Positions 1-64,000 of a stretch of DNA of 64,000 nucleotides are shown here, one piece after another. Each line of letters starts with the position of its first letter. Positions within the stretch are counted from its first letter, which is position 1. The stretch lies in the IMG/VR virus record IMGVR_UViG_3300027822_000294; one strand, 5' to 3'. The stretch comes from a virus. The position numbers were made by a program, and so were the translations under genes. Under the pieces are notes generated by a model that was not told where the DNA came from, ran no database searches, and worked only from the letters and a program-made list of their open reading frames with translations.

Positions 1-968
1 TCTCAGGTAAATTTGTCAAAGATACAACTGTTGATAGTTGGTTGTCTTTTGCATTAAAACAAACGACTGCAAAACACGCTCTTTCTATTGTTAAATCTCA
101 ACGTAAAAAGAAGAAAAAAACTAAACCTACATTTAATAAATTAATAATGGAACTTGATTCAAGAGTTGTTAAAATTACACAAGATATAAATTCTTTTGAT
201 ATTTGGATTAAACTTTCAAATATTAGTAACATACTTGACAATAAATTTGGTAAAAGATTTAGTCTTAATTTACCTTCTAAGAAACATTTTCATTTCAATA
301 AATTTCTTGAAGATGGTTGGTTAATTAAAAAGTCAATTAGATTAAGAATAACTGAAAAGAGTTACTTTGTAGATATAATTTTTGAAAAGAAAGCTCCTAT
401 AATAAAAATTAAAGGTAAACAAAAAGCTATAGATATAGGATATAAAAAATTGATTGTAAGTTCTAGTGGTGAATTTATAGGTGATAATAAAATTTATGAA
501 AAAATATCAAGAAAGAAACAAGGAAGTAAAGCATTTAAAAGAGCATTGATAGAAAGAAATGAGTTAGTTAATATTTCTTGTAAGGCTTTAGATTTAACAA
601 ATGTTAAAGAACTTTTTGCAGAAGATTTAAAAAATGTTAAACATAAATCCAAAGGTAAAATACATAAAAAGTTTAATCATCAACTTCAACGGTGGGTGTA
701 TCCAAAAGTTTTGCAGAAGCTCGCTATGTTGTGTGAAGAGGAAGGAATTTTATTTAAGAAAATTCCACCTCAATATACAAGTCAAAGATGTAGTTGTTGC
801 GGAGAGATACATAAAAAAAGCAGAAAGAATGAGCTTTTTAAGTGTATCTCTTGTAATTTTGAGAGTGATGCGGATTATAATGCTTCACTCAATATTTTAC
901 ACATGGGACGATATGGTGTCCATGCTTTACAGCCTATTCTATGAACTAGCATAGGATAAAGCAACCAT
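1..968 (+). mobile_element. tnpB-only IS200/IS605-superfamily element, right end near 968
   Basis: Similarity among the three copies continues past the stop through a hairpin (CTATG-aactag-CATAG) to GCAACCAT, then stops. Confidence 0.7.
3..944 (+). CDS. tnpB: TnpB-family RNA-guided nuclease, 5'-truncated by the window edge (copy 1)
   Basis: Frame is open from position 3 (SGKFVKDTTVDSW...). RuvC D (AIDIGYK), E (AEDLKNV) and D (DADYNAS) plus CSCC...CISC zinc ribbon. Closely similar to 17533..18609. Confidence 0.9.
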   Translation, partial: SGKFVKDTTVDSWLSFALKQTTAKHALSIVKSQRKKKKKTKPTFNKLIMELDSRVVKITQDINSFDIWIKLSNISNILDNKFGKRFSLNLPSKKHFHFNKFLEDGWLIKKSIRLRITEKSYFVDIIFEKKAPIIKIKGKQKAIDIGYKKLIVSSSGEFIGDNKIYEKISRKKQGSKAFKRALIERNELVNISCKALDLTNVKELFAEDLKNVKHKSKGKIHKKFNHQLQRWVYPKVLQKLAMLCEEEGILFKKIPPQYTSQRCSCCGEIHKKSRKNELFKCISCNFESDADYNASLNILHMGRYGVHALQPIL

Positions 969-1751
969 TGGCATTGTTACAAAAATTAAATATTCATGTG
1001 AGCCTATAAATTCAACTAATTTTCCATTTTTATCATATCTATTAAAATCAAGAGATATAACACCAAATCCCTTTTTCTGTGTTTCAAACTTAAATATAAA
1101 AAATTTACAACCTACAATATCCGTTGGAGTATTATTATCCATACCTGAAAACAGTATATGTTGATTTATAAACCCACTAGTTATGCTATCTTCCCCTATC
1201 TCCCATTTATAATATTGATAATCTGGTACTAATGGCAAAGATTTTGTTATTGTAAATTCACTTTCTGCAAATTTATGATGTATAAAATCAGCCTTAAATA
1301 CTTGAATATAATGTACTTTTGACATAGCACAAGATGTATAAAATAATTTATTAAAATCCCCACAAGCTACAATATAATCGCCTATATATATTTTATCTTC
1401 TGTCTTTTCTCCATTATCATCTATTATTTGAATATATCTTCTATTCATTCCGTCTATATCAATAAAACCTTGTTCACCTAGTAATACAAAAAATGGCTCT
1501 AAACTTGATTGTACATATAATCCAATTCCCGGAGTTTTATGTACACCTAATTCTATAACTTCTCCAGCTATAACCCCCGAAGTATTTACATATTTATCTG
1601 GATTACCAACAACATCTTTTATATCAACTTCTCTTGTATAAGGATTATTTTCTTTTTCTTTTAAAAATTCGATATGTCTCTCCGCAAATCTTTTTTGTGA
1701 TAATCCTAAAAAACTTACACTTTGCTCTAAAAATTCTTTTATACTTTTCAT
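939..1751 (-). CDS. Hypothetical late protein, possible OB-fold segment and T4 internal-protein-like N-terminus
   Basis: 270 aa ORF with SD (GAGGTG). TATAAATA at 1776-1783. Starts MKSIKEFLEQ. Confidence 0.6.
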   Translation of the reverse strand: MKSIKEFLEQSVSFLGLSQKRFAERHIEFLKEKENNPYTREVDIKDVVGNPDKYVNTSGVIAGEVIELGVHKTPGIGLYVQSSLEPFFVLLGEQGFIDIDGMNRRYIQIIDDNGEKTEDKIYIGDYIVACGDFNKLFYTSCAMSKVHYIQVFKADFIHHKFAESEFTITKSLPLVPDYQYYKWEIGEDSITSGFINQHILFSGMDNNTPTDIVGCKFFIFKFETQKKGFGVISLDFNRYDKNGKLVEFIGSHEYLIFVTMPMVALSYASS

Positions 1752-1755
1752 TATT

Positions 1756-2202
1756 TCACCTCTCTATATTATTTTTATTTATATTATCGATTATCAATTT
1801 TCCCTGAGTGTGGTCAAATTCATGTTGAAACACCCTTGCTTTTGTATTAGATAATTTTTTTATATGTTCTTTTCCATTTTCATCTATATATTTAATTTTA
1901 ATTACAGTAAATCTTTTTTTATTATGGCAAGTGAAATAGGGAATACTTACACAACACTCATCTGCTACATTTTGTTCTTTACTATATTCTATAATCTCAG
2001 GATTGATAAAAGTTTTGTTTTTAATTACAAACATTGAATATAAATAGCCTATCTGGTTGGCTGTTAAGCCTAGCCAGTCATTATCTTTGCAAAAATTTTT
2101 CATTGTGTTTAAAACTCGGAAATGACTATTTGTGATAGTGTCTATCTTTTTTGTTTTTTGCATAAGTATCGGGTCGGGATACAATTTAATTGTTAAAAAC
2201 AT
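1756..2202 (-). CDS. def: Peptide deformylase
   Basis: Motifs GLTANQIG, ECCVSIP (EGCLS-like) and QHEFDH. Confidence 0.92.
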   Translation of the reverse strand: MFLTIKLYPDPILMQKTKKIDTITNSHFRVLNTMKNFCKDNDWLGLTANQIGYLYSMFVIKNKTFINPEIIEYSKEQNVADECCVSIPYFTCHNKKRFTVIKIKYIDENGKEHIKKLSNTKARVFQHEFDHTQGKLIIDNINKNNIER

Positions 2203-2227
2203 TATAAAACACCTTTTTATTATTATT

Positions 2228-2276
2228 CTATTTAAAACTACCCTATTTTAAAACTACCCTATTTTAAAATTATCCC
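2228..2276. repeat. About 16-bp tandem repeat x3 (CTATTTTAAAACTACC)
   Basis: ctatttaaaactacc / ctattttaaaactacc / ctattttaaaattatcc read directly. Confidence 0.85.
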
Positions 2277-2292
2277 ACAATAAAATCTAACG

Positions 2293-3495
2293 GTTGGTAC
2301 TCCACAAGACTATAATCTTGTGGCATTTGCTTGGTTATCCAAGCATTCTTTTTCTTGCTTCATTGACGTTCCTAACAGAACATCTCCACAAGCGTTAATT
2401 CCGCTATACCCTAGCGTATTTATACCTTGTTCTTTTATGTTAATACTAGAATTTAGGTCTCTATCCATTTTTAAACCACAATCAGGACAATTAAAAGTTC
2501 TCTTGCTTAAAGGCATATCTTGAATACAACCACATCTTGAACAAGTTTTTGAACTTGGAAAGAATCTATCAATTTTAATATAGTGTTTAAAACCCCACAA
2601 ACACTTATATTTAAGTTGTCTGTTAAACTCAAACCATGAAACATCACTTATAGCTTTAGCAAGACAGTGATTTTTTAACATCCCTACAACATTCAAATCT
2701 TCTACCACAATTCCGTCATAGTTCTTGGCTATCGAGCTAGATGTTTTGTGTAGAAAATCCATACGACTGTCTCTTATTTTGTTATGTACTTTTCTTACTT
2801 TTAATCTCTGCTTAAAGTTGTTTTTCCCTCCCTTTTTCTTTTTACTTAAACTTCTTTGTTCTTTTGTTAATTTATCTTTATATTTATTAGTAATTTTAGG
2901 ATTGTTTATTACTGTTTCATCTGATAATGTGGCAAACTCTTTTATTCCAACATCACAACCAACTATATTTTTATTTTTCTTCTTCTTTTCTTTAATTTCA
3001 TACTCGCATAAAACAGAACAATACCATTTATTACCATCTTGAGATACAGTAATAGATTTAGGTTTTCCTCTCAAAGACCTGCTTTTCTTCCATTTAACTT
3101 CTCCAACTTTAGGGATATAAATAAAACCTTTTCCTAATCTCCATGCTTGAGGACTGGTAAAACTATCATTTAATTTAAGTTTCTTTTTAAACTTTGGAAA
3201 ACCTTTCTTTTTTCTGAATGAGTCTTTTAATGCTTTATCAAATTGTCTAACAACTACAACTAAAGATTGTGAATGAGATATTTTAAGGAAAGGATATTCT
3301 TCTTTAAGTTCAGGTAAAGACATTGCTAATTCATACCAAAACTTAAACTTACCTGTTTCTTTATAATAATCCTGATTTAACTTTAATACATAATTCCATA
3401 AAAATCTAGTATTCCCTCCACATTGAAGTAAAACTTTTTCTTGTTCTTTAGTAGGTAAAATTTTATATTTAAAACCTTTTTGAATTAACATTTAT
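2293..3495 (-). mobile_element. tnpB-only IS605-like element with right-end hairpin
   Basis: 8-bp stem CCACAAGA/TCTTGTGG at 2302-2323 followed by GTACCAAC on the - strand. tnpB starts 4 nt after the gp13 stop. Confidence 0.7.
2310..3491 (-). CDS. tnpB: IS605 OrfB-type TnpB nuclease (second family)
   Basis: N-terminal HTH (KGFKYKILPT..Q), GCDVGIK, VEDLNV, KTCSRCG..CPDCG..DRDLNSSINI. Confidence 0.93.
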   Translation of the reverse strand: MLIQKGFKYKILPTKEQEKVLLQCGGNTRFLWNYVLKLNQDYYKETGKFKFWYELAMSLPELKEEYPFLKISHSQSLVVVVRQFDKALKDSFRKKKGFPKFKKKLKLNDSFTSPQAWRLGKGFIYIPKVGEVKWKKSRSLRGKPKSITVSQDGNKWYCSVLCEYEIKEKKKKNKNIVGCDVGIKEFATLSDETVINNPKITNKYKDKLTKEQRSLSKKKKGGKNNFKQRLKVRKVHNKIRDSRMDFLHKTSSSIAKNYDGIVVEDLNVVGMLKNHCLAKAISDVSWFEFNRQLKYKCLWGFKHYIKIDRFFPSSKTCSRCGCIQDMPLSKRTFNCPDCGLKMDRDLNSSINIKEQGINTLGYSGINACGDVLLGTSMKQEKECLDNQANATRL

Positions 3496-4254
3496 TTACC
3501 CTACGAGAAAATCCAATGGAAATTGATATTTTGTATTTAGCTCCTCGTCAAGTTTTTCAATTTCTTCCTGCGATTCGCTTATCAATCGCTCTGTATTCAA
3601 TTCAGCATCACCCGGCAATGGCAAATTAAATTTTGATAAATTTTCACCCCATTGTTTCTTTATTAAAGCTGTAGCGTATCTCTTTAATGTTATATCATCC
3701 CATAGTTGAGGCGTATTCTCTACATCTAACAATTTAAAACATTCTATAAATATCATTTTATCCTTTACATTTAAAATTTCACTCCAATTTATATCAATAA
3801 ATAATTTATCCGTATATTTTTCCCACCTTATAGGTATATGTTCTGTTGTTGAAAAAACCTCATCAAGTAATCTTAAATGTTGCTTCTTCATTACATAATA
3901 ACTAATATTTGAAAGTGAACCCATACCGCTAAAAGCCACATTAAAATTTAAGTGGTAGTTTATATTGAATATTGAGTCTATGTGTTGTGTTGAGTCTATA
4001 TAGACCTTTAATATAGCTTGTATTTCTCCATGTGTATTGTCCAACAAGATATATTTATTTTTTATATCCTTTTCTGTAAGTTTATAACAAAGATACGTTC
4101 TCGTTGAAAAATCAAAATGTCTCTCTTGAATTATCTGTAACGCTTCATCTACTCTATCTTGAATTTGCTCTGTAGCAACATTTATTTCTATAACAGGGTC
4201 GCCAAGTTTTTTAAGACAGTAGGATATAAGCTCTTTTCTTGATTTAATTCTCAT
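3496..4254 (-). CDS. gp13: Neck protein gp13-like
   Basis: N-terminus RKELISYCLKKLGDPVIEINV..EQIQDRVDEALQ and C-terminal KKQWGENLSKF..LPG, typical of T4-like gp13. Late promoter at 4277-4284. Confidence 0.85.
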   Translation of the reverse strand: MRIKSRKELISYCLKKLGDPVIEINVATEQIQDRVDEALQIIQERHFDFSTRTYLCYKLTEKDIKNKYILLDNTHGEIQAILKVYIDSTQHIDSIFNINYHLNFNVAFSGMGSLSNISYYVMKKQHLRLLDEVFSTTEHIPIRWEKYTDKLFIDINWSEILNVKDKMIFIECFKLLDVENTPQLWDDITLKRYATALIKKQWGENLSKFNLPLPGDAELNTERLISESQEEIEKLDEELNTKYQFPLDFLVG

Positions 4255-4259
4255 CTGTT

Positions 4260-4817
4260 TTACCTATTTTTATCTTTATTTATAAAATAATGGCATAATG
4301 CGTAACTATCCACCAAATCAGATATAGGATTTTTGTCAACATTTAATGTATCAAAAATCTTGCTTAAATCTATGCCAGTCTTTTCTGTGAAAGCGACATA
4401 CATTGCAAACTTTGTAGCATTTCCCTTTCCTGTAAACGCTTTCTTACAAGAACTCGGTGGAACAATATCCATATCTATATTTTCTTTGTATATTTTCTGT
4501 TTAAGAGCCTGTGTATTTTCTGCTATATTAAAGCTCATAGACTGATTTATAGAACCATAAGAATAGCCCTCTAATACGCAATAGCAAGGTTTATATCTAT
4601 TTATAATGTCTATAGCCCACGTTGAAATTATATCGTATTTTCTTGTTGAATGTTTTGTGTCAACCTTCATTTCTTTAAATATAGAATACCCAAAAATTTT
4701 ATCCTTCCATATCCAATCTGTGTATTTCTTTTGATGAGATAAAAAATAAAACTTTTCACCCATATTGATACATATAGCTGGTGATGTTATAGAGTAATCG
4801 ACTCCGATAATATTCAT
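4260..4817 (-). CDS. RuvC-like Holliday junction resolvase
   Basis: IIGVDYSITSP, LEGYSYGS, KKAFTGKGNATK, DLVDSY acidic tetrad. Confidence 0.8.
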   Translation of the reverse strand: MNIIGVDYSITSPAICINMGEKFYFLSHQKKYTDWIWKDKIFGYSIFKEMKVDTKHSTRKYDIISTWAIDIINRYKPCYCVLEGYSYGSINQSMSFNIAENTQALKQKIYKENIDMDIVPPSSCKKAFTGKGNATKFAMYVAFTEKTGIDLSKIFDTLNVDKNPISDLVDSYALCHYFINKDKNR

Positions 4818-4826
4818 TTAATCTAT

Positions 4827-5918
4827 TTATAATTTTTTTCTATTTTGAAGTTCTAACCTCCCTTTCAATCCAGAATAAATATTGCCATCTATTAAATGTT
4901 GTATATCTTCAGAAGTATAACCTTGTTTAGCAACCAACTCGTTAATATCTTTAAATTCTTTTTCTAAATGTGGTGGTGCTATAAATACCGACATTCCTTT
5001 GGATAAAACTTTTAACAAAATTTTACTTACTTCCTTATTATACTTAAAATCATTGTCAAATACTATAACACAATTTTTTCTTTTCTCTTCTGACAAATCT
5101 AATAAAAACAGATATTTTGAAATACCTGTCAATGCTATAGAATTTTTAGTATATAAGCTATCAAATACCCCTTCATATACATAAAACCTTTTTGAAAAAT
5201 TACAATTAGAATAATTAAAAATAAGGTTATTATCCTCATTTTTTAAAGAATTAGAATTATACTTAAAAATAAAATAGCGTAATCCTCCGCCAATTTTTGT
5301 TTCATTAAGTTGTTCAATTTTTCTTAATTGAAACCCTATTATTTTATCTTTATCAAAAACACTATAAAAATACCACCCTACCCAATAATATGTAGCAATC
5401 TCCGATGTGGGAATGTTTAAATGTTCTTTTGAAAATGTATAAAAACTCTCTGGAGATACATAAAAAAATTTTGTTAAAGTTTCTTTTGGAATCTTCCTAT
5501 TGACTAAAAGATATTGATTTGCAATGTGTGAAAATGGAAGCGTTTTAATTTGTAACGTATTCAATATTTCTGGAGCAGTAGAGATTTTTTTCACTTTATT
5601 ATCACTTTTTGTTAAAACATTTCCAATATCATCTTTTTTTGTTAAACAAAAATTATCTGTCAACACCTGTTTTCTATACTCCAGCCATAAATTGTAATTT
5701 ATGTCTTTTAGAAATGAATAAAATGTAGTGTTTTTATTACAATTAAAACAATGGTAAAAAAACTTTCCACCATTTTTATAAAGATTCCCTCTTTTTTTCT
5801 TTTTTGACTTTTTAGAATCTCCACAAAAAGGACACCTGAATATAAACAAATCCTTACTTTTCTGTTCAAACCCTAAAAGATAAGGTTGGAGTTGTTTTAT
5901 AAACTCATTTTCGACCAT
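4827..5918 (-). CDS. gp61: DNA primase gp61
   Basis: FRCPFCGDS...CFNC zinc finger and TOPRIM motifs YEGVFDS and VFDND. Confidence 0.9.
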   Translation of the reverse strand: MVENEFIKQLQPYLLGFEQKSKDLFIFRCPFCGDSKKSKKKKRGNLYKNGGKFFYHCFNCNKNTTFYSFLKDINYNLWLEYRKQVLTDNFCLTKKDDIGNVLTKSDNKVKKISTAPEILNTLQIKTLPFSHIANQYLLVNRKIPKETLTKFFYVSPESFYTFSKEHLNIPTSEIATYYWVGWYFYSVFDKDKIIGFQLRKIEQLNETKIGGGLRYFIFKYNSNSLKNEDNNLIFNYSNCNFSKRFYVYEGVFDSLYTKNSIALTGISKYLFLLDLSEEKRKNCVIVFDNDFKYNKEVSKILLKVLSKGMSVFIAPPHLEKEFKDINELVAKQGYTSEDIQHLIDGNIYSGLKGRLELQNRKKL

Positions 5919-5941
5919 AATAAACTCTTTATCCCGTTCTG

Positions 5942-6346
5942 TTAATGTCTATACATTTCTGAAAATTCCACCATAAATTTAAACAGTCTTTCAAATTCTT
6001 TAGCAATATTCCCACCACTTAATACTATACTTATATAAACATTTCCCAATTCCATATCTTCTAAAGAAGATATTCTAATATAATCATTTTTAGTATAATT
6101 ATTATTGTCATAAATAAATAATTCTAATTTATTTTTAGCTTCTTTAACTTCCCAAAAATTTAACTTATCCAATAATGAATATAGACTCTCCATATCAGCT
6201 TTTACAGTATCAGAGTTGACCTCAAACCAAACTTTAGAAATTTCTTCTATATAAGCATCTAATAATCTAATATCCTTAATAATTTTATCTACACTATTCA
6301 TTAAATTATTGGTAGTTCTAATTAAATCTGTTTTCATTCTTGCCAT
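5942..6346 (-). CDS. Hypothetical protein, paralog of 7165..7524
   Basis: Shares DYIRISSLEDMELGNVY with DFIRLSSLDIIELATIY. Confidence 0.65.
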   Translation of the reverse strand: MARMKTDLIRTTNNLMNSVDKIIKDIRLLDAYIEEISKVWFEVNSDTVKADMESLYSLLDKLNFWEVKEAKNKLELFIYDNNNYTKNDYIRISSLEDMELGNVYISIVLSGGNIAKEFERLFKFMVEFSEMYRH

Positions 6347-6373
6347 TTTTTATATCTTCCTTATTATTTCTTT

Positions 6374-6541
6374 TTAATTAAACTTGCGAGAGTAGTATCG
6401 CAAAAAATCATCATCATCTATAAAAAACTTATTTTCTTCAATATCATCTAAAATCGCATCATCACTATAATTGATATTTACTAAAGTTTTCTTTAATGTA
6501 TCTAAATTTTGATATTCAAGTTTATTATAAAAATATGCCAT
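6374..6541 (-). CDS. Small hypothetical protein (likely start MAYFYNK at 6541)
   Basis: A G8 tract serves as SD 9 nt before the ATG. TATAAATA at 6600-6607. Confidence 0.45.
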   Translation of the reverse strand: MAYFYNKLEYQNLDTLKKTLVNINYSDDAILDDIEENKFFIDDDDFLRYYSRKFN

Positions 6542-6598
6542 GATAGTACACCCCCCCCATATTGAATAATTAAAAAGGTAGAAAACCATTATTTTCTT

Positions 6599-7084
6599 TT
6601 ATTTATAAACATGTCGTTTATTGAATATATTAGCATCTTTTACTACAATACTTCTGCCCAATCTTCGGATAATATTTTTATCATCATCAATTAAGTAATC
6701 AATATTTTCTTTACCAATTTTATTTGTTATAATATCATTTTTAAAAACCATTGCTTTCCTATAGTCTTTTTCGTTCCTCATAAATTTCTTATGTGGAACA
6801 GGTAAATTATTTCTTTTGAACCATAAATCGACCATTTTACCGTAGCTTTCGCCTTTACCAGTAACAATATACACTTGTTTTCCAGCGTCCATTTCTTTTT
6901 TGTAAAGGTTTACAGCTGGTAAAGGTTTCGAGTCTAATGTTTTATCGTGGTACGCATTAAATTCTTTTTCGCCATTTTTTGTTACACCAGCGAGATATTT
7001 AAACCTATCCTTATGGGAAATTAACGTGTTGTCGAGGTCGAACAATACTACTTTTGTTTCTTGTTTCTTCAAATTTTTTTTCAT
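6599..7084 (-). CDS. HAD-family phosphatase (PseT 3'-phosphatase-like)
   Basis: FDLDNTL motif I, VTG motif II, FK motif III, IDDD motif IV. Confidence 0.8.
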   Translation of the reverse strand: MKKNLKKQETKVVLFDLDNTLISHKDRFKYLAGVTKNGEKEFNAYHDKTLDSKPLPAVNLYKKEMDAGKQVYIVTGKGESYGKMVDLWFKRNNLPVPHKKFMRNEKDYRKAMVFKNDIITNKIGKENIDYLIDDDKNIIRRLGRSIVVKDANIFNKRHVYK

Positions 7085-7110
7085 AATAAACTTTCTCCTT
7101 TTCTTATCTT

Positions 7111-7146
7111 ATATTATATACTATCACACTTTTTTATGAATGTCAA
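7111..7146 (-). promoter_or_regulatory. Early (sigma70-type) promoter
   Basis: TTGACA-N17-TAGTAT(ATAATAT). Same motif at 7706-7733 and 28411-28439. Confidence 0.75.
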
Positions 7147-7164
7147 GTATTTTTTTCATTTATT

Positions 7165-7524
7165 TTAATTTATTTTTTCTATAAATTGAAGAATTTTATC
7201 CAATTCCATTGCCATTTCTCTACTTATAGCTTTTTCTATAATTATTATATCCGTATATATAGTCGCAAGTTCTATAATATCTAAAGAACTTAACCTAATA
7301 AAATCATCCCCATCATATATATATAAATCAAACCCTTCTTCCTTTTTATTTTCTCTTGGTTCAAAATATTTTATTTTTTCAAAAAGTTTATATAGTTCCT
7401 TAATATTTTCTTCTGTCCAATGGGAAGTATTATTTAACAATTCTCCTTCTATCCACCTAATATCTTCTATAATTTCTTCCAAAAGGTTTTTAATGCTATC
7501 TGTATAATTTGTAAAACTACCCAT
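7165..7524 (-). CDS. Hypothetical protein, paralog of 5942..6346
   Basis: SD AAGGAG, TATAAATA at 7554-7561, shared C-terminal motif. Confidence 0.65.
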   Translation of the reverse strand: MGSFTNYTDSIKNLLEEIIEDIRWIEGELLNNTSHWTEENIKELYKLFEKIKYFEPRENKKEEGFDLYIYDGDDFIRLSSLDIIELATIYTDIIIIEKAISREMAMELDKILQFIEKIN

Positions 7525-7563
7525 AATATTTTTCTCCTTATTATTCTTTTACTTATTTATATA

Positions 7564-7674
7564 TTATTTGGATAATAAACTAACTAAAAGATGTCCCATG
7601 AAATATACAATAAATAATATTATAACTATATTAAAAAACTTATCACAACCTTTTTCTACCTTAGATTTTTTCAT
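7564..7674 (-). CDS. Small single-TM protein (36 aa), absent from the ORF track
   Basis: MKKSKVEKGCDKFFNIVIILFIVYFMGHLLVSLLSK, with SD AAGGAG, directly after an early promoter. Confidence 0.65.
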   Translation of the reverse strand: MKKSKVEKGCDKFFNIVIILFIVYFMGHLLVSLLSK

Positions 7675-7699
7675 ATTTAACTCTCCTTTTTTCATCTTA

Positions 7700-7733
7700 T
7701 ATTATATACTATCATACTTTTTTTTGTTGTCAA
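7700..7733 (-). promoter_or_regulatory. Early (sigma70-type) promoter
   Basis: TTGACA-N16-TAGTATATAATATAAGAT, a near duplicate of the 7111-7146 promoter. Confidence 0.7.
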
Positions 7734-7747
7734 GTCTTTTTTAAAAT

Positions 7748-8761
7748 TTATTTTATTAAATGTTCAGCAATTTGTATAGCGTTCAAAGCTCCGCCCTTTA
7801 TAAGTTGGTCTCCGACCACCCAAAATGATAACCCTTTCTTTGTGGATAAATCTTTCCGTATCCTCCCCACATAGCAATTTTCTTTTCCAGCTACAAACAA
7901 TGGAGTAGGATATTCTGAATATTTTACTGTGTCATCTAGCAAAGTAATTCCCGGAGAATTTTTAAATATTTCCCTTGCCAGTTTTGGTGAAATTTTCTTC
8001 TTAGTTTCTATGGTTATTGACTCTGAATGTGCTGTTAGCACAGGTACTCTAACACAAGTCGCATTAACCGTAATATTTTCATCACCTAAAATTTTCCTTG
8101 TTTCATTAAACATTTTCATTTCTTCTTTTGTATATCCATTGTTCTTAAAATCATCAATTTGTGGAATTACATTAAATAATAATTGATGTTGAAAATATTT
8201 CCTACCAAAAGATACCCCCTCCGCATATTTTTTCGTTTGTGTTATAAGTTCAGCTAAACCCTTTTCGCCTGCTCCAGATGAAGCCTGATAGGTTGACACA
8301 ATAACTCTTTTTATTCTACTATAATCATACAAAGGTTTTAAGGCTACCAACATTATTATAGTGGTACAATTAGGATTTGCAATAATCCCCTTTGTATGTG
8401 TAAATATTTTTTCAGGATTAACTTCGGATATAATTAAAGGTACATCTTCATCCAACCTAAAAGCACTGGAATTGTCAATCACTATAGCACCAGAATTAAC
8501 TGCCTTATGAGCGTAATATTTACTGATAGTCGCTCCTGCGGAAAAAAATGCTAAATCTATATTTTTAAAACTATCCTTTTCTATAGATTTTACTTCATAT
8601 TCTTTACCACAATAAACAAGTTTTCTACCGATAGATTTTGGCGAAGCAAAAAGTGTTAATCCATCAACAGGGAAATTACGTTTTTCTAATAATGTTAAAA
8701 ATGTTTTGCCTACCGCTCCTGTTGCTCCAACAATAGCAAGATTTATTTTTGGTCTTCTCAT
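7748..8761 (-). CDS. asd: Aspartate-semialdehyde dehydrogenase
   Basis: GATGAVG, DNSSAFR, ANPNCTT (catalytic Cys), QASSGAG, CVRVPV..HSE, KGGALNAIQI. Confidence 0.95.
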   Translation of the reverse strand: MRRPKINLAIVGATGAVGKTFLTLLEKRNFPVDGLTLFASPKSIGRKLVYCGKEYEVKSIEKDSFKNIDLAFFSAGATISKYYAHKAVNSGAIVIDNSSAFRLDEDVPLIISEVNPEKIFTHTKGIIANPNCTTIIMLVALKPLYDYSRIKRVIVSTYQASSGAGEKGLAELITQTKKYAEGVSFGRKYFQHQLLFNVIPQIDDFKNNGYTKEEMKMFNETRKILGDENITVNATCVRVPVLTAHSESITIETKKKISPKLAREIFKNSPGITLLDDTVKYSEYPTPLFVAGKENCYVGRIRKDLSTKKGLSFWVVGDQLIKGGALNAIQIAEHLIK

Positions 8762-8762
8762 T

Positions 8763-9293
8763 TTAAATATCCCATGTTATTATATATTCAACATTTGGAA
8801 AACCTTTAGTTATCACAACTTTAGGATTTTTTACATTATACATCCCAAGTATCCCCAAATATACACCTTTACAAAGTTTTTGTGAAAAGTAGGGATTAGT
8901 GCCATGAATTACAACCCTGCCATTTATAGCTTCAACAAGTTTTTTTGGTCTTACCTCACGCCCTCTATGGTTTTTTAAAAATGTTTCTACTGAATATTTA
9001 AGCAAGTCTATTGGTGTTTTAATGTGGTTTGGCAATCCACCCATTCTTTTTATTTGAGGATACATACTTTTCCCTAAAGTAATTATTGCGTTTTCTTTTG
9101 TTATAGACGCTTCTGCGTATTTATCTATAAAAAGAGCAAACAATTTGGTATCATACCAACCTTCAGGATCTAGTTCGTTATAATGAAGCCCAACCCTTTT
9201 AAATAATTCATTATCAGCTTCTTTAAGACTATCTTTATATAATACCATTAACCTTCCACATAATATAATAAGTTTCCCTTTAGTTTCTGCCAC
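8763..9293 (-). CDS. V4R/HNOB-like small-ligand-binding-domain protein (tentative)
   Basis: GTG start with SD GAGGAGG inside the gp41 end. DPEGWY, NPY and KGVYLG pattern recalls V4R-like proteins. Confidence 0.45.
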   Translation of the reverse strand: MAETKGKLIILCGRLMVLYKDSLKEADNELFKRVGLHYNELDPEGWYDTKLFALFIDKYAEASITKENAIITLGKSMYPQIKRMGGLPNHIKTPIDLLKYSVETFLKNHRGREVRPKKLVEAINGRVVIHGTNPYFSQKLCKGVYLGILGMYNVKNPKVVITKGFPNVEYIITWDI

Positions 9294-9295
9294 GT

Positions 9296-10678
9296 TTAAC
9301 CCTCCTCTTGCAAAAGTTGTTTATAGTTTTTATTATTTTTTGGCATAGTAAAAGAATTAATGTCTTTATCATTTTCATTATCAATATTAAATAATCTTGA
9401 TTTTGACCTATCTATCCCAACTAAAAATTTTCTATGGAGGTAATCATCATTATACCGATTTTTTAATTGTTTTACCATTATTTGATTATTTTCTCTAAAT
9501 TCTTCATTATCAATAAAAGCTACATAAAAATCGGCTGTCTGTGGGATAGCATAAGACTCCCCTGTGTCTTCTAGCTCATAATCTGAACTATTACCTCTCT
9601 TGGTCTGTGTAGCTGTGAATAAAGGTACTTTATGCTCTACCGCAAATCCTCTTAACTCTTCAGCGACTTGTTTCCCATTGGAATATAAACCTACTGCTGG
9701 TCTTCTTGACGCACAAATATTTAAGTAATCAACAATAATAATCTCTGGTTTAAAATTTTTCTTAATTTTCAATTCTTTAAGCAAACTTTCAAAATGATTT
9801 ACGTTCCCTAATGATGTTGGATATTCCTTAATAAACAATTTTGATTTTAATTTTTGTTTTATTATATTAAATCTTGATTTATAGTCATCAACATTAAAAG
9901 CGTGTAATTCATTTTTCGTTACATTAAATATATTTTCATCAATCCTTTCAGCTATCTTATTCTCTGACATTTCAAGCGTGATATACAATACATTAAATCC
10001 TTGTCTTAAATAGTGCGAGGCTAAATGACAAAGAGTTATGGATTTACCAACTCCAGTCTTTGCCATAAATATATTGAGTGTTTTTTCTTCAAATCCCCCA
10101 TCTGTTATTAAATTTAATTCATCAATATCTGTAGGATATTTCTTTTCTTTATTTTTATATAAATTAAATCTCTGTTCAGCATCTTCGTTGTAATCATGTC
10201 CTACTGATGTGTCAAAAGTAACAGATAAAGCCTGTAACATCACATCTACAATATTATCTTTGGTTTCTTTTTTGCCATTTTCAGCAATATCTATACATTC
10301 TATCAAAGCATTATATACAGCTTTATCATAACAAAATTTCTCTGATTTTTGTATTAAATACTCTTCATCTAATTTGACTTCAAGATTATAAATTTCTTCA
10401 AGTAAAGTCTTTATATCTGTTATCTGTTTTTCATCAATAATTAGTATTTTATTTTCTTTTAAAAATGTATCATCTTCCAAGCATAATAAAATTGTTTCAA
10501 AAGATGGCGTATTACTATACCTTTCTGAATAGCTTTTTATTATAGAAAAAATTAGATGAACATTAAAATCCACCAAAAAATAATTCTTTTTAAGGAAAGG
10601 TAATACCATTCTTGCGTATCTGTCATCAGTAATAAGTTTATTTAAAATATAAAATTCAAATTTAATGTCTTTAATCAT
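9296..10678 (-). CDS. gp41: Replicative helicase gp41
   Basis: Walker A AKTGVGKS, LYITLEMSE, IVDYLNI, ATQT, QLKNRY. Confidence 0.93.
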   Translation of the reverse strand: MIKDIKFEFYILNKLITDDRYARMVLPFLKKNYFLVDFNVHLIFSIIKSYSERYSNTPSFETILLCLEDDTFLKENKILIIDEKQITDIKTLLEEIYNLEVKLDEEYLIQKSEKFCYDKAVYNALIECIDIAENGKKETKDNIVDVMLQALSVTFDTSVGHDYNEDAEQRFNLYKNKEKKYPTDIDELNLITDGGFEEKTLNIFMAKTGVGKSITLCHLASHYLRQGFNVLYITLEMSENKIAERIDENIFNVTKNELHAFNVDDYKSRFNIIKQKLKSKLFIKEYPTSLGNVNHFESLLKELKIKKNFKPEIIIVDYLNICASRRPAVGLYSNGKQVAEELRGFAVEHKVPLFTATQTKRGNSSDYELEDTGESYAIPQTADFYVAFIDNEEFRENNQIMVKQLKNRYNDDYLHRKFLVGIDRSKSRLFNIDNENDKDINSFTMPKNNKNYKQLLQEEG

Positions 10679-10698
10679 TATTATAACTCCATTATTTG

Positions 10699-11727
10699 TT
10701 ATACATTATTTTTATCGTTTAAATATTTCATTATAATAAAATTTTTTGCTTGTTTATTATATTTCTTTTTTGGATTTTCTAAATCTTTACTTTTATCAAT
10801 TTCCTGTAATCTTTTTTGTGTTATATTTATTGCCAACTCTCCATTATCACAACCAACCCAACAACGACCGAGTTTTTCAGCAACAGTAAGTGTCGTACCA
10901 CTACCACAGAAAAAATCCATTACTAAATCACCTTTATTTGTGGATACTTTTATTATCCTCTCTAAAAGTTTTTCGGGTTTTTGTGTTGGATAACCAATTA
11001 GTTCACTCCTATATTTTTCTGTTGCCCAAATATCTATCCACCAATCTTCTACTTTTTTACCCTTATTTTCTAATTCTTTTAACAACTCCTTATTTTTCCT
11101 TTCCTTGTTTTTAAACATGATTCCTGTATTACTTAAACCATGTTTATATGAAATATATTGAAGATTGAATAAATTATTTTTTGTTTTTGTATAAAATAGA
11201 ATATAATCGTGTTTTCTTGGAAAATATTTCATTACTTTTCCGGGTCCAGTATAGCACCAAACAATTTCATTTCTAAAATTCTTTTCACCAAAAATTTCAT
11301 CCATTAAAACCTTTATATAATGCCCTTTTCTATAATCTAAATGTACGAAAATACTACCATCATCAGATAAAATTTCTTTTGCTAAAATGAGTCTTCTTCT
11401 TAAAAACTCTATAAATTCTGCTCCTTGCAATTTATCTATATATGCTTTTTGTCCATCACTCCCTTTAAAATTATTTTTTGTTCCAAAAGGTGGGTCTATA
11501 TATATTAGTTTTACTTTATCTTTTATTTTATCTTTAATTAAAAAGTCTTTATTTTCGTAAATCGTTTTTAAAAATTGAAGATTATCACCAAAAACAAGTA
11601 TATCTTCCCATGACACATCACTATCATTATTAAAAGTTTTTTCTATTTGTAAAGAAACAGGAAATATACCATCTTTATTAGCAAATAAATCTTCTTTAAG
11701 TATTTTATTATTATATACCAAATCCAT
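10699..11727 (-). CDS. Orphan DNA amino-methyltransferase (beta class, N6_N4_Mtase)
   Basis: YIDPPF catalytic motif, YPTQKPEKLLERII, DFFCGSGTT. Confidence 0.9.
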   Translation of the reverse strand: MDLVYNNKILKEDLFANKDGIFPVSLQIEKTFNNDSDVSWEDILVFGDNLQFLKTIYENKDFLIKDKIKDKVKLIYIDPPFGTKNNFKGSDGQKAYIDKLQGAEFIEFLRRRLILAKEILSDDGSIFVHLDYRKGHYIKVLMDEIFGEKNFRNEIVWCYTGPGKVMKYFPRKHDYILFYTKTKNNLFNLQYISYKHGLSNTGIMFKNKERKNKELLKELENKGKKVEDWWIDIWATEKYRSELIGYPTQKPEKLLERIIKVSTNKGDLVMDFFCGSGTTLTVAEKLGRCWVGCDNGELAINITQKRLQEIDKSKDLENPKKKYNKQAKNFIIMKYLNDKNNV

Positions 11728-12770
11728 TATAAATTATTCCCGAAAATTTTTTGGACAAGTGGTTCAAGTGTTTTAAGAAATTCAGATGTAAAATATTTTT
11801 CTGGATTTTCGTTAATATGTTTTTCAAAAACTTTTTCGCCACTAGGAAATTCATACCTTGTAGATGTTTTTGTAATTAATCCAACTTCTTCAGCAATATT
11901 AACTAATCCATAATATCTATCAAGTGGTTTTCCGTATTTTAATAAAAGACTCACTTTTTTATTTTCTTTTGTAAATCTTGATTTATATGTTTTTGCAGAA
12001 AATATAATCCCTATAGTTTCTTTTGCTGTACTCCCTTTTAAATATTTTTTTGTAAGTTCTATTATACTACTTGAAGCATATTTTATTCCCATCCCTCCAG
12101 ATATTTCGTTTCTTGGAATATATGAACCAATGGCAGAATATGTGTGATTTGTTATTAAAAATGGTACATTTGCTTTGCCAAGATGAAGTGTCAACGTTCT
12201 AAACACGCCCTTTATCTTCTGTGCCCTTGTCATATCTCTTTTATCAGCACCTTTCATTGTGTCCTCTGTTTCTTTAGAAGTGGATAGCATGCCTAAACTG
12301 TCAAGACACAACATTAAAGGTGGTCTTTTTTGTTTTTTCTTTCCTTCTTCTTCTTCATCAAAATTATCGTAACAATCTAATACTTTTAAAATCTCTGAGC
12401 CTAATTCTTCAACCGTTGATACCTGTTGAATTATAAATCTTTTTGTATCAATACCTCTACTTACTAATAATTTATTTGTTAAAGCATTTTCTGTTTCAAA
12501 GTAATAAACAACCCCATCTTTTGATTGTTCTAAAAATGACCTACAAGCAGTCAATACAAGGAAGGTTTTGCCTGTTCCTTCTTGTCCAACAAGTGCTGTA
12601 ATTTTATTCTGTGGAATACCACCGAAAAGACTACCACTTAATAATACATTAAATGCGTAACTTCCTGAGTCTATGAACTTATTCGTATCTCCATAAATCC
12701 CTTCTGACGCAACATTAACAAAAGGATTTTCTGATATTTTAAGTAATTTGTCAATAAAACTTTCTGACAT
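11727..12770 (-). CDS. uvsX: RecA-like recombinase UvsX
   Basis: DSGSYAFN..LSG, GQEGTGKT, DSLGML, DMTRAQ, NHTY, SGGMG. Confidence 0.93.
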   Translation of the reverse strand: MSESFIDKLLKISENPFVNVASEGIYGDTNKFIDSGSYAFNVLLSGSLFGGIPQNKITALVGQEGTGKTFLVLTACRSFLEQSKDGVVYYFETENALTNKLLVSRGIDTKRFIIQQVSTVEELGSEILKVLDCYDNFDEEEEGKKKQKRPPLMLCLDSLGMLSTSKETEDTMKGADKRDMTRAQKIKGVFRTLTLHLGKANVPFLITNHTYSAIGSYIPRNEISGGMGIKYASSSIIELTKKYLKGSTAKETIGIIFSAKTYKSRFTKENKKVSLLLKYGKPLDRYYGLVNIAEEVGLITKTSTRYEFPSGEKVFEKHINENPEKYFTSEFLKTLEPLVQKIFGNNL

Positions 12771-12782
12771 TAAAACCTCCCA

Positions 12783-13754
12783 CTATAATATTTTTAATAT
12801 TTCTAAACCATTGCTTGCTAGACCACAACTATAATAGTTACCCATCATATAAAATCTAAAATCATCTGTCAACCTTAAATTATTATTTTGTTGCAACCCA
12901 TATAATAATATGGTTTCACCTTTATTTATATTCAACTCTTTAAATTTATTTAAAGAAAGTATGTCCATATCAGACATATTTTCAATATATTTAACATTTT
13001 TTATTTTTTTTAATACTTCATTCTTAAATCTTTCTACTGTTATTTTTTCCTTTAATTTTATTGATACCATAATATTAACAACATTTTGTGGAGTATTGAA
13101 AGAAACACTCCCTAAAATTGTAATTCTGGATTTAATATTTAATAACAGTTTTATTTCAGTTTGTAAACGCTTTTCTTCTGCTTGACAACATTTTGATTTT
13201 TTATTTATTGTTTCTGTATTAAATTTTATAAAAGAATTATCAAAATTATTTACAGAAACTAGAGGATTTTTAGTATTCGTTTCACATACTACCAATACTT
13301 TTATAATAACTCCAAAATTATGTTTAATGCCATTTAAAACTTTTGATATGATAATTCCCACACTAGACGGAGAACCTATAATTGGATAATCTTTCTCTAT
13401 TATATCAATGTTTTTAATTTTTGGTATGATTACAGGAATATTATTATATTCTTTAATATATTGTATATTACCTGTTATATCTAAAATTTTTATATCTTTA
13501 TTAGACAAAAAAATAGATAGATGTTCTTTTGATAAAAATTCTGATTGACAAATTATTATTATATTAGATTTATTTATTTTTCTTTTTTCAAAAAATTCTA
13601 TAGAAATATCATAACCTCTTAATTTTACTTTCATAATAATATCATTTTCTTTTTGTAAACAAAACAACCTAATATCATTATATAAAAATTTTTCTTTTTC
13701 AAGAATATCTAAAAAAGCTCCACCTAGCTCTGTATTTGCTCCTAACACTGCCAT
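12783..13754 (-). CDS. Degenerate Asd-like protein (probable pseudoenzyme)
   Basis: Collinear with Asd (VLGANTELG, IIGSPSS for IANPNC, EEKRLQTEIK..L, GLASNGLEI). Catalytic Cys and RVPV..H are absent. Confidence 0.7.
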   Translation of the reverse strand: MAVLGANTELGGAFLDILEKEKFLYNDIRLFCLQKENDIIMKVKLRGYDISIEFFEKRKINKSNIIIICQSEFLSKEHLSIFLSNKDIKILDITGNIQYIKEYNNIPVIIPKIKNIDIIEKDYPIIGSPSSVGIIISKVLNGIKHNFGVIIKVLVVCETNTKNPLVSVNNFDNSFIKFNTETINKKSKCCQAEEKRLQTEIKLLLNIKSRITILGSVSFNTPQNVVNIMVSIKLKEKITVERFKNEVLKKIKNVKYIENMSDMDILSLNKFKELNINKGETILLYGLQQNNNLRLTDDFRFYMMGNYYSCGLASNGLEILKIL

Positions 13755-13780
13755 GTTAAAAATATTTATTTCGACACCTC

Positions 13781-16375
13781 CTATCTTTTTAAAAATGTCA
13801 ACTGATTTTTGTTAAGGTGTTTGTTCATCATTATTAAATCCAACCCCAACACTTTTCCTATCATATCAATTTGTTCTACGAAAGTTTTTTCAAATTCTGT
13901 GTCATAGTCAATATAATTTATTAACTCAAACTCTTTGGGTATTTTTGAATGAAAAGCAATAACATTCATGTTCCAAATATTGGGTTTTAAATATACCATT
14001 TTTATCTTATCACCTTCTTTAATTTTATCGTATTTATTTTCAATTTTATAGTAATCTATTAAATGATTATAAAATAAAGCACCTTTTATATGAAATCCGC
14101 TCCCCTTTCTATATATCGTATTTTTATCTGAATATTTTTTTAAGTGATTGATTGATTTTGCCCTGCTTATTTCATTATGTGGAAGTTTTTTAAAAATAGT
14201 TTTAGTCTCTTTTATATATTTTTTTAAATCTATCTTTATATTGTCAATATTATCTTCTTCCGATAAAAAATATTCTTTTATGACATTTATTATTCTTTCT
14301 TTACAAAATGGTGGTATCCAAGAACTAATGGCAGATATACCTACCATTTTTAATTTCTTTTCTCTTATACCTTCATCATCAACAATAGATAATATATATC
14401 TTTTCTTTGCTAAAAATATCCCCTTATCTGCGATAACTTCTCTTTTCATTACAATTCTATTTTCATAACTATTTAATTTTATAGCAATTTTTTTAGCGTC
14501 CTGAACAATTATTTTTTGTATCTCTGGTGAAACTTTTTTATCTAAAAAATTTATAATCTTTTCTTTACCCTTTAACTTTAATTTTTCTATAAATTCATCA
14601 AATCTAACATAAATTGAGTCTGTGTCCATAGCAACAATATAATCTTCTTTTTCTTTATTTAGAATAGTTTTAATATAATTATTTACACTATTTTCTATGC
14701 TCTTTATTATATATTGCCCGGTAGATGTTACGCTTTCAGCAAGTTTAATATTAAAGAATTTAAACCATATACAACCTAAAGCTCCGTACAAAGAATTTAA
14801 TTGTATTTTTTTAATATGTTGATAGCTGGAATAATAATCCGCTCTAATTTTATATTTTTCTAATTTAGTATCAATATATTTTTTATTATTATCTTTACTC
14901 AATCTTTTACATCTTTGACGTTCTTTATAAATTTCCTTTATTAACGTTGGAAGTATTCCACAAGTTTCTTTTGTATATTCAACAGAATTAAGAGTAAATG
15001 TAACATTTTTTTCTTTTAGATATTCATTTCTTGTTTTTATTTCTTCTTCGCTTTCATTTTCAATATCATTCGGGTTTATTATTTTACTATATTCTTGTGG
15101 ACAATATGTCTCAAACGAAATATTTTGCTGGACAATTATATTAGGATAAAGTGAGTCAATATCAAACGCCATTATCCATAAATATTTGTTGGGGATAACT
15201 TCTTTGACATAAGCACCAATATATTCACTGTCTTCATTATTAGTATATGTATTATATAACATTACTAATTTATGTTTTTTATAATATTTGAATATAATCT
15301 GTTCCCACATCTTTGTTGGGAGTAATACATTATCGTAAGGCATAACAGCGTCATAAATTAAATGTAGTACCATATCCATAAATTTTAATTTTTTATCTAA
15401 TTTATTAACCAAAGCAACATCTTGAATATTATATTTAACATATAAATCATAATTTTCTTCGTATAAGTTATTTAAACTGAGATAATCATTACTATATTCA
15501 ATCTTTCCTTCGCCCAATTCTATTTGTGAAATACTATCCAAAGAGTATGAAGGTCTATTTTTAAATATATATTTTTTATATATAGATAAATAATCAAATA
15601 TTGTAACACCTGCTATTGTATAATATTTTGTAATTTGTTTTGTTCCAAATACATATTGGGATTTTGTATGTTCTTTAATAACTCCCCAAGAACTTAGCCC
15701 TAACCATAAATTTTTATATGCTGTAGAAAATTTAAAAACTCTTTTCATCCGGTTAATTAAGTATGTTATATCAAAATCTCCAACATTCCATCCAGTTACA
15801 ATATCTACGTTTAAAGATTGCCATACTTCAATAAATTTTTTTAATAATTCTTTTTCATCTTTACAAAAAATATAAGTGGTATCTTCTTCAATAGATTTAT
15901 CCTGTATGGGTCTCAATCCAAGTGTTATAAATTTTTCATCATCACCTTTATATAAATTGCCTAGCGTGATAAGACATAATGGAGCGAGTGCGTCTTCCGG
16001 TTTAGGAAAACCATCTTGCGATACAACTTCTATATCTATATTGATTATATTAAGACAAGGTTTAATTTTTTCTACATCAAATTTTGTTTCAGCGTAATTA
16101 TCTGCTAACCAACATGACCTAAAATCTTTATTCCCATACAACTTATAATTAGAAATATCTTGATATTTCTTAACATAAGCATAATAATCATAAATTGATG
16201 TGAATGTATGTTTTTTTAATTTGTGTTTTGTGATAGGCTCATAATAAAAACCTTCGTTATCTTCCATAAAAATTGATGGTTCATATTTAACCTTTGTATA
16301 TACATCTTTATTATTTTTATATTCTTTAGTTAATAAATAATTTTTTTCTAAAAAAACATTTTTATAAAACTTCAT
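13781..16375 (-). CDS. gp43: Family B DNA polymerase gp43
   Basis: IDIEV exonuclease motif, DIDSLYP, KIQLNSLYG, DTDSIY. SD GGAGGTG favours a start at 16375. Confidence 0.95.
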   Translation of the reverse strand: MKFYKNVFLEKNYLLTKEYKNNKDVYTKVKYEPSIFMEDNEGFYYEPITKHKLKKHTFTSIYDYYAYVKKYQDISNYKLYGNKDFRSCWLADNYAETKFDVEKIKPCLNIINIDIEVVSQDGFPKPEDALAPLCLITLGNLYKGDDEKFITLGLRPIQDKSIEEDTTYIFCKDEKELLKKFIEVWQSLNVDIVTGWNVGDFDITYLINRMKRVFKFSTAYKNLWLGLSSWGVIKEHTKSQYVFGTKQITKYYTIAGVTIFDYLSIYKKYIFKNRPSYSLDSISQIELGEGKIEYSNDYLSLNNLYEENYDLYVKYNIQDVALVNKLDKKLKFMDMVLHLIYDAVMPYDNVLLPTKMWEQIIFKYYKKHKLVMLYNTYTNNEDSEYIGAYVKEVIPNKYLWIMAFDIDSLYPNIIVQQNISFETYCPQEYSKIINPNDIENESEEEIKTRNEYLKEKNVTFTLNSVEYTKETCGILPTLIKEIYKERQRCKRLSKDNNKKYIDTKLEKYKIRADYYSSYQHIKKIQLNSLYGALGCIWFKFFNIKLAESVTSTGQYIIKSIENSVNNYIKTILNKEKEDYIVAMDTDSIYVRFDEFIEKLKLKGKEKIINFLDKKVSPEIQKIIVQDAKKIAIKLNSYENRIVMKREVIADKGIFLAKKRYILSIVDDEGIREKKLKMVGISAISSWIPPFCKERIINVIKEYFLSEEDNIDNIKIDLKKYIKETKTIFKKLPHNEISRAKSINHLKKYSDKNTIYRKGSGFHIKGALFYNHLIDYYKIENKYDKIKEGDKIKMVYLKPNIWNMNVIAFHSKIPKEFELINYIDYDTEFEKTFVEQIDMIGKVLGLDLIMMNKHLNKNQLTFLKR

Positions 16376-16433
16376 AAAACACCTCCCATTCACATAATAA
16401 TATTCTTTTTACGCAACAAGTCAAGTCATAATT

Positions 16434-17024
16434 CTACATCAGTTTTACTTCGTTTTTATTGCCATGTTCCCGATAGCTAATATGAACCCAACTATTGCCT
16501 TTTTTTGGAGTTTCTAAAATAAGTTGATTAAATTTTAAATTAGTTTTACACCATTCAAACAATTCTTTAATATCTACACCTTCAACAACTATATCTGACG
16601 CTCTACCGATAAGATGTTCACTTGTTGAAGTTCCTTCAGCCAATTTATTAACTTTTGGACATCTATATCCAGAAGTTATATAAACTGGTTTATCAAAATT
16701 TTCTCTAATAGGGTCTAAACAATGTTCTGTTAATAACATTATATTTTCTATAACAGATTGATTTTTTGTTTTATTATCAATATTATGTGTTATAGCTATT
16801 TTTGACCTAAAAAATTCATATAATTTAAAATGTTTACCAACTTTAATCTTAAAAAAATCCTCATCATTATTTTTAATAGACTGTTGCTCTCCTTTAGTTA
16901 CAACCTTTCTATTCACTAAAAACATTATAAAATCATCAATAAAAAGATTTATTTTAAACACATAAGAAACAAATAATTTCCAATTTGAAAATAATATTAC
17001 AGCTATTTTCTTGTATTCTGACAT
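16434..17024 (-). CDS. Peptidase M15A endolysin-like
   Basis: ITSGYRC..VN, SEHLIGRASDI, WVHIS zinc-peptidase motifs. Confidence 0.85.
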   Translation of the reverse strand: MSEYKKIAVILFSNWKLFVSYVFKINLFIDDFIMFLVNRKVVTKGEQQSIKNNDEDFFKIKVGKHFKLYEFFRSKIAITHNIDNKTKNQSVIENIMLLTEHCLDPIRENFDKPVYITSGYRCPKVNKLAEGTSTSEHLIGRASDIVVEGVDIKELFEWCKTNLKFNQLILETPKKGNSWVHISYREHGNKNEVKLM

Positions 17025-17027
17025 CTT

Positions 17028-17450
17028 TTATCCTCCCATTTTGTTTAAGCTAACACAACACAAAACCATATTTTTAGTTAAAATAGTTTGTTCTACTTCT
17101 TTATTTATAATATAAACAGATAAGGGATTTTCTTTTAAAATATCAGGTTCAAAATATTGTGGTATAACTTCAAGATGATTTGCAAGATATTGATTAACAC
17201 AACTAAATGCTTGTAATATACAATTTTCGGGTATTTTCGTAAACATATATCCAGTAGATATTAGTGCCTTTTCATGTTGTCGTAACATTATAAAATCATT
17301 ATTTACAACATAATTTAATACTCTATTATATTTATCCAACAATAAAATTTTATCATCTAAATTAAAATGAGGATAAAAGTAATAACAATGTTCAGTTGGA
17401 AAAGTTTTAAAATAATCCTTTACACCTACATCAATTTTTGTTATTTCCAT
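17028..17450 (-). CDS. dUTPase-fold-like protein, degenerate (tentative)
   Basis: LRQHEKALISTGYMFTKIPEN resembles the dUTPase L.P.ERALIPTG..F.IP segment. RSG, GxIDxDY and R..GGFGST motifs are absent. Confidence 0.4.
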   Translation of the reverse strand: MEITKIDVGVKDYFKTFPTEHCYYFYPHFNLDDKILLLDKYNRVLNYVVNNDFIMLRQHEKALISTGYMFTKIPENCILQAFSCVNQYLANHLEVIPQYFEPDILKENPLSVYIINKEVEQTILTKNMVLCCVSLNKMGG

Positions 17451-17509
17451 GATTTTTAAACTCCTGTAATTCTTATGTTTTCTGACTTTTTATGATATTT
17501 CCCCAAGTT

Positions 17510-18642
17510 ATGGTTGCCCTTCCTATAAAATTTTATAGAATTGGCTTTTGTAAGGCATGGACATCATATTGTCCCATGTGTAATATATTAAGTGAAGCAT
17601 TATAATCGGCATCACTCTCAAAATTACAAGAAACACAACAAAAAAGCTCATTCTTTCTGCTTTTCTTATGTATCTCTCCACAACAACTACATCTTTGACT
17701 TGTATATTGAGGTGGGATTTTCTTAAATAAAATTCCACTCTCTTCACACAACATAGCGAGCTTTCTCAAACATTGAGAATACACCCACCGTTGAAGTCGA
17801 TTGTTAAACTTTTTATGTATTTTGCCTTTAGATTTATGTTTAACATTTTTTAAATCTTCGACATATAAACTTTTAACATTTATTAAATCTAAACTTTTAC
17901 ATGATAAATTAACTAGCTCATCACGTTCTATTAAAGCACGTTTAAAAGCCTTACTACCTTGTTTCTTTCTTGATATTTTTTCATAAATTTTATTATCACC
18001 TATAAATTCTTTATCTGAACTTACAATCAATTTTTTATATCCTATATCAACAGCTTTTTGTTTACCTTTAGTTTTTATTATGGGAGCTTCTTTTTCAAAA
18101 ATTATATCAGCAAAATAACCTTTTTCATTTATTCTTAATCTAATTGATTTTTTAATTGTCCATCCGTCTTGTAAAAATTTATTAAAATGTATATGCTTTT
18201 TGGATGGTAAATTAAGACTAAATCTTTTACCAAACTTATTATCAATTTTATTACTAACAGTTAAAAGTTTAACCCAAATATCAAAAGAATTTATATCTTG
18301 TGTAATTTTAATAACTCTTGAATCAAGTTCCATTATAAGTTTATTTAATGTAGGTTTAGATTTTTTCTTTTTCTTACGTTGTGGTTTAATAATAGAAAGA
18401 GCATGTTTTGAAGCTGTTTGTTTTAAACAAGCGGATAACCAACTATCAACAGTTGTATCTTTGACAAAACTGCCTGAAAATTGTTGCTGTTCCCAAAGTC
18501 TATCTATAAATATATTAACAACTCTTTGATATTCTTCAGCAATTATCTTTAATTTTTCAAGTTTACCTTTATTAACAAATTTAAGATTTATTGTTGACTT
18601 TCTTATCATCTTTATTAAACCTCTTAATATATTCTATTTATA
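17510..18642 (-). mobile_element. tnpB-only element between regA and the dUTPase-like gene
   Basis: Right end GCAACCAT at 17517-17510. TATAAATA at 18635-18642 on the left side. Confidence 0.7.
17533..18609 (-). CDS. tnpB: TnpB-family nuclease (copy 2, full length)
   Basis: 358 aa. AVDIGYK, VEDLKNV, DADYNAS and zinc ribbon are intact. Confidence 0.92.
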   Translation of the reverse strand: MIRKSTINLKFVNKGKLEKLKIIAEEYQRVVNIFIDRLWEQQQFSGSFVKDTTVDSWLSACLKQTASKHALSIIKPQRKKKKKSKPTLNKLIMELDSRVIKITQDINSFDIWVKLLTVSNKIDNKFGKRFSLNLPSKKHIHFNKFLQDGWTIKKSIRLRINEKGYFADIIFEKEAPIIKTKGKQKAVDIGYKKLIVSSDKEFIGDNKIYEKISRKKQGSKAFKRALIERDELVNLSCKSLDLINVKSLYVEDLKNVKHKSKGKIHKKFNNRLQRWVYSQCLRKLAMLCEESGILFKKIPPQYTSQRCSCCGEIHKKSRKNELFCCVSCNFESDADYNASLNILHMGQYDVHALQKPIL

Positions 18643-18660
18643 AAATAACTCATTTTTATA

Positions 18661-19131
18661 CTACTTATTCTCTACCTTTTTATGATATTTGCCAAGATTA
18701 TATTTCTCTATCAGTTCATAATTATCTTTTTCCTTAAAGGGTATAATATCTATGTTAATTTTTTGTAATTTATCTCCAACTTCTTCTATCTGTTGTTTAT
18801 CTTTCGGTATTAACAACCCCCACTTTTCTAATAATTTTATAATCAACAACTTTCTCATTATATCATACTCTTGAATTTTTACCTCTTTGCCATCTAAACC
18901 AAATAATTCTTTAAAATGGACAATATAATATTTACCACGTTTAAATAAAATATGACAACTCTGATATAATTTCATATTCTTTTTAATTCCCATTCGACTC
19001 AATGTTTCTTTAATCTTTAAAAAGTTTTCGTTTGATGTTAATTCCACTTCACAAAAGGTTTCTGTAATAAGTTTTTCCAAATTAGTTTTCACCAAATTAG
19101 TTTTCCCTTCCAAATTAGTTTTTTGTTCCAT
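18661..19131 (-). CDS. regA: Translational repressor RegA
   Basis: FLKIKETLSRMGI, LYQSCHILFKRGKYYIVHFKELFGLDG. Confidence 0.93.
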   Translation of the reverse strand: MEQKTNLEGKTNLVKTNLEKLITETFCEVELTSNENFLKIKETLSRMGIKKNMKLYQSCHILFKRGKYYIVHFKELFGLDGKEVKIQEYDIMRKLLIIKLLEKWGLLIPKDKQQIEEVGDKLQKINIDIIPFKEKDNYELIEKYNLGKYHKKVENK

Positions 19132-19579
19132 TTTTTCTAATACCTCCCTTATTTTTAAATACCTGAGTATTTACCATTTTTTTTAAATCCTCCTCCCCTA
19201 TTAAATCTTCTACCTCTAAACTTCTTACAAAATTATATCCATAATAATCCACTATTTGTTTAATTTTATCTGTAATTTTCCATTTAAACCATTTTGTTAT
19301 AACTTGTGTACGTCTTTCTAAACAAAAATAATAAAAATCATATTGTTGCTGTGGAGTTAAATTACTATGTTGGTTCATTATATTAGCATACTCACAAGTG
19401 TCATAAAAAAATGAATAATACCTGTTTGTTAAAAAGGGTATATAATTCTCCACCTCTTTATTATGTCCACCAATTTTTTTATTTATATTGTTTAATATAT
19501 CAAAAGGTGAAGCACTTTTTTTTATTGTACCATTTTTTTCATTATCTTTTTTTAATAATGTAGATGATTGAAGTTTCAT
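19115..19579 (-). CDS. gp62: Clamp loader small subunit gp62
   Basis: PFDILNNIN, YIPFLTNR, ANIMN, QYDFY, and synteny with gp44 and regA. Confidence 0.85.
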   Translation of the reverse strand: MKLQSSTLLKKDNEKNGTIKKSASPFDILNNINKKIGGHNKEVENYIPFLTNRYYSFFYDTCEYANIMNQHSNLTPQQQYDFYYFCLERRTQVITKWFKWKITDKIKQIVDYYGYNFVRSLEVEDLIGEEDLKKMVNTQVFKNKGGIRKNGTKN

Positions 19580-20553
19580 TTTTTAAATTTTACCTCCTGA
19601 AATATATTTACTAAACAAGCTATCAAATTTAATGTTTTATCTAATACAAAAGATTGCTTGTATTGATAATCTGCTAACAAAATAAGTAGCGATGGTATAC
19701 TTTCAGTGTCAACAACAGAAAATAATAAATCATATAATTCTGTATATATAGTTTCATAATTATATGGTCTTTCACCTAACAATTTTCTTAATTTATAAAA
19801 ATCACCCCCTTTTACATACTCCACAATTAAAGTTAAATCTGGATTTGTTTTTTTCAACACAGAAAATAAACCAACATCTAATTTATTATCATTAACAATA
19901 CAATATCTCTGAACCTCATTTATGATTTTCCTAAAATCGGGATAAAAATAAAGTATCAGTTTTGCCAGTGCTTTTTTGCCGGTGTCTGTAACTTCTATAT
20001 TTTCTTCATTTAAAATAAAAAGCATCCTCGTAAAAAATGAAAAAGATAATTGGGTTTTTTCATCGTTATCTTCTTTTAAATTAAAATATACAGTTGAACA
20101 CCTTGACCTTAGTGGTTCTATTATTTTATTTTCAAAATTAGCTGTCAAAATAAAACTACTATTTTTTGAATATTGCTCCATAAATGACCTTAAAGCTGGC
20201 TGTGTAGAATTAGCATTTAGATAATCTGCCTCGTCTAAAATTACAATTTTTCTTTTATTATCAAAAGATGTTACAGAACAGAATTTTAATATTTTATCTC
20301 TTATAATATCTATTCCATTTTGTAAACTTCCATTGATAAAAAGATAATTCAAATTTTGTTGCTCTGCCAATATCTTTGCAACTGTTGTTTTTCCTACCCC
20401 TGCTTGACCTGCAAATAAAAGATTTGTGTTGTTATCACTATTTACTATACTCATCAAAGCAGTTTTTAAATACTCAGGAAATATACAATCTTCAACTTTT
20501 TTAGGTCGATATTTTTCCACCCACAATATATCATTTTTTACCATATTTTTCAT
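19576..20553 (-). CDS. gp44: Clamp loader large subunit gp44
   Basis: LWVEKYRP, GQAGVGKTT, ILDEADYL, PLRSRC, YPDFRKIINE. Confidence 0.95.
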   Translation of the reverse strand: MKNMVKNDILWVEKYRPKKVEDCIFPEYLKTALMSIVNSDNNTNLLFAGQAGVGKTTVAKILAEQQNLNYLFINGSLQNGIDIIRDKILKFCSVTSFDNKRKIVILDEADYLNANSTQPALRSFMEQYSKNSSFILTANFENKIIEPLRSRCSTVYFNLKEDNDEKTQLSFSFFTRMLFILNEENIEVTDTGKKALAKLILYFYPDFRKIINEVQRYCIVNDNKLDVGLFSVLKKTNPDLTLIVEYVKGGDFYKLRKLLGERPYNYETIYTELYDLLFSVVDTESIPSLLILLADYQYKQSFVLDKTLNLIACLVNIFQEVKFKK

Positions 20554-20558
20554 AATTT

Positions 20559-21233
20559 TTATACCTCCACATTTATTGTACTGATAAAATATTCTAACAA
20601 TTCTAAATCTTTATTGCAATATGTAAATTTTAAACAAGCTGGAGTGAACTCAATTATATAATCACTTTCTATTATTTTTAAATCACTCTTACTTATACAT
20701 ATATCAAAATCTTCTGTTATATCCCCACAACTTTCTAATGTTGTAACAAAATTATGTTCTGAACTATTACCCAATTTTATTATAATATTTTGTGTTTTTT
20801 CTTCTCCTAGAAAATGACACCTATCATAATTAAAAATATTAGATATTTTTAATATTTCTTTTATAACCGATAACTCTATCTTTAATGTACCAATAAAAGG
20901 CTCACATTCAATATCCTCTTCAGGTGGAAGTGTCAACGTAGAAGTATCCGCATAGTAATACTTTATTTGTTTTGTCCCTTCTGTTAATAAAAGATACCTG
21001 TCATGGAAAGTCATATCTAATTTTTCAAAGTTAAATATTCCAATGACATTTAAAAATTGTGATACATCAAATATCCCAAAATTGATGGGAAATTTTGTTT
21101 GTGATATAAACTTTGCAAAAATATTTATTTCTGGCGAAAGCGAAGAAATAATATTGCCTTCTCGTATATATATACTATTGTTTATAAGAGCAAAATTCTT
21201 TAAAATCGTTAAATCTTCTAATTTTAATTTCAT
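20559..21233 (-). CDS. gp45: Sliding clamp gp45
   Basis: LTILKNFALINNSIYI, FGIFDVSQFL, IKYYYAD. SD GGGGAGG before ATG 21233. Confidence 0.9.
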   Translation of the reverse strand: MKLKLEDLTILKNFALINNSIYIREGNIISSLSPEINIFAKFISQTKFPINFGIFDVSQFLNVIGIFNFEKLDMTFHDRYLLLTEGTKQIKYYYADTSTLTLPPEEDIECEPFIGTLKIELSVIKEILKISNIFNYDRCHFLGEEKTQNIIIKLGNSSEHNFVTTLESCGDITEDFDICISKSDLKIIESDYIIEFTPACLKFTYCNKDLELLEYFISTINVEV

Positions 21234-21247
21234 TGAAAACCTCCCCT

Positions 21248-21691
21248 TTACTGTCCATCTTTGAATTTTATCCAATCAATTATATTCTTAATTAAGAAAC
21301 TCCTATTATGTATCATTTTTAATATATCTTCAAGATATTTTATTATTTGTTTTTGATTTTCTATTTCTGTCGTTAATTTTATTACATCATCATCACTTTC
21401 TACATAACTTTTTAACTCAGTTTTTAAAATTTTAAGATAGTTTATATCCCAACCTAAATTCTCACACTCTTCTTTGCTTAATCTACCACTATAATATTTT
21501 GATTTAAGTAAGGAAAGTTTTTTATACTCGGCAAGCAAAGAATTATATTTTTTTGATTGATGTAAATATATAACCCAATACTTGGAATGAAGTACCGGAG
21601 TTAAAGAAGCAGATTCCTCTAACTTTGTGTTATCAATTTTACAATCATTTTTCCATTCTTCAATAAAACTATGTTTTTTTTTTAAAACCAT
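21248..21691 (-). CDS. uvsY: Recombination mediator UvsY
   Basis: WKNDCKID, TPVLHSKY, IHNRSFLIKNIIDWIKF. Confidence 0.88.
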   Translation of the reverse strand: MVLKKKHSFIEEWKNDCKIDNTKLEESASLTPVLHSKYWVIYLHQSKKYNSLLAEYKKLSLLKSKYYSGRLSKEECENLGWDINYLKILKTELKSYVESDDDVIKLTTEIENQKQIIKYLEDILKMIHNRSFLIKNIIDWIKFKDGQ

Positions 21692-21750
21692 AAAATACCT
21701 CTCTTTTGAACTAGCCGGTAAAACCGACCAGTTCAATATAAAACACTACT

Positions 21751-22035
21751 TTATTCGTTAGGTTGTTTTTTTAACGCCTTTTCTAATAATTTTTCAACCT
21801 CAACCATTGTTGCGTCAATTATCTCTTGTTTAAAATTTTCTAAATCCAAACCATTATCTTCTTCTTTTTCTTCTTCTTTTGGTTTTTCTGTAGTTTCTTC
21901 TTTATTTGTTTTATTAGCAACCTGTTCTAACAAACCTGAGAACATACCAGCTAAATCACTCGCTCCATTGGGAAACATATTCTTTACACCTTCTACCAAA
22001 TTATCTAATCCTTCTGAACCTTTTTTCTTTGCCAT
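21751..22035 (-). CDS. Hypothetical late protein
   Basis: SD AGGAG. TATAAATA at 22077-22084. Confidence 0.6.
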   Translation of the reverse strand: MAKKKGSEGLDNLVEGVKNMFPNGASDLAGMFSGLLEQVANKTNKEETTEKPKEEEKEEDNGLDLENFKQEIIDATMVEVEKLLEKALKKQPNE

Positions 22036-22092
22036 GATTTTATACTCTCCTAAAATTTATTTTTGTATTATATATTTATTTATAAAAAAAAA

Positions 22093-22956
22093 TCAATATT
22101 TGATACCAATTATATTTTCTCTTTCAAAGAAAAATTCAAAAAAATTATACAAAGAGTGGTATTTAAAACTTAATCTATTTATATCAACTCTATGTTGAAT
22201 AAAAGCATATTTAGGACACATTCCTTTCCCAAATCGCCCTATAACATCATTTATTATTATATAAGATTTACAAATAGGAGAATATTCAATCTGTTTATAT
22301 CTATAATCAAAGCTATTAAAAAAAATTCCATTCTTTAATCCAAATTTTACACATACGTTTTGAGCTAAAAATCCACCCAAAGAAAAACCTGTAACCACTA
22401 TATCGTATCCTTTATATTTAGATAAAATATTTTTAATTATCCCATAGGATTGTGTTAATTGTTTTATTCCAACACTCATAGGTCTATTAAATAACATATT
22501 AAAATAAATTTTTATATTTGTTTTTATATCTCCTACTTCAATCCTTCCTTTTGACATATCTGTCCCATCAATACAAATTATAAGTTTTTTCTCATCTTTC
22601 TTTTTAAATACAACAACATCTAAACCAGACTTTAAATCTAAAAGTTTTGTTATAGGATACCACATATTAAAAACATCAATAATAAACTCCAAACTCTTTG
22701 ATTTTGTTACGTCATAATCTCCTCTCATAATTCTATTAAAATATTGCAAACTTAATTTGTCTTCGTGTTTTATATCTAAATCATTTGCCATGTATTGTAA
22801 CAAAAGTAGTGCTGTTTTATCTTCTGTGGATATAATTATTTTCTTTTTATTTTTCATATCAATTCTTTTTATTGGAAACAATAAAAAAATAGAATACCGT
22901 ATAAAAATATTTATAACTCTTATATAAATTTGTTTAATTCTTCTTCGTAATCTCAT
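22093..22956 (-). CDS. Alpha/beta-hydrolase (class-3 lipase/DUF2974-like)
   Basis: IICIDGTD, VVTGFSLGG nucleophile elbow (GxSxG), NDVIG Asp, HSLYNF His. Confidence 0.75.
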   Translation of the reverse strand: MRLRRRIKQIYIRVINIFIRYSIFLLFPIKRIDMKNKKKIIISTEDKTALLLLQYMANDLDIKHEDKLSLQYFNRIMRGDYDVTKSKSLEFIIDVFNMWYPITKLLDLKSGLDVVVFKKKDEKKLIICIDGTDMSKGRIEVGDIKTNIKIYFNMLFNRPMSVGIKQLTQSYGIIKNILSKYKGYDIVVTGFSLGGFLAQNVCVKFGLKNGIFFNSFDYRYKQIEYSPICKSYIIINDVIGRFGKGMCPKYAFIQHRVDINRLSFKYHSLYNFFEFFFERENIIGIKY

Positions 22957-22957
22957 T

Positions 22958-23737
22958 TTAATACTCCTTAATGATAATGTCTTTGTGAATTTTATTAAAT
23001 AAATCATAATTTATTAAAGTTTCTATTGTATCTAAATCTATAATATAATCCTTCCAATCATTAGTAATATTATTTATGTTTGTTTTATCATTAGTTACCA
23101 TTATACATAAAGATTGGGTATCTGTTTCTCTGGCATTTATTCTTTTTAAATCTTCGTCCCCATCATCAATAATTAAAACACACTTAAACAAATTTTCTGG
23201 CACTCCAATTTCTTTTTTACTAATTTTTCCTTTAGTTTGAAAAACACCTGATATTATATATAATTCTTTATCTGTTGTCTTTACTAAACTTCTCAACCAT
23301 TGTTCAAAATAATACCATACCTTTCGATTTGTAACACTAATTTGTGGCACAATATTTGTCATTACAAACGTCTCTTTATTTTCTTCTTTAATTCTTGTTC
23401 TATCACCAGATGGACAAATATGTCCTCTATCATAACCACTATTAGTATAATCGCTACTTAATACCCTTACAAAATTCTTAGGCAATAATTTATCTTGAAT
23501 AAACCCACCAATTCGTTTTATATCTCCTAAAAAACATTTTGATAAATTCCAACTTATTAACACCGGGATTTTTTCTTCTGTATCATACCTAATCGTAAAT
23601 GTTGAATGATTTAAAATATACTCATCTTTATTTTTTACAGCAATGTCCGTCAACTCATCACTTTTAACAACATCAGTGATAACTACAAAAATGAAAAATG
23701 TCATCATAACTAAATAAATCTTTAACCAAAAAAACAT
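22958..23737 (-). CDS. DNA/RNA non-specific endonuclease (NucA/Endonuclease_NS) with N-terminal signal/TM
   Basis: YTNSGYDRGHICP, TFVMTNIVPQ, N...W...E, VPENLFK. Hydrophobic N-terminus. Confidence 0.9.
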   Translation of the reverse strand: MFFWLKIYLVMMTFFIFVVITDVVKSDELTDIAVKNKDEYILNHSTFTIRYDTEEKIPVLISWNLSKCFLGDIKRIGGFIQDKLLPKNFVRVLSSDYTNSGYDRGHICPSGDRTRIKEENKETFVMTNIVPQISVTNRKVWYYFEQWLRSLVKTTDKELYIISGVFQTKGKISKKEIGVPENLFKCVLIIDDGDEDLKRINARETDTQSLCIMVTNDKTNINNITNDWKDYIIDLDTIETLINYDLFNKIHKDIIIKEY

Positions 23738-23754
23738 AACATTCACCTTTTCTT

Positions 23755-25473
23755 TTATTTTTTTAACATATTAAAACCCCTCTCGGTTTTAAATTCCAAA
23801 ATATTATTAAACTTACCCAAAATGTCATCATCTTTAATATGAGATATAATAAACAAATTTATATTACTCACTGCTAAAACAGACTCTACGAGCATAAAGA
23901 AATTGTCTATCCCCTCTTTATCCAAAGCAGAGTCTAATACTTCATCTATAACAAGTAAATTAGATACCATATTATTTTTAATTTCTATAATGTTTCTAAA
24001 AGCAAATAACACCGCAATATCCACACGTTTCTTTTCCCCCTCAGAAAAAGAATTATAATTTAATTTTTCACAACCAGTATTTAATATCTCTATTTCCATA
24101 AATTTATTAAATTCTAATTTATATTTTATCTCCGTCTTATTAAGATAATAATTGATAAATTGATTTAACATCGCTAAATATTTTTCTAGTGCTACTTGTT
24201 TAAATAATCCTTTCTGAAGTAAGCTATAAATTTCTTTTTTAATATACAATTGCTCATCATAATCTAATTCTTTCGCTTCCATTTCTTTTAAAATGCCTTT
24301 TAATTTATTTAATTTTTCATATATTTCTGTTGTTTCTGATTTTGTTTCTAATTTTATTAAATTCTTTTGTTGGTATTCAATATCCATTTTTATATATTCA
24401 ATGCTTTGTATCTTTTTATTTAATTTTTGTTCAATCTCTTTTAAATCTTCATATTCTATGCTTAATTTGCCTGCTTCTATTTTTAATTCATTTTCTTTTT
24501 CTTGCAAGACATTGCTTTTCTTTTTTACTATATCGATGTTGTTTATAGACTCAGCAATTTTATTATTTTTAAAATTTTCTTCTATAACCTGTCCACACAC
24601 CTCACATTTATTTTCAGAGTTATAAAATTTAATACTTTTTTCCTCTACTCTTATATCTTTCGATAAATCTGTCTGTTGATATTGATATTTTACTTGTAAG
24701 CCCAACAATTCTGTCAATTTTTCTTTAACTTTTTTTATATTTATAATTTGTTTTTTAAATATATCAATTTCTGTATAAATAGGCTCAATCTCTTTCTGTT
24801 TTTTTAAAATATCTTCTTTTAATTGATATATTTCGTCTTCATTATCTTTTTCAATTTTTTCTATAAACTGATTGTGTAATTTTATTTTATCTTTTATGCG
24901 GATTTTTAATTGCTTAAATTTTTCATACTCAGTTTTTAATTTATTCAACTCTTCTTTTTGCGTATTAAACATCGTTGTAAATACATTCAAATTTAATATT
25001 TCTTCTATCATATCTCTTTTATCTTTAGGTGGCAATTTCATAAAAGAGATAAAAGAACTTGACCCCAACATTATAAGTTGAGAAAATGCTTTTTTATCTA
25101 TATGTAATAAAAATGTTTCTAAAAATTCTTGCTGGTCAACACTACTTGATTTATCTATTAAACTATCATCTTTATATATATCAAATTTATTAGGTTTTAT
25201 CCCTCTTACTATTTTATAAAAAGTTTTACCTTTCTTAAATTGCAATTCAACTTTAGTATTAGATTGATTTATATTGTTAATCAACTGGTCTTTTGTTACC
25301 TTTCTAAATCCTTTGCCGAAAAGAGCAAAATATATAGCGTCCAGTATTGTAGATTTACCTGTACCATTCAACCCCATTATTAAAGTCTTCTTATGATTAT
25401 TAAGCTCTATCTCTGTATAGACATTCCCTGTACCCAAAAAATTTTTCCATTTTATTCTTTGAAATTCAATCAT
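23755..25473 (-). CDS. gp46: Recombination endonuclease ATPase subunit gp46
   Basis: WKNFLGTGN, GLNGTGKST, CEVCGQ zinc hook, SFSEGEKKRVD, IDEVLDSALD. Confidence 0.95.
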   Translation of the reverse strand: MIEFQRIKWKNFLGTGNVYTEIELNNHKKTLIMGLNGTGKSTILDAIYFALFGKGFRKVTKDQLINNINQSNTKVELQFKKGKTFYKIVRGIKPNKFDIYKDDSLIDKSSSVDQQEFLETFLLHIDKKAFSQLIMLGSSSFISFMKLPPKDKRDMIEEILNLNVFTTMFNTQKEELNKLKTEYEKFKQLKIRIKDKIKLHNQFIEKIEKDNEDEIYQLKEDILKKQKEIEPIYTEIDIFKKQIINIKKVKEKLTELLGLQVKYQYQQTDLSKDIRVEEKSIKFYNSENKCEVCGQVIEENFKNNKIAESINNIDIVKKKSNVLQEKENELKIEAGKLSIEYEDLKEIEQKLNKKIQSIEYIKMDIEYQQKNLIKLETKSETTEIYEKLNKLKGILKEMEAKELDYDEQLYIKKEIYSLLQKGLFKQVALEKYLAMLNQFINYYLNKTEIKYKLEFNKFMEIEILNTGCEKLNYNSFSEGEKKRVDIAVLFAFRNIIEIKNNMVSNLLVIDEVLDSALDKEGIDNFFMLVESVLAVSNINLFIISHIKDDDILGKFNNILEFKTERGFNMLKK

Positions 25474-25475
25474 AA

Positions 25476-26558
25476 TTATAAATTCTCCTCAGTTGTATTA
25501 TCGCTTATCACATTCTCATATAAATTTGTCAATTCTCTAATAATTTTATCTTTATGATTTAAATTTGGAGAACTGCTCATAATAACTTCATTAAAAATTT
25601 CCAACATGTCTATATTTTCTTTTTTCTCTAATTCTTTTAGTGTTTTTAAATCTATTGTATCAATTTCACTATCTTGTAAAATAGTAACTGTAGCATTTTT
25701 TTCTTCCAATTCTTCACAAAACAATCTCCATTTTAACCCATCATCATTATTTTTTATAATAACTTTTACCATTTTATCTTCCAGAGAACTATGCTCAGGA
25801 AAACTTGTTACATTACCGTTATCATAAACTACCTTACAAAATAAATTCTCCTTATTTTGAATATGTTGTAATTCTCTAGTATCAGTATTAAATATATGAA
25901 AACCTACAAGAGAATTAAAGTCCAGCCAAGTCAATTCATATGGCGTACCGAGATATGTTATATTATTTGATGTTGATTTTAAGTGAAGATGTCCTGAAAA
26001 AACATTTTCATATTTCTTAAAAAAACTTTCATTATAACCTTCTTCTATTGTATGTTGATTATGTTTGCTCATCTTAAAACCACAAATTTCAAGATGTCCA
26101 AGTAATAAATTTATATCATCACGTTTAAAAAATTCTTCTGTTTCTTTTATATTACTATCGTTAATCCAAGCCAAAAATCCTATATTAAAATCATCACCGC
26201 AAGGATAAACTGTATGATGTTTATAAATTGTTACGTTGGGATATTCTTTCAATAGAGGAATGATACTTACTTCAGAAGTATTATTAAAATATATATCGTG
26301 ATTGCCTAAAATAGACTTAAATTCTATATCGTTTTGTAACATATAATCAAAAAAGAACTCTTTTACTTCTTTTAATGTTTCAATATTAACTGTTTTTCGT
26401 TTATCAAAAATATCCCCTAAACAAAAGACTCTTTTAACTTCATGTTTTTTAATGTAAGGGAAAAATTGATTTTGGAAAAATTCTTTTTGTTTTTTTAAAT
26501 AGAACTTATTGTCGTTTGATTTACCGAAATGTAAATCCGTTATCAAAGCTATTTTCAT
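25476..26558 (-). CDS. gp47: Recombination endonuclease subunit gp47
   Basis: ITDLHFG, LGDIFDKR, LGNHD, GHLE, SGHLH, YLGTPYELTW. Confidence 0.95.
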   Translation of the reverse strand: MKIALITDLHFGKSNDNKFYLKKQKEFFQNQFFPYIKKHEVKRVFCLGDIFDKRKTVNIETLKEVKEFFFDYMLQNDIEFKSILGNHDIYFNNTSEVSIIPLLKEYPNVTIYKHHTVYPCGDDFNIGFLAWINDSNIKETEEFFKRDDINLLLGHLEICGFKMSKHNQHTIEEGYNESFFKKYENVFSGHLHLKSTSNNITYLGTPYELTWLDFNSLVGFHIFNTDTRELQHIQNKENLFCKVVYDNGNVTSFPEHSSLEDKMVKVIIKNNDDGLKWRLFCEELEEKNATVTILQDSEIDTIDLKTLKELEKKENIDMLEIFNEVIMSSSPNLNHKDKIIRELTNLYENVISDNTTEENL

Positions 26559-26596
26559 AAAATTATACCCTCACTAAAAAATATTATTTTTTAAAG

Positions 26597-26694
26597 ATGC
26601 CAGCCAACTTTCATTGACTGGCATTTGCCAAGTAGTTTAACTCTTCTCCAAAAGAAGGCGTAATCTACTCTGACTAGAGTCGGCAATCCGACTC
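26597..26694 (-). ncRNA. Candidate structured RNA upstream of gp47
   Basis: Three consecutive stems. One is 11 bp with a G-U pair and a GAAA loop only on the - strand. Confidence 0.4.
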
Positions 26695-26743
26695 AATTTT
26701 TATATTATTATATTTACTACCCAAATTTTTATATCCCTCCTTT

Positions 26744-26923
26744 TTATCTTCTTTTTTTTCTTCCTAAATTTTGACCGATACCCCTTCCTGTACCTCTGTT
26801 TGATGGTCTTATATCATTTACATTATTTACTGGAGTTTTAATAGGTTTATCATTACAAATACCCAAACCTCTACCAGTTTTTGCTCCCTCACCATTTCGT
26901 CCTGTCTTGTCCAATCCCGGCAT
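26744..26923 (-). CDS. DUF5320-like small Gly/Arg-rich protein
   Basis: MPGLDKTGRNGEGAKTGRGLGIC matches the MPxxDGTGPxGxGPxTGRGxGxC pattern. TATAAATA at 26950-26957. Confidence 0.65.
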   Translation of the reverse strand: MPGLDKTGRNGEGAKTGRGLGICNDKPIKTPVNNVNDIRPSNRGTGRGIGQNLGRKKRR

Positions 26924-26978
26924 TTTTTTATAACCTCCCCTTTTATTTTTATTTATAATAAAAGTACCACATTTTTTT

Positions 26979-27587
26979 CTACTTGTCAACATTTATTTTA
27001 TTTTCTTCTATCTTTCTTGCTTCATTTTCAATTTCTTTTGCTTTTTTCTTTTCTGCTTTTTTTGCCAGCCCTTCTTCATGTTTTACTATAAATTCATCAC
27101 CTGTTATTTGAAGATAGCTATTTACTTCCATGTTTTCATCAACACTCATAGTATCAATATATTTATTTAACAACTTATATTTTGTATATAATTGACGATT
27201 TTCTTTCATAATCTTCCTCGCAAACGTATTATATACTATAGTTGAAAAATAACAAAAAGGATTTGTTGATTTTGTTTCATCAAAATTTCCCATATATCTT
27301 ACACAATTTTCTATACCATCTAGTATCATATCATCAATATAAGTATAATTATTAAAGTTTGATTTCTTGGCTAAATTATTTGATATTACTATAAAATATT
27401 GCCCTATTACATTATATACTTTATCTTTAGCATATAAAACATCTTCATCTGGATTTTCCACCCCACTTAACTTATTATATTCAACCATTGCCTCATAAAA
27501 TAATTTATTGCTTACATAATCTTTTTTCGTTGAATCTGTTGGCGCTCTCTTTTTTCTTTTTTTTATTTGACCATTGACTATTGACAA
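26979..27587 (-). CDS. gp55: Late-transcription sigma factor gp55
   Basis: YVSNKLFYEAM, FNNYTYIDDMILDGIENC..Y..NFD..KSTNPFCYF. Probable TTG start after SD AAGGAGG. Confidence 0.92.
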   Translation of the reverse strand: MSIVNGQIKKRKKRAPTDSTKKDYVSNKLFYEAMVEYNKLSGVENPDEDVLYAKDKVYNVIGQYFIVISNNLAKKSNFNNYTYIDDMILDGIENCVRYMGNFDETKSTNPFCYFSTIVYNTFARKIMKENRQLYTKYKLLNKYIDTMSVDENMEVNSYLQITGDEFIVKHEEGLAKKAEKKKAKEIENEARKIEENKINVDK

Positions 27588-27588
27588 A

Positions 27589-27762
27589 TCAATCCTCCTT
27601 GTTAAAAATTTTTTTATGTTTATCTTTCCTACTATATTTAGTATCATCGTCCATAACCTTATTCTGATGATACATAAGGTTTACATGAGCCAATCTTTTT
27701 GTTATCTCAGGAACGAGATGTTTTAGTATTTTCTTCTTTCTTTTCTTTTTAGATTTTTTCAT
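27589..27762 (-). CDS. Small basic protein (57 aa), ArfA-like KYSRKDKHK motif, absent from the ORF track
   Basis: ATG 1 nt after the exonuclease stop. Its stop lies next to the gp55 SD. Confidence 0.55.
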   Translation of the reverse strand: MKKSKKKRKKKILKHLVPEITKRLAHVNLMYHQNKVMDDDTKYSRKDKHKKIFNKED

Positions 27763-27763
27763 T

Positions 27764-28381
27764 TTATATATTCTCTATAAATGTTTGTATAGTACCCTCT
27801 TGTTTTTCTAACATAATTATAACTTTTTGAGTAATGTTTATAAAATACATTTCCTTAAACATTCTTCTGTATAATTCAGTTTGAAGCTCATAGTCTCCAA
27901 TCCATTCTTTTTTCTTAGGTTTATTAGAAGTCTTAAAATCAATAACACTCAACACACCATCAAATTCAGCAATTAAATCGACTCTACCAGCCAATTTATA
28001 CTTATGAGAAAATAGTACAGCTTCAGATAAGACTATATTATTTATATGTTCTTTTAAATAGCCTTTCATTGTAGTTTTAAAATAATCATTTAACTTAGGA
28101 TGTATAGATTTTTTATATTGAATTGTTTCATTTTCTAATAACTGTTCACAATAACTATGAAACAAAGAACCATCGTGAGTTCCAGCATAAGACAATTCAT
28201 TCCAGTTTTCAATACCCATTTGATTTATAATTTCATCAAATTTATTCGGATTACGGTCTTTTATATAAGTAGTAACACTCTTATATGGATTATTACCTCC
28301 TATATTATATACTCTACCACCTTTTTTTGTGGTTTCTGTATAATTTTTGTATTCCTTAACTAACTTCACGTTCTTAAACAT
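27764..28381 (-). CDS. PD-(D/E)XK (Cas4-like) exonuclease
   Basis: YKSVTT, GSLFH..CE, SEAVLFS..YKLAGRVDLIAEFDG..SVIDFKTS. Confidence 0.85.
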   Translation of the reverse strand: MFKNVKLVKEYKNYTETTKKGGRVYNIGGNNPYKSVTTYIKDRNPNKFDEIINQMGIENWNELSYAGTHDGSLFHSYCEQLLENETIQYKKSIHPKLNDYFKTTMKGYLKEHINNIVLSEAVLFSHKYKLAGRVDLIAEFDGVLSVIDFKTSNKPKKKEWIGDYELQTELYRRMFKEMYFINITQKVIIMLEKQEGTIQTFIENI

Positions 28382-28404
28382 AATGTACCTCTTTTTTTAT
28401 TCTA

Positions 28405-28439
28405 TAATATATACTAACACATTTTTTTCTAAATGTCAA
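28405..28439 (-). promoter_or_regulatory. Early (sigma70-type) promoter
   Basis: TTGACA-N17-TAGTATAT upstream of the exonuclease. Confidence 0.75.
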
Positions 28440-28489
28440 GTCTTTTTTTACTTTATTTTTATTTTTTAGCAAAATAAATTTTGATTAAA

Positions 28490-30298
28490 TTATAAATTTG
28501 ATGAATAAGGCAGTGTTTTTATGTAGTTTTTCATAAATTGCCAATCTGGATTTCTATTTTTATCAACTGGCAATTTTATTTTAAGTTTTTGAGAACCTCC
28601 TAACCTAATTTGTCTACCATAAAACCATTTAATATTTTCTTGATTTATTACAGTTATTAAAAACAATCCTATATAATTACTCATATTAAATTTAGGTTTT
28701 AAAACAGTAACATCTGGACTTGCTACAAAATCAACTGATTGATAATAGGTTGTAGCCCCTATCTTTCCGATTGTAATTGAATTTTTAGAAAACTTCGGCT
28801 CTAAATCTGTCCAAGACATAATACCATTATTGGTATCACTAGCAGAAACTAATGGGACTTTGCCATTATTAAAAGAATCTTTTGGATAATATTTCCCAGC
28901 AAACATATCAAAAAAATCTATTAAATTAAAATATTCCCAACTTTCATAATCAAGTTTTATATCACTACTTGTAATTGATTTTTCAGAAATATTTTTAATT
29001 AAATTATTTGCAAATTCATTAACCAAAAATTTTCTCAATGTTTCTTTGAAATCAACTTTATTTAATTTACTATAATCTGTCTTCATGTATGCTTCCACAC
29101 ACCACTCATCACGAGCATTAACTACCCTTTTTATGCTATGACCTGCTATTTCTTTTTTGTTTCTGTAATTATCAATCCAAACTTGTTTTATTTTTGACCA
29201 AGTGTGGTTATAATCCAATCTACCTGTATTTTTTCTTTTTGTAAAACCATCCTCTCTCCAATAACCAAAATATGTTTTGTAATTTGTAGGATGATTTTCT
29301 TTTGCTTTTAAAACCATTATACAAGTATTGACACCAACTTTAGAATTATGAAACAACTCTGTAGGCATAGAAAAGACTGCCTTTAATTTATGTTCTTTTA
29401 ATAACTTTTCTTTTAAATCATTATTTTTTTTATTATTGCTTGAAATAGCACAAGATATAGGAATAATAGCGATACAATAACTTCCTTTTTCAAGTAAAGA
29501 TAAAATATTTAAAACAAATTCTAGTTCCTCAATATCATTTTTAGAAGATTTATAAGGAGGATTCAGAAAACCAACATTTGGTTTATATTTTTTTACTTGC
29601 TCGATAACTTTCTCATCAAAACAACTTCCTTTTATAAGATTACTTCTTCCGTCCCCATGAATGTACATATTAGAACAAGTAAGTGAAAAAATACTATGCT
29701 GTAATTCAATACCTATGATTTGCTTTGATTTAATGTTTAATTCCTTCTTTTTATCTCCTCCCACATCAATAATCATTTGTTTCATTGCAGAAATCAAAAA
29801 GCCACCAGTTCCCATACAAGTATCTAAAACAATACTGTTTTTATTTACATTTGCAATTTCTGAAAATAATTCTGATATATGTGAAGGAGTTAAAACAATC
29901 CCAATTCCTTTATCATTATTGGCATATTTCAAAAATTCAATATAAAATTGACCAAGAGTATCAAAATATTGAACCAACTTAATAATATCTCTTAATTTAT
30001 TTTCTTTTTTTGCAAGAATAGTGTGAGTTGTTATAAAATTATAACTTGTAATTATATCTTCAATATATTTATTTTGGACATCTGCGAGTTTGTTTTTAAT
30101 TGTATTGATTAAATTTTCTGCCAATTCTTTTGGTTTTTGATATTTATAAGTATTACGAAAAGCCTCGTCATGTAAAGCAATTAAAGCACCACTAATAAGT
30201 AAACTTCTATTTGATTCTGGAACTTTTAGTGTGTGTAAATTATCGTTGAGAGTTTTTGAATATTTTAATAATTTTTGAAACTCTTGATTAAATTTCAT
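28490..30298 (-). CDS. Type IIG/BcgI-like N6-adenine methyltransferase fused to a TRD, no evident nuclease domain
   Basis: GQFYIEFLKY, IVLTP, DTCMGTGGFL, FLNPPY. C-terminal HsdS-like TRD (VPLVSASDTNNG, IKLPVD...PDWQFM..YI). Confidence 0.8.
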   Translation of the reverse strand: MKFNQEFQKLLKYSKTLNDNLHTLKVPESNRSLLISGALIALHDEAFRNTYKYQKPKELAENLINTIKNKLADVQNKYIEDIITSYNFITTHTILAKKENKLRDIIKLVQYFDTLGQFYIEFLKYANNDKGIGIVLTPSHISELFSEIANVNKNSIVLDTCMGTGGFLISAMKQMIIDVGGDKKKELNIKSKQIIGIELQHSIFSLTCSNMYIHGDGRSNLIKGSCFDEKVIEQVKKYKPNVGFLNPPYKSSKNDIEELEFVLNILSLLEKGSYCIAIIPISCAISSNNKKNNDLKEKLLKEHKLKAVFSMPTELFHNSKVGVNTCIMVLKAKENHPTNYKTYFGYWREDGFTKRKNTGRLDYNHTWSKIKQVWIDNYRNKKEIAGHSIKRVVNARDEWCVEAYMKTDYSKLNKVDFKETLRKFLVNEFANNLIKNISEKSITSSDIKLDYESWEYFNLIDFFDMFAGKYYPKDSFNNGKVPLVSASDTNNGIMSWTDLEPKFSKNSITIGKIGATTYYQSVDFVASPDVTVLKPKFNMSNYIGLFLITVINQENIKWFYGRQIRLGGSQKLKIKLPVDKNRNPDWQFMKNYIKTLPYSSNL

Positions 30299-30311
30299 TT
30301 ATTTCCCAACT

Positions 30312-32693
30312 CTAATCACATCTTGAATAGCCACACTCTAAACACCTGTCGCAACCATTCTCTTGAATAACACTAGCTTTTCCACACTCTGGACAAATGT
30401 CATATTTCTTATTATTATCTTCTTCTTCTGTATTACCATCATCTATATTTTTGTATTTTTTTAATACTCTTTTCATAATAGAAGATAACGAAAACATAGA
30501 GTATGAACTTTTTTCTAATTGTGTCAATATTTCATCTAAAGAAATATTATATCTTAACAATAAAGATATTAGTCTATTTATTATATCCCAATCAGATTTT
30601 CTTTCAAGATATAATATTGATGAGAATATATTAGAACCATTTATCCCTGCTTCATAAGGTAAAGATACAAAAGTCTCAATGGGTATATTGTCATATTCTG
30701 TAACATTTATATATACTTTTATCCCATCTTTCCATTTTACAATATATCTTTTAGCCTCCTCCACATCTTCTAATTCAAGTTTAAAATTAGGTAATTTCGT
30801 AAAACCTTTTTTTGTTGAAGATGTTTTATTTTCAAAATTATCTTGCTTTATCAATACTCCTTGTTTCTCGCAACCGTCTCTAAAAATTGTTAATCCTTTT
30901 AAATTATTTTTCCAACCATCTAAAAAAATATTATATATATCATTTATTGTTGTTTTATTTGCAAGATTTAATGTAGAACTTATTGCTGTATCTGTATATT
31001 TTTGAACAATTTGTTGAATTTTAAGTCTTTGTTTATAAGAAACATCAGACGCTTCTACATAATTAAATTTTTCTTTTATTTCATTATCATTTTTAAATAT
31101 TGATAAATCAATATTGTGTTTAGTAATATGTTCAAGTAAAGGTTGATGATATATAAACACACTTTCCGAGCCTTCTATTCTAGTTTTTCTTAATAATTTT
31201 AAAGCAAATATTGGTTCAATCCCAGATGAAGTATTTCCAGCAACAATGCTCAACGTTCCGTTGGGTTGGATTGTAGAAATTGCAATATTTCTTAACCCAT
31301 ATTTTAAAACTTCTTCGGCAAAATCTTCTTTTAATATTTTTTCTTTTAAAAATTTAATTTTAGGTTGTTCTAAAAATCGTTCTCTTTGTTCTATTGTTTT
31401 AAATGCTTCGGATACTCCGCATTGTTTTGCCAATTCTAAACTGGTTTCCCATTCAGTTTTACACTTCATTATCATTATTTTTTCTATTACATCGAGGATT
31501 TTGGGATTATTATAACTATACCCTAACATTGCCATACAATCAGCTAACGCTGTTATACCTAACCCCATACGCCTTTCATAAGTACATTTTTCTTTTTGTA
31601 CAATAAACGGTTGAGAATTTATATTATCTTCCATTAAACCGTCCATTGTTTTTACAGCAATAATAATATCTTTCTTAAAAATTTCAAAATCAAATTCTGC
31701 TTCTTCGGAAAAGGGATGTTTAACATACTTACTTAATACCATAGTTGATAAAAAACACACCGCTCCATCTGAAAGCGATTGCTCCCCACAAGGATTTACA
31801 CCTCGTATCTTTGTTTTCTCATTAAACTCTGTTGTACTAAAGTTTTTATAATTATCCCAAAATAACATTGCCGGGTCGCCACATCTATAAGAACTCTCAC
31901 ATATTGACGTAAACATATCTCTAGCTTTTATAGTCTCAAAAACTTTTATTTTACCACCTAGTTTTTTCCAAGCGTAAATATCTCCATTCCAATTTTTATT
32001 ATAAAATTCTTTATCCACTAAAATATCAGGAAAAACTAAATCCCACATATTATCTTTTTCAACAGCTTTCATAAATTTATCACTTAATTTTACAGATAAA
32101 TTTGCTCCATTTACATCAAATATTTTTCCGGTTAAATTATCTTTTTTAAATACCTTTTCTGGATTACTTTTACAAAGAATAAAATCCATTACGTCAGGAT
32201 GCCAGTCTTCTATAGTTACGATTAAAGCTCCTCTCCTTCCCCTTATACCTATAATTTCTGTTGTATCACTAAATAAAGGTAGAAAAGAAACAGAACCAGA
32301 CGTTGTATCAGCACTATTATTTACTTTTTCATTCTTAGGTCTTAAAATTGAAATATCTGTACCCACTCCTTGTCTAACGGAAAATGCCCTCGCCATCATT
32401 TTTGTAAAATCCATTATCCCTTCTATACTATCTTCTTTTATATCAAGATAAGCACAATTTGATAATGAAATTGGTTTTTTACTTCCTAAACCTTGAAGCA
32501 AAGAACCACCAAAAATAAACCTTTTCTGTATTATCATTTCTTTAAGTTCTAAATAATATTGTTTATCTTTAAATTGTGGTAATATTCTTTTTTTACAAAT
32601 ATCCTCATAAGTTTTTTCGTCCTCCGAACAATACTTTTTAGAAATTATATTTTGAGCATAATCATTACTAACTTTTAACAAATTTATATCCAT
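30312..32693 (-). CDS. nrdJ: Class II (B12-dependent) ribonucleotide reductase
   Basis: SLSNCA, VNPCGE, CFL, RRMGLGITAL, IQPNGTLS, SSGIEP, C-terminal CPECG...CLECGYSRC. No beta subunit gene seen. Confidence 0.9.
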   Translation of the reverse strand: MDINLLKVSNDYAQNIISKKYCSEDEKTYEDICKKRILPQFKDKQYYLELKEMIIQKRFIFGGSLLQGLGSKKPISLSNCAYLDIKEDSIEGIMDFTKMMARAFSVRQGVGTDISILRPKNEKVNNSADTTSGSVSFLPLFSDTTEIIGIRGRRGALIVTIEDWHPDVMDFILCKSNPEKVFKKDNLTGKIFDVNGANLSVKLSDKFMKAVEKDNMWDLVFPDILVDKEFYNKNWNGDIYAWKKLGGKIKVFETIKARDMFTSICESSYRCGDPAMLFWDNYKNFSTTEFNEKTKIRGVNPCGEQSLSDGAVCFLSTMVLSKYVKHPFSEEAEFDFEIFKKDIIIAVKTMDGLMEDNINSQPFIVQKEKCTYERRMGLGITALADCMAMLGYSYNNPKILDVIEKIMIMKCKTEWETSLELAKQCGVSEAFKTIEQRERFLEQPKIKFLKEKILKEDFAEEVLKYGLRNIAISTIQPNGTLSIVAGNTSSGIEPIFALKLLRKTRIEGSESVFIYHQPLLEHITKHNIDLSIFKNDNEIKEKFNYVEASDVSYKQRLKIQQIVQKYTDTAISSTLNLANKTTINDIYNIFLDGWKNNLKGLTIFRDGCEKQGVLIKQDNFENKTSSTKKGFTKLPNFKLELEDVEEAKRYIVKWKDGIKVYINVTEYDNIPIETFVSLPYEAGINGSNIFSSILYLERKSDWDIINRLISLLLRYNISLDEILTQLEKSSYSMFSLSSIMKRVLKKYKNIDDGNTEEEDNNKKYDICPECGKASVIQENGCDRCLECGYSRCD

Positions 32694-32740
32694 ACGGTTA
32701 TTATCTCCTCTATTTATTGTGGTAATTTATTTATAAGAAA

Positions 32741-33061
32741 TTAGTCAGTATTTTTACAAATGAATCCTCTTATCATTTTTAGTTTTGTTATTAAAAATTC
32801 CTTATTTAAAAAACCCAATTCTATTTTTGCTTTTAATTCATCTATCTCATCTTTAAGTTCTCGTAATCTAGGAATATTTTGTTCTATCTTTAACTTTTGT
32901 TTTTCTAATGCTTCTCTGATAGTAAAATCCAACTTTAAATTAACTATTTTATTATATTCATTTTCTTTTTTAAATCTTTTGAATATCATACCTCCTAATG
33001 TATCCTTTATTTGCTCATATTTTTCTAACAGTTTTTCTATTTCTTTTCTAATATCTTCCAT
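32741..33061 (-). CDS. Hypothetical coiled-coil protein
   Basis: SD AAGGAG. TTGACA near 33113-33118 and TATAAATA at 33101-33108. Confidence 0.6.
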   Translation of the reverse strand: MEDIRKEIEKLLEKYEQIKDTLGGMIFKRFKKENEYNKIVNLKLDFTIREALEKQKLKIEQNIPRLRELKDEIDELKAKIELGFLNKEFLITKLKMIRGFICKNTD

Positions 33062-33310
33062 AATTTTATCTCCTTTTTTTATTTTTTACAATATAAACTA
33101 TATTTATATCGTTGTCAACAGAAAATTTTAATTATTTTCACCGAACTTTTATAACGAACTATTCTCCGACCTTTTAGAAAAATCCTAATAACTAATTTCT
33201 AAAACACTATTATAAAAAAACTAATTACATAAAAATAAAACTATAAAACATTATTATAAAATGATAATTTTAGCTGTATATTAATAAAACTATATCCCTT
33301 GTAAAATAAC

Positions 33311-34220
33311 CATTTGCCTCTAATCTTCGTAAAATAGGCTCTTAGAACTCACTTACATCTTAACCTAATAAATCACCTTTATTCAAATCTTCATATCAAA
33401 TTAAAGCTAATTATATCAGAATTAAAGGCAATTTTTAATATCCTTACAACGCAAAATGTTATATTTAACTCAGGATGAAAAATCTTGGACATATTTTGAA
33501 TACATTTACCTCTAATCTTTGTAAAATAGACTCTTAGAACTCACTTACATCTTAACCTAACAAATCACCTTAATAATTATTTAGCTATCAAATTAAAGAC
33601 AATTACGCAAGAATTAAAGGCAATTTTTAATATCGGTTGCCATATTATTCTGCTTATAATATCCCCTTCCGTCATAAAATTATTATTCGCCTTCATAAAA
33701 TAAAAAATTAAATTTTTTTCCCCTTTATTATCAAAAAGTTATAAACAATTTTAAATAAAAATAAAATTTTTTGAAAATTTTTTATAAATAGTATTAAGGG
33801 ATTAAAAACTAAAAATAAAACTTAAAAAACTTAATAAAGAACTTAATAAAAAAACAAGAATAATAAAGCTCAATAAAAAAATATAAAAACAAAAAGATTA
33901 TAAAACAAGAATAAAAAAATTTAATAAAAAAACAAAAATAATAAAGCTCAATAAAAAAATATAATAAAAAAACAAGAATAATAAAGCTCAATAAAAAAAT
34001 ATAATAAAAAAACAAGAATAATAAAGCTCAATAAAAAAATTTAATAAAGAACAGTAATCCATTAAAACAATAACTTTATTTTTGTTTTTGTTTTTTCTTT
34101 TTGGTTCTTTTTCTTTTTTTTCTAATTCCTGTAAAACAAGCTCTTAAAACTCACTTACATCTTAATTTAATAAATCACCTTAATAATTATTCAGCTATCA
34201 AATTAAAGCTAATTATACAA
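33311..34220 (+). repeat. Three dispersed 90-140 bp direct repeats
   Basis: Core GTAAAA.A..CTCTTA.AACTCACTTACATCTTAA..TAA.AAATCACCTT at about 33311-33442, 33503-33643 and 34129-34220. Confidence 0.9.
33844..34042 (+). repeat. 40-bp A-rich tandem repeat x4
   Basis: Unit AATAAAAAAACAAGAATAATAAAGCTCAATAAAAAAATAT. Confidence 0.9.
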
Positions 34221-34286
34221 GGGAATCCCTGCAAAAACGAATATATAAGATATACACTTTAGGGGATTTTTATAAATAAAAATAAG

Positions 34287-35363
34287 ATGATAAGAAAATC
34301 AACATTAAATCTCAAGTTTGCCAATAAAGGTAAACTTAAAAAATTAAAGATAATTGCTGAAGAATATAAAAGAGTTGTCAATATCTTTATAGATAGACTT
34401 TGGAGAGAACAACAGTTTATAGGTAAGTTTGTTAAAGATACAACTGTTGATAGTTGGTTGTCTGCTTGTTTAAAACAAACAGCTTCAAAACAAGCTCTTT
34501 CTATTGTTAAATCTCAACGTAAGAAAAAGAAAAAATCTAAACCTACATTAATAAATTTATTATGGAACTTGATTCAAGAGTTGTTGAAATAACACAACTT
34601 AATGAACATTTTGATATATGGATAAAATTATCTTCTATAAGTAATAAAATTGATAATAAGTTTGGTAAAAGATTTAGTCTTAATTTACCTTCTAAAAAAC
34701 ATATACATTTTAATAAATTTCTTGAAGATGGTTGGTTAATTAAAAAGTCAATTAGGTTAAGAATAAATGAAAAAGGATATTATGTAGATGTATTTTTTGA
34801 AAAAAAAAGCTCCTACATTAAAAATTGAAGGTAAACAAAAAGCTGTTGATATAGGGTACAAGAAATTGATTGTAAGTTCAGATAAAGAATTTATTGGATA
34901 TTTTAAAATATATGAAAAAATATCAAGAAAGAAACAAGGAAGTAAGGCTTTTAAAAGAGCATTGATAGAACGTAACGAACTGGTTAATGTTTCATGTAAG
35001 GCTTTAAATTTAACAAATGTTAAAAAACTTTTTGCAGAAGATTTAAAAAATGTTAAACATAAATCTAAAGGTAAAATACATAAAAAGTTTAATAATCGAC
35101 TTCAACGGTGGAGTTATGTAAAAGTTTTACAGAAGCTCACTATGTTGTGTGAAGAGGAAGGGATTTTATTTAAGAAAGTTCCACCTCAATATACAAGTCA
35201 AAGATGTAGTTGTTGTGGAGAAATACATAAGGAAAGCAGAAAGAATGAGCTTTTTAAGTGTGTTTCTTGTAATTTTGAGAGTGATGCGGATTATAATGCT
35301 TCACTCAATATTTTACATATAGGACAATATGGTGCCTATGCCTTACAAAAGCCAATTCTATAA
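34287..35363 (+). pseudogene. tnpB: TnpB copy 3, broken by two frameshifts
   Basis: 1-nt loss near 34551 and 1-nt gain in the A9 run at 34800-34808 relative to copy 2. TATAAATA at 34271-34278. Right end near 35386. Confidence 0.85.
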
Positions 35364-35509
35364 ATTTTTCTGGAAAAGGTAATCATTTTAATAGATTCTT
35401 CTGTACTATAATGTGTAATCGGTTTTAGAATACTATTTTATATTTGTTAATATATAATTATTATTACCTTTATAATTATGTTTTATTATGAAAAATCTTA
35501 ATAAAAGTG

Positions 35510-35547
35510 TTGACAATTATAAAAAAATATTTCATTATATATAAATA
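35510..35547 (+). promoter_or_regulatory. Overlapping sigma70-like and late promoters
   Basis: TTGACA-N17-CATTAT plus TATAAATA at 35540-35547. Confidence 0.65.
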
Positions 35548-35569
35548 AAAACAAAAAGAGGTAAAATTT

Positions 35570-36010
35570 ATGAAAACTTTATTAGAAGTAGTAACAGAAG
35601 CAAACGAAAATTTTATGGTAACTGTAAAGCTTGGTGGTAGTGGTGTTATAAAAAAAGCAATGGAAAGATATATAGAAAAAATTGCTATTTTTCTTGAAGA
35701 AAAAAATGGTAAAGAATTTATGTCTAAATATCAAGAAAAGATATCTGGTTTAAAAAACAAAATAACTAATTTATCTACACAACAAGTAAAAAATATGAAC
35801 TCTTTATTAAAAGGACAAAGTTCAAAAACTTTAAATCGTTTACTTGAAAGATATATTAGTTCAGTTAATGAAGATAAATTACTAGGGACATTTTTTTCTT
35901 CTTTAGATTTAATAATTGCGAGTTCTACTACTCCAGCACTAGGTAATTTATTAAATTTTATAGGTGAAAAAAAAGAAAGCAATAAAAAAAGAGTTGTGAA
36001 ATTTAGGTAA
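35570..36010 (+). CDS. Hypothetical protein with T4 internal-protein-like N-terminus
   Basis: SD GAGG. Starts MKTLLEVVTEA. The only non-tnpB gene on the + strand. Confidence 0.65.
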   Translation: MKTLLEVVTEANENFMVTVKLGGSGVIKKAMERYIEKIAIFLEEKNGKEFMSKYQEKISGLKNKITNLSTQQVKNMNSLLKGQSSKTLNRLLERYISSVNEDKLLGTFFSSLDLIIASSTTPALGNLLNFIGEKKESNKKRVVKFR

Positions 36011-36012
36011 AT

Positions 36013-36984
36013 TTAAGTATAAAAATTTTTTGTCAATTCATAATATCCCTTTAAAGTGTTTTTAACACTAAACTTATTGATTGCTTCTTCCCTAACACTT
36101 TTTTTGCTAAAGAATTTATAAGTCTGATTTGACATATAGTCAATAATTCCTTGTTCATTATTGACTATTGTTAACCCATGTTGATAATGATAATCATCTA
36201 TTTTGTTATTTTTAAAATTAAGAGCAACAAAAGGAACTCCACACATTAAACTTTCCATCATTACAATACTTCCCAATGCTCCAAATACAACTTTAGCATT
36301 TTTAATATATTTTATTTTATCTATTCCAGACGAAGGTTGATGAATAATTTTACTGTTGAAATATTTTACTAAATTTTCTTGATATTCTAATTCTGTATTT
36401 ATATCGTCTCCATCAGAGTTTACAACATTAGGTTGTAAATGACCACATACAATCAATTCTCCCAACTCTTTATTTTTATTAAATGTGTTAAATAATTTAT
36501 CTACTCTATATATTTTAATTAAACGTCCAATATATAAAGAATAATTTTTAATATTTCTGGAAACAGAATAATTATCCGGGTCTAAACCATTTAATACTGT
36601 GGGTAAATTTTTTAAATATTCATTTTTATATTTTTTTATGCCACTATAACAATATTTTCCCAATTCTAAATTGTCTTTTACATAATGAACAATATTTATG
36701 CTATTTTTTATATTAAGAGGTTTTGTCGTTTCGTGTGATATAATTAAAGAATTATCCAAATCTGATATTTTATTTAATTTTTTTAATAGTTCTTCTTCAA
36801 TTTTATAATAATCTATATGTGTATATATTTTTGAGTTTAAATCAACAGAGATAGGTCGAGGTTTTAAAAATATATAATTTTCTATTTTATTCCTTTCACA
36901 AAAGGTAGCGATATTACTAATTAAAACACTGTAAGCAGAAGAAGCATAAGGAGATAATATTTTATTCCCAATAGCATTTGACAC
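36013..36984 (-). CDS. GT-B fold glycosyltransferase (GT4-like)
   Basis: VLNGLD, SLYIGRL, MMESLMCGVPFVA, C-terminal VREEAINKFSV...GYYEL. Confidence 0.75.
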   Translation of the reverse strand: MSNAIGNKILSPYASSAYSVLISNIATFCERNKIENYIFLKPRPISVDLNSKIYTHIDYYKIEEELLKKLNKISDLDNSLIISHETTKPLNIKNSINIVHYVKDNLELGKYCYSGIKKYKNEYLKNLPTVLNGLDPDNYSVSRNIKNYSLYIGRLIKIYRVDKLFNTFNKNKELGELIVCGHLQPNVVNSDGDDINTELEYQENLVKYFNSKIIHQPSSGIDKIKYIKNAKVVFGALGSIVMMESLMCGVPFVALNFKNNKIDDYHYQHGLTIVNNEQGIIDYMSNQTYKFFSKKSVREEAINKFSVKNTLKGYYELTKNFYT

Positions 36985-37009
36985 TTGAATTATAGTATTT
37001 TTTATAATA

Positions 37010-37939
37010 TCACCTTTTTATTTTTTTAATGAAAACTCTAATAAAAGTTTGTTTTCCATTTAAAGCAGAACTTCTACCATAAATTTTATTTGGGTCTTGA
37101 TTAACACCAATATTTGAACCTATAATTTTAAATTGTTTAGGATTATATTTATCAAAAAAAGAAATTGGTACACCCATTACATCATTATAATCTATAGGGA
37201 TGTCTTTTGTTTTATTTACATTTATAGCGTCATAATTATCATATATTGGATAATCTTCAGGATTATATTTTTTAGTTAAAATTAAATCTTTAATATTATG
37301 ACGTTCTTTATAATCTAAATTAGTAAACCACCTAACACCTACAACTTTAATATATTTATTCTCTTTATTACTAATTCCATAATTATTATTAGGCACTTCA
37401 AATTCTCTACCTCCACTATGAATACTTGCTCCTAACCATACATTATTATCTCTAATTAAAGGAAAAACTTCTTTGTATATACTAGCATTTCTATTCCCTA
37501 GTATTAAAAACTTTTTATCATACTTGACTAATTGATTAAAGTATTCTCTAAACAAAGAAAAAGGCGGATTTGTAACAATTATATCAGCTTGTTTTAAAAT
37601 CTCTATACATTCCTCACTTCTAAAATCACCATCACCATTTAATTCTTTATCATTTAATTTTTGTCCCTCATAATATTCTGAATATATACCTTTTTCATTA
37701 GCTTTATAACAAGAAATAATAAGTTTTTTTAAACCTAATATTTCAAAATTATTTAAAAAATAATTAACAAAATTACTATGTTCAGGGTTATCACAATTAC
37801 AATAAACAATTTTATCTTTAAAGTGTGAATGATAATATTTCAATTCTTTTTCTATATCTACGAGTTGAGTATAAAATTCATCATTTTTTTCTTTTCTTGC
37901 TTTAATAAGTTTATTATTATTTTGTTTAGTTTTTATCAT
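37010..37939 (-). CDS. EcoRI-family adenine methyltransferase A
   Basis: KNDEFYTQ, YCNCDNP, GDFRS.EC, VTNPPFSLFREY, WFTNL. Confidence 0.9.
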   Translation of the reverse strand: MIKTKQNNNKLIKARKEKNDEFYTQLVDIEKELKYYHSHFKDKIVYCNCDNPEHSNFVNYFLNNFEILGLKKLIISCYKANEKGIYSEYYEGQKLNDKELNGDGDFRSEECIEILKQADIIVTNPPFSLFREYFNQLVKYDKKFLILGNRNASIYKEVFPLIRDNNVWLGASIHSGGREFEVPNNNYGISNKENKYIKVVGVRWFTNLDYKERHNIKDLILTKKYNPEDYPIYDNYDAINVNKTKDIPIDYNDVMGVPISFFDKYNPKQFKIIGSNIGVNQDPNKIYGRSSALNGKQTFIRVFIKKIKR

Positions 37940-37965
37940 TTATCACCTTTTTATTTTTTATAATA

Positions 37966-38958
37966 TCACCTTTTTATTTTTTTAATTAAAATTCTTCTAT
38001 AAACCATTGTTAAATAACCTTCTACGCCTTCGGTTGTATAATAAATTTTATTGTGTGGTTTTTCTTGCCAAAGTAATTTTGCAGATGAATTTGAACCTCC
38101 TTTATTATTAGTTATAGAGCCATTTATATTATGTCGTTTAATATTTATATATTGTTTTGTTGGAGTTTCTTCAAATTCAACTAACCCTGAAGTAATACCC
38201 ACAATTTTAAATTGTTTAGGATTATGTTTAATAATAAAAGATACAGGTACGCCCATTACACCATCATAATCTATAGGTATATCTTTAATTTTATCCACAT
38301 TTATAGCATTATAATTATCATATTTTGGATATTCCACAGAATTATATTTTTTTGTTAAAATTAAATCTTTAATATTATGACGTTCTTTATAATCTAAATT
38401 GGTAAACCAACAAACAGGTACAATAAAACTTATACTTTTTTTATTTAATCCTAGCCATACTTTATTATATTTAATAAAAGGAAAAATATCTTTACAAATA
38501 ATAGCATTTATATTCCCTATTATTAAAAACTTTTTATTGTATTTAATTAATTGAGCAAAATATTCTTTAAACAAAGAAAAGGGTGGATTTGTAACAACAA
38601 TATCAGCTTGTTTTAATAGTTCAATACATCCCTCACTTCTAAAATCACCATCCCCATTTAGTTTTTTATTATTTAATTTTTGTCCTTCATAATATTCTAA
38701 ATATATACCTTTATCATTAGCTTTATAACAAGAAACAATAAGTTTTTTTAATTTTAGTTTTTTAAAATTAGATAAAAAATAATTAAAAAAATTACTATGT
38801 TCAGGGTCATCACAATTACAATAAATAATTTTATTTTTAAAATGAGATTTATAATGTTTTAACTCTTTTTCTATATCTATAAGCTGTGTATAAAACTCAT
38901 CATTTTTTTCTTTTCTTGATTCATTAAGATTATTATTATTTCGTTTATTTTTTATCAT
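37966..38958 (-). CDS. EcoRI-family adenine methyltransferase B
   Basis: Same motifs as A. Tandem paralog with a shortened central variable segment and a longer C-terminus. Confidence 0.88.
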   Translation of the reverse strand: MIKNKRNNNNLNESRKEKNDEFYTQLIDIEKELKHYKSHFKNKIIYCNCDDPEHSNFFNYFLSNFKKLKLKKLIVSCYKANDKGIYLEYYEGQKLNNKKLNGDGDFRSEGCIELLKQADIVVTNPPFSLFKEYFAQLIKYNKKFLIIGNINAIICKDIFPFIKYNKVWLGLNKKSISFIVPVCWFTNLDYKERHNIKDLILTKKYNSVEYPKYDNYNAINVDKIKDIPIDYDGVMGVPVSFIIKHNPKQFKIVGITSGLVEFEETPTKQYINIKRHNINGSITNNKGGSNSSAKLLWQEKPHNKIYYTTEGVEGYLTMVYRRILIKKIKR

Positions 38959-40721
38959 TCTCCCTTATACCACTTTCTTCCTTGTTCGTCAATATGTATT
39001 CCTGTTTCTTCTAAATCTTGTACCATTGTGTTTATAAATTCTTGTCCATCATCTAATATAAAAGGTAATTTAAAAATATTACTATTATTATTTCTTATAT
39101 CATTTAGTATATCTTTAACACTACTATTTTTAAGCGTTGCAATAAGAGTATTAAAATTTTGTTGAGAAAATAGCCAAGCAAATAACACCAATGTTGAAAC
39201 TAAATCATCATGTGTACTGGTATTAGCAGAAAATGTATCATTTGATTTTTTAGTATAATTACTTATTTCATTGATTGTTACAGTATCTTCAAGAAATAAT
39301 ATCTCTTTTTCTAAAATATTTTTCAAATAAGAACAACCAATTCTTTTAGTTAATTTTGTTATCCTTAACCCTATAAATTGGTTCGGAGCAGTATTTAAAG
39401 AATAAGGAACAGATGACTCCTCCTCGATAAAATCAAAAATTGTTATTTCTCTTAAATCATATTTAACCTTTTTAGGATTATAGTTTACAGTTAATAATTT
39501 ACTTGTTCCATAACTTGTAGCAAAATTATCGGCTATCTGATGACCTACTTCGTTTATTTCAAAAAGTATCATAGAATTTTTAAATATTGTAGACACTTTA
39601 TAAATTATATGGTGGTAATCTAGTGGCAAAATATCATTATAATAAAAAATTGCAACTTGTCTAATAGGTTCTTCGGATATATCAAAAACTGATATAGCAG
39701 AATAATCTTGTTTAAGTCCATGAGCAGAGTCTATTGTTATGATATATAAATGTTCTGGATTATATTCTTTATAAACAGTTAAAAAATAATCTCTCTCTTT
39801 TGTAAAAACTAAATAAGATTTATATTTTGCATTTACTTGTTGATTTAATTTTTTAATACAAATAGCACTTATAAGAGTATTTTTCGCTCCAACAAGTTCA
39901 CACTCATATTCTTTTAAAAATGCTTCTTCACCTATATTTTTTATTGTTTCTTTTTTCCACATCTGTCCACGTCCCGGAGTTTTACTCCAATGAACTTTTA
40001 TTGGACAATATTCATTTTTCTTTGCAACAGCGTCATTCCACATTTTATAATATAAATCTATTGTATTTAAAGTTGAAATAATTATAATTTTACTAGACTT
40101 TCCTGATGATATTGTAGGATAAACAGAATTAAAAAACTCTGTTTGAATAGAATATGGAACAAAAGCAAATTCATCAAGAACTAATAAATTTACGCTTAAT
40201 CCTCTAATAGCAGATGAACTGGTTGAGCCAGCAATTATTCTACTCCCATTTTCCAATTCAATACTTTTTTTATTCCATTCTTTTATTCCATGTTGTAGCC
40301 ATAGAGGAATAGCCTCATAAGCCTTTCTAATTTTATCTAAAATTTCAATAGCAGTTGTTTGTTTATTCCCTAGTAGAACAGCATTATAATCTCTATTAAA
40401 TAAAACATACCATAATAAAATTGCCGAAACTGTTACCGTTTTTCCAGATTGTCTTGCAAGTTGACATATTACAAACCTTTCTTTTTGTACTGTTTTTACA
40501 ATATTTTTTTGATAAGGATATAAATTAAAAGGTACAAAACCCCTATCTATATTTACAATTTTCACATAATTTTCAATAAAATAAACAATATTATTTTTAC
40601 ACTTTAATATTTCAGCGATATTATCTTCAGTAAAATTGATTTTTTGATTAAGTTTTTTTAGACAAGGATTTGAAAGATAACTTTGGACATTACTCGATTT
40701 TGTTTTCTTAATAGCTCCCAT
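38955..40721 (-). CDS. gp17: Terminase large subunit gp17
   Basis: YLSNPCLKK, QLARQSGKT, LVLDEFAFVP, IISTLN, EYECE, IDSAHGLKQDYSA, HDDLV. Confidence 0.95.
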   Translation of the reverse strand: MGAIKKTKSSNVQSYLSNPCLKKLNQKINFTEDNIAEILKCKNNIVYFIENYVKIVNIDRGFVPFNLYPYQKNIVKTVQKERFVICQLARQSGKTVTVSAILLWYVLFNRDYNAVLLGNKQTTAIEILDKIRKAYEAIPLWLQHGIKEWNKKSIELENGSRIIAGSTSSSAIRGLSVNLLVLDEFAFVPYSIQTEFFNSVYPTISSGKSSKIIIISTLNTIDLYYKMWNDAVAKKNEYCPIKVHWSKTPGRGQMWKKETIKNIGEEAFLKEYECELVGAKNTLISAICIKKLNQQVNAKYKSYLVFTKERDYFLTVYKEYNPEHLYIITIDSAHGLKQDYSAISVFDISEEPIRQVAIFYYNDILPLDYHHIIYKVSTIFKNSMILFEINEVGHQIADNFATSYGTSKLLTVNYNPKKVKYDLREITIFDFIEEESSVPYSLNTAPNQFIGLRITKLTKRIGCSYLKNILEKEILFLEDTVTINEISNYTKKSNDTFSANTSTHDDLVSTLVLFAWLFSQQNFNTLIATLKNSSVKDILNDIRNNNSNIFKLPFILDDGQEFINTMVQDLEETGIHIDEQGRKWYKGE

Positions 40722-40723
40722 CG

Positions 40724-41374
40724 CTATATATCAAACGGTTTTAGAAAAGTAAAACAGCCCGTAGAATTATCTTTTATTATAATCTGGTGTGATGGATTTT
40801 TACGATTATATTCTTTTATAGCCTGTCCAGTTTCATCTTCACCAACATATTCTGTCCACTTTGCGTATTTTTTCTTGCCTCGTACACATTTATTAAATTT
40901 ATCGCTATTTAAACAAAAAACTATATTATTTGCCCAAACATCAGTTTTTATATCTGGATATTTATTTTTTATTCTTCTTTGAGCTAATTTTAAAGGTTTA
41001 GAAAATATATCAACATTAGCTGTGGTATTTGCTATAGTATTTTCTTCTTCTTGAATTAACATACCATCTTTATATATATCTTCCCTTAATAACATTATTG
41101 ATAAAGCAAAAGAAGATAACAACCTACTATTACCCAACAAACGTTTTATATTAAATAAAAATATATGAAAAGATGTGTAAGAGTGTTTTTCTTTTGCAGT
41201 TTTTAATGCTCTTCTTTTCTTTAATGTTTTACCTTCATCGTCTATTATCCCTAATTTATATGCGGGTAAATCCTTCCAATCAGCAGATAATATTTTTAAT
41301 ATATTATATAAAACTATAGTGCTTCCAATGTCTGCCAACGCTCCATCAACTTTATCCCAATCTATTCTAGCCAT
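40724..41374 (-). CDS. Conserved T4-like-phage hypothetical protein
   Basis: AYKLGIIDDEGK, SYTSFH..FNIKRL, KKKYAKWTEYVG. TATAAATA at 41394-41401. Confidence 0.65.
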   Translation of the reverse strand: MARIDWDKVDGALADIGSTIVLYNILKILSADWKDLPAYKLGIIDDEGKTLKKRRALKTAKEKHSYTSFHIFLFNIKRLLGNSRLLSSFALSIMLLREDIYKDGMLIQEEENTIANTTANVDIFSKPLKLAQRRIKNKYPDIKTDVWANNIVFCLNSDKFNKCVRGKKKYAKWTEYVGEDETGQAIKEYNRKNPSHQIIIKDNSTGCFTFLKPFDI

Positions 41375-41396
41375 TTTATAATCACCTTATAATTAT

Positions 41397-41798
41397 TTAT
41401 AATTTGTTAAGCATTTCAAATAATTCTTCATCTATTTCTATTTTATTTATATCCAGAATGATTTTACAATTAAACAATTCTACATTATCGTAAGTAGAAC
41501 AAAAATTTAAAAAAACAAGGAATGTCTTTAATAATGAGTAGTGTTCTTCATTGATTTTTGAAAAAAGAAGTCTTAATAAATAAGTTTTTTCAAAAGTGTT
41601 ACCCAATAAAACAAAATAATTTAAGGTCAATCTTAAATTGATTTTATGCTTTATTTTATATTGATTTAATATTTTTTTTATATATTTCAGTGTTACATAA
41701 TCCTTTTCAAATTCAGAAAAATTATTATTTGTATAATATTTTATACTGTTCTGTTTTATTTCTTCTTCGGTTAAAATTTCTTGTTGTTGTAATGTCAT
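41397..41798 (-). CDS. Conserved T4-like-phage hypothetical protein
   Basis: FEKDY..LKYIKK, RLTLNYFVLLGNTF, LKTFLVFLN. The start at 41798 avoids a long overlap. Confidence 0.65.
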   Translation of the reverse strand: MTLQQQEILTEEEIKQNSIKYYTNNNFSEFEKDYVTLKYIKKILNQYKIKHKINLRLTLNYFVLLGNTFEKTYLLRLLFSKINEEHYSLLKTFLVFLNFCSTYDNVELFNCKIILDINKIEIDEELFEMLNKL

Positions 41799-41808
41799 TG
41801 TTACCTTT

Positions 41809-42744
41809 TTAGTTTTTTTTAATAAAAATTCTTTTAAAAGTTTCTTTTCCATTTAAAAAAGAACTTTTGCCATAAATTTTGTTCAAGTCTTGATTTATAC
41901 CTCTATTTGAACCCAAAATTTTAAATTGTTCAGGATTATATTTATCAAGAAAAGTTACAGGTACACCCAATACACCTATATAATCCATTGGTATATCTTT
42001 TACTTTGTTTATATTTATAGCATTATAATTATCATATTTTGGATAATCTTCAGAATTATATTTTTTTGTTAAAATTAAATCTTTAATATGACGTTCTTTA
42101 TAGTCTAAATTAGTAAACCAACAAACACTAGGAACTCGATTTACTTTTTCTCCTTTTTGTTCTCTTTTAAATTTATAGGAATCAGCATAAACAAAATCAG
42201 AAGGTACTTTAAAATATAAGCCTTTATTAAAATTTGTTACTCCTAACCATACTTTATTATCTCTAAACAAAGGAAAAATATTTTTATAAGTAATAGCATT
42301 CATATTTCCTATTATTAAAAATTTTTTATTGTATTCAACTAATTGATTAAAGTATTCTCTAAACAAAGAAAAAGGCGGATTTGTAACAATTACATCAGCT
42401 TGTTTTAAAAGCATTATACATTCTTCACTTCTAAAATCACCATCATCATTTAATTCTTTATTATTTAATGTTTGTTCTTCATAATATTCTAAATAAATTC
42501 CTTTGCCATTATTATTATAACAAGAAACAATTAGTTTCTTTAATTCTAATTTTTTAAAATTCTCTATAAAATAATTAACAAAATTACTATGTTCAGGGTC
42601 ATCACAATTACAATAAATAATTTTATTTTTAAAGTGGGGATGATAATATTTTAATTCTTTTTCTATATCTTTAAGCTGTGTATAAAATTCATCTTTTTTT
42701 ACTTTTCTTGCTTCATTAAGATTATTATTTTTTTGTTGACTCAT
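41809..42744 (-). CDS. EcoRI-family adenine methyltransferase C
   Basis: KKDEFYTQ, CNCDDP, VTNPPFSLFREY, VCWFTNL. Confidence 0.9.
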   Translation of the reverse strand: MSQQKNNNLNEARKVKKDEFYTQLKDIEKELKYYHPHFKNKIIYCNCDDPEHSNFVNYFIENFKKLELKKLIVSCYNNNGKGIYLEYYEEQTLNNKELNDDGDFRSEECIMLLKQADVIVTNPPFSLFREYFNQLVEYNKKFLIIGNMNAITYKNIFPLFRDNKVWLGVTNFNKGLYFKVPSDFVYADSYKFKREQKGEKVNRVPSVCWFTNLDYKERHIKDLILTKKYNSEDYPKYDNYNAININKVKDIPMDYIGVLGVPVTFLDKYNPEQFKILGSNRGINQDLNKIYGKSSFLNGKETFKRIFIKKN

Positions 42745-42753
42745 ATATAATAT

Positions 42754-43305
42754 TTACTCAATGATAAACCAAAAATCGCCATTATTGCCATCGGTTATTT
42801 TAGGTTCTACTTCTGAAACATATTTAACAGACCCTTCCCATTTTAAATTGATTACTTTTGATAGATTTTTAATATTTGTTGCCTCAGTATAATACGAACC
42901 TTCCCTATTATCTAATAAATCAGCATTTAGATTTTTAATAGGTTTTGAGTTTGCTGGAACATCAATATTAGATAAATCATTATTTAATAAATTAGATATA
43001 ACAACGTTGTTATTATCCACACTTAAATATTTAGTAGAAATTTTATCTGTTATTATATCTGTTTTATTAGTTATATTTTCAGTAGTTAAAGTTTTAGTAA
43101 TTAAAGATTCTGATACAAATAAATTTTCTATATCTCCAGTATCAGCTATTAAATTATTTTTTATAACCATATAATTTGTTGTAATTGTATTTGAAAAATC
43201 TAATATTTTATTAGAAAGTTCTTCAATATTGTTTAACAACAAATTAAAAGATTCTCTGAACTCATCAATAGTATTATTTAAAGTAAGTTGTTTAATGATT
43301 ACCAT
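42754..43305 (-). CDS. Tail-fibre/baseplate-associated structural protein
   Basis: NTIDEFRESFN N-terminal motif, LNADLLDNREGSYY, GNNGDFWF. TATAAATA at 43312-43319. Confidence 0.55.
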   Translation of the reverse strand: MVIIKQLTLNNTIDEFRESFNLLLNNIEELSNKILDFSNTITTNYMVIKNNLIADTGDIENLFVSESLITKTLTTENITNKTDIITDKISTKYLSVDNNNVVISNLLNNDLSNIDVPANSKPIKNLNADLLDNREGSYYTEATNIKNLSKVINLKWEGSVKYVSEVEPKITDGNNGDFWFIIE

Positions 43306-43340
43306 TATTCTTATTTATAAAAAGTTTATTAAAAATATTA

Positions 43341-43367
43341 AAAAATAGGGGGATATTTCTATCCCCC
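43341..43367 (-). terminator. Intrinsic terminator
   Basis: GGGGGATA-gaaa-TATCCCCC followed by TATTTTTT on the - strand. Confidence 0.8.
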
Positions 43368-43395
43368 AAATTTTAATTATATCTAGTTCCTTTTT

Positions 43396-45057
43396 TTATT
43401 TTACTGTGGTATCAACTGGTGGAGGTGTAAGTCCTCCACTTTCTTCACAACCAATCTGAAGGATACTTCTTAAAATTTCCATAATTTTTTTAAATATGTT
43501 TATAATTAGTCCACTCAATCCTTTATCTAACCCAATAGGTGAATATTCCAAAAGTTTTCCTAATATATCTTTAAGTTTTTCTCCGACTTCACCAAAACCT
43601 CCTAATATATCTTCAAGTTTTCCACCAAGTTCACCATCGCCTAGCCCAATACCTTTTAATATATCTTTAATCTTTTCTACAAATCCACCACCACCTTTTA
43701 ATATATCTTCAAAAGTTCCTCCAAGTCCACCATCACCTAATCCAATATCACCCAATTTTCCTGAAAGTCCAGCAAACAATTCTTTTAAACTACTAATTGG
43801 TTTAAGAGGTGAAAAATCTTTTAAACTTTCAAATAAAGTTTCAACTACATCTTTAATCTTACCTAAACTTGGTTTAAATATATCTGTATTTAAAAATTTC
43901 GTTACAACCATTTCCAAAAGTTTCAACAACCCCATTATATTTTCAAAAGGGATTAACTTAACAAAAGCGTCAAATACAGGCAATAAAGTATTTACTAACG
44001 TTCCCATAAATGTCCTTTCTTCCCAATATCCTTTTACCGTATCACTCATTGCAAGTATAACATCTGGAGATAATTTCCTTGATGTCATTATTTTTAACAA
44101 GCAATAAACCCATACAAGCCCACTATCCAAAAACTTTTTAAATGAAGATACTAGTGCTACTGGAACAACAACAATTCCTGCTAGAAAACTTGCTTGTGAA
44201 GCAATTATATTCATTATTGTTACCACAATAAAGAATACAAATAAAGGTAATGTTAATATATTTAAAAATGGTATAGGCAAACTTAACATAGACAATAAAG
44301 CACCTATAGAAGACAACCCCCCAGCAAATGTAGTAACAACACCAATACTAGGTACTAATATTGCAACACCTAAATACAATATAGCATATCCAATACTTTC
44401 AACAAAACCACATAAACCATAGACCAAAGTTATAGCACCTTCATTTGTCAAATCTACAGTTGTTATATTTATTAGCATATAGACAAGTAGAGCAACATTT
44501 TCAGGATTACTTCTAAATCCCAAAATTGGTAAAGCCGAAGTTAAAAAATTAGTTGTAGCCATTAAAAACTTTTCTACGCTTGGTAAAACGTATTCGTCTC
44601 TAACTTTATCTACAACACCCTCAGCCATACTACCAATACTATTTCCTATCAAAGAAAATAACAACGACTCAGGAAATTCCTCACCAGTTTGCTGTGATAA
44701 AGTTTTTTTATTTAAAGCAGAAAGAAGATAATCATAATTCATTATATTAATTAAACCTTCTTGAGTCAATTTAATTTTTTTCTTACTTTCTTCGGACAAA
44801 GTTTCGTCTAAACAAAGTTTTGTTACTTCATCATCATACTTAGCTTTAGCATTTTTTATTTTAGAAAGAAAATTATGAGAACCACCTGCCAAAAAATCTT
44901 TTACTTCACCCTCATCTTTAAAACTATCCTTTGATTTTTTCCTAAATGCTTCAACAGTAATATTCAATTCTTTTATTACTTTCTCCGATTGTTGAGTTTC
45001 TTCATCTATCATTTCCTCAACGGTTTTTTTTGATTTTTCTTGTTCTTTGTTTTCCAT
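43396..45057 (-). CDS. Late multi-pass membrane protein with Gly-rich repeats
   Basis: About 100-aa hydrophobic stretch and a repeated GLGDGxLGG..EDIL unit. TATAAATA at 45111-45118. Confidence 0.6.
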   Translation of the reverse strand: MENKEQEKSKKTVEEMIDEETQQSEKVIKELNITVEAFRKKSKDSFKDEGEVKDFLAGGSHNFLSKIKNAKAKYDDEVTKLCLDETLSEESKKKIKLTQEGLINIMNYDYLLSALNKKTLSQQTGEEFPESLLFSLIGNSIGSMAEGVVDKVRDEYVLPSVEKFLMATTNFLTSALPILGFRSNPENVALLVYMLINITTVDLTNEGAITLVYGLCGFVESIGYAILYLGVAILVPSIGVVTTFAGGLSSIGALLSMLSLPIPFLNILTLPLFVFFIVVTIMNIIASQASFLAGIVVVPVALVSSFKKFLDSGLVWVYCLLKIMTSRKLSPDVILAMSDTVKGYWEERTFMGTLVNTLLPVFDAFVKLIPFENIMGLLKLLEMVVTKFLNTDIFKPSLGKIKDVVETLFESLKDFSPLKPISSLKELFAGLSGKLGDIGLGDGGLGGTFEDILKGGGGFVEKIKDILKGIGLGDGELGGKLEDILGGFGEVGEKLKDILGKLLEYSPIGLDKGLSGLIINIFKKIMEILRSILQIGCEESGGLTPPPVDTTVK

Positions 45058-45149
45058 GTTCTTAACCCCTCCAAAAAGATTAAAACTTTATTTTTTTATT
45101 TATTCGCTTTTATTTATAATATTTAATTTTAACATATATTTTTTATATT

Positions 45150-45914
45150 TTATTTAAACAAACTAAAAAATAAATTATCTCCCGAATAAAATAATAAGAA
45201 TATTGCTTTTGATAATTTTCTATAACCAAATTCAAATTGATAAGTTAAATCAGAATTAGCACATTTACAAAATGGCTCTCGAAAATTTAAAAAAACGTTA
45301 TCTCCTCTGGCTGTAGTTGAAGAAATCCTTAAAATTCCTAAAAATGGGTATTTACTATCACAACCAGTAATATACTGTGTTCCTATAGTTCTTATATTAG
45401 TATAATAATATAATGGATAACCTTTTGATACTATAGGTAAAGAAATATTCCCCTTTTTTATTGAACTCGTTTTATTCAAATCTTTTTCTTGAAATAAATT
45501 AAATTGTTGTCCTGATGTTCTAATATTAAAATCACTTTTTAAAATACCATTATCGTCATAAAATATATTAGAACCAGTCTTATCTGTAATGACAGAAGTT
45601 CTTAATCCTTTTTCAAAATTAAAATAGTTATTTTGATTTATTATTGATTTATTAGATAGTTTTAATGTGTCTTTTGATAATTTACAATCGTTATAGTTTA
45701 GATAATTTTTTGATATTTCATTATTTGTATTTTTTATTAAAATTTTATTTAAATTTAAATTATTATTTTCTGAAATTTTGACATTTTCTAGGTTGAGATT
45801 TCCAGAATAAAAATTAAACATATCTTGATTATTATATACTTTTTTTATTTCAGTTATAAAATTATTGATATTTACAATTAAAGTTTTAACATTGTCGTTT
45901 TTGATTGCAATCAA
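45150..45914 (-). CDS. Hypothetical structural protein (tail-fibre region)
   Basis: Asn-rich, located in the fibre-like cluster. Confidence 0.45.
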   Translation of the reverse strand: MIAIKNDNVKTLIVNINNFITEIKKVYNNQDMFNFYSGNLNLENVKISENNNLNLNKILIKNTNNEISKNYLNYNDCKLSKDTLKLSNKSIINQNNYFNFEKGLRTSVITDKTGSNIFYDDNGILKSDFNIRTSGQQFNLFQEKDLNKTSSIKKGNISLPIVSKGYPLYYYTNIRTIGTQYITGCDSKYPFLGILRISSTTARGDNVFLNFREPFCKCANSDLTYQFEFGYRKLSKAIFLLFYSGDNLFFSLFK

Positions 45915-45933
45915 TTTTTATATCCCCAAAAAT

Positions 45934-46722
45934 TCACATCCACAGATTCATTAAAAAAGGTTGACTTGGTTCTTTAAAAAAAGAACATATTTTTGACTCT
46001 TTAGGTTTTAAAACTATATCTTTAACAATAGAAGAAAACCCATTCCTAAAAGAAAAAAAATGAGAAGTTTCACTTTGATTTTCTAAAATAACTATCGCAA
46101 GACCCAAATAAGTACGATACCCAATTAAATCTATAGAAAATGTTGTGGATTTTTCTGCCAGCATGTTACAATGTTTTATTTGATGTGTGTTTAAATTAAA
46201 ATTAAATACTGTTGACTCATTTCCTGTTTTTATATCTATTGTTGTTGTATCTATATCATAGTCAATTATATAACCCTGAATCTCTATAGGGTGTGAAAAT
46301 TGAATTGCCGAACCAGTAAAATTGATATGTGGAGTAGTTGAAACATTATCTAAATAAATATTTCCGTCAAATAATTTTATAGGTTGTGAAAATGAAAAGC
46401 TATCGTTTTGAAAAGAAATATCTCCTGTACCAATCTGTAAATTATTTTCACTTAATTTTGTATTAGCTACATTTAAACTATTTTTATCTAATAATATAGT
46501 ATCATCAGAATTTTTTATAGAACCGTTATCACTTAAAGATACATCACCATCAATAGTTAAATTACCGTTGATTTTAAAATTGCTCAATGAAGAAATATAA
46601 CCCTCTTCTATATTTCCTAAATAAACCTTTTCGGTCATAGTTTGAGTTATCTCTATTGCTTCATTAGTTTTTTTAATGAACTCGTCAAAAGTATCTTTAA
46701 GACTTATAATTTTCAACTCCAT
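45934..46722 (-). CDS. Tail-fibre-like structural protein
   Basis: SLKDTFDEFIKKTNE N-terminal motif shared with 42754..43305, then beta-rich repeats (INGNLTIDGDV). Confidence 0.55.
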   Translation of the reverse strand: MELKIISLKDTFDEFIKKTNEAIEITQTMTEKVYLGNIEEGYISSLSNFKINGNLTIDGDVSLSDNGSIKNSDDTILLDKNSLNVANTKLSENNLQIGTGDISFQNDSFSFSQPIKLFDGNIYLDNVSTTPHINFTGSAIQFSHPIEIQGYIIDYDIDTTTIDIKTGNESTVFNFNLNTHQIKHCNMLAEKSTTFSIDLIGYRTYLGLAIVILENQSETSHFFSFRNGFSSIVKDIVLKPKESKICSFFKEPSQPFLMNLWM

Positions 46723-46728
46723 TAATTT

Positions 46729-47748
46729 TTAATAAAAATCCAATATATTTAAAGATTTTATAACATTTTCTATTGGATTAACCATCGTAATATCTTCACC
46801 ATTTGGTTTATTAATACCTGCGAACAACAATCCAATAATTTTATTTGTATCCTTTAGTATAACCGAAGAACCAGAGTCTCCACCATCAGAAAAAGGAGAA
46901 CCCAAACCCTTAACCATTATTTGGTCTTCAAACATTCCCATCCCCACACCATAATCAACTGATATTGTGGTACTTACATCTTCAACAATTCCAATAGTAT
47001 GTCCAGTAGTTCTTCCGTTCTTTTCGAGTGAATCAAATAAATTAACGTCAAAATATGGTTCTAATTGTGGTTCTTTAAAATCAATTCTTGAACTTAATCT
47101 TGCCAAAGCACCATCTACTTTATTATATTTAGGTCTATTCCAAAATAAATTTTGATTTTTTATTGACTTCGTCTGAAAAGGAAAATTATTATATTCTATT
47201 AAACTTAATTTTTTCCACTCTGTTAATTCCGCTACTTTATTTCTCATTATCATACCACCATCATAAGTTCCCGGCTGTAAAATACTATCATATAAATCAG
47301 CTAAATTTGAGTTCGCTAACACATGATTATTTGATAAAATACAAGGTAATCTTCTACTATCTCTTACAAAAGTTCCAATAGACCCCGAAGATACTTGATA
47401 ATGACCAATAGAATAACCTATCTCCAAAGGTCTTATTTTATTTGTAAATTTATTAGTTTTAAGACTATTACTTTGCGACATCACTTTAGGATAATTTTTT
47501 AATTCTACAACATCAATATCTATATATCTGAATACTCTAGGTAATAAAGTCAACCCTCGACTTAAAACTTCAATTTCTGGTAATTTATTTTTAACATAAA
47601 CCTTTATAGATAAAATTTTTGTTTTTTGCCCTGCTATTTCTTTATATCCTATACCCACCCCAATTATATGATGTAAATGATTTACCATATATTTTTTAAT
47701 AAACTTCCGTTTTACTTTATTTAATTCTTTTATATCTTCTAATATCAT
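46729..47748 (-). CDS. NAL1-type trypsin-like serine protease
   Basis: IIGVGIG..K N-domain, ILSNNHVLA (His), VDGALA (Asp), FSDGGDSGS (Ser), KNGRTTG. TATAAATA at 47777-47784. Confidence 0.85.
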   Translation of the reverse strand: MILEDIKELNKVKRKFIKKYMVNHLHHIIGVGIGYKEIAGQKTKILSIKVYVKNKLPEIEVLSRGLTLLPRVFRYIDIDVVELKNYPKVMSQSNSLKTNKFTNKIRPLEIGYSIGHYQVSSGSIGTFVRDSRRLPCILSNNHVLANSNLADLYDSILQPGTYDGGMIMRNKVAELTEWKKLSLIEYNNFPFQTKSIKNQNLFWNRPKYNKVDGALARLSSRIDFKEPQLEPYFDVNLFDSLEKNGRTTGHTIGIVEDVSTTISVDYGVGMGMFEDQIMVKGLGSPFSDGGDSGSSVILKDTNKIIGLLFAGINKPNGEDITMVNPIENVIKSLNILDFY

Positions 47749-47791
47749 TTTTATAACTCCCGTTAACGTTTTATTTTATTTATAAAAAAAT

Positions 47792-48064
47792 TTAATTATC
47801 ATCCGCAAAAACATCGTTAGAACCCGGAGCTAACTTACAATCGCAAGTTGCTTTGTCGTCTTTTCTACATATACCTTTACCACAAGCAAATACAGTATCA
47901 GAACATTCTTTCATTGTTGCGTTTGCGTGGTTTCCTTTTCCGTGATTTTCTATACTATCACCCTTTACAGCAATCACATCACCATTTGCAAAAACACTAT
48001 CCGCCTGTTCCCCTATAATTTTTCCACCAGCTTTGTCTACTTGATTTCTTCCAACTTTTGACAT
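47792..48064 (-). CDS. gp5.4: PAAR-like spike tip (gp5.4)
   Basis: DSVFANG..IAVKGD, H..G.H, TVFACGKGICRKDD.ATC, GSNDVFA. Directly follows gp5. Confidence 0.85.
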   Translation of the reverse strand: MSKVGRNQVDKAGGKIIGEQADSVFANGDVIAVKGDSIENHGKGNHANATMKECSDTVFACGKGICRKDDKATCDCKLAPGSNDVFADDN

Positions 48065-49282
48065 TTAATTTAGACTTATTTTACTCCCTTTAATATTTAC
48101 GTCCCCAGCAGCTTCCAAATTTATATCTCCATCTGCGTTAATATTTATATCACCCTCAACATTTACATTCCAATCTCCACTTATTTCTTCGTTTTTATCA
48201 TCTTCAACAGTTATGTTATAATCCTTTTCTATTGTAAGATTTTTTTCACCCTTTATATCTATATTACAATCCTTTTCAATCTTCTCATTCTTTTCACCAT
48301 TTACATAGATACAAAGATGTCCTTCTTCAAGTGTAAGTTTTACATTACCAGATTTACCACAACGTATTACAAAATCGTTATCTGTTTTATTATCTTTATT
48401 TACATATAATTTATAGCCAGCGTCTATAGTTTCCCATTTATTATTTTCAACGTGGTCAAATACATTTTTCATTCCAACAAAATAATAATCATTTACAATT
48501 TTATTTACTTCCATACCATCAGGGAATATCTCTTTAAATGTTCCAGTTCTATGAGCAATATGAATTCTTTCTTTTCCTACTGTATCATCTAGTTCAAAAA
48601 TATGTCCCGATTCCGTTTCTAAAACATTATTATAAGGATATTGGGTATCATATTTTGTTTCTGGTTCTGTAAATTTTTCTTCGTCAACATTTTTATCTTC
48701 GCCTAAACCAGTTGTTGTATGTTTTGATGTGGGTATATCTTTTTGCCCTATATCAATCCAATCTTTCTTTTGTTGTATAAGTGTTTTATCTATATTTTCA
48801 TTTCGTATTAATCTACTTGTAAGTTGTTCATTATCATAATCTTTATTAGGATATTCTTTTCCCTCATCTTCTTCTTCAATCGTTGTACCACTACCGTCAT
48901 CTTTTAATTCAATTTTTTTAGGTATCTTAGGGCGAGTATCTATATCTTCTTTATTATCCTCTGAAAATCCGCCAGTTTCGCTAGTATTAAAATATGGAAT
49001 AGTTCCAAAAATCATCGGCTCTTGAGCAAGTTTTCCGTCTGCAAAAAAACCAAAAACTTGGTCTTGTTCTTTAGGTACAGAAAAAAATGGGTTATTACCA
49101 TAAGGGAAAATGGGATAAGCCCATATTAAATCTTCCGTTGGCATTTCTGTCGTATTATTATTATGAAAACCTACAATTCTAATCTTAATTCTACCAATTA
49201 ACAATGGGTCAAATCTTGATTCTACAATCCCTATAAACCATATAAAATCGTTGAGACCTTTGAAATAATTTTTATTTTTCAA
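48065..49282 (-). CDS. gp5: Baseplate central spike gp5, no lysozyme domain
   Basis: WFIGIVESRFDPL.IGRIKIRIVGFH OB fold, QYPYNNV.ETESGH..E.DDT, C-terminal 8-aa beta-helix repeats. Confidence 0.9.
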   Translation of the reverse strand: MKNKNYFKGLNDFIWFIGIVESRFDPLLIGRIKIRIVGFHNNNTTEMPTEDLIWAYPIFPYGNNPFFSVPKEQDQVFGFFADGKLAQEPMIFGTIPYFNTSETGGFSEDNKEDIDTRPKIPKKIELKDDGSGTTIEEEDEGKEYPNKDYDNEQLTSRLIRNENIDKTLIQQKKDWIDIGQKDIPTSKHTTTGLGEDKNVDEEKFTEPETKYDTQYPYNNVLETESGHIFELDDTVGKERIHIAHRTGTFKEIFPDGMEVNKIVNDYYFVGMKNVFDHVENNKWETIDAGYKLYVNKDNKTDNDFVIRCGKSGNVKLTLEEGHLCIYVNGEKNEKIEKDCNIDIKGEKNLTIEKDYNITVEDDKNEEISGDWNVNVEGDININADGDINLEAAGDVNIKGSKISLN

Positions 49283-50688
49283 TGTTCCCCTTCTTCTTTG
49301 TACTCATAGTTTAATTCAACATTGTAGCTTTCTTTGTGAAGCAATAACCTATGACTGTAAGCATTTCCTACGTCTATAGTATGTTGAATTTCTAAAATAA
49401 TATATCTTCCAGCATAATATTTTCGTTCATTTTCTTCGTCTCCAACTGTACCACTTAATCTTGGTAAAAAAACATAAACTAAATCCCCAACGGTTCTTGT
49501 AATTTTTCCATTTACATTTATAACTAAAAGATTATTTGACCACATTTGATTTTGAGCAATATTTTGTGGTAAATACTCTTCTATATATGTGGGATATATT
49601 ATTTCATCAGAATATTTTTTAAAAGCGTCATTTTCATTTTGCTTATATCTCGTAAAAAGATAACTTAAAACAGCATTGTCATCGACATCTAAATCTTCTT
49701 TTTGTGTAAACCACTGTTCTTCTTCATCTTTAGTATGTTGAAAATCTTTGAACTCATCAGCTAATTTAAAAGTTTGAGTATTATATTTACCTTGATAAAA
49801 GTCATAAGTAATTATTTTATTAGCATAAATCCCAGAAGTCATATTTGTTAAATTATCTTTTTTTAAAAATTGATATTTTATTATATTTTCTTCCGTTAAA
49901 TTATGTGTTGAATAAACATCGGAAATCAATACGTTTTGCCATCTAAAAATTTCTTTTACTCCTTCTATTGTTTCTTTTGAATCATCATTATTCGTAGCTT
50001 CTTTTTCGGGTTTTGTTTCATTACCTTTTTTTATTAGTTCTTGAAGACTTTTAAAAAAATAACCTTTGGTTGTTTGAAAAAATCTTATATCACAACCAAC
50101 AAATTCATCTAATACAACTCTATTAGCTAAAGTATTGATAGCAGAATACGGTGGAGACCAACTAAAATTGTGTTGAATATTATATTTTGTTGTTGTAAGT
50201 TCTTTTAATTCTAATTCACTTTTTATATAATTTGTAAAAATATCTTGAACTATATCCTCCGCCTTTTCATCTACATAACTTTTTGAAAACTTTCGTTTTA
50301 AATTGTTTATATAATCTGGTGAAATTAAATGTAATTTATATGATGTTGACCTTTCTTTTACAGACTTTATATCGCTTACTTGATAAACTCTAAATTTAAA
50401 AGTAATCTCATCTTCTTCTTCGTTATCTTTCGGTTCATCTTCTTTATCTTGTTTATTATATTTATTAAAAGTAATTTCAAGAAACTCCTCACCAATTATA
50501 GGGAATTTTTCATAAATATCTTCTAAATCTACAATAACTGCTTCGCCTCTAATATAATTAGTAAAAAAAGACTCTGTATATGAAAAATTAACAATCATAT
50601 TTCGTATATCTAATTTTTCATCGTGATTGAGAGTAGAAAGTTCACATTTGAGAAACTCTATTTGGTACTTGTAAATTGTGAATGGCAT
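49279..50688 (-). CDS. Baseplate hub protein (gp27-like)
   Basis: ESFFTNYIRG, FPIIGEE, FFQTTKGYFFKS, RTVGDLVY, YAGRYIILEIQH. Lies between gp53 and gp5. Confidence 0.7.
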   Translation of the reverse strand: MPFTIYKYQIEFLKCELSTLNHDEKLDIRNMIVNFSYTESFFTNYIRGEAVIVDLEDIYEKFPIIGEEFLEITFNKYNKQDKEDEPKDNEEEDEITFKFRVYQVSDIKSVKERSTSYKLHLISPDYINNLKRKFSKSYVDEKAEDIVQDIFTNYIKSELELKELTTTKYNIQHNFSWSPPYSAINTLANRVVLDEFVGCDIRFFQTTKGYFFKSLQELIKKGNETKPEKEATNNDDSKETIEGVKEIFRWQNVLISDVYSTHNLTEENIIKYQFLKKDNLTNMTSGIYANKIITYDFYQGKYNTQTFKLADEFKDFQHTKDEEEQWFTQKEDLDVDDNAVLSYLFTRYKQNENDAFKKYSDEIIYPTYIEEYLPQNIAQNQMWSNNLLVINVNGKITRTVGDLVYVFLPRLSGTVGDEENERKYYAGRYIILEIQHTIDVGNAYSHRLLLHKESYNVELNYEYKEEGEH

Positions 50689-50692
50689 ATTT

Positions 50693-51478
50693 TTATACCT
50701 TTTCTTGTTTTATTATTTTTGTCACTTCACTTTGAATGTTTGATATAAATTTCTTATTAAGAGTTTTAATCCTTCTTTTATTTTCATTTCCAAAAAACTC
50801 ATAATTATAATTAGAAACAACTTGTCTTTCTGATTTTTCTAATGTAAAAAAAATATCTCTATCTATAATGGTATTTGTTTTTGTATTAAGATAATGATGG
50901 GGAGCGTTAATATATAACATTTTATTATCTACTATAACATTACCTTCTATTATATTCCCTGTTTGTTCATCAATTTTTTTAGCTGTATATTTTTTATTTA
51001 ATTCCAAAAAATTATTATTACATACTAAATAATTATTTGGTATATTTATTTCTGTAACATAACAAACGTGTTTTCCATTTCGTTCTGTTGTTGGACAATC
51101 AGCTAAAATATTCATTCCCTTTAAAATAAATCCATCTTGTTCTTTTATTTCATACGCAAATCCTTTGTATTTTTCAGATAAAATATTACTTAACATAGCG
51201 TTATCAACACCAACATCAAATCGTGGGTCTAGTAAATTATTCATTAACATAAGTATCCAATGCTGGTCAACATCATCATATAAATTAAAACTAAAATTCT
51301 CTAGTTTATTTTCAAATTCTTCTCCAATACGATTATATTCATAAACAGAAATATTATTTTTTATATATTCTTTTATTTTTATTCTTACAAAAATATCTCT
51401 TAAAATATATGTATCATTTTCTTTAAAAAATTTATATTCTAACGTAGGGTATTTATTTAATAATGCTTTAGTATTCAT
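50693..51478 (-). CDS. gp53: Baseplate wedge subunit gp53-like
   Basis: LRDIFVRIKI, LYDDVDQHWILMLMNNLLDP, SNYNYEFFGNENKRRIK. Confidence 0.8.
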   Translation of the reverse strand: MNTKALLNKYPTLEYKFFKENDTYILRDIFVRIKIKEYIKNNISVYEYNRIGEEFENKLENFSFNLYDDVDQHWILMLMNNLLDPRFDVGVDNAMLSNILSEKYKGFAYEIKEQDGFILKGMNILADCPTTERNGKHVCYVTEINIPNNYLVCNNNFLELNKKYTAKKIDEQTGNIIEGNVIVDNKMLYINAPHHYLNTKTNTIIDRDIFFTLEKSERQVVSNYNYEFFGNENKRRIKTLNKKFISNIQSEVTKIIKQEKV

Positions 51479-54400
51479 GTTATAGCTTTAGGGCTGGTAG
51501 GGATACTTGAAGATTTTATGCCGGTGATTGCCCTTAACAATGATATTATTGGTACAGTTTGCGGATTACTTGAATACATTGTTATTTTAATTGCAAAAGT
51601 TGAATAACCATCATAAAAAGTGCTTGTTGTTAAACTTTTATATTGAGCCAGTTCCGGGTCATCTAATTCTACATTATTAGGATAATATTCATATTCTATA
51701 ATATCATCTTCCATTTCAGAAAATTGTGTTTGTAAATTAGTTTTTAATTTCATTCTTTTATAAGGTTTATAATCAAAAGGGTCGGGGTCGTCAATATGTT
51801 TCGCTTTATAATAAACTTCAATATTAGTTCCATAAGGTTTATACGCTTCAATAAATACCCTCAATGTATTTGATATATAACCTGTTGTCAATTCAACTTT
51901 CCTCGTAATATATCTTGCCTCCGCATTACCACCAGCATTATTTGTTTCTCCGTTAATTATAATAAATGGGGATGACCCACCGCCATATACATTTATTTCT
52001 GGAGATTCATAATAACCTTTTCCACCTTCGAGGACATTTATATCTATCAATTTCCCATCATTATCAATTTTTGCTGTTGCTTTTATATCACTTCCTGTTC
52101 CAATAACTGATATACTTCCATCATAAGTATTAGGTGGATTTGTTATATCAAAACCTTCTCCGGGTTCTACTACAAAAAAATCACTATCTATCAAATCACC
52201 ATCATTTATTACATTATGGACACCAATAAAAGATGAATTTTCTATATCAATTACAGGTGATACTCTTTCATCTTCACTTTCAAGAACTATTTTTATTTTT
52301 AAATCATCAGGTTCTTTTAATCGTTTTGTGTTTATAAAATATAAGTTTTCTTTGTTAGGAAATCTATAATAATCTGTATCATATTGTCCACTAAATACAT
52401 CTACACCCCTATAATAAAAATTATTTTCCGTACTTGGTAGTTTATACATACTCGATATTTGACAATTCATTAAATGTATAGTTTCTTCTTCTTGTTTTAA
52501 ACTACTAAAATATGCCTCTCCTTTCTTTGTAATATCAAAACTAGCTCTATGAATTTTCATCATAAAATTTTCTTCTGAATCAGTTTTCCAATCCATTAAA
52601 TTCTGAGCTTTAAGTAGTAGTGGAAAATAAGGTGCGGCTGTTGCCCTAACATTTGAACCTATCACTCTTTGACCAACTTCGGATGTATAAATTTTATATT
52701 TATTAGAATGACACATAACTGCTAAAGCATATTGTTTCCCACCTCTTAAATATACCGGAGCTTCAAAAGTAAATGTTGTAGGATTTTCATTTATTTCTTT
52801 AACATTTTTAGGTTTTGAAATAACAATAACATCTTCCGGTTCAAGTTCAATTTCTGAAAAAGGTAAAGAATGACATATATCTGGATAATCATTATCCGCT
52901 GGTCTTATTTCAACTTTTATAGAAAAATCTTCGTCTTTATCTTTAAAGAATAAATCAACCGATGTTATAAAACAACCTTCTGGGTATTCGTTTTCGTCTA
53001 CTGTAAAAATTTGTGAGTATGGGTCAACCCATTTTTTACTTCTTGTTGTTCCGTTTAAATCTCTATCCATTACATTATCATAAATAAATTCTGTATCTAT
53101 TGAGTTCCTACGTCTTAATAAACCTCTTACACCAAATAAACCATTTATTTCCCTCCCCCCACCAGAAGCAAAATACTCAGCATCACCATTGGTTAAAGTA
53201 TCTCTTATATTTTCTAATTTATCAAGTAACCCTTTCTTTTCTTGTGTCTTATCAATTAGTCTAAATACTTTTCTTCCTACTCGTACAGGAAAATAATTCA
53301 TTCTTGGGTGGATTGTAAATTCTCCAGCACATCTACCCCTATCATCTGTTATTAAAGGTTCTCCAACTTCTTTATAATCAAACCCCATAATAATTCCGGC
53401 CGGTAAATATGTCCAAGTTTTACCATCTTTAATATTGATGTCCCCATATCTTGTTCCAAAAATCTTTTTAATTTTTCCGGGTTCAGGAGTAAATGCTTTA
53501 GGGTCTGATATATCCGTTATTTTTAAAATATAAGATTTATCTGTTGTTTTACATTTTTTACAATATAAATCATTTAAAGCTACTCTACCAGTACCCAATC
53601 TAGTTGTACTTAATAAATGCCCTTTTTCATTAACCTCATATACCTCAACCATTTCATAAAGCCCAAATCTCCTAGAAGTTTTATAATTTATCATTACGTC
53701 TGCGGCTGGTCTTAAAGTCTTATCAACATTAATTTTATCAAAAAAAGCATTTAATTTTGTATTCGGTTTAAAAGATTTTCCGTAAAAAGCAAGTGTTCTA
53801 TCCCTAATAAGTGGTTGAATACCTAAATTTATTAGTTTTCTATCATCCTTTTTAAATATATTACTAAAATCACCGGGTTTTTTCCATTTACTTATACCCT
53901 TTCTTGTGTTTGTTTTTGTCATATCTTTAATAGCTTTTGTATATCCGTATGGGTTCATAGGATTACTAGCTCCAAATTTATCTAGTGGTGAGTTGCTTTC
54001 TTTTAATTCAGCTATTGACCTACCATACCATAATGACTCCCACTCATCCCACATTGTTCCATAACCTCGTTCTCTCATCTTTCTAGTTGTTCTATGATAT
54101 GCTTCACGTTTTCTATCTAAAATTCTTGAAATCCAGTTGTTATTTATTCCATTTATATTAGCTTTAACGTATGGTCTGTTTTCTCTACTGAACCAATTAT
54201 CTGTTCCCGGAAATAATCTAACAATTCCAAGATAAAAATTTAAAGCAAAAGGATTTACAACTTGCCATTTTGTTGCAAGTGGTTGTTCTAAAAAAGGTTT
54301 AGTTGTAAAAGGTAATGTAATAATATCATCAGCTTTTGCAACATCTTTTGAAATTTCAGGTTTATATTCTAATTCATAATTTTCATTTTCAAAAGGTGCT

Positions 54401-57400
54401 CTTAATTCATTTTTTTCATAATCAATAGCACAGTCATAATCAGGATTATTTACGTCTCCGATTGAATGTCCCTCAAAACTATCAATTAAAATTCCATTTT
54501 TAAATATTTCTTCTCCATCTTCTGTTCTTACAATTAAATTTTTAGTATCCTGTTCTAAACGTGTTAAAGAAGTATAATACTCTAATTGTTTTACCCTTTG
54601 GTCTATCTCGCCTATATCATCCATCGTATAGCCTTTATGTTCAAACATTTCAAACGTAGTTTCTATAGTATTAAATGTATAAGCTGGAACTTTAATATAA
54701 AAAAGACTTATACTATTAAAAGGTTCGTGTGGAGCTTCTGGTTTTAAACTTGATACCCCTTCTACCAACTGAAATTGATAATTTTCATTTAATATTAGTC
54801 GGTCTATTCGACCAAGATAATAACTATAATCTAAATTTAAAAATGAGTATGGAACTGGATAATCAATTTCTTCGTAGTTATCTGTCAATACTCCATTAAA
54901 ACTTTCAATATTTCCTTGCTCGTCTTTATCTTCTATTATATGTGTTATAGTTGACGTTTCATTTTCAAATATAGTATTAGACCTTTTAATTCTTAAATCT
55001 ATATAATCTCTTAATTCTAATAATTCACCACTTGAATTAGTAAAATTTGGTATATCAGCATAGTTAATATCATTATAAGAATTAACCGTTATAAGTGGTG
55101 AGTTCCCTTCATAAACGTGATTAAAGTATTCTATTATCACTAATAACTGTCCTTCTGGAGCAGGAGATAAACGTTTCAAAGTAATATTTCCATATTCATA
55201 AGTATTATCTCTTTGTCCATTATCAAAATCATAAAAATCTGCTCTATTTAAAAAAGCAATATTCCCATCTTCATCCTCTAAATCCCCTGTTATAGGATTT
55301 ATTATATAATTACTTGGAATTATAAAAATGTCAGGGTCGGCACTGTCATAAATACCTATTATTTTATGAATATCAGACGTATAAAGATTATCTGTTTTTT
55401 CTAAATGAATATTAGGAAATTTAAAATTCAAATTTCTTATATCTAATAATTTTTGTCTTTCTCTTGCGGATTGTCTGATTAAATTAACATATATATCAAC
55501 TATACCTGTAAAAGTTTTATTACTTCCAGAGTCAAATTTTATTCTTAATGTATCCGGAGCTTCAGCAGTTCTTTTTTTGTCAATAGATAAAGTTATACCC
55601 ATATCCATTAAATTTAAAAAACTTCCACCCATAAATTTAATGCCATCTGGATTTGTGTATGTTCCACTTTTTATAATAATAATATAATTTTGTGTCGCAA
55701 TAGCTCTACTTATTTCACCTTCCGCTGGTATAAAATTATCCCTAGCACTAGGAGAAAATATAGGTACACTTATTCCTGATTTTATAGAAACATTTTGATA
55801 TAATTTTTGATATTGATAAGATAAACAAGGTAATCCACCTTCATTTATGGTTTTACCTTCTTCTCTAATACTTCTTATAACGTCATAAGGCATTTTATAC
55901 AAAGTTGTATTATATTTTGTGTCGCCTAAAAAAGTTTCAACATTTTTATCTAAAGAATCTGTATCAACATCACCTTTAAATATAACATCGTGTTGTTTTA
56001 AATCAGTGATATAAGTAGAGGTTATAATCCCCATTATATCTTTTATATTTCCGCTTATCATCTGTATATCATATAAATACATTCTTATTTTTACTTTATT
56101 AGTACCAGAACTCATATAATTTTCGTGAAATACAACACTCCGAACTTTTGCGTGTCCTATTACCATTTTATCATAATCTTCTTCTGATATATTTTTGCCT
56201 GTTATAACTTTGTTTATTAGCGTTACAGTTTTATTAGCAGACACTTCAATTTTTCCTAGTAAACCCCTTAACACTATATAATTCCCAAATTGAAAATTGA
56301 TATTTTGATTTACAAGTGGATTATAAGTTCTAGCTTTTTTTACTTCAACAAAACTATCGGCAATAGTTTCAACTCGATTTCCTCTAGCATAATAAACACC
56401 GGGGTCTATTTTTATATCAAAGGTTGGGTCGTCAACACTTTCCTCTGGACTATCAATAACTTCAGGGATAAATGGGTCTATATAAAAATTACCATGTAAC
56501 TCCCTGATAGTTCTAGCAATTTCTTTTTGTATAGCTCCCCTTTCTGGATATAATGTTTGTTTTTCTACAATGCCATTTTTAATTTCTAATAATTCAATAA
56601 AATCTATATCAGGTTGGTTTATAATTCTTAACTCTTTATCATAAACTTCTATATATTCTAGTGGTCTTTTATCCAATTTTAAATCTATTTTATATCTATG
56701 TGAACCCGGAGAATTATAATTATCAACTCCTCTTGCCGGGTCTAAAAGTGAAACATCATCTTTTTCGTCAACAATTATTTCTTTAACTGCCAAACCTATC
56801 TTTCCGTTTGCTGGCTCATCTTTTGAAATAACTAATTGCTGTGCCGGACAATAAACAAAATATGAATTTATAAAAAATATCCCTTCTGAAATAAATACAT
56901 TTGTTGACACACCTGAATATTTTTGTGTCGCTGGAGCAGAATAAATTTGAAATTTAATTTGTCCGAGAATTAAATCACTTGATATTTCAACTGTATCTTT
57001 TAATAAAAAAATATCACTTGGTAAAATTTCAAGCCCACTTAAATTAGTAACGTGAATAATAAAAGGAGTATTTTCAGACTCTAATTCATAATTTAGAATT
57101 ATTATAGTTTTAGTGCCATCTTCTGTCTGAAATTTTTTACCAAGAAAAGTTTTTAATAATTCTTCGGTTATTTCTACCCCATCATAAGAATTGTTTAAAT
57201 AATAATATTCTAAATCATTTAAAAAACTCTCTCCGCCATATACGATAGAACCATTTTTAAAATTATATAAACCCTGTTTCTCTATTTGATTTTGAAGTAT
57301 AGATTGTATTTGTGTGAGTTCTCTTGCTTGAAGTGCGTATCTTCCGGGTCTAAATAATATTTTATAAAACTGTTTATTCTCATCATAATCGTCATAATAA

Positions 57401-57423
57401 GGGTTTATGTTGAATTTTTTCAT
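51475..57423 (-). CDS. Large structural protein, DUF4815/VrlC-like
   Basis: FNINPYYDDY..KQFYKILFRPG..LQARELTQIQSILQNQ, DPARG..NY..PG.HR, LEYYTSL, QPLAT, DPYSQIF. TATAAATA at 57459-57466. Confidence 0.8.
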   Translation of the reverse strand: MKKFNINPYYDDYDENKQFYKILFRPGRYALQARELTQIQSILQNQIEKQGLYNFKNGSIVYGGESFLNDLEYYYLNNSYDGVEITEELLKTFLGKKFQTEDGTKTIIILNYELESENTPFIIHVTNLSGLEILPSDIFLLKDTVEISSDLILGQIKFQIYSAPATQKYSGVSTNVFISEGIFFINSYFVYCPAQQLVISKDEPANGKIGLAVKEIIVDEKDDVSLLDPARGVDNYNSPGSHRYKIDLKLDKRPLEYIEVYDKELRIINQPDIDFIELLEIKNGIVEKQTLYPERGAIQKEIARTIRELHGNFYIDPFIPEVIDSPEESVDDPTFDIKIDPGVYYARGNRVETIADSFVEVKKARTYNPLVNQNINFQFGNYIVLRGLLGKIEVSANKTVTLINKVITGKNISEEDYDKMVIGHAKVRSVVFHENYMSSGTNKVKIRMYLYDIQMISGNIKDIMGIITSTYITDLKQHDVIFKGDVDTDSLDKNVETFLGDTKYNTTLYKMPYDVIRSIREEGKTINEGGLPCLSYQYQKLYQNVSIKSGISVPIFSPSARDNFIPAEGEISRAIATQNYIIIIKSGTYTNPDGIKFMGGSFLNLMDMGITLSIDKKRTAEAPDTLRIKFDSGSNKTFTGIVDIYVNLIRQSARERQKLLDIRNLNFKFPNIHLEKTDNLYTSDIHKIIGIYDSADPDIFIIPSNYIINPITGDLEDEDGNIAFLNRADFYDFDNGQRDNTYEYGNITLKRLSPAPEGQLLVIIEYFNHVYEGNSPLITVNSYNDINYADIPNFTNSSGELLELRDYIDLRIKRSNTIFENETSTITHIIEDKDEQGNIESFNGVLTDNYEEIDYPVPYSFLNLDYSYYLGRIDRLILNENYQFQLVEGVSSLKPEAPHEPFNSISLFYIKVPAYTFNTIETTFEMFEHKGYTMDDIGEIDQRVKQLEYYTSLTRLEQDTKNLIVRTEDGEEIFKNGILIDSFEGHSIGDVNNPDYDCAIDYEKNELRAPFENENYELEYKPEISKDVAKADDIITLPFTTKPFLEQPLATKWQVVNPFALNFYLGIVRLFPGTDNWFSRENRPYVKANINGINNNWISRILDRKREAYHRTTRKMRERGYGTMWDEWESLWYGRSIAELKESNSPLDKFGASNPMNPYGYTKAIKDMTKTNTRKGISKWKKPGDFSNIFKKDDRKLINLGIQPLIRDRTLAFYGKSFKPNTKLNAFFDKINVDKTLRPAADVMINYKTSRRFGLYEMVEVYEVNEKGHLLSTTRLGTGRVALNDLYCKKCKTTDKSYILKITDISDPKAFTPEPGKIKKIFGTRYGDINIKDGKTWTYLPAGIIMGFDYKEVGEPLITDDRGRCAGEFTIHPRMNYFPVRVGRKVFRLIDKTQEKKGLLDKLENIRDTLTNGDAEYFASGGGREINGLFGVRGLLRRRNSIDTEFIYDNVMDRDLNGTTRSKKWVDPYSQIFTVDENEYPEGCFITSVDLFFKDKDEDFSIKVEIRPADNDYPDICHSLPFSEIELEPEDVIVISKPKNVKEINENPTTFTFEAPVYLRGGKQYALAVMCHSNKYKIYTSEVGQRVIGSNVRATAAPYFPLLLKAQNLMDWKTDSEENFMMKIHRASFDITKKGEAYFSSLKQEEETIHLMNCQISSMYKLPSTENNFYYRGVDVFSGQYDTDYYRFPNKENLYFINTKRLKEPDDLKIKIVLESEDERVSPVIDIENSSFIGVHNVINDGDLIDSDFFVVEPGEGFDITNPPNTYDGSISVIGTGSDIKATAKIDNDGKLIDINVLEGGKGYYESPEINVYGGGSSPFIIINGETNNAGGNAEARYITRKVELTTGYISNTLRVFIEAYKPYGTNIEVYYKAKHIDDPDPFDYKPYKRMKLKTNLQTQFSEMEDDIIEYEYYPNNVELDDPELAQYKSLTTSTFYDGYSTFAIKITMYSSNPQTVPIISLLRAITGIKSSSIPTSPKAIT

Positions 57424-57481
57424 AGAAGTTTTTACCTTTTGTTATTTTAATTATTTTTATTTATAATAATAATCATTATTT

Positions 57482-60400
57482 TTAATTTATAAACTTATGT
57501 ATGTTCATAAGCGTATCATTTAAACCTGTGCTATCACTGACGTTTATTGTATTTGTACTAACATTATTAGTATTATTATTATTTGCAGAAACAAGATTAT
57601 TCCCTCCGCTTGTAACTTGACTTTCTTCGGTTGCTTGTTGTAATTTTAAAGTGTCTCGTTGAGCTTCTCTTTGTTGTAACATCATATATTGCTTTTCTAA
57701 CGGAGATATTACAGTAGGGATATTAGAACGCATAGTATATTGTTGTTGAAATGATTGTTTTTGTGGATTTAAAGTTAATTTTTCTTGATTTAATTTTGCA
57801 ATTTTAATTCTTTTTTTAATTTCAAAATTTGTATTTTTAGGTTTTTCAAAATCTCTTACAAAATAACTGGTTGCTTCTGATATAGTTTTAATTTCTCTTA
57901 ATAAATATTTTTTCATTTCACGTTCAGTAAAAGCATAATCTATTTGACCTCTCCAATCTTGTTTCCAATTATCTCCACCCACATAATTTTTCATTCCTTC
58001 AAACCTTGTATTATGATGTTGAAATAACCCTCCAGATGTACCAGAATCGCCCATCGCTCCTGTTCTAAAACTTGACTCTGCTTCAATATTAGCTATAATC
58101 CCCTGAGCTTGTAAAGGAGTTGTACCTTTATTATTTATTAAATAATTATATATGTCATTTTTATTAGGTTCTTTTCTTTTTAATGACGGAAATATACGTA
58201 AAGGATTAAATTTATTAGCCATATCAGTAAATGTATCATTTTTATCACTTATAGATGAAGATTTATTGATATTGTTAATATTAAATGTTGTTATTTTTTT
58301 TGAGGAAGTATCCCGACTTTCAATTTTAAATAATTTTTCAAAGGGGTCTATTATGTGTTTATTTATAATAGTAGATAATTTTGAATTTTCTGGAGAATTT
58401 ATATTATTATTAAAAGTATTAAAATTATTTTGTGGTTGTAATATTCCTGAAGAAGTTACCATCAAAAAAGAAGCCATCGCTGGAATAAAATTTTTAGTTA
58501 ATTTATCACTAAAAATGCTTGGAGTTAAATTATTTACTGTATCAGATGGGATAACTTCTTCGCCTTTATGAAGTTTATATAATCCAGTTTTATATATCAC
58601 CCCACCTTTTTCTTTTTGACCTATTACCTTTATCTCTTGTGTTGTAGAAGAAGATTGAGGGATACTTTTACCTCTTTCGAGTGTTTGAATTTTCTTGTTT
58701 AGGTCGGCAATTCCTTTTTGTTCTATTTCTTTTCCACCTACTCCGAGCCATCTTAAAGGTCTTAACATTAGATTCTGAACTCCTCGTATTTCTTCTAACC
58801 ATTCTAATTGGGCTTTTACTACTTCTTTATCTATTATTTCAGCCCTTTCTTTATCCGTTAATTGTCTTTCTTCTTCATCTTCTTTTTTAGTTATTTGACG
58901 CAATCCTTTCTTCGTACCTATATCTCTAGCTTTATCTATAATTTTAATAATAACTTCTTTTTGATTTTCGCCTCTTGTATCATCTAATTCTTCTCTTAAC
59001 TTGTTCATTTCTTTTTCATCTTCGGTTTTAACTCCGGGTATTGTAGCAATGACTGTTTTTATAGCATCAACAATTCCTGTAAATATTCCTTGTAATTTCT
59101 CCCATATTAACGTTGGTAAACTTATAAATTTTTTCCATATCCAACTTCCAAATTTTGTTAAACCTTTCCATAATAACATTGGTAATTTTAAAAATAATTT
59201 CATTATCATCATAGGGAGTGTGAAAAAAAATCCTTTTAATATTTCAAAATATAATTTTAATCCTTTCCATAATAAATCCGGTAGTGCTTTTATTCCATTC
59301 CATAATAATTTAGGAATATTTAATAAACCCTTTAATATCATTTTTACAGATTCCCATAATAATTGTCCTAATAATATTACTACATTTTTAAATATAACAA
59401 ATGATAACTTTAATACCCCCAATAACATTTTAGGAAGATTTTTTATTAATTCCCATAATAATTTTAAAGATAATTTTATAATATTTTTAAATACTTTAAC
59501 AAACCAAGTAGCTATATTTACAATCATATTTCGTAATTCAGGGATAAATTCTTGAAATTTTTGAAAAAACCCTAAAATCCAATCTACAGATTTTTTAATT
59601 ACAATACTAAACATTTGAGGTAATTTTTCTAAAAATACTGGAAATTTTTTAAACCAATCCCCCACCCATTGTATCCCTTTATACATAGTTTCGGTTTTTA
59701 CTAATCCAAGCGTCAAACCACTTAAAGCTCCAGCAGTACCTACTAATGTTTTATCAAGAGCTGTTATATTTTCTTCTTGTTTTCCTGTTATTTCCCCCGT
59801 TCGTTTTAATGCTTTAACTGCTCCAAAGGTTGCTAACCCCACAGCCGCAACTCCGGCAACTAAAGCACCAGTTGGACTTGCAATAGCTTTAACTAATTTA
59901 CTTGCTCCTGTCATAAATGTATTTTTTATACCCATTATGCCACTCGAAAACATACCACCCATTTTTTTAATATTATCACCTTCAATTATAGTCGATGTTC
60001 CAGCACCAGCAATTCCACCCAAAGCAAGTTGTAAAGCATTTGATTGTTCTCTGGTAGCTTCTCTTTGAGCTAATAAATTGTGTTCATCAGCTTGTACTGT
60101 ATCTTTTGAAAAAGAAAAACTTCTATGTACTGAATTTAATATATCTCTTAAAGTATTATATATATTATTTAAAATACTAGATAAAATATTTAAATCAGTG
60201 TCATTAAAAGAAGTTTCTTTAATATTTTCAACTTCTTTTTCTTTTATAAATGAAGGTTGAGATATTTGTTTTTCTTTTTCTTTATTATCTTTAATGGGTA
60301 TTTTCTTAATACCGTCTTCTTTCGGTACTCGTTTTTCTCTTAAACCTTCCATCAATGAATGACCTTTTTTAGCGATAAAACTTGTTGCAAGCATTAAAGC

Positions 60401-60772
60401 TGGACTTTGCCTCATCATTCCGCCCATTATACCACTAGCGTCTAATGCGGAAAAGAAAACATCGCCCATTTTTGTAGGGTCAAAATCTTTTGCGGTTGGT
60501 AATTTTGATAAAATAGGTTTAATTGCTTTTGTTACAATATTACTTTCTTTATCTTTAACTGGAACAATATTATCTAATTTGGTAATATTACTACCCAAAT
60601 TCTTATCTATTAAATTAAAAGTTTTTATAAATGGTTTTTGAATATTGGATACAGATTTATTATTTTTTGATATATTTTCAGATACAACTTTAATAAACTT
60701 TTCCGTTCGTTGAACCAAAGGCTCAACGGCTTTTTTTAAATTATTACTTAATTCTTTTTGAGAGTTATCCAT
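57482..60772 (-). CDS. Tape-measure-like protein with phage tail lysozyme domain
   Basis: Periodic LLWxG helical repeats, GLYKLHKGEEV motif, AQGIIANIEAESSF...GGLFQH...QIDYAFTE. TATAAATA at 60780-60787. Confidence 0.7.
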   Translation of the reverse strand: MDNSQKELSNNLKKAVEPLVQRTEKFIKVVSENISKNNKSVSNIQKPFIKTFNLIDKNLGSNITKLDNIVPVKDKESNIVTKAIKPILSKLPTAKDFDPTKMGDVFFSALDASGIMGGMMRQSPALMLATSFIAKKGHSLMEGLREKRVPKEDGIKKIPIKDNKEKEKQISQPSFIKEKEVENIKETSFNDTDLNILSSILNNIYNTLRDILNSVHRSFSFSKDTVQADEHNLLAQREATREQSNALQLALGGIAGAGTSTIIEGDNIKKMGGMFSSGIMGIKNTFMTGASKLVKAIASPTGALVAGVAAVGLATFGAVKALKRTGEITGKQEENITALDKTLVGTAGALSGLTLGLVKTETMYKGIQWVGDWFKKFPVFLEKLPQMFSIVIKKSVDWILGFFQKFQEFIPELRNMIVNIATWFVKVFKNIIKLSLKLLWELIKNLPKMLLGVLKLSFVIFKNVVILLGQLLWESVKMILKGLLNIPKLLWNGIKALPDLLWKGLKLYFEILKGFFFTLPMMIMKLFLKLPMLLWKGLTKFGSWIWKKFISLPTLIWEKLQGIFTGIVDAIKTVIATIPGVKTEDEKEMNKLREELDDTRGENQKEVIIKIIDKARDIGTKKGLRQITKKEDEEERQLTDKERAEIIDKEVVKAQLEWLEEIRGVQNLMLRPLRWLGVGGKEIEQKGIADLNKKIQTLERGKSIPQSSSTTQEIKVIGQKEKGGVIYKTGLYKLHKGEEVIPSDTVNNLTPSIFSDKLTKNFIPAMASFLMVTSSGILQPQNNFNTFNNNINSPENSKLSTIINKHIIDPFEKLFKIESRDTSSKKITTFNINNINKSSSISDKNDTFTDMANKFNPLRIFPSLKRKEPNKNDIYNYLINNKGTTPLQAQGIIANIEAESSFRTGAMGDSGTSGGLFQHHNTRFEGMKNYVGGDNWKQDWRGQIDYAFTEREMKKYLLREIKTISEATSYFVRDFEKPKNTNFEIKKRIKIAKLNQEKLTLNPQKQSFQQQYTMRSNIPTVISPLEKQYMMLQQREAQRDTLKLQQATEESQVTSGGNNLVSANNNNTNNVSTNTINVSDSTGLNDTLMNIHKFIN

Positions 60773-60790
60773 CTTGTCTTATTTATAAAA

Positions 60791-60858
60791 AGAGGTCAGA
60801 AAACTTAGTTTTCGTCTCCTGACCTCTCCATAAAAGGTTGGGGATTCCCCAACCTTTT
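60791..60858 (-). terminator. Two adjacent hairpins between the gp51-like and tape-measure genes
   Basis: AAAAGGTTGGGG-att-CCCCAACCTTTT (60832-60858) and AGAGGTCAG...CTGACCTCT (60791-60827). Confidence 0.65.
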
Positions 60859-61073
60859 TACTTTCTATTTTTAACTTTTCTTTCTCTATTCAACTTTTCT
60901 GTCTTTTCATTCTCCTCTTTTATCCATTGTTGAAGTAAAGCTATATAAATTTCTCGCTCATAAGGTATCATATTATCTAATTCATTTAAACTATACTTAT
61001 AGTGTGTCATTAAAGCAAAATTGATTCTATAATAAAGTACCAAACTGTTATAGCCAACGCTTAGGTGAAAAAA
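60858..61073 (-). CDS. gp51-like chaperone frame, probably reached by -1 frameshift from the gp26-like gene
   Basis: Frame is open upstream of the TTG as FFHLSVGYNSLVLYYRINFALM...MIPYEREIY. T TTT TTC heptamer at the gp26 end. No SD. Confidence 0.7.
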   Translation of the reverse strand, partial: FFHLSVGYNSLVLYYRINFALMTHYKYSLNELDNMIPYEREIYIALLQQWIKEENEKTEKLNRERKVKNRK

Positions 61074-61819
61074 TTTTGCAAACCCTCCAGTACAATTTTT
61101 TCTTCCTCACCACATTTCGGACAAGTATAAATTATTTCTTTTCTAATAATTGGTAATGTTTCAAAAAAAGTTTGTACTTCTTGAAACTGTTTTGTATTAA
61201 AATTCATAAAAAATTCACTCAACTCTGATTTTGATATATCTTTGGCATAATAAACATTATCACCATCATAGATATAATCTACACAATTTAAAATTACATC
61301 TAAAATGGAGTCAAAATTATCCTCCTTAATTTTAGTTAATTTAGGTAATAATTTATAACTTGGATATTTTAATTTTACTCCCATAGTATCAGACAATTTA
61401 ATGACATTATTGTTTTTTTCATTAAAACAAACTTCTATATCATCTACATTTAATTCATAAGGGAAAACTCCAGTACATTCTTCACCACTTTTATTTTTAT
61501 TATTAGGATGACTTAATGTCAACTCTATTACTTCACCAATAGATTTAGCTCTTAATTGTAAAAAAATATATTCTAAATCAAAAAGAGTTAATTCATCAAC
61601 ATTAAAATCTTCGGTTAAAATACAATTATTAATTATTTGTGTTATTGCTCGAATAGTATCCTTTTCATTATTTTGTTGTGTAGCTTGTAATAATATCTTT
61701 TCTTCTTTAACTAAAAAAGGTCTATAAAGTAATTCTTTTTTAGTTGACGGTATCTCTAAAGTATAATTTACAACATCAATCTTTGGTAATTTTACTTTCA
61801 TTGAAGGTATATCACTCAT
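61061..61819 (-). CDS. gp26: gp26-like baseplate hub/tail assembly chaperone
   Basis: YRPFLVKEEKILL, FDLEYIFLQLRAKSIGE, CPKCG...LEGLQNFF. Confidence 0.85.
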   Translation of the reverse strand: MSDIPSMKVKLPKIDVVNYTLEIPSTKKELLYRPFLVKEEKILLQATQQNNEKDTIRAITQIINNCILTEDFNVDELTLFDLEYIFLQLRAKSIGEVIELTLSHPNNKNKSGEECTGVFPYELNVDDIEVCFNEKNNNVIKLSDTMGVKLKYPSYKLLPKLTKIKEDNFDSILDVILNCVDYIYDGDNVYYAKDISKSELSEFFMNFNTKQFQEVQTFFETLPIIRKEIIYTCPKCGEEEKIVLEGLQNFFT

Positions 61820-61821
61820 TT

Positions 61822-62715
61822 TTATAACTCCTCATCTGCTAATTTACTAAAATATTCTAAATCTTTATTACTTGATTCTTTTATTGTTTTTGGAATTGGT
61901 TCTGGAGTCTTTATAAGAGTAGGATTACTAACATTTAAACTATCCTTTTGACCTACATTTTCTTTTACAGTTGGTTTATTATTAAACCTATCAAATTTCT
62001 TTTTAATATTCTCATAAGTCGAGAAATGTTTTTCTAACAATAAATCTTTAATTTTGATTTTACATTCATTTAATTCTTTCCAAAATCTTTTTATATTTTC
62101 TTCTTCTAATGAAGTTGAACTATCAAAAGTTGAAGAATTATAATTGATAAATCCATCAAGTTTTTTACATTTCAATCTAAAATCCGCACCTTCCCAAAAA
62201 TCAAAAACATTTACAGGTTCTTCATCAGGGAATTTTGGGTCTAATTTTTCTTGTATAATATTCATTATTCTTTCACCAAACTTATACATAAAAATTTTCC
62301 CATTATTTTCAGGGTTTGTTGGGTCGTTGACAACCAGTATATTTGAAATATAAATTTTCTTTCTACTATTATTTCTAGCTTCATCTTTTTTATTAGTGTC
62401 CCACAACATTCTATTATATTCACATACCGGACATTCTCGTTTTATTGTTGTTGGACAATTTTCAATAAACCATTTATTATTTTTTTTACAAATATGACGG
62501 TAAAAAGTTATAAATGGTAAAGCGTCTTCTTTGATTGACGGTAAAAACCGGATTATAGCGTAACCGTTATCTTGCTTATCCCTTTTCAAACTCCAAAAAA
62601 TCTTTGAACTTAAAATATCTTCTGGATATGATGTACCTTCTTTCATCACCTTCATATTTTCTTTCAATTTTTTTAAACCACCTCTTTTCTTTTTTAATTC
62701 TGCTAGACTATTCAT
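61822..62715 (-). CDS. gp32: Single-stranded DNA-binding protein gp32
   Basis: GYAIIRFLP, WFIENCPTTI..CPVC, KFGERIM, FDFWEGADFRLK, YFSKLADE. Confidence 0.93.
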   Translation of the reverse strand: MNSLAELKKKRGGLKKLKENMKVMKEGTSYPEDILSSKIFWSLKRDKQDNGYAIIRFLPSIKEDALPFITFYRHICKKNNKWFIENCPTTIKRECPVCEYNRMLWDTNKKDEARNNSRKKIYISNILVVNDPTNPENNGKIFMYKFGERIMNIIQEKLDPKFPDEEPVNVFDFWEGADFRLKCKKLDGFINYNSSTFDSSTSLEEENIKRFWKELNECKIKIKDLLLEKHFSTYENIKKKFDRFNNKPTVKENVGQKDSLNVSNPTLIKTPEPIPKTIKESSNKDLEYFSKLADEEL

Positions 62716-62727
62716 TTGTGTACCTCC

Positions 62728-62940
62728 TTATTTTTTTAATAATCTTTTATTTCTACACTCAGTCAAAAACTGAGCTTTAATATCTTCATTTAATATACTA
62801 CTTATTACAGAAAAATCAACATCGAATTTTTCCATAACTAAAATAATTGCTTCCATTAAATCAGAATTATTTACTTTCTGATGTTTGATAATTTCTTCAT
62901 TTACTGTTTGATGGAACAATTCAACGGATAACATATTCAA
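62728..62940 (-). CDS. gp33: Late transcription coactivator gp33-like
   Basis: About 70 aa, MEAII..EK.D.....I...IKAQF..E...R.LK pattern, upstream of gp32. TATAAATA at 62944-62951. Confidence 0.65.
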   Translation of the reverse strand: MNMLSVELFHQTVNEEIIKHQKVNNSDLMEAIILVMEKFDVDFSVISSILNEDIKAQFLTECRNKRLLKK

Positions 62941-62988
62941 CTTTATTTATAATAAAAGTAGGATTTTTTTTTGGAAAAAATAAATTTT

Positions 62989-63255
62989 TTATTTTATAGG
63001 GTTAGAAGAATTGTCCATATCAATTCTATACTTTTCATATTCAGACAATATAAAAATTGCTTTTTGTAATTCTTTTAATAGAAGTTCTTTTGTCTGAATT
63101 TTTGGTATTTGTGGAACAGGAAGCTCAGGCAAAGGAGTTTGAACATAAATTTGTTTATAAACAATAGTTGGCAGTTCTTCTATTTTATTTTTAGTAAAGA
63201 ACGCACAAGATGTAAATAAAATAATAAAAGTTGTTGTTAAGATTATTTTGTTAAT
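62989..63255 (-). CDS. Lipoprotein (o-spanin-like) with ATT start, absent from the ORF track
   Basis: SD AAGGAG 9 nt before ATT, signal peptide with lipobox LFTS-C, Pro-rich segment. An in-frame TAA upstream excludes other starts. Confidence 0.6.
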   Translation of the reverse strand: MNKIILTTTFIILFTSCAFFTKNKIEELPTIVYKQIYVQTPLPELPVPQIPKIQTKELLLKELQKAIFILSEYEKYRIDMDNSSNPIK

Positions 63256-63271
63256 GTCGTTGTACTCCTTT

Positions 63272-63499
63272 TTACAAAAATTTTTTTAATTTATTTTCTA
63301 ATTCCTTAACTCTGTCATTCATTAATTTCATTTTTTTTTCTACTGATTCATTAGTTATTTCTACTTGTTTAACGTTTTCTAATTTATCTTTTAAATTTTC
63401 TGTCAAATATTCCGATTCTTTCGTTTTATTTTTGGATACATTGACTAAAATCTCTCCAACAACAGGAAGTAAAGTTTTAAATATCGTTAAAAACCCCAT
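63272..63499 (-). CDS. Small coiled-coil protein, possible lysis/spanin partner
   Basis: Hydrophobic N-terminus plus coiled coil, directly upstream of the lipoprotein. Confidence 0.45.
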   Translation of the reverse strand: MGFLTIFKTLLPVVGEILVNVSKNKTKESEYLTENLKDKLENVKQVEITNESVEKKMKLMNDRVKELENKLKKFL

Positions 63500-63500
63500 C

Positions 63501-63998
63501 TTACCCCTTTAAATATTCCTTTTCTTTTTCTCGTTGCCTTTTAAATTTTTCTTCAAAAGCTAACTCTTCTTCGGGTAATTCTTCTTCTTCTATTAAATTT
63601 ATTTCTTCCAATAAATCTAATTCTTCATCTTCTGTTTCATCTTCCGTTGTTCCGGTGGTAAGTTTTTCAAATAATCTACTTACAGAAGTTTTTAATTTTT
63701 CAACATCATCTTTTATAATATCCGAATGAGATTGTTTTACAGGTTTTTTATCAAAATCAAATAAAGAACGCACATCTTTTATTAAATCAATAATATTTAT
63801 TATTTCATCAAATAAAGGTATTCTATCTGTTACTTTACCAACTATTCTATCTTTTGTATTATTAAGTAGTGTTCTTCTTCTTTTTCTTAATCGCTTAATT
63901 AAAGAATCTCTATTTCTTATTTTTTTAATTAACGCCCATCTTTTTTTTCTTAACCGTTTAATTAAAGAATCTCTCTCTCTTAACTTATCAAATACAGT
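63501..63998 (-). CDS. Hypothetical protein, 5'-truncated by the window edge
   Basis: Frame is open from 63998 through the GTG at 63773. Basic RDSLIKRLRK x2, then an acidic C-terminus. Confidence 0.65.
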   Translation of the reverse strand, partial: TVFDKLRERDSLIKRLRKKRWALIKKIRNRDSLIKRLRKRRRTLLNNTKDRIVGKVTDRIPLFDEIINIIDLIKDVRSLFDFDKKPVKQSHSDIIKDDVEKLKTSVSRLFEKLTTGTTEDETEDEELDLLEEINLIEEEELPEEELAFEEKFKRQREKEKEYLKG

Positions 63999-64000
63999 TT

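What the first reader, a model, noticed from the sequence alone, without database searches (positions are those of the whole stretch)
1..35386. Four transposase-less tnpB genes placed just behind late-promoter (TAAATA) sequences: candidate RNA-guided homing elements
Seen: two TnpB families (3..944, 17533..18609, 34287..35363; and 2310..3491), with no TnpA or serine recombinase in the window. All three visible left flanks carry TAAATA just upstream of the ATG: TTTTATAAATA 25 nt before copy 2, TTTTATAAATA 8 nt before copy 3, and GTAAATA-A-ATG for the IS605-type gene. No left-end hairpin is evident. RuvC D-E-D residues are intact. Known: TATAAATA is the gp55 late promoter, and TnpB cuts TAM plus right-flank-derived guide at the empty allele. 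Inference: these minimal units may spread between co-infecting phages by break-induced gene conversion, like T4 seg/mob homing endonucleases, with a TAM contained in the late promoter. That would give each new insertion late expression automatically. Joining the copy 2 flanks restores TATAAATA directly ahead of the dUTPase-like/endolysin genes.
Basis: partly seen in the sequence, partly recalled or inferred. Interest (0 to 1): 0.85.

Follow-up and report, generated by a model that had tools for sequence, protein, structure and literature searches.

The report
Transposase-less TnpB homing cassettes in phage
A marine T4-like phage carries four RNA-guided nuclease (TnpB) genes that have lost their transposase. 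In the two that can be checked, the guide is a copy of the neighbouring gene's end while the working gene is silently recoded, so they probably act as RNA-guided homing endonucleases between co-infecting phages.

Summary
The four tnpB genes are real: three IS607-type copies and one IS605-type. No transposase is present in the window. One IS607-type copy (34287-35363) is broken by two frameshifts. TATAAATA is a genuine late-promoter motif in this phage (17 gene-upstream hits against 1.3 expected).

The TAM-in-promoter idea fails. The motif lies inside cassette sequence that copy 2, copy 3 and a relative at an unrelated gene all share. For the IS605-type gene, the "TAAATA" is simply the gp13 stop codon.

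The homing idea gains different support. Directly after the right end, where the guide is read, copy 2 carries a duplicate of the last 12 codons of regA. The IS605-type element carries a duplicate of the last 8 codons of gp13. In both cases the working gene upstream differs mainly at synonymous sites next to the junction. Relatives L001, L002, L003 and L132 show the same architecture, but about 12 other transposase-less loci do not.

The TnpB genes are under purifying selection (dN/dS 0.22-0.30), and their guide-RNA scaffolds keep compensatory base pairs.

Best reading: free-standing RNA-guided homing or exclusion cassettes with a recoded, immune resident allele. No empty allele, TAM or RNA data could be obtained.

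This scan has noted phage TnpB homing cassettes before on other DNA. The recoded duplicate is the new element here.

The parts
3..968 (+). IS607-type tnpB copy 1. The 5' end is cut off by the window start and the ORF is open to 944. The omega-RNA scaffold and right end finish at 968, and the guide begins at 969, inside the 3' end of the convergent 270-aa gene (939-1751, minus strand).
   Evidence: Pfam TNB E 7e-19. Alignment of the three copies. Model R1 hit 888-968, 85 bits. The convergent ORF overlaps the right end.
2293..3491 (-). IS605-type tnpB (393 aa, 2310-3491) plus its right end (2293-2309). There is no left end and no tnpA. The ATG lies 4 nt after the gp13 stop codon.
   Evidence: Pfam HTH_OrfB_IS605, OrfB_IS605 and TNB. 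Sequence. Relatives L132 and L133 carry a Y1 tnpA directly upstream. The two terminal hairpins keep compensatory changes.
2270..2292 (-). Guide position of the IS605-type element. With the last base of the right end it reads PLDFIVG-stop, a recoded duplicate of the gp13 C-terminus.
   Evidence: 18 of 24 nt match. Among 128,000 positions in the window, only this site and gp13 itself reach 17 of 24 or more. The amino-acid match starts 2 nt after the right end.
3496..3519 (-). Resident gp13 3' end (PLDFLVG-stop). It is the working, recoded counterpart of 2270-2293.
   Evidence: PHROG head-tail adaptor / Pfam Phage_T4_gp13.
2231..2269 (-). A 16-nt perfect tandem repeat (2.4 copies) directly after the gp13-end remnant. 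Each unit resembles the gp13 stop region.
   Evidence: TRF score 78. Sequence.
17510..18660 (-). IS607-type cassette copy 2. It holds a 51-nt left-end remnant with TATAAATA (18635-18642) and an RBS, an intact tnpB (17533-18609, 358 aa), and an omega-RNA scaffold ending at 17510.
   Evidence: Model R1 hit 17510-17592, 91.7 bits. The 5' block is shared with L001.
17474..17509 (-). Guide position of copy 2 and remnant of an alternative regA 3' end (NLGKYHKKSENI...). It continues into the RBS and ATG of the next gene at 17450.
   Evidence: Amino-acid flank score 55 against a null maximum of 33, at offset 0 from the right end. 26 of 36 nt match, unique in the window.
18664..18699 (-). Resident regA 3' end (NLGKYHKKVENK, then the stop codon at 18661-18663). 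It has 4 synonymous differences from the guide in the first 9 nt.
   Evidence: regA is identified by PHROG translation repressor.
34271..35386 (+). IS607-type copy 3. It has TATAAATA 8 nt before the ATG and the RBS region is deleted. The ORF is broken by two frameshifts. The omega-RNA scaffold is intact to 35386.
   Evidence: Model R1 hit 35304-35386, 84.5 bits. The hairpin keeps an A-U compensated pair.

Best explanation
These are IS607-derived (three copies) and IS605-derived (one copy) TnpB/omega-RNA cassettes. They have lost their transposase and now sit as free-standing RNA-guided nuclease genes in a marine T4-like phage, expressed from late promoters.

Each omega-RNA takes its guide from the DNA just past the right end. 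For copy 2 and the IS605-type element, that DNA is an alternative allele of the 3' end of the gene immediately upstream (regA and gp13). The working gene differs from this allele at synonymous positions next to the junction.

Inferred mechanism: late in a mixed infection, TnpB cuts relatives that carry the guide-matching allele behind a TAM-like flank ending in TAT. T4-type recombinational repair then copies in the recoded gene end plus the cassette, or the rival genome is simply destroyed. The resident genome is immune because of seed mismatches in the working gene and because the remnant lacks a TAM.

Shown here: the anatomy, the loss of TnpA in the window, purifying selection, the conserved RNA scaffold, and the recoded duplicates.

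Inferred only: cleavage, the TAM, homing itself, and how the duplication arose. One possibility is an illegitimate crossover between a resistant intact allele and an insertion allele. Another is pseudo-end recombination by TnpA.
For: - TnpB domains and catalytic residues are present.
- No TnpA is in the window, while most relatives have the serine-recombinase C-terminus directly upstream of the tnpB ATG.
- The omega-RNA hairpins keep compensatory pairs: GC14/CG4/AU2, CG14/GC5/AU1 and AU16/GC3. The IS605-type hairpins do too.
- dN/dS is 0.22-0.30 at dS 0.30-0.43 among copy 1, copy 2 and L001. All TnpA-less members of this clade whose 5' end is visible (copy 2, copy 3, L001) share the same TATAAATA-bearing 5' end.
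- Recoded duplicates start exactly at the right end. Amino-acid flank scores, against a null maximum of 33, are 55 for copy 2 and 158 for L001. The IS605-type element scores 29, inside that null, but the match starts 2 nt after the right end and its stop codon is aligned.
- Both window duplicates are unique matches among 128,000 window positions.
- In L001 all 8 differences in the first 60 nt are synonymous, and 7 of them lie in the first 30 nt.
- The same architecture occurs in L002, L003 and L132.
- TATAAATA is a true promoter motif in this phage.
- TnpA-independent TnpB drive has been shown in plasmids (PMC11870625, cited in PMC13565253).
Against: - No cassette-free allele could be found. 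regA's closest other match in 5.8 billion proteins is 60% identical at most, and the only near relative of the L001 host gene carries the cassette too.
- Logan contigs show no cassette-less joint.
- The TAM is unknown, and the flank (..TAT) differs from the G-rich TAMs reported for most IS607 TnpBs (PMC13565253).
- There are no RNA data.
- Only 64 kb of this phage's contig was read here, and the contigs from other assemblies add almost nothing beyond it, so a TnpA could lie elsewhere in the genome.
- Copy 3 is decaying, and copy 1's left flank is out of view.
- About 12 of 18 TnpA-less relatives, including four solo tnpB genes in the complete genome G001, show no flanking duplicate.
- The gp13 duplicate is only 24 nt long.
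Confidence: 0.55

Rival explanations
1. These are ordinary decaying insertion-sequence remnants. IS607/IS605 elements once transposed into the phage and lost tnpA by deletion, and they are now inert passengers. The flanking duplicates are recombination scars with no function.
For: - Copy 3 is frameshifted and lacks an RBS.
- L003 and L133 also carry broken genes.
- Most TnpA-less relatives have no duplicate.
- An earlier scan note read a similar right-end duplication as a scar (e1-2002566).
Against: - Three of the four ORFs are intact, with dN/dS 0.22-0.30 after dS of 0.3-0.4.
- The RNA scaffold keeps compensatory pairs even in copy 3.
- The cassettes carry a phage late promoter.
- In L001 the first 20 codons of the remnant differ from the working gene only at synonymous sites. 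That pattern suggests two alleles that diverged under coding constraint, not decay of a scar.
Confidence: 0.2
2. These are non-autonomous transposons still moved by a TnpA supplied in trans, from the unseen part of the phage genome, the host, or a co-infecting element. TnpB would then do only the known restorative homing after excision.
For: - Copy 2 keeps a left-end-like 51 nt.
- Relatives L097, L098 and L109 are internal tnpA deletions that retain a full left end with its sigma-70 promoter.
- G001 has one Y1 tnpA for five tnpB genes.
- Only part of the genome is visible.
Against: - The IS605-type element has no left end at all.
- The copies differ by about 13%, unlike a family that is actively transposing.
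- Neither IS607 nor IS605 makes target duplications (PMC13565253), so the 24-99-nt recoded repeats remain unexplained.
- No TnpA is found in the 64-kb window.
Confidence: 0.15
3. The TAM lies within the late promoter TATAAATA, so each new insertion lands behind a late promoter and is automatically expressed late.
For: TTTTATAAATA precedes copies 2 and 3.
Against: - The motif and 36 of the surrounding 39 nt are shared by copy 2 and L001, which sit at unrelated genes, so it travels with the cassette.
- The upstream duplicate ends before the motif, at the regA stop codon.
- For the IS605-type gene, the motif is the gp13 stop codon.
- TnpA-less relatives instead carry sigma-70-type promoters at the same place.
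Confidence: 0.03

Closest known systems
IS607-family elements (serine-recombinase TnpA plus TnpB with a right-end guide RNA)
   Same: The TnpB is 66-77% identical to proteins that have an IS607-type TnpA C-terminus directly upstream. The guide scaffold overlaps the 3' end of tnpB and ends in a conserved terminus.
   Different: There is no tnpA. The terminus is AACTAT/AACCAT, not GG, and the flank is AT-rich rather than G-rich (PMC13565253). There is no Rfam RAGATH-18 match. The promoter is a T4-type late promoter. Long imperfect direct repeats of host-gene sequence flank the element.
IS200/IS605 TnpB (ISDra2, IS608) and 'peel, paste, cut and copy' restorative homing
   Same: The gene 2310-3491 has the full HTH, OrfB_IS605 and TNB architecture. 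Its right-end hairpins match relatives that carry Y1 tnpA.
   Different: The left end and tnpA are entirely missing. Self versus non-self would be told apart partly by substitutions in the neighbouring gene, not only by presence or absence of the element.
Free-standing homing endonucleases of T-even phages (SegF, SegG, MobE: intronless homing and marker exclusion)
   Same: A nuclease gene sits between conserved phage genes. Its predicted target lies in the adjacent gene of cassette-free relatives. The resident allele is protected by sequence differences. Spread would occur by recombinational repair in co-infection (PMC13565253).
   Different: Recognition is by an RNA guide encoded as a fossil copy of the target, not by a protein. 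The resident copy of the gene end is duplicated and recoded.
TnpB-driven gene drive of IS605 among plasmid copies (PMC11870625)
   Same: Spread depends on TnpB and is independent of TnpA, through cutting of element-free homologues.
   Different: That case involves a plasmid population and a complete IS. Here the setting is a lytic phage, the cassettes are truncated, and nothing has been shown experimentally.

Membership tests
IS607 family | TnpB with the RuvC D-E-D triad and a zinc finger | tested here: met
   Pfam TNB. Invariant D188, E251, D335 and CxxC pairs in the alignment.
IS607 family | Adjacent serine-recombinase TnpA | tested here: not met
   None in the window (tblastn E > 0.08). It is present upstream of most relatives.
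IS607 family | Structured right-end guide RNA overlapping the 3' end of tnpB | tested here: met
   Conserved hairpins with compensatory changes. Model R1 finds exactly the three copies. The Rfam family RAGATH-18 is not matched.
IS607 family | Element ends in GG, is inserted after GG, and has no target duplication (PMC13565253) | tested here: not met
   The ends are AACTAT/AACCAT/AATCAT. Copy 2 is flanked by a 36-nt imperfect repeat.
IS200/IS605 family | TnpB with HTH, OrfB_IS605 and TNB domains | tested here: met
   E 8e-16, 3e-28 and 2e-20.
IS200/IS605 family | Y1 TnpA and left- and right-end hairpins | tested here: not met
   There is no Y1 TnpA and no left end, since the ATG is 4 nt after the gp13 stop. 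The right-end hairpins are present.
Free-standing homing endonuclease (intronless homing) | Resident allele differs from the nuclease's target in a neighbouring conserved gene | tested here: met
   There are 4 mismatches in the first 9 guide positions at regA and 6 of 24 at gp13. This is in silico only.
Free-standing homing endonuclease (intronless homing) | Presence/absence polymorphism among related genomes, with the target intact in empty alleles | tested here: inconclusive
   No close relatives exist in INPHARED, IMG/VR or the 5.8-billion-protein set. No empty joint appears in contigs.
Free-standing homing endonuclease (intronless homing) | Cleavage of the empty allele and biased inheritance in co-infection | not testable with these tools
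   This needs biochemistry and a cultured phage-host pair.
TldR-type domesticated (nuclease-dead) TnpB | Inactivated RuvC site | tested here: not met
   The catalytic D/E/D are retained.
IStron | Group I intron at the 5' end of the element | tested here: not met
   No Rfam intron hit. Only 51 nt (copy 2) or 4 nt (IS605-type) lie between the upstream stop codon and the ATG.

The most novel reading that the evidence does not exclude
These cassettes may be an RNA-guided counterpart of T4 seg/mob elements with a regular architecture: recoded gene end, then nuclease, then guide scaffold, then a fossil of the susceptible allele. The unit would carry its own immunity and use the displaced allele as its spacer. 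The duplication would come from a systematic process, such as recombination between the right end and a right-end-like TAT site in the gene, rather than from chance scars. That would make this a distinct class of gene-end-replacing mobile unit, and a natural step from transposon guide to target-derived spacer.
Probability: 0.3. Interest if true: 0.85.

Novelty: new variant of a known kind. Interest (0 to 1): 0.66.

Why it matters
TnpB is known to restore its own transposon after excision and to drive IS605 through plasmid populations. Spread between co-infecting phages is so far only proposed in the literature searched here (PMC13565253).

These loci give a concrete and testable case. The predicted targets can be read directly from the remnants at 17474-17509 and 2270-2292. 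The predicted immune alleles sit a kilobase away in the same genome, so one plasmid-interference experiment can test both cutting and immunity.

If the reading holds, it shows how a transposon nuclease becomes a free-standing homing or exclusion weapon in lytic phages. It also shows how a guide can come to be a stored copy of a competitor's sequence, which bears on the origin of CRISPR-like targeting. Finally, it would explain why solo tnpB genes persist in T4-like marine phages.

Tried and rejected
- Empty-allele search. Megablast of 16000-20000 against phage records found nothing. regA relatives in IMG/VR are at most 57% identical, and other proteins in the 5.8-billion set at most 60%. The only close relative of the L001 host gene (P0121) also carries the cassette. 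gp13 was not found in G001-G003.
- No whole genome is held for this window.
- Rfam gave no family for either guide RNA, at gathering or E-value thresholds, and there are no tRNAs.
- A covariance model of the scaffold found no orphan guide genes in the window.
- Searching the window for second matches to the guides of copies 1 and 3 gave only chance 14-mers. Copy 3 has no convincing flank duplicate.
- Laying Logan contigs showed no cassette-less joint. The odd joints had sides of 40 nt or less, or arose from where I cut the stretch, so I disregarded them.
- The TAM could not be derived. Left-end boundaries of the canonical relatives were not sharp enough, and the IS605-type flanks of the window and L132 disagree.
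- I considered and rejected an IStron (no intron), TldR (active site intact) and an ordinary target-site duplication (the repeats are too long and differ at synonymous sites).


Full report
**What the window is.** The window comes from a T4-like myovirus with 24-30% G+C. It encodes regA, gp62/gp44 clamp loader, gp13, gp46/47-like nucleases, UvsY, terminase, baseplate hub proteins and gp32. Nearly identical DNA occurs in a 2014 marine metagenome run and in three other assemblies. No close relative exists in INPHARED, IMG/VR or the 5.8-billion-protein collection. The best matches to its clamp loader are pelagiphage, Methylophilales-phage and cyanophage proteins at about 40% identity.

**Checking the observation.**
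- The four TnpB genes are real. Three form one family: 3-944 on the plus strand (cut by the window start), 17533-18609 on the minus strand, and 34287-35363 on the plus strand. They are 87-89% identical at the DNA level. The fourth, 2310-3491 on the minus strand, has the full IS605 OrfB architecture.
- Copy 3 is not intact. Two frameshifts split it into three ORFs, and the A-run frameshift is identical in a contig of another assembly, L139.
- TBLASTN with transposases taken from relatives found no tnpA in the window.
- TATAAATA occurs 43 times against 31 expected overall. However, 17 copies lie on the coding strand within 60 nt upstream of a gene start, against 1.3 expected. It therefore behaves as the late promoter of this phage, and it does precede copies 2 and 3.
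- For the IS605-type gene, the reported motif is the gp13 stop codon followed by 4 nt and the ATG. That gene is more likely read from the TATAAATA located 22 nt upstream of gp13.

**What family the elements belong to.**
- A metagenome scan returned 42 relatives of the copy 1-3 family. Most have the C-terminus of a 200-aa IS607-type TnpA ending at the tnpB ATG, and a conserved left end containing a TTGACA-N17-TATAAT promoter.
- Their right ends finish in a conserved GGTAACTAT, after which the flanks diverge. The window copies finish in GGCAACCAT, GCAACCAT and GGTAATCAT at 17510, 968 and 35386.
- The last 80 nt fold into two hairpins with compensatory substitutions across 20 sequences. A covariance model built from them finds exactly the three copies in the window.
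- The IS605-type gene has relatives in two large T4-like contigs. L132 is 71% identical and L133 is 76%, and both have a Y1 tnpA directly upstream. Their right-end hairpins covary with the window's.
- Rfam recognises neither RNA.

**Why the promoter is not the TAM.** Copy 2 and L001 share a block running from TTATTTTATAAATAG to the ATG, identical at 36 of 39 positions. L001 is an 85%-identical TnpB that sits behind a tail-tube-family gene and ahead of a baseplate wedge gene. Copy 3 has the same start of this block with an internal deletion. Other TnpA-less relatives (L097, L098, L109) carry a sigma-70-type promoter at the same place. The promoter is therefore cargo of the cassette, adapted to the phage's late transcription. 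It is not a property of the insertion site.

**The new finding: recoded duplicates at the guide position.**
- *Copy 2.* The 36 nt after the right end (17509-17474) read, in frame, NLGKYHKKSENI. The regA gene just upstream ends NLGKYHKKVENK-stop (18699-18661). The two DNA stretches match at 26 of 36 positions, with four synonymous differences in the first nine.
- *IS605-type element.* The last base of the right end plus the next 23 nt read PLDFIVG-stop, and gp13 ends PLDFLVG-stop. They match at 18 of 24 nt, with five synonymous changes and one conservative change.
- *Statistics.* Among 128,000 positions in the window, each gene end matches only itself and the post-right-end site at that level. 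Cross-locus controls gave a maximum amino-acid score of 33, against 55 for copy 2.
- *L001.* It shows the same pattern on a larger scale: a 99-nt repeat that starts at the right end. All eight differences in the first 60 nt are synonymous, and seven of them lie in the first 30 nt.
- *Other relatives.* L002 has a 26-nt repeat starting at the right end. L003 has a 39-nt repeat of an RBS region. L132 has a 47-nt repeat that abuts both ends of a 5'-truncated tnpA-tnpB unit.
- *Where the upstream copy ends.* In every case it ends where element-derived sequence begins. That point varies: the tnpB ATG, a tnpA remnant, or a left-end remnant.
- *The flank.* The sequence just 5' of the upstream copy ends in (A)TAT in copy 2, L001 and L002, like the right end itself.
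- *Not universal.* About 12 other TnpA-less loci lack any such repeat, including four solo tnpB genes in the complete 181-kb genome that holds L132.

**Interpretation.** A TnpB guide is the 16-20 nt that follows the right end; this is established for ISDra2 and for IS607 TnpBs (PMC13565253). So the copy 2 and IS605-type guides spell an alternative allele of the neighbouring gene's end. The resident gene is mismatched in the TAM-proximal region, and the remnant itself has the right end where a TAM should be.

This matches the logic of T4 intronless homing, where the target lies in a conserved neighbour and the donor allele is immune. The difference is that an RNA guide does the recognition.

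TnpB is under purifying selection among copy 1, copy 2 and L001 (dN/dS 0.22-0.30 at dS 0.30-0.43). Copy 2, copy 3 and L001 also share the TnpA-less, late-promoter 5' end. This argues that the nuclease has been maintained without its transposase.

The 13% divergence between copies in one genome fits old, locus-bound cassettes better than recent transposition.

I cannot show how the duplication arose. Neither IS family makes target duplications. The variable left junction and the allele-like, synonymous differences fit a crossover between a resistant intact allele and an insertion allele. They also fit recombination between the right end and a similar TAT site in the gene. Both remain inferences.

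**Limits.**
- No empty allele was found in any collection searched or in the run's contigs.
- The TAM is not defined, and the flank is not the G-rich kind reported for most IS607 TnpBs.
- No RNA run holds the sequence.
- Only part of the genome is visible, so a trans-acting TnpA cannot be excluded.
- Copy 1's left flank lies outside the window. Its guide lies in the 3' end of the convergent 270-aa gene, whose last 13 codons and stop are now encoded by the element's right end and the first bases of the guide.
- Copy 3 is decaying as a gene, although its RNA scaffold is intact and could in principle be used in trans.

**Relation to what is known.** The 2026 review lists phage-to-phage 'non-restorative' TnpB homing as theoretical and cites plasmid evidence for it (PMC13565253, PMC11870625). 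Earlier notes of this scan describe TnpB homing cassettes in other phages, so the general idea is not new to the scan. What this window adds is the recoded duplicate of the neighbour's gene end at the guide position, seen for two unrelated TnpB lineages in one genome.

I class this as a new variant of a known kind, with interest 0.66 and confidence 0.55 in the homing/exclusion mechanism. I have about 0.9 confidence that the promoter-as-TAM reading is wrong.

Noticed in passing
L086/L130 (ENA ERZ27237539 contig, 34.5 kb) against window 3-968 and 17510-18609: This contig is 100% identical to the window outside tnpB. It joins the regA side of copy 2 to the right flank of copy 1 through a tnpB that switches cleanly from copy-2-like to copy-1-like within a 29-nt identical stretch. 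It is either an inversion isomer of the 16.6-kb segment between the inverted copies or an assembly chimera.
   Followed up: partly
window 33062-34286: A 1.2-kb non-coding region lies between divergent gene blocks. It holds three copies of a ~110-nt repeat (about 33318-33430, 33508-33635 and 34130-34230) and a 40-nt tandem array of 6 copies (33811-34048). There is no Rfam or tRNA hit. It could be an origin, a packaging region or a regulatory region. Copy 3 sits at its edge.
   Followed up: partly
window 2231-2269: A perfect 16-nt tandem repeat (2.4 copies) lies directly after the gp13-end remnant. Each unit resembles the gp13 stop region. Earlier scan notes report similar repeated target sequence at TnpB right ends in other phages.
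   Followed up: partly
L001 and L141 (IMG/VR 3300027822 and ENA ERZ27237539): A further cassette of the same lineage (85% aa identity to copy 2) lies between a tail-tube-family gene and a gp8-like baseplate gene, near gp23. It comes from the same sample as a copy of the window phage and shares no genes with the window. It may be another part of the same genome, which would make it a fifth cassette.
   Followed up: partly
G001 (IMG/VR contig of 180,926 bp holding L132): This phage genome, rated complete by CheckV, carries five tnpB genes of 367-409 aa and only one Y1 tnpA, whose 5' end appears truncated. Solo tnpB genes therefore look common in this group of AT-rich T4-like phages.
   Followed up: partly
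window 37010-37939, 37966-38958, 41809-42744: Three paralogous genes match Pfam EcoRI_methylase and are 82-87% identical in DNA. Two of them sit next to the terminase gene.
   Followed up: no
window 1756-2202 and 7748-8761: Two auxiliary metabolic genes are present: a peptide deformylase and an aspartate-semialdehyde-dehydrogenase-like gene. A sigma-70-like promoter (TTGACA-N17-TATATAAT) lies at about 7700-7735 on the minus strand.
   Followed up: no

What the first reader, a model, noticed from the sequence alone, without database searches (positions are those of the whole stretch)
7748..13754. Active Asd plus a catalytically dead Asd paralog embedded in the replication operon
Seen: gp43 - dead Asd-like - uvsX - MTase - gp41 - V4R-like - intact asd, all co-oriented with gaps of about 0-26 nt. 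The paralog has SPSS instead of NPNC and lacks RVPV..H. Known: Asd makes aspartate semialdehyde, the branch point to DAP/Lys, Thr, Met (SAM) and diaminobutyrate, and it is a homodimer. In T4 the uvsX-gp43 interval holds DNA-modification genes. Inference: either an auxiliary module boosting Met/SAM for five methyltransferases or supplying a base-modifying or polyamine precursor, or a pseudoenzyme that heterodimerises with phage or host Asd to redirect flux, e.g. starving peptidoglycan of DAP. An enzyme/pseudoenzyme Asd pair in a phage is not something I recognise.
Basis: partly seen in the sequence, partly recalled or inferred. Interest (0 to 1): 0.8.

Follow-up and report, generated by a model that had tools for sequence, protein, structure and literature searches.

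The report
Phage Asd plus dead Asd-fold paralog
An uncultured, very AT-rich T4-like marine phage carries, inside its DNA-replication gene cluster, an apparently working copy of the amino-acid-pathway enzyme aspartate-semialdehyde dehydrogenase taken from a bacterium, plus a second orphan protein that keeps the same fold but has lost the catalytic residues; what the second protein does is unknown.

Summary
On the minus strand, with gaps of -1 to 26 nt, lie gp43 polymerase, a 323-aa Asd-like ORF (P0001), UvsX, a DNA methyltransferase, gp41 helicase, a 176-aa DUF2378/V4R-like ORF (P0003) and a 337-aa Asd (P0002).

- **P0002** is a canonical short (asd_B) Asd. It passes the curated cut-offs and keeps 50 of 53 family-conserved positions, including the Cys, Gln, Arg and His. 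Its nearest relatives (66-67% identity) are chromosomal Asds of a 34-35% GC bacterium in the same and a sibling assembly. Three assemblies agree on its junctions, so it is a phage-resident auxiliary metabolic gene, not a chimera.
- **P0001** has the full-length Asd fold (hhalign 95%, Atlas model TM 0.77). It keeps only 15 of 53 conserved positions. Cys is replaced by Ser, there is no His in the catalytic domain, and the NADP glycine motif is degraded. It has no relative among 1.8 billion representative proteins.

Selection clearly keeps the P0001 frame open. Whether it pairs with Asd is untested; the complex prediction gave no verdict. About 90 related T4-like loci have neither gene. This scan had noted dead Asd-fold proteins in bacteria before, but not in a phage.

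Verdict: a real and unusual variant of a known kind, of moderate interest.

The parts
13781..16393 (-). gp43-type family B DNA polymerase, first gene of the block
   Evidence: PF03104 at 2.7e-23 and PF00136 at 1.5e-22
12783..13754 (-). P0001, 323 aa: an Asd-fold protein that lacks the catalytic Cys, Gln and His and has a degraded NADP motif (an orphan pseudoenzyme candidate)
   Evidence: NCBIfam asd gives 2.6e-10 but only 39.9 bits against a cut-off of 223. hhalign against an Asd profile gives 95% probability and E 4e-8 over residues 1-322. The ESM Atlas's own model matches Asd at TM 0.77. The AF2 model has pLDDT 79, and Foldseek's top hits are Asd structures at TM 0.70-0.72. It keeps 15 of 53 conserved columns. 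No relatives were found.
11727..12770 (-). UvsX/RecA-like recombinase
   Evidence: PF00154 at 3.2e-12. Cyanophage and pelagiphage uvsX genes match at the DNA level. A GGGAGG Shine-Dalgarno sequence lies 5 nt before the ATG.
10699..11727 (-). N6/N4 DNA methyltransferase
   Evidence: PF01555 at 1.1e-53
9296..10678 (-). gp41-type DnaB-like replicative helicase
   Evidence: PF03796 at 9.1e-19. Cyanophage gp41 genes match at the DNA level.
8763..9293 (-). P0003, 176 aa: a DUF2378/V4R-like small protein of bacterial origin, with its stop codon 1 nt before the asd ATG
   Evidence: No Pfam hit even at E 10. Protein-language-model features match DUF2378 clusters at 0.94. Homologs of 42-73% identity exist. 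The 65% one lies on a bacterial chromosomal contig, and the 42% one lies between a chemoreceptor (MCP) gene and a response-regulator gene. A strong GAGGAGGG Shine-Dalgarno sequence precedes the GTG start.
7748..8761 (-). P0002, 337 aa: a canonical short-type aspartate-semialdehyde dehydrogenase (asd_B), a host-derived auxiliary metabolic gene
   Evidence: NF011456 scores 463 bits (cut-off 223) and TIGR01296 scores 454.5 bits (cut-off 324.2). PF01118 and PF02774 both match. It keeps 50 of 53 conserved columns. Its nearest relatives are 66-67% identical bacterial Asds. A Logan contig at depth 43 spans 6000-9120 without a single difference.
16397..16424 (-). sigma-70-like promoter match in the gap upstream of gp43 (a consensus match only)
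   Evidence: TTGACT-16-TATTAT, 10 of 12 positions. Such scans are weak evidence in DNA this AT-rich.
7706..7733 (-). sigma-70-like promoter match just after the asd stop codon, marking the probable end of the block (a consensus match only)
   Evidence: TTGACA-16-TAGTAT with a TG extension

Best explanation
**Shown.** The window belongs to an uncultured T4-like myophage of 26% GC. At the 3' end of its gp43-uvsX-gp41 replication block it carries two genes captured from bacteria: P0003, a DUF2378/V4R-like small protein, and P0002, a fully canonical short-type Asd. Between gp43 and uvsX it also carries P0001. P0001 keeps the complete two-domain Asd fold but has lost the nucleophile Cys (now Ser), the active-site Gln, the acid/base His, the middle glycine of the NADP-binding GxxGxxG motif and the SAG motif.

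**Inferred.**
- P0002 works as a normal NADPH-dependent ASADH. It is expressed with the replication genes and keeps aspartate semialdehyde available in the infected cell. Aspartate semialdehyde is the branch point to Lys/DAP, Thr and Met/SAM.
- P0001 cannot carry out that reaction. It is a non-catalytic Asd-derived protein kept by selection. Its most likely role is binding or regulation connected to the aspartate-semialdehyde node, either by associating with an Asd subunit (phage or host) or by binding an Asd ligand.

My odds: P0002 is an active Asd, about 0.85. P0001 is non-catalytic for the ASADH reaction, about 0.85. P0001's role is Asd-linked, about 0.35.
For: **P0002.**
- It passes the curated equivalog cut-offs and has every catalytic residue.
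- Its GC3 of 0.20 lies within the phage's range of 0.12-0.27 and below the 0.26-0.27 of its nearest bacterial homologs.
- It is contiguous with phage genes in three assemblies.
- In the tree it joins P0004/P0005 from the same sample (SH-aLRT 84), inside a well-supported clade that includes the Deferribacterota Asds. P0139, from the same 90% cluster as P0004, sits next to glutamate synthase on a bacterial contig.

**P0001.**
- It is a full-length Asd homolog by profile and by fold.
- It keeps 15 of 53 conserved positions, against 48-53 in real Asds.
- It has no His after residue 145.
- The chance of so long an open frame in this composition is about 7e-17.
- It is confidently folded (Atlas pTM 0.79).
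- The EE-x-R/K-xxx-E helix and the Lys at the Arg102 position are retained. This is compatible with residual ligand binding.

**Linkage.** Asd-family genes are very rare in phage DNA. None was found next to uvsX in 93 related loci. In IMG/VR a GIIANPNC motif scan found only five, all at contig ends. Two in one 6-kb block therefore argues for an evolutionary or functional link.
Against: - There is no experimental or expression evidence, and only one study holds the phage.
- P0001 has no homologs, so selection cannot be measured by dN/dS.
- P0001 is separated from asd by four genes and is not specifically similar to P0002 (17 bits against 42 bits for the best bacterial Asd).
- The alignment around the Arg/His strand differs between methods, so loss of the substrate-binding Arg is probable but not certain.
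- No downstream pathway gene in the window indicates which product of aspartate semialdehyde matters.
Confidence: 0.5

Rival explanations
1. P0001 has a role unrelated to aspartate metabolism. It would be an old Asd-derived scaffold recruited as an accessory of replication or recombination, for example binding nucleic acid or protein. This fits its slot between gp43 and uvsX. Asd itself would be a separate, later AMG acquisition.
For: - It lies between the polymerase and the recombinase, four genes away from asd.
- It has the lowest GC3 of the block (0.12), which suggests long residence.
- It has no special similarity to P0002.
- It is basic, with pI 9.2. P0002 is basic too.
Against: - Two genes of a family that is nearly absent from phages, lying in one block, are unlikely to be functionally independent.
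- No nucleic-acid-binding motif or family hit was found.
Confidence: 0.25
2. P0001 is still an enzyme with different chemistry or a different substrate. It would be a neofunctionalised Asd-fold oxidoreductase or hydrolase that uses Ser131 or the nearby Cys157.
For: - Ser replaces Cys at the nucleophile position, and Cys157 lies next to the former Gln position.
- The Glu and basic residues of the substrate pocket appear to be kept.
- From my own knowledge, not checked here: an E. coli Asd C135S mutant was reported to keep trace activity.
Against: - There is no His anywhere in the catalytic domain.
- The dinucleotide-binding glycine is replaced by Thr, and the SAG and DNSS motifs are lost.
- 38 of 53 conserved positions are changed.
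- The region after the former Gln position (residues 161-185) has indels relative to Asd and low model confidence.
Confidence: 0.12
3. P0001 is a functionless relic of an older asd copy that was replaced by the newer P0002.
For: Extreme divergence and loss of all catalytic motifs. It is an orphan.
Against: - A 323-codon open frame in DNA with 11% stop-codon probability per codon cannot persist by chance (about 7e-17).
- The protein is still predicted to fold as Asd from its single sequence.
- It is tightly packed between essential genes.
Confidence: 0.08
4. The asd gene, or the whole arrangement, is an assembly chimera with host DNA.
For: All evidence comes from a single metagenomic study. The assemblies disagree elsewhere, at the TnpB repeats.
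Against: - The gene order is identical in three assemblers' contigs, and one Logan contig at even depth crosses both asd junctions.
- asd is only 67% identical to its nearest known homolog, and its codon composition is phage-like.
- The stop of P0003 lies 1 nt before the asd start.
Confidence: 0.02

Closest known systems
Short-type aspartate-semialdehyde dehydrogenase (asd_B; TIGR01296 / NF011456; structures such as V. cholerae Asd2 2QZ9/2R00 and S. pneumoniae 2GZ1)
   Same: P0002 is a member in every testable respect. P0001 shares the full two-domain fold and is collinear with the family.
   Different: P0002 is encoded inside a T4-like phage replication cluster. P0001 scores far below the family cut-offs and lacks the Cys, Gln, His and NADP glycine motif.
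Bacterial Asd-like paralogs of unknown function (USG-1/PRK08040 and PRK06901 'oxidoreductase'), and the catalytically dead Asd-fold families that this scan noted earlier in gut Alphaproteobacteria (next to mscK) and in Acidobacteriota (in lipid operons)
   Same: These are Asd-fold proteins kept beside, or instead of, a true Asd. By the earlier AI notes, several have lost the Cys/His and the NADP motif (not checked here).
   Different: P0001 matches none of these models. No bacterial protein is closer to it than ordinary Asds in an exhaustive search. It sits in a phage, with no channel or lipid gene beside it.
'Prozyme'-type pseudoenzyme partners, such as the trypanosomatid AdoMetDC prozyme (from my own knowledge)
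   Same: A dead paralog is co-encoded with an active enzyme of the same dimeric family.
   Different: No evidence of a heteromer was obtained here (one search gave no verdict). The two proteins share only about 20% identity.
Auxiliary metabolic genes of marine T4-like myophages
   Same: A host-derived metabolic gene is embedded among core phage genes. The same window also carries a peptide deformylase and a ribonucleotide reductase.
   Different: Asd was not found as an internal gene in IMG/VR by a profile-derived scan or a motif scan, nor near uvsX in 93 related loci. The searched literature has no report of it.

Membership tests
Aspartate-semialdehyde dehydrogenase, asd_B type (P0002) | Score above the curated equivalog cut-offs | tested here: met
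   NF011456 scores 463.2 bits against 223. TIGR01296 scores 454.5 bits against 324.2.
Aspartate-semialdehyde dehydrogenase, asd_B type (P0002) | Catalytic Cys (NPNC), Gln (STYQ), Arg and His (RVPV..H), the phosphate-binding Arg102, the EE-x-K helix and the GxxGxxG NADP motif | tested here: met
   All are present. It keeps 50 of 53 conserved columns, within the 48-53 range of bacterial Asds.
Aspartate-semialdehyde dehydrogenase, asd_B type (P0002) | ASADH activity, or complementation of an asd mutant | not testable with these tools
   Needs an experiment.
Aspartate-semialdehyde dehydrogenase (P0001) | Two-domain Asd fold, collinear with the family | tested here: met
   hhalign gives 95% probability and E 4e-8 over residues 1-322. 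The Atlas model matches at TM 0.77. Foldseek's top hits are all Asd.
Aspartate-semialdehyde dehydrogenase (P0001) | Score above the curated cut-offs | tested here: not met
   39.9 bits against 223 for NF011456. Pfam PF01118 scores 21.5 bits against 26, and PF02774 is not detected.
Aspartate-semialdehyde dehydrogenase (P0001) | Catalytic Cys and His, active-site Gln, NADP-binding glycine motif | tested here: not met
   The Cys is replaced by Ser131 and the Gln by Glu158 (Thr159 in the hhalign register). There is no His after residue 145. GATGxVG reads GANTELG, and SAG reads CQS.
Enzyme/pseudoenzyme ('prozyme'-like) pair | An inactive paralog encoded together with an active family member | tested here: met
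   Both lie in one co-oriented 8.6-kb block.
Enzyme/pseudoenzyme ('prozyme'-like) pair | Physical heteromer that changes the activity of the active partner | tested here: inconclusive
   Complex prediction returned no verdict. Activity cannot be tested here.
Phage auxiliary metabolic gene | A metabolic gene of cellular origin flanked on both sides by phage genes on one verified contig | tested here: met
   gp41 lies upstream and gp13 and other phage genes lie downstream. Three assemblies agree. The nearest homologs are bacterial and chromosomal.
T4-like myophage (Straboviridae-like core) | Core genes gp43, uvsX, gp41, gp44/62, gp46/47, gp32, uvsY, regA, baseplate and terminase | tested here: met
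   Pfam hits.

The most novel reading that the evidence does not exclude
P0001 is a virus-encoded 'prozyme'. It would be a dead Asd subunit that pairs with the phage's own Asd or the host's Asd, or that senses aspartyl phosphate or aspartate semialdehyde. By doing so it would reset flux at the aspartate-semialdehyde branch point during infection. This would be the first enzyme/pseudoenzyme pair described in a phage.
Probability: 0.2. Interest if true: 0.8.

Novelty: new variant of a known kind. Interest (0 to 1): 0.55.

Why it matters
Asd sits at the branch point to lysine/DAP, threonine and methionine/SAM. A phage that brings its own copy points to that node as limiting during infection of its marine host, a low-GC bacterium whose Asd is near those of Deferribacterota.

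The accompanying protein keeps the fold but has lost the catalytic residues. It is a clean, experimentally tractable case for asking how viruses reuse enzyme scaffolds. Together with the dead Asd-fold proteins this scan noted in bacteria, it suggests the Asd fold is recruited again and again for non-catalytic roles.

The case rests on one metagenomic lineage, and no function has been shown.

Tried and rejected
- **Heterodimer prediction.** Complex prediction of P0002 with P0001, using my own alignments, scored 0.00. No controls were run, so this is no verdict, neither for nor against binding.
- **Single-sequence AF2 of P0001.** It failed (pLDDT 37). The later model (pLDDT 79) used an MSA of true Asds and so leans towards the Asd fold. 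The independent support for the fold is the Atlas's own model and hhalign.
- **Relatives of P0001.** The word-indexed search found only P0001 itself. The IMG/VR scan found none. Exhaustive phmmer over 1.84 billion representatives returned only low-complexity hits and the N-terminal halves of ordinary Asds.
- **An 'SPSS' family.** One truncated bacterial Asd (P0127, in a Deltaproteobacteria MAG) also has SPSS at the nucleophile box but is otherwise canonical. Among 80 genome loci no other case was found, and L048 was a false alarm.
- **Binatota genomes.** The weak PF01118 hits are not Asd-like.
- **Relatives of the phage.** 55 IMG/VR loci and 38 metagenome loci have UvsX at 34-57% identity. None has Asd, P0001 or P0003.
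- **Asd in viral contigs.** A scan with patterns taken from the Asd alignment found none. A GIIANPNC scan found five, all within about 1 kb of contig ends, so probably host flanks of prophages. Asd hits in GenBank 'phage' records are mostly small unannotated fragments, large unannotated records and bacterial WGS contigs filed among phages.
- **Literature.** Searches for phage Asd, for Asd pseudoenzymes and for the sample accessions found nothing relevant.
- **Host taxon.** The taxon of the candidate host contigs could not be named with the tools left.
- **Promoter and terminator scans.** They are uninformative in DNA this AT-rich (104 promoter matches against 81 expected).
Full report
**What is there.**

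The window is 26% GC throughout. Its core genes mark a T4-like myophage: gp43, UvsX, gp41, gp44/62, regA, UvsY, gp46/47, gp32, RNR, terminase, baseplate and PAAR. At the DNA level only conserved stretches of uvsX and gp41 match cyanophages and Pelagibacter phage HTVC008M, at 65-70% identity.

On the minus strand the ORFs run in this order:

| Coordinates | Gene |
|---|---|
| 13781-16393 | gp43 |
| 12783-13754 | P0001 |
| 11727-12770 | UvsX |
| 10699-11727 | N6_N4 methyltransferase |
| 9296-10678 | gp41 |
| 8763-9293 | P0003 |
| 7748-8761 | P0002 |

The gaps between them are 26, 12, -1, 20, 2 and 1 nt. Good Shine-Dalgarno sequences precede uvsX and P0003, and the P0003 stop lies 1 nt before the asd ATG.

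**The intact Asd (P0002).**

P0002 scores 463 bits on NF011456 (cut-off 223) and 454.5 bits on TIGR01296 (cut-off 324.2). It has both Pfam domains. It keeps ANPNC, STYQ, the EE-x-K helix, RVPV..H and GATGAVG. Of 53 columns that are at least 90% conserved in 36 diverse bacterial Asds it keeps 50; bona fide Asds keep 48-53.

Its nearest relatives are P0004 and P0005, at 66-67% identity, from the same sample. Next come Deferribacterota Asds at 60-63%.

In a quick ML tree the phage Asd joins P0004/P0005 with SH-aLRT 84. They sit inside a well-supported clade (97) that contains the Deferribacter, Geovibrio and Seleniivibrio Asds. The phage branch is long, 0.45 against a median of 0.13. The careful search was not finished, so I treat the exact sister relation as moderate evidence.

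P0139, a member of the same 90% cluster as P0004, sits on a 30-kb bacterial contig next to glutamate synthase and cstA, in a sibling assembly. That contig has 34-35% GC. The phage gene is therefore of bacterial origin, from a lineage present at the same site, which makes that lineage a candidate host.

**Not a chimera.**

- GC3 of asd is 0.20. This is inside the phage's range of 0.12-0.27 and below the 0.26-0.27 of the bacterial homologs.
- The same order, gp41-P0003-asd-downstream phage genes, occurs in an ENA MEGAHIT contig.
- A Logan contig at depth 43 runs from 6000 to 9120 with no difference.
- Another Logan contig covers the stretch from M15 through gp43, P0001, uvsX and the MTase to gp41.
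- All of this comes from one study, so it shows independent assembly, not independent sampling.

**The dead Asd-fold protein (P0001).**

Sequence evidence:
- Pfam gives only a sub-threshold match to the NAD-binding domain (21.5 bits, cut-off 26).
- NCBIfam asd models match residues 1-149 at 2.6e-10.
- BLASTP against P0002 gives 23% identity over 155 residues, E 4e-6.

Fold evidence:
- Profile comparison with an Asd alignment gives 95% probability and E 4e-8, collinear over residues 1-322.
- The ESM Atlas's own single-sequence model (pTM 0.79) superposes on Asd clusters at TM 0.77 over 296 residues.
- An AF2 model built with an Asd MSA has pLDDT 79. Its Foldseek hits are all Asd structures, at TM 0.70-0.72. 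This model leans on the MSA, so the Atlas model is the independent support.

Loss of catalytic features:
- P0001 keeps 15 of the 53 conserved columns.
- ANPNC reads GSPSS, so the Cys is replaced by Ser131.
- The Gln of STYQ is Glu158 in the MAFFT alignment, or Thr159 in the hhalign register.
- GATGxVG reads GANTELG, SAG reads CQS and DNSSAFR reads DITGNIQYIK.
- The only two His are at residues 78 and 145, so the acid/base His is absent under any alignment.

The three alignment methods disagree on the strand that carries the substrate Arg. The spacing from the EE helix to the next helix is the same as in P0002, and residues 215-228 contain no basic residue. I therefore consider the Arg probably lost.

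Retained features are Lys at the Arg102 position, the E193-E194-x-R196-xxx-E200 helix, Asn179 and the C-terminal G-x-A-x-N helix.

**Is P0001 a live gene?**

With 11% stop probability per codon in this composition, a 323-codon open frame has a chance of about 7e-17. The protein is also still predicted to fold. I conclude it is under selection as a protein.

dN/dS cannot be computed because there are no relatives:
- The indexed search found only P0001 itself.
- The exhaustive search of 1.84 billion representatives gave only low-complexity hits and the N-terminal parts of ordinary Asds at E of about 1e-4.
- IMG/VR gave nothing.

**Origin of P0001.**

It is of the asd_B type. It is not specifically close to P0002: 17 bits, rank 81 of 200, against 42 bits for the best bacterial Asd and 30 bits for P0004/P0005. 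Its GC3 of 0.12 is the lowest in the block.

Either it is a much older acquisition or duplicate, or saturation has erased the signal. The data do not decide.

**P0003.**

- It has no Pfam hit even at E 10.
- Protein-language-model features place it with DUF2378 clusters at 0.94, with 205-209 shared features.
- It has bacterial homologs.
- The 65% homolog lies on a 49-kb chromosomal contig with parAB, tpiA and secG, at 35% GC, in the same sibling assembly as P0139.
- A 42% homolog lies between a chemoreceptor gene and a response-regulator gene.

So P0003 is a second captured bacterial gene, of a probable small sensory or ligand-binding type. In the bacterial contigs seen, it is not adjacent to asd.

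**Rarity.**

- None of 55 IMG/VR loci or 38 metagenome loci with UvsX at 34-57% identity encodes Asd, P0001 or P0003.
- A scan of IMG/VR with patterns taken from the Asd alignment found none.
- A GIIANPNC motif scan found five, all within about 1 kb of contig ends, so probably host flanks.
- A PHROG of unknown function (27440) does match Asd, so Asd-like genes are not wholly absent from phage collections.
- I found no paper on phage Asd or on Asd pseudoenzymes.
- Earlier notes of this scan describe dead Asd-fold proteins in bacteria, next to mscK or in lipid operons. I could not test a relation to them. The exhaustive search argues that none is detectably close to P0001.

**Mechanism.**

*Shown:* an intact asd and a catalytically stripped Asd-fold gene lie in one co-oriented, tightly packed block that starts at gp43. 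A sigma-70-like match lies upstream of gp43 and another lies just after asd (weak evidence).

*Inferred:*
- P0002 supplies ASADH activity during infection.
- Which product matters (Met/SAM for the five methyltransferases, Lys/DAP or Thr) is open. No aspartokinase, homoserine dehydrogenase, DAP, polyamine or base-hypermodification gene shows up in the window's Pfam annotation.
- P0001 cannot perform the reaction. Its role may be Asd-linked, as a partner subunit or ligand binder (about 0.35). It may be unrelated, for example a replication accessory (about 0.25). It may be new chemistry (about 0.12), or a relic (about 0.08).
- The one complex prediction gave no verdict.

**Verdict.**

The finding is real and unusual, and it gives a well-defined object for experiments. 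It rests on a single metagenomic lineage, and the central mechanistic idea (a heteromer) is untested. I class it as a new variant of known kinds: a phage AMG plus a pseudoenzyme paralog.

Noticed in passing
window 1-944, 17533-18609 and 34287-35363; loci L001, L005, L152: The ENA assembly joins the unique segments differently at the TnpB copies. In it, the RNR side is joined through copy 3 to the 140-aa/M15/gp43 side. The 270-aa gene is joined through an inverted TnpB copy to regA-gp62-gp44. This is either repeat-driven misassembly or genuine genome isomers produced by recombination between TnpB copies. The gp43-to-asd block lies inside one unique segment in all assemblies.
   Followed up: partly
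L154 (P0131) and L157 (P0139), 34-35% GC bacterial contigs of a sibling assembly: The closest homologs of both captured genes lie on chromosomal contigs of similar GC from one assembly: P0003 at 65% identity, and P0139, which is in the same 90% cluster as the 67%-identical P0004. This may be the host lineage. Its Asd branches next to the Deferribacterota Asds. The taxon was not determined.
   Followed up: partly
L009/L010 (P0127), MAG contig JADYYL010000145.1: A truncated bacterial Asd has SSPSS in place of ANPNC, the same three substitutions as P0001. It keeps a canonical NADP motif and DxSSAFR. The contig ends at residue 154. No other such case was found among 80 genome loci.
   Followed up: partly
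window 7564-7695 (-): A small ORF (36-43 aa, depending on which start is used) with a hydrophobic core follows the sigma-70-like promoter just after asd. It has a good AAAGGAGAG Shine-Dalgarno sequence before the second ATG.
   Followed up: no
window 1756-2202 (-): A peptide deformylase gene (PF01327) lies between two TnpB genes. It is another AMG in the same phage.
   Followed up: no
window 13775-13782 (-): The AGGAGGTG Shine-Dalgarno-like sequence overlapping the gp43 stop codon lies 20-22 nt upstream of the P0001 ATG, which is unusually far. Translation initiation of P0001 may need local RNA structure, or may be weak.
   Followed up: no
window 6599-7084 (-): A stand-alone HAD/PNKP-type phosphatase domain protein (PF25109) lies about 0.7 kb downstream of asd. 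No link to aspartyl phosphate was tested.
   Followed up: no
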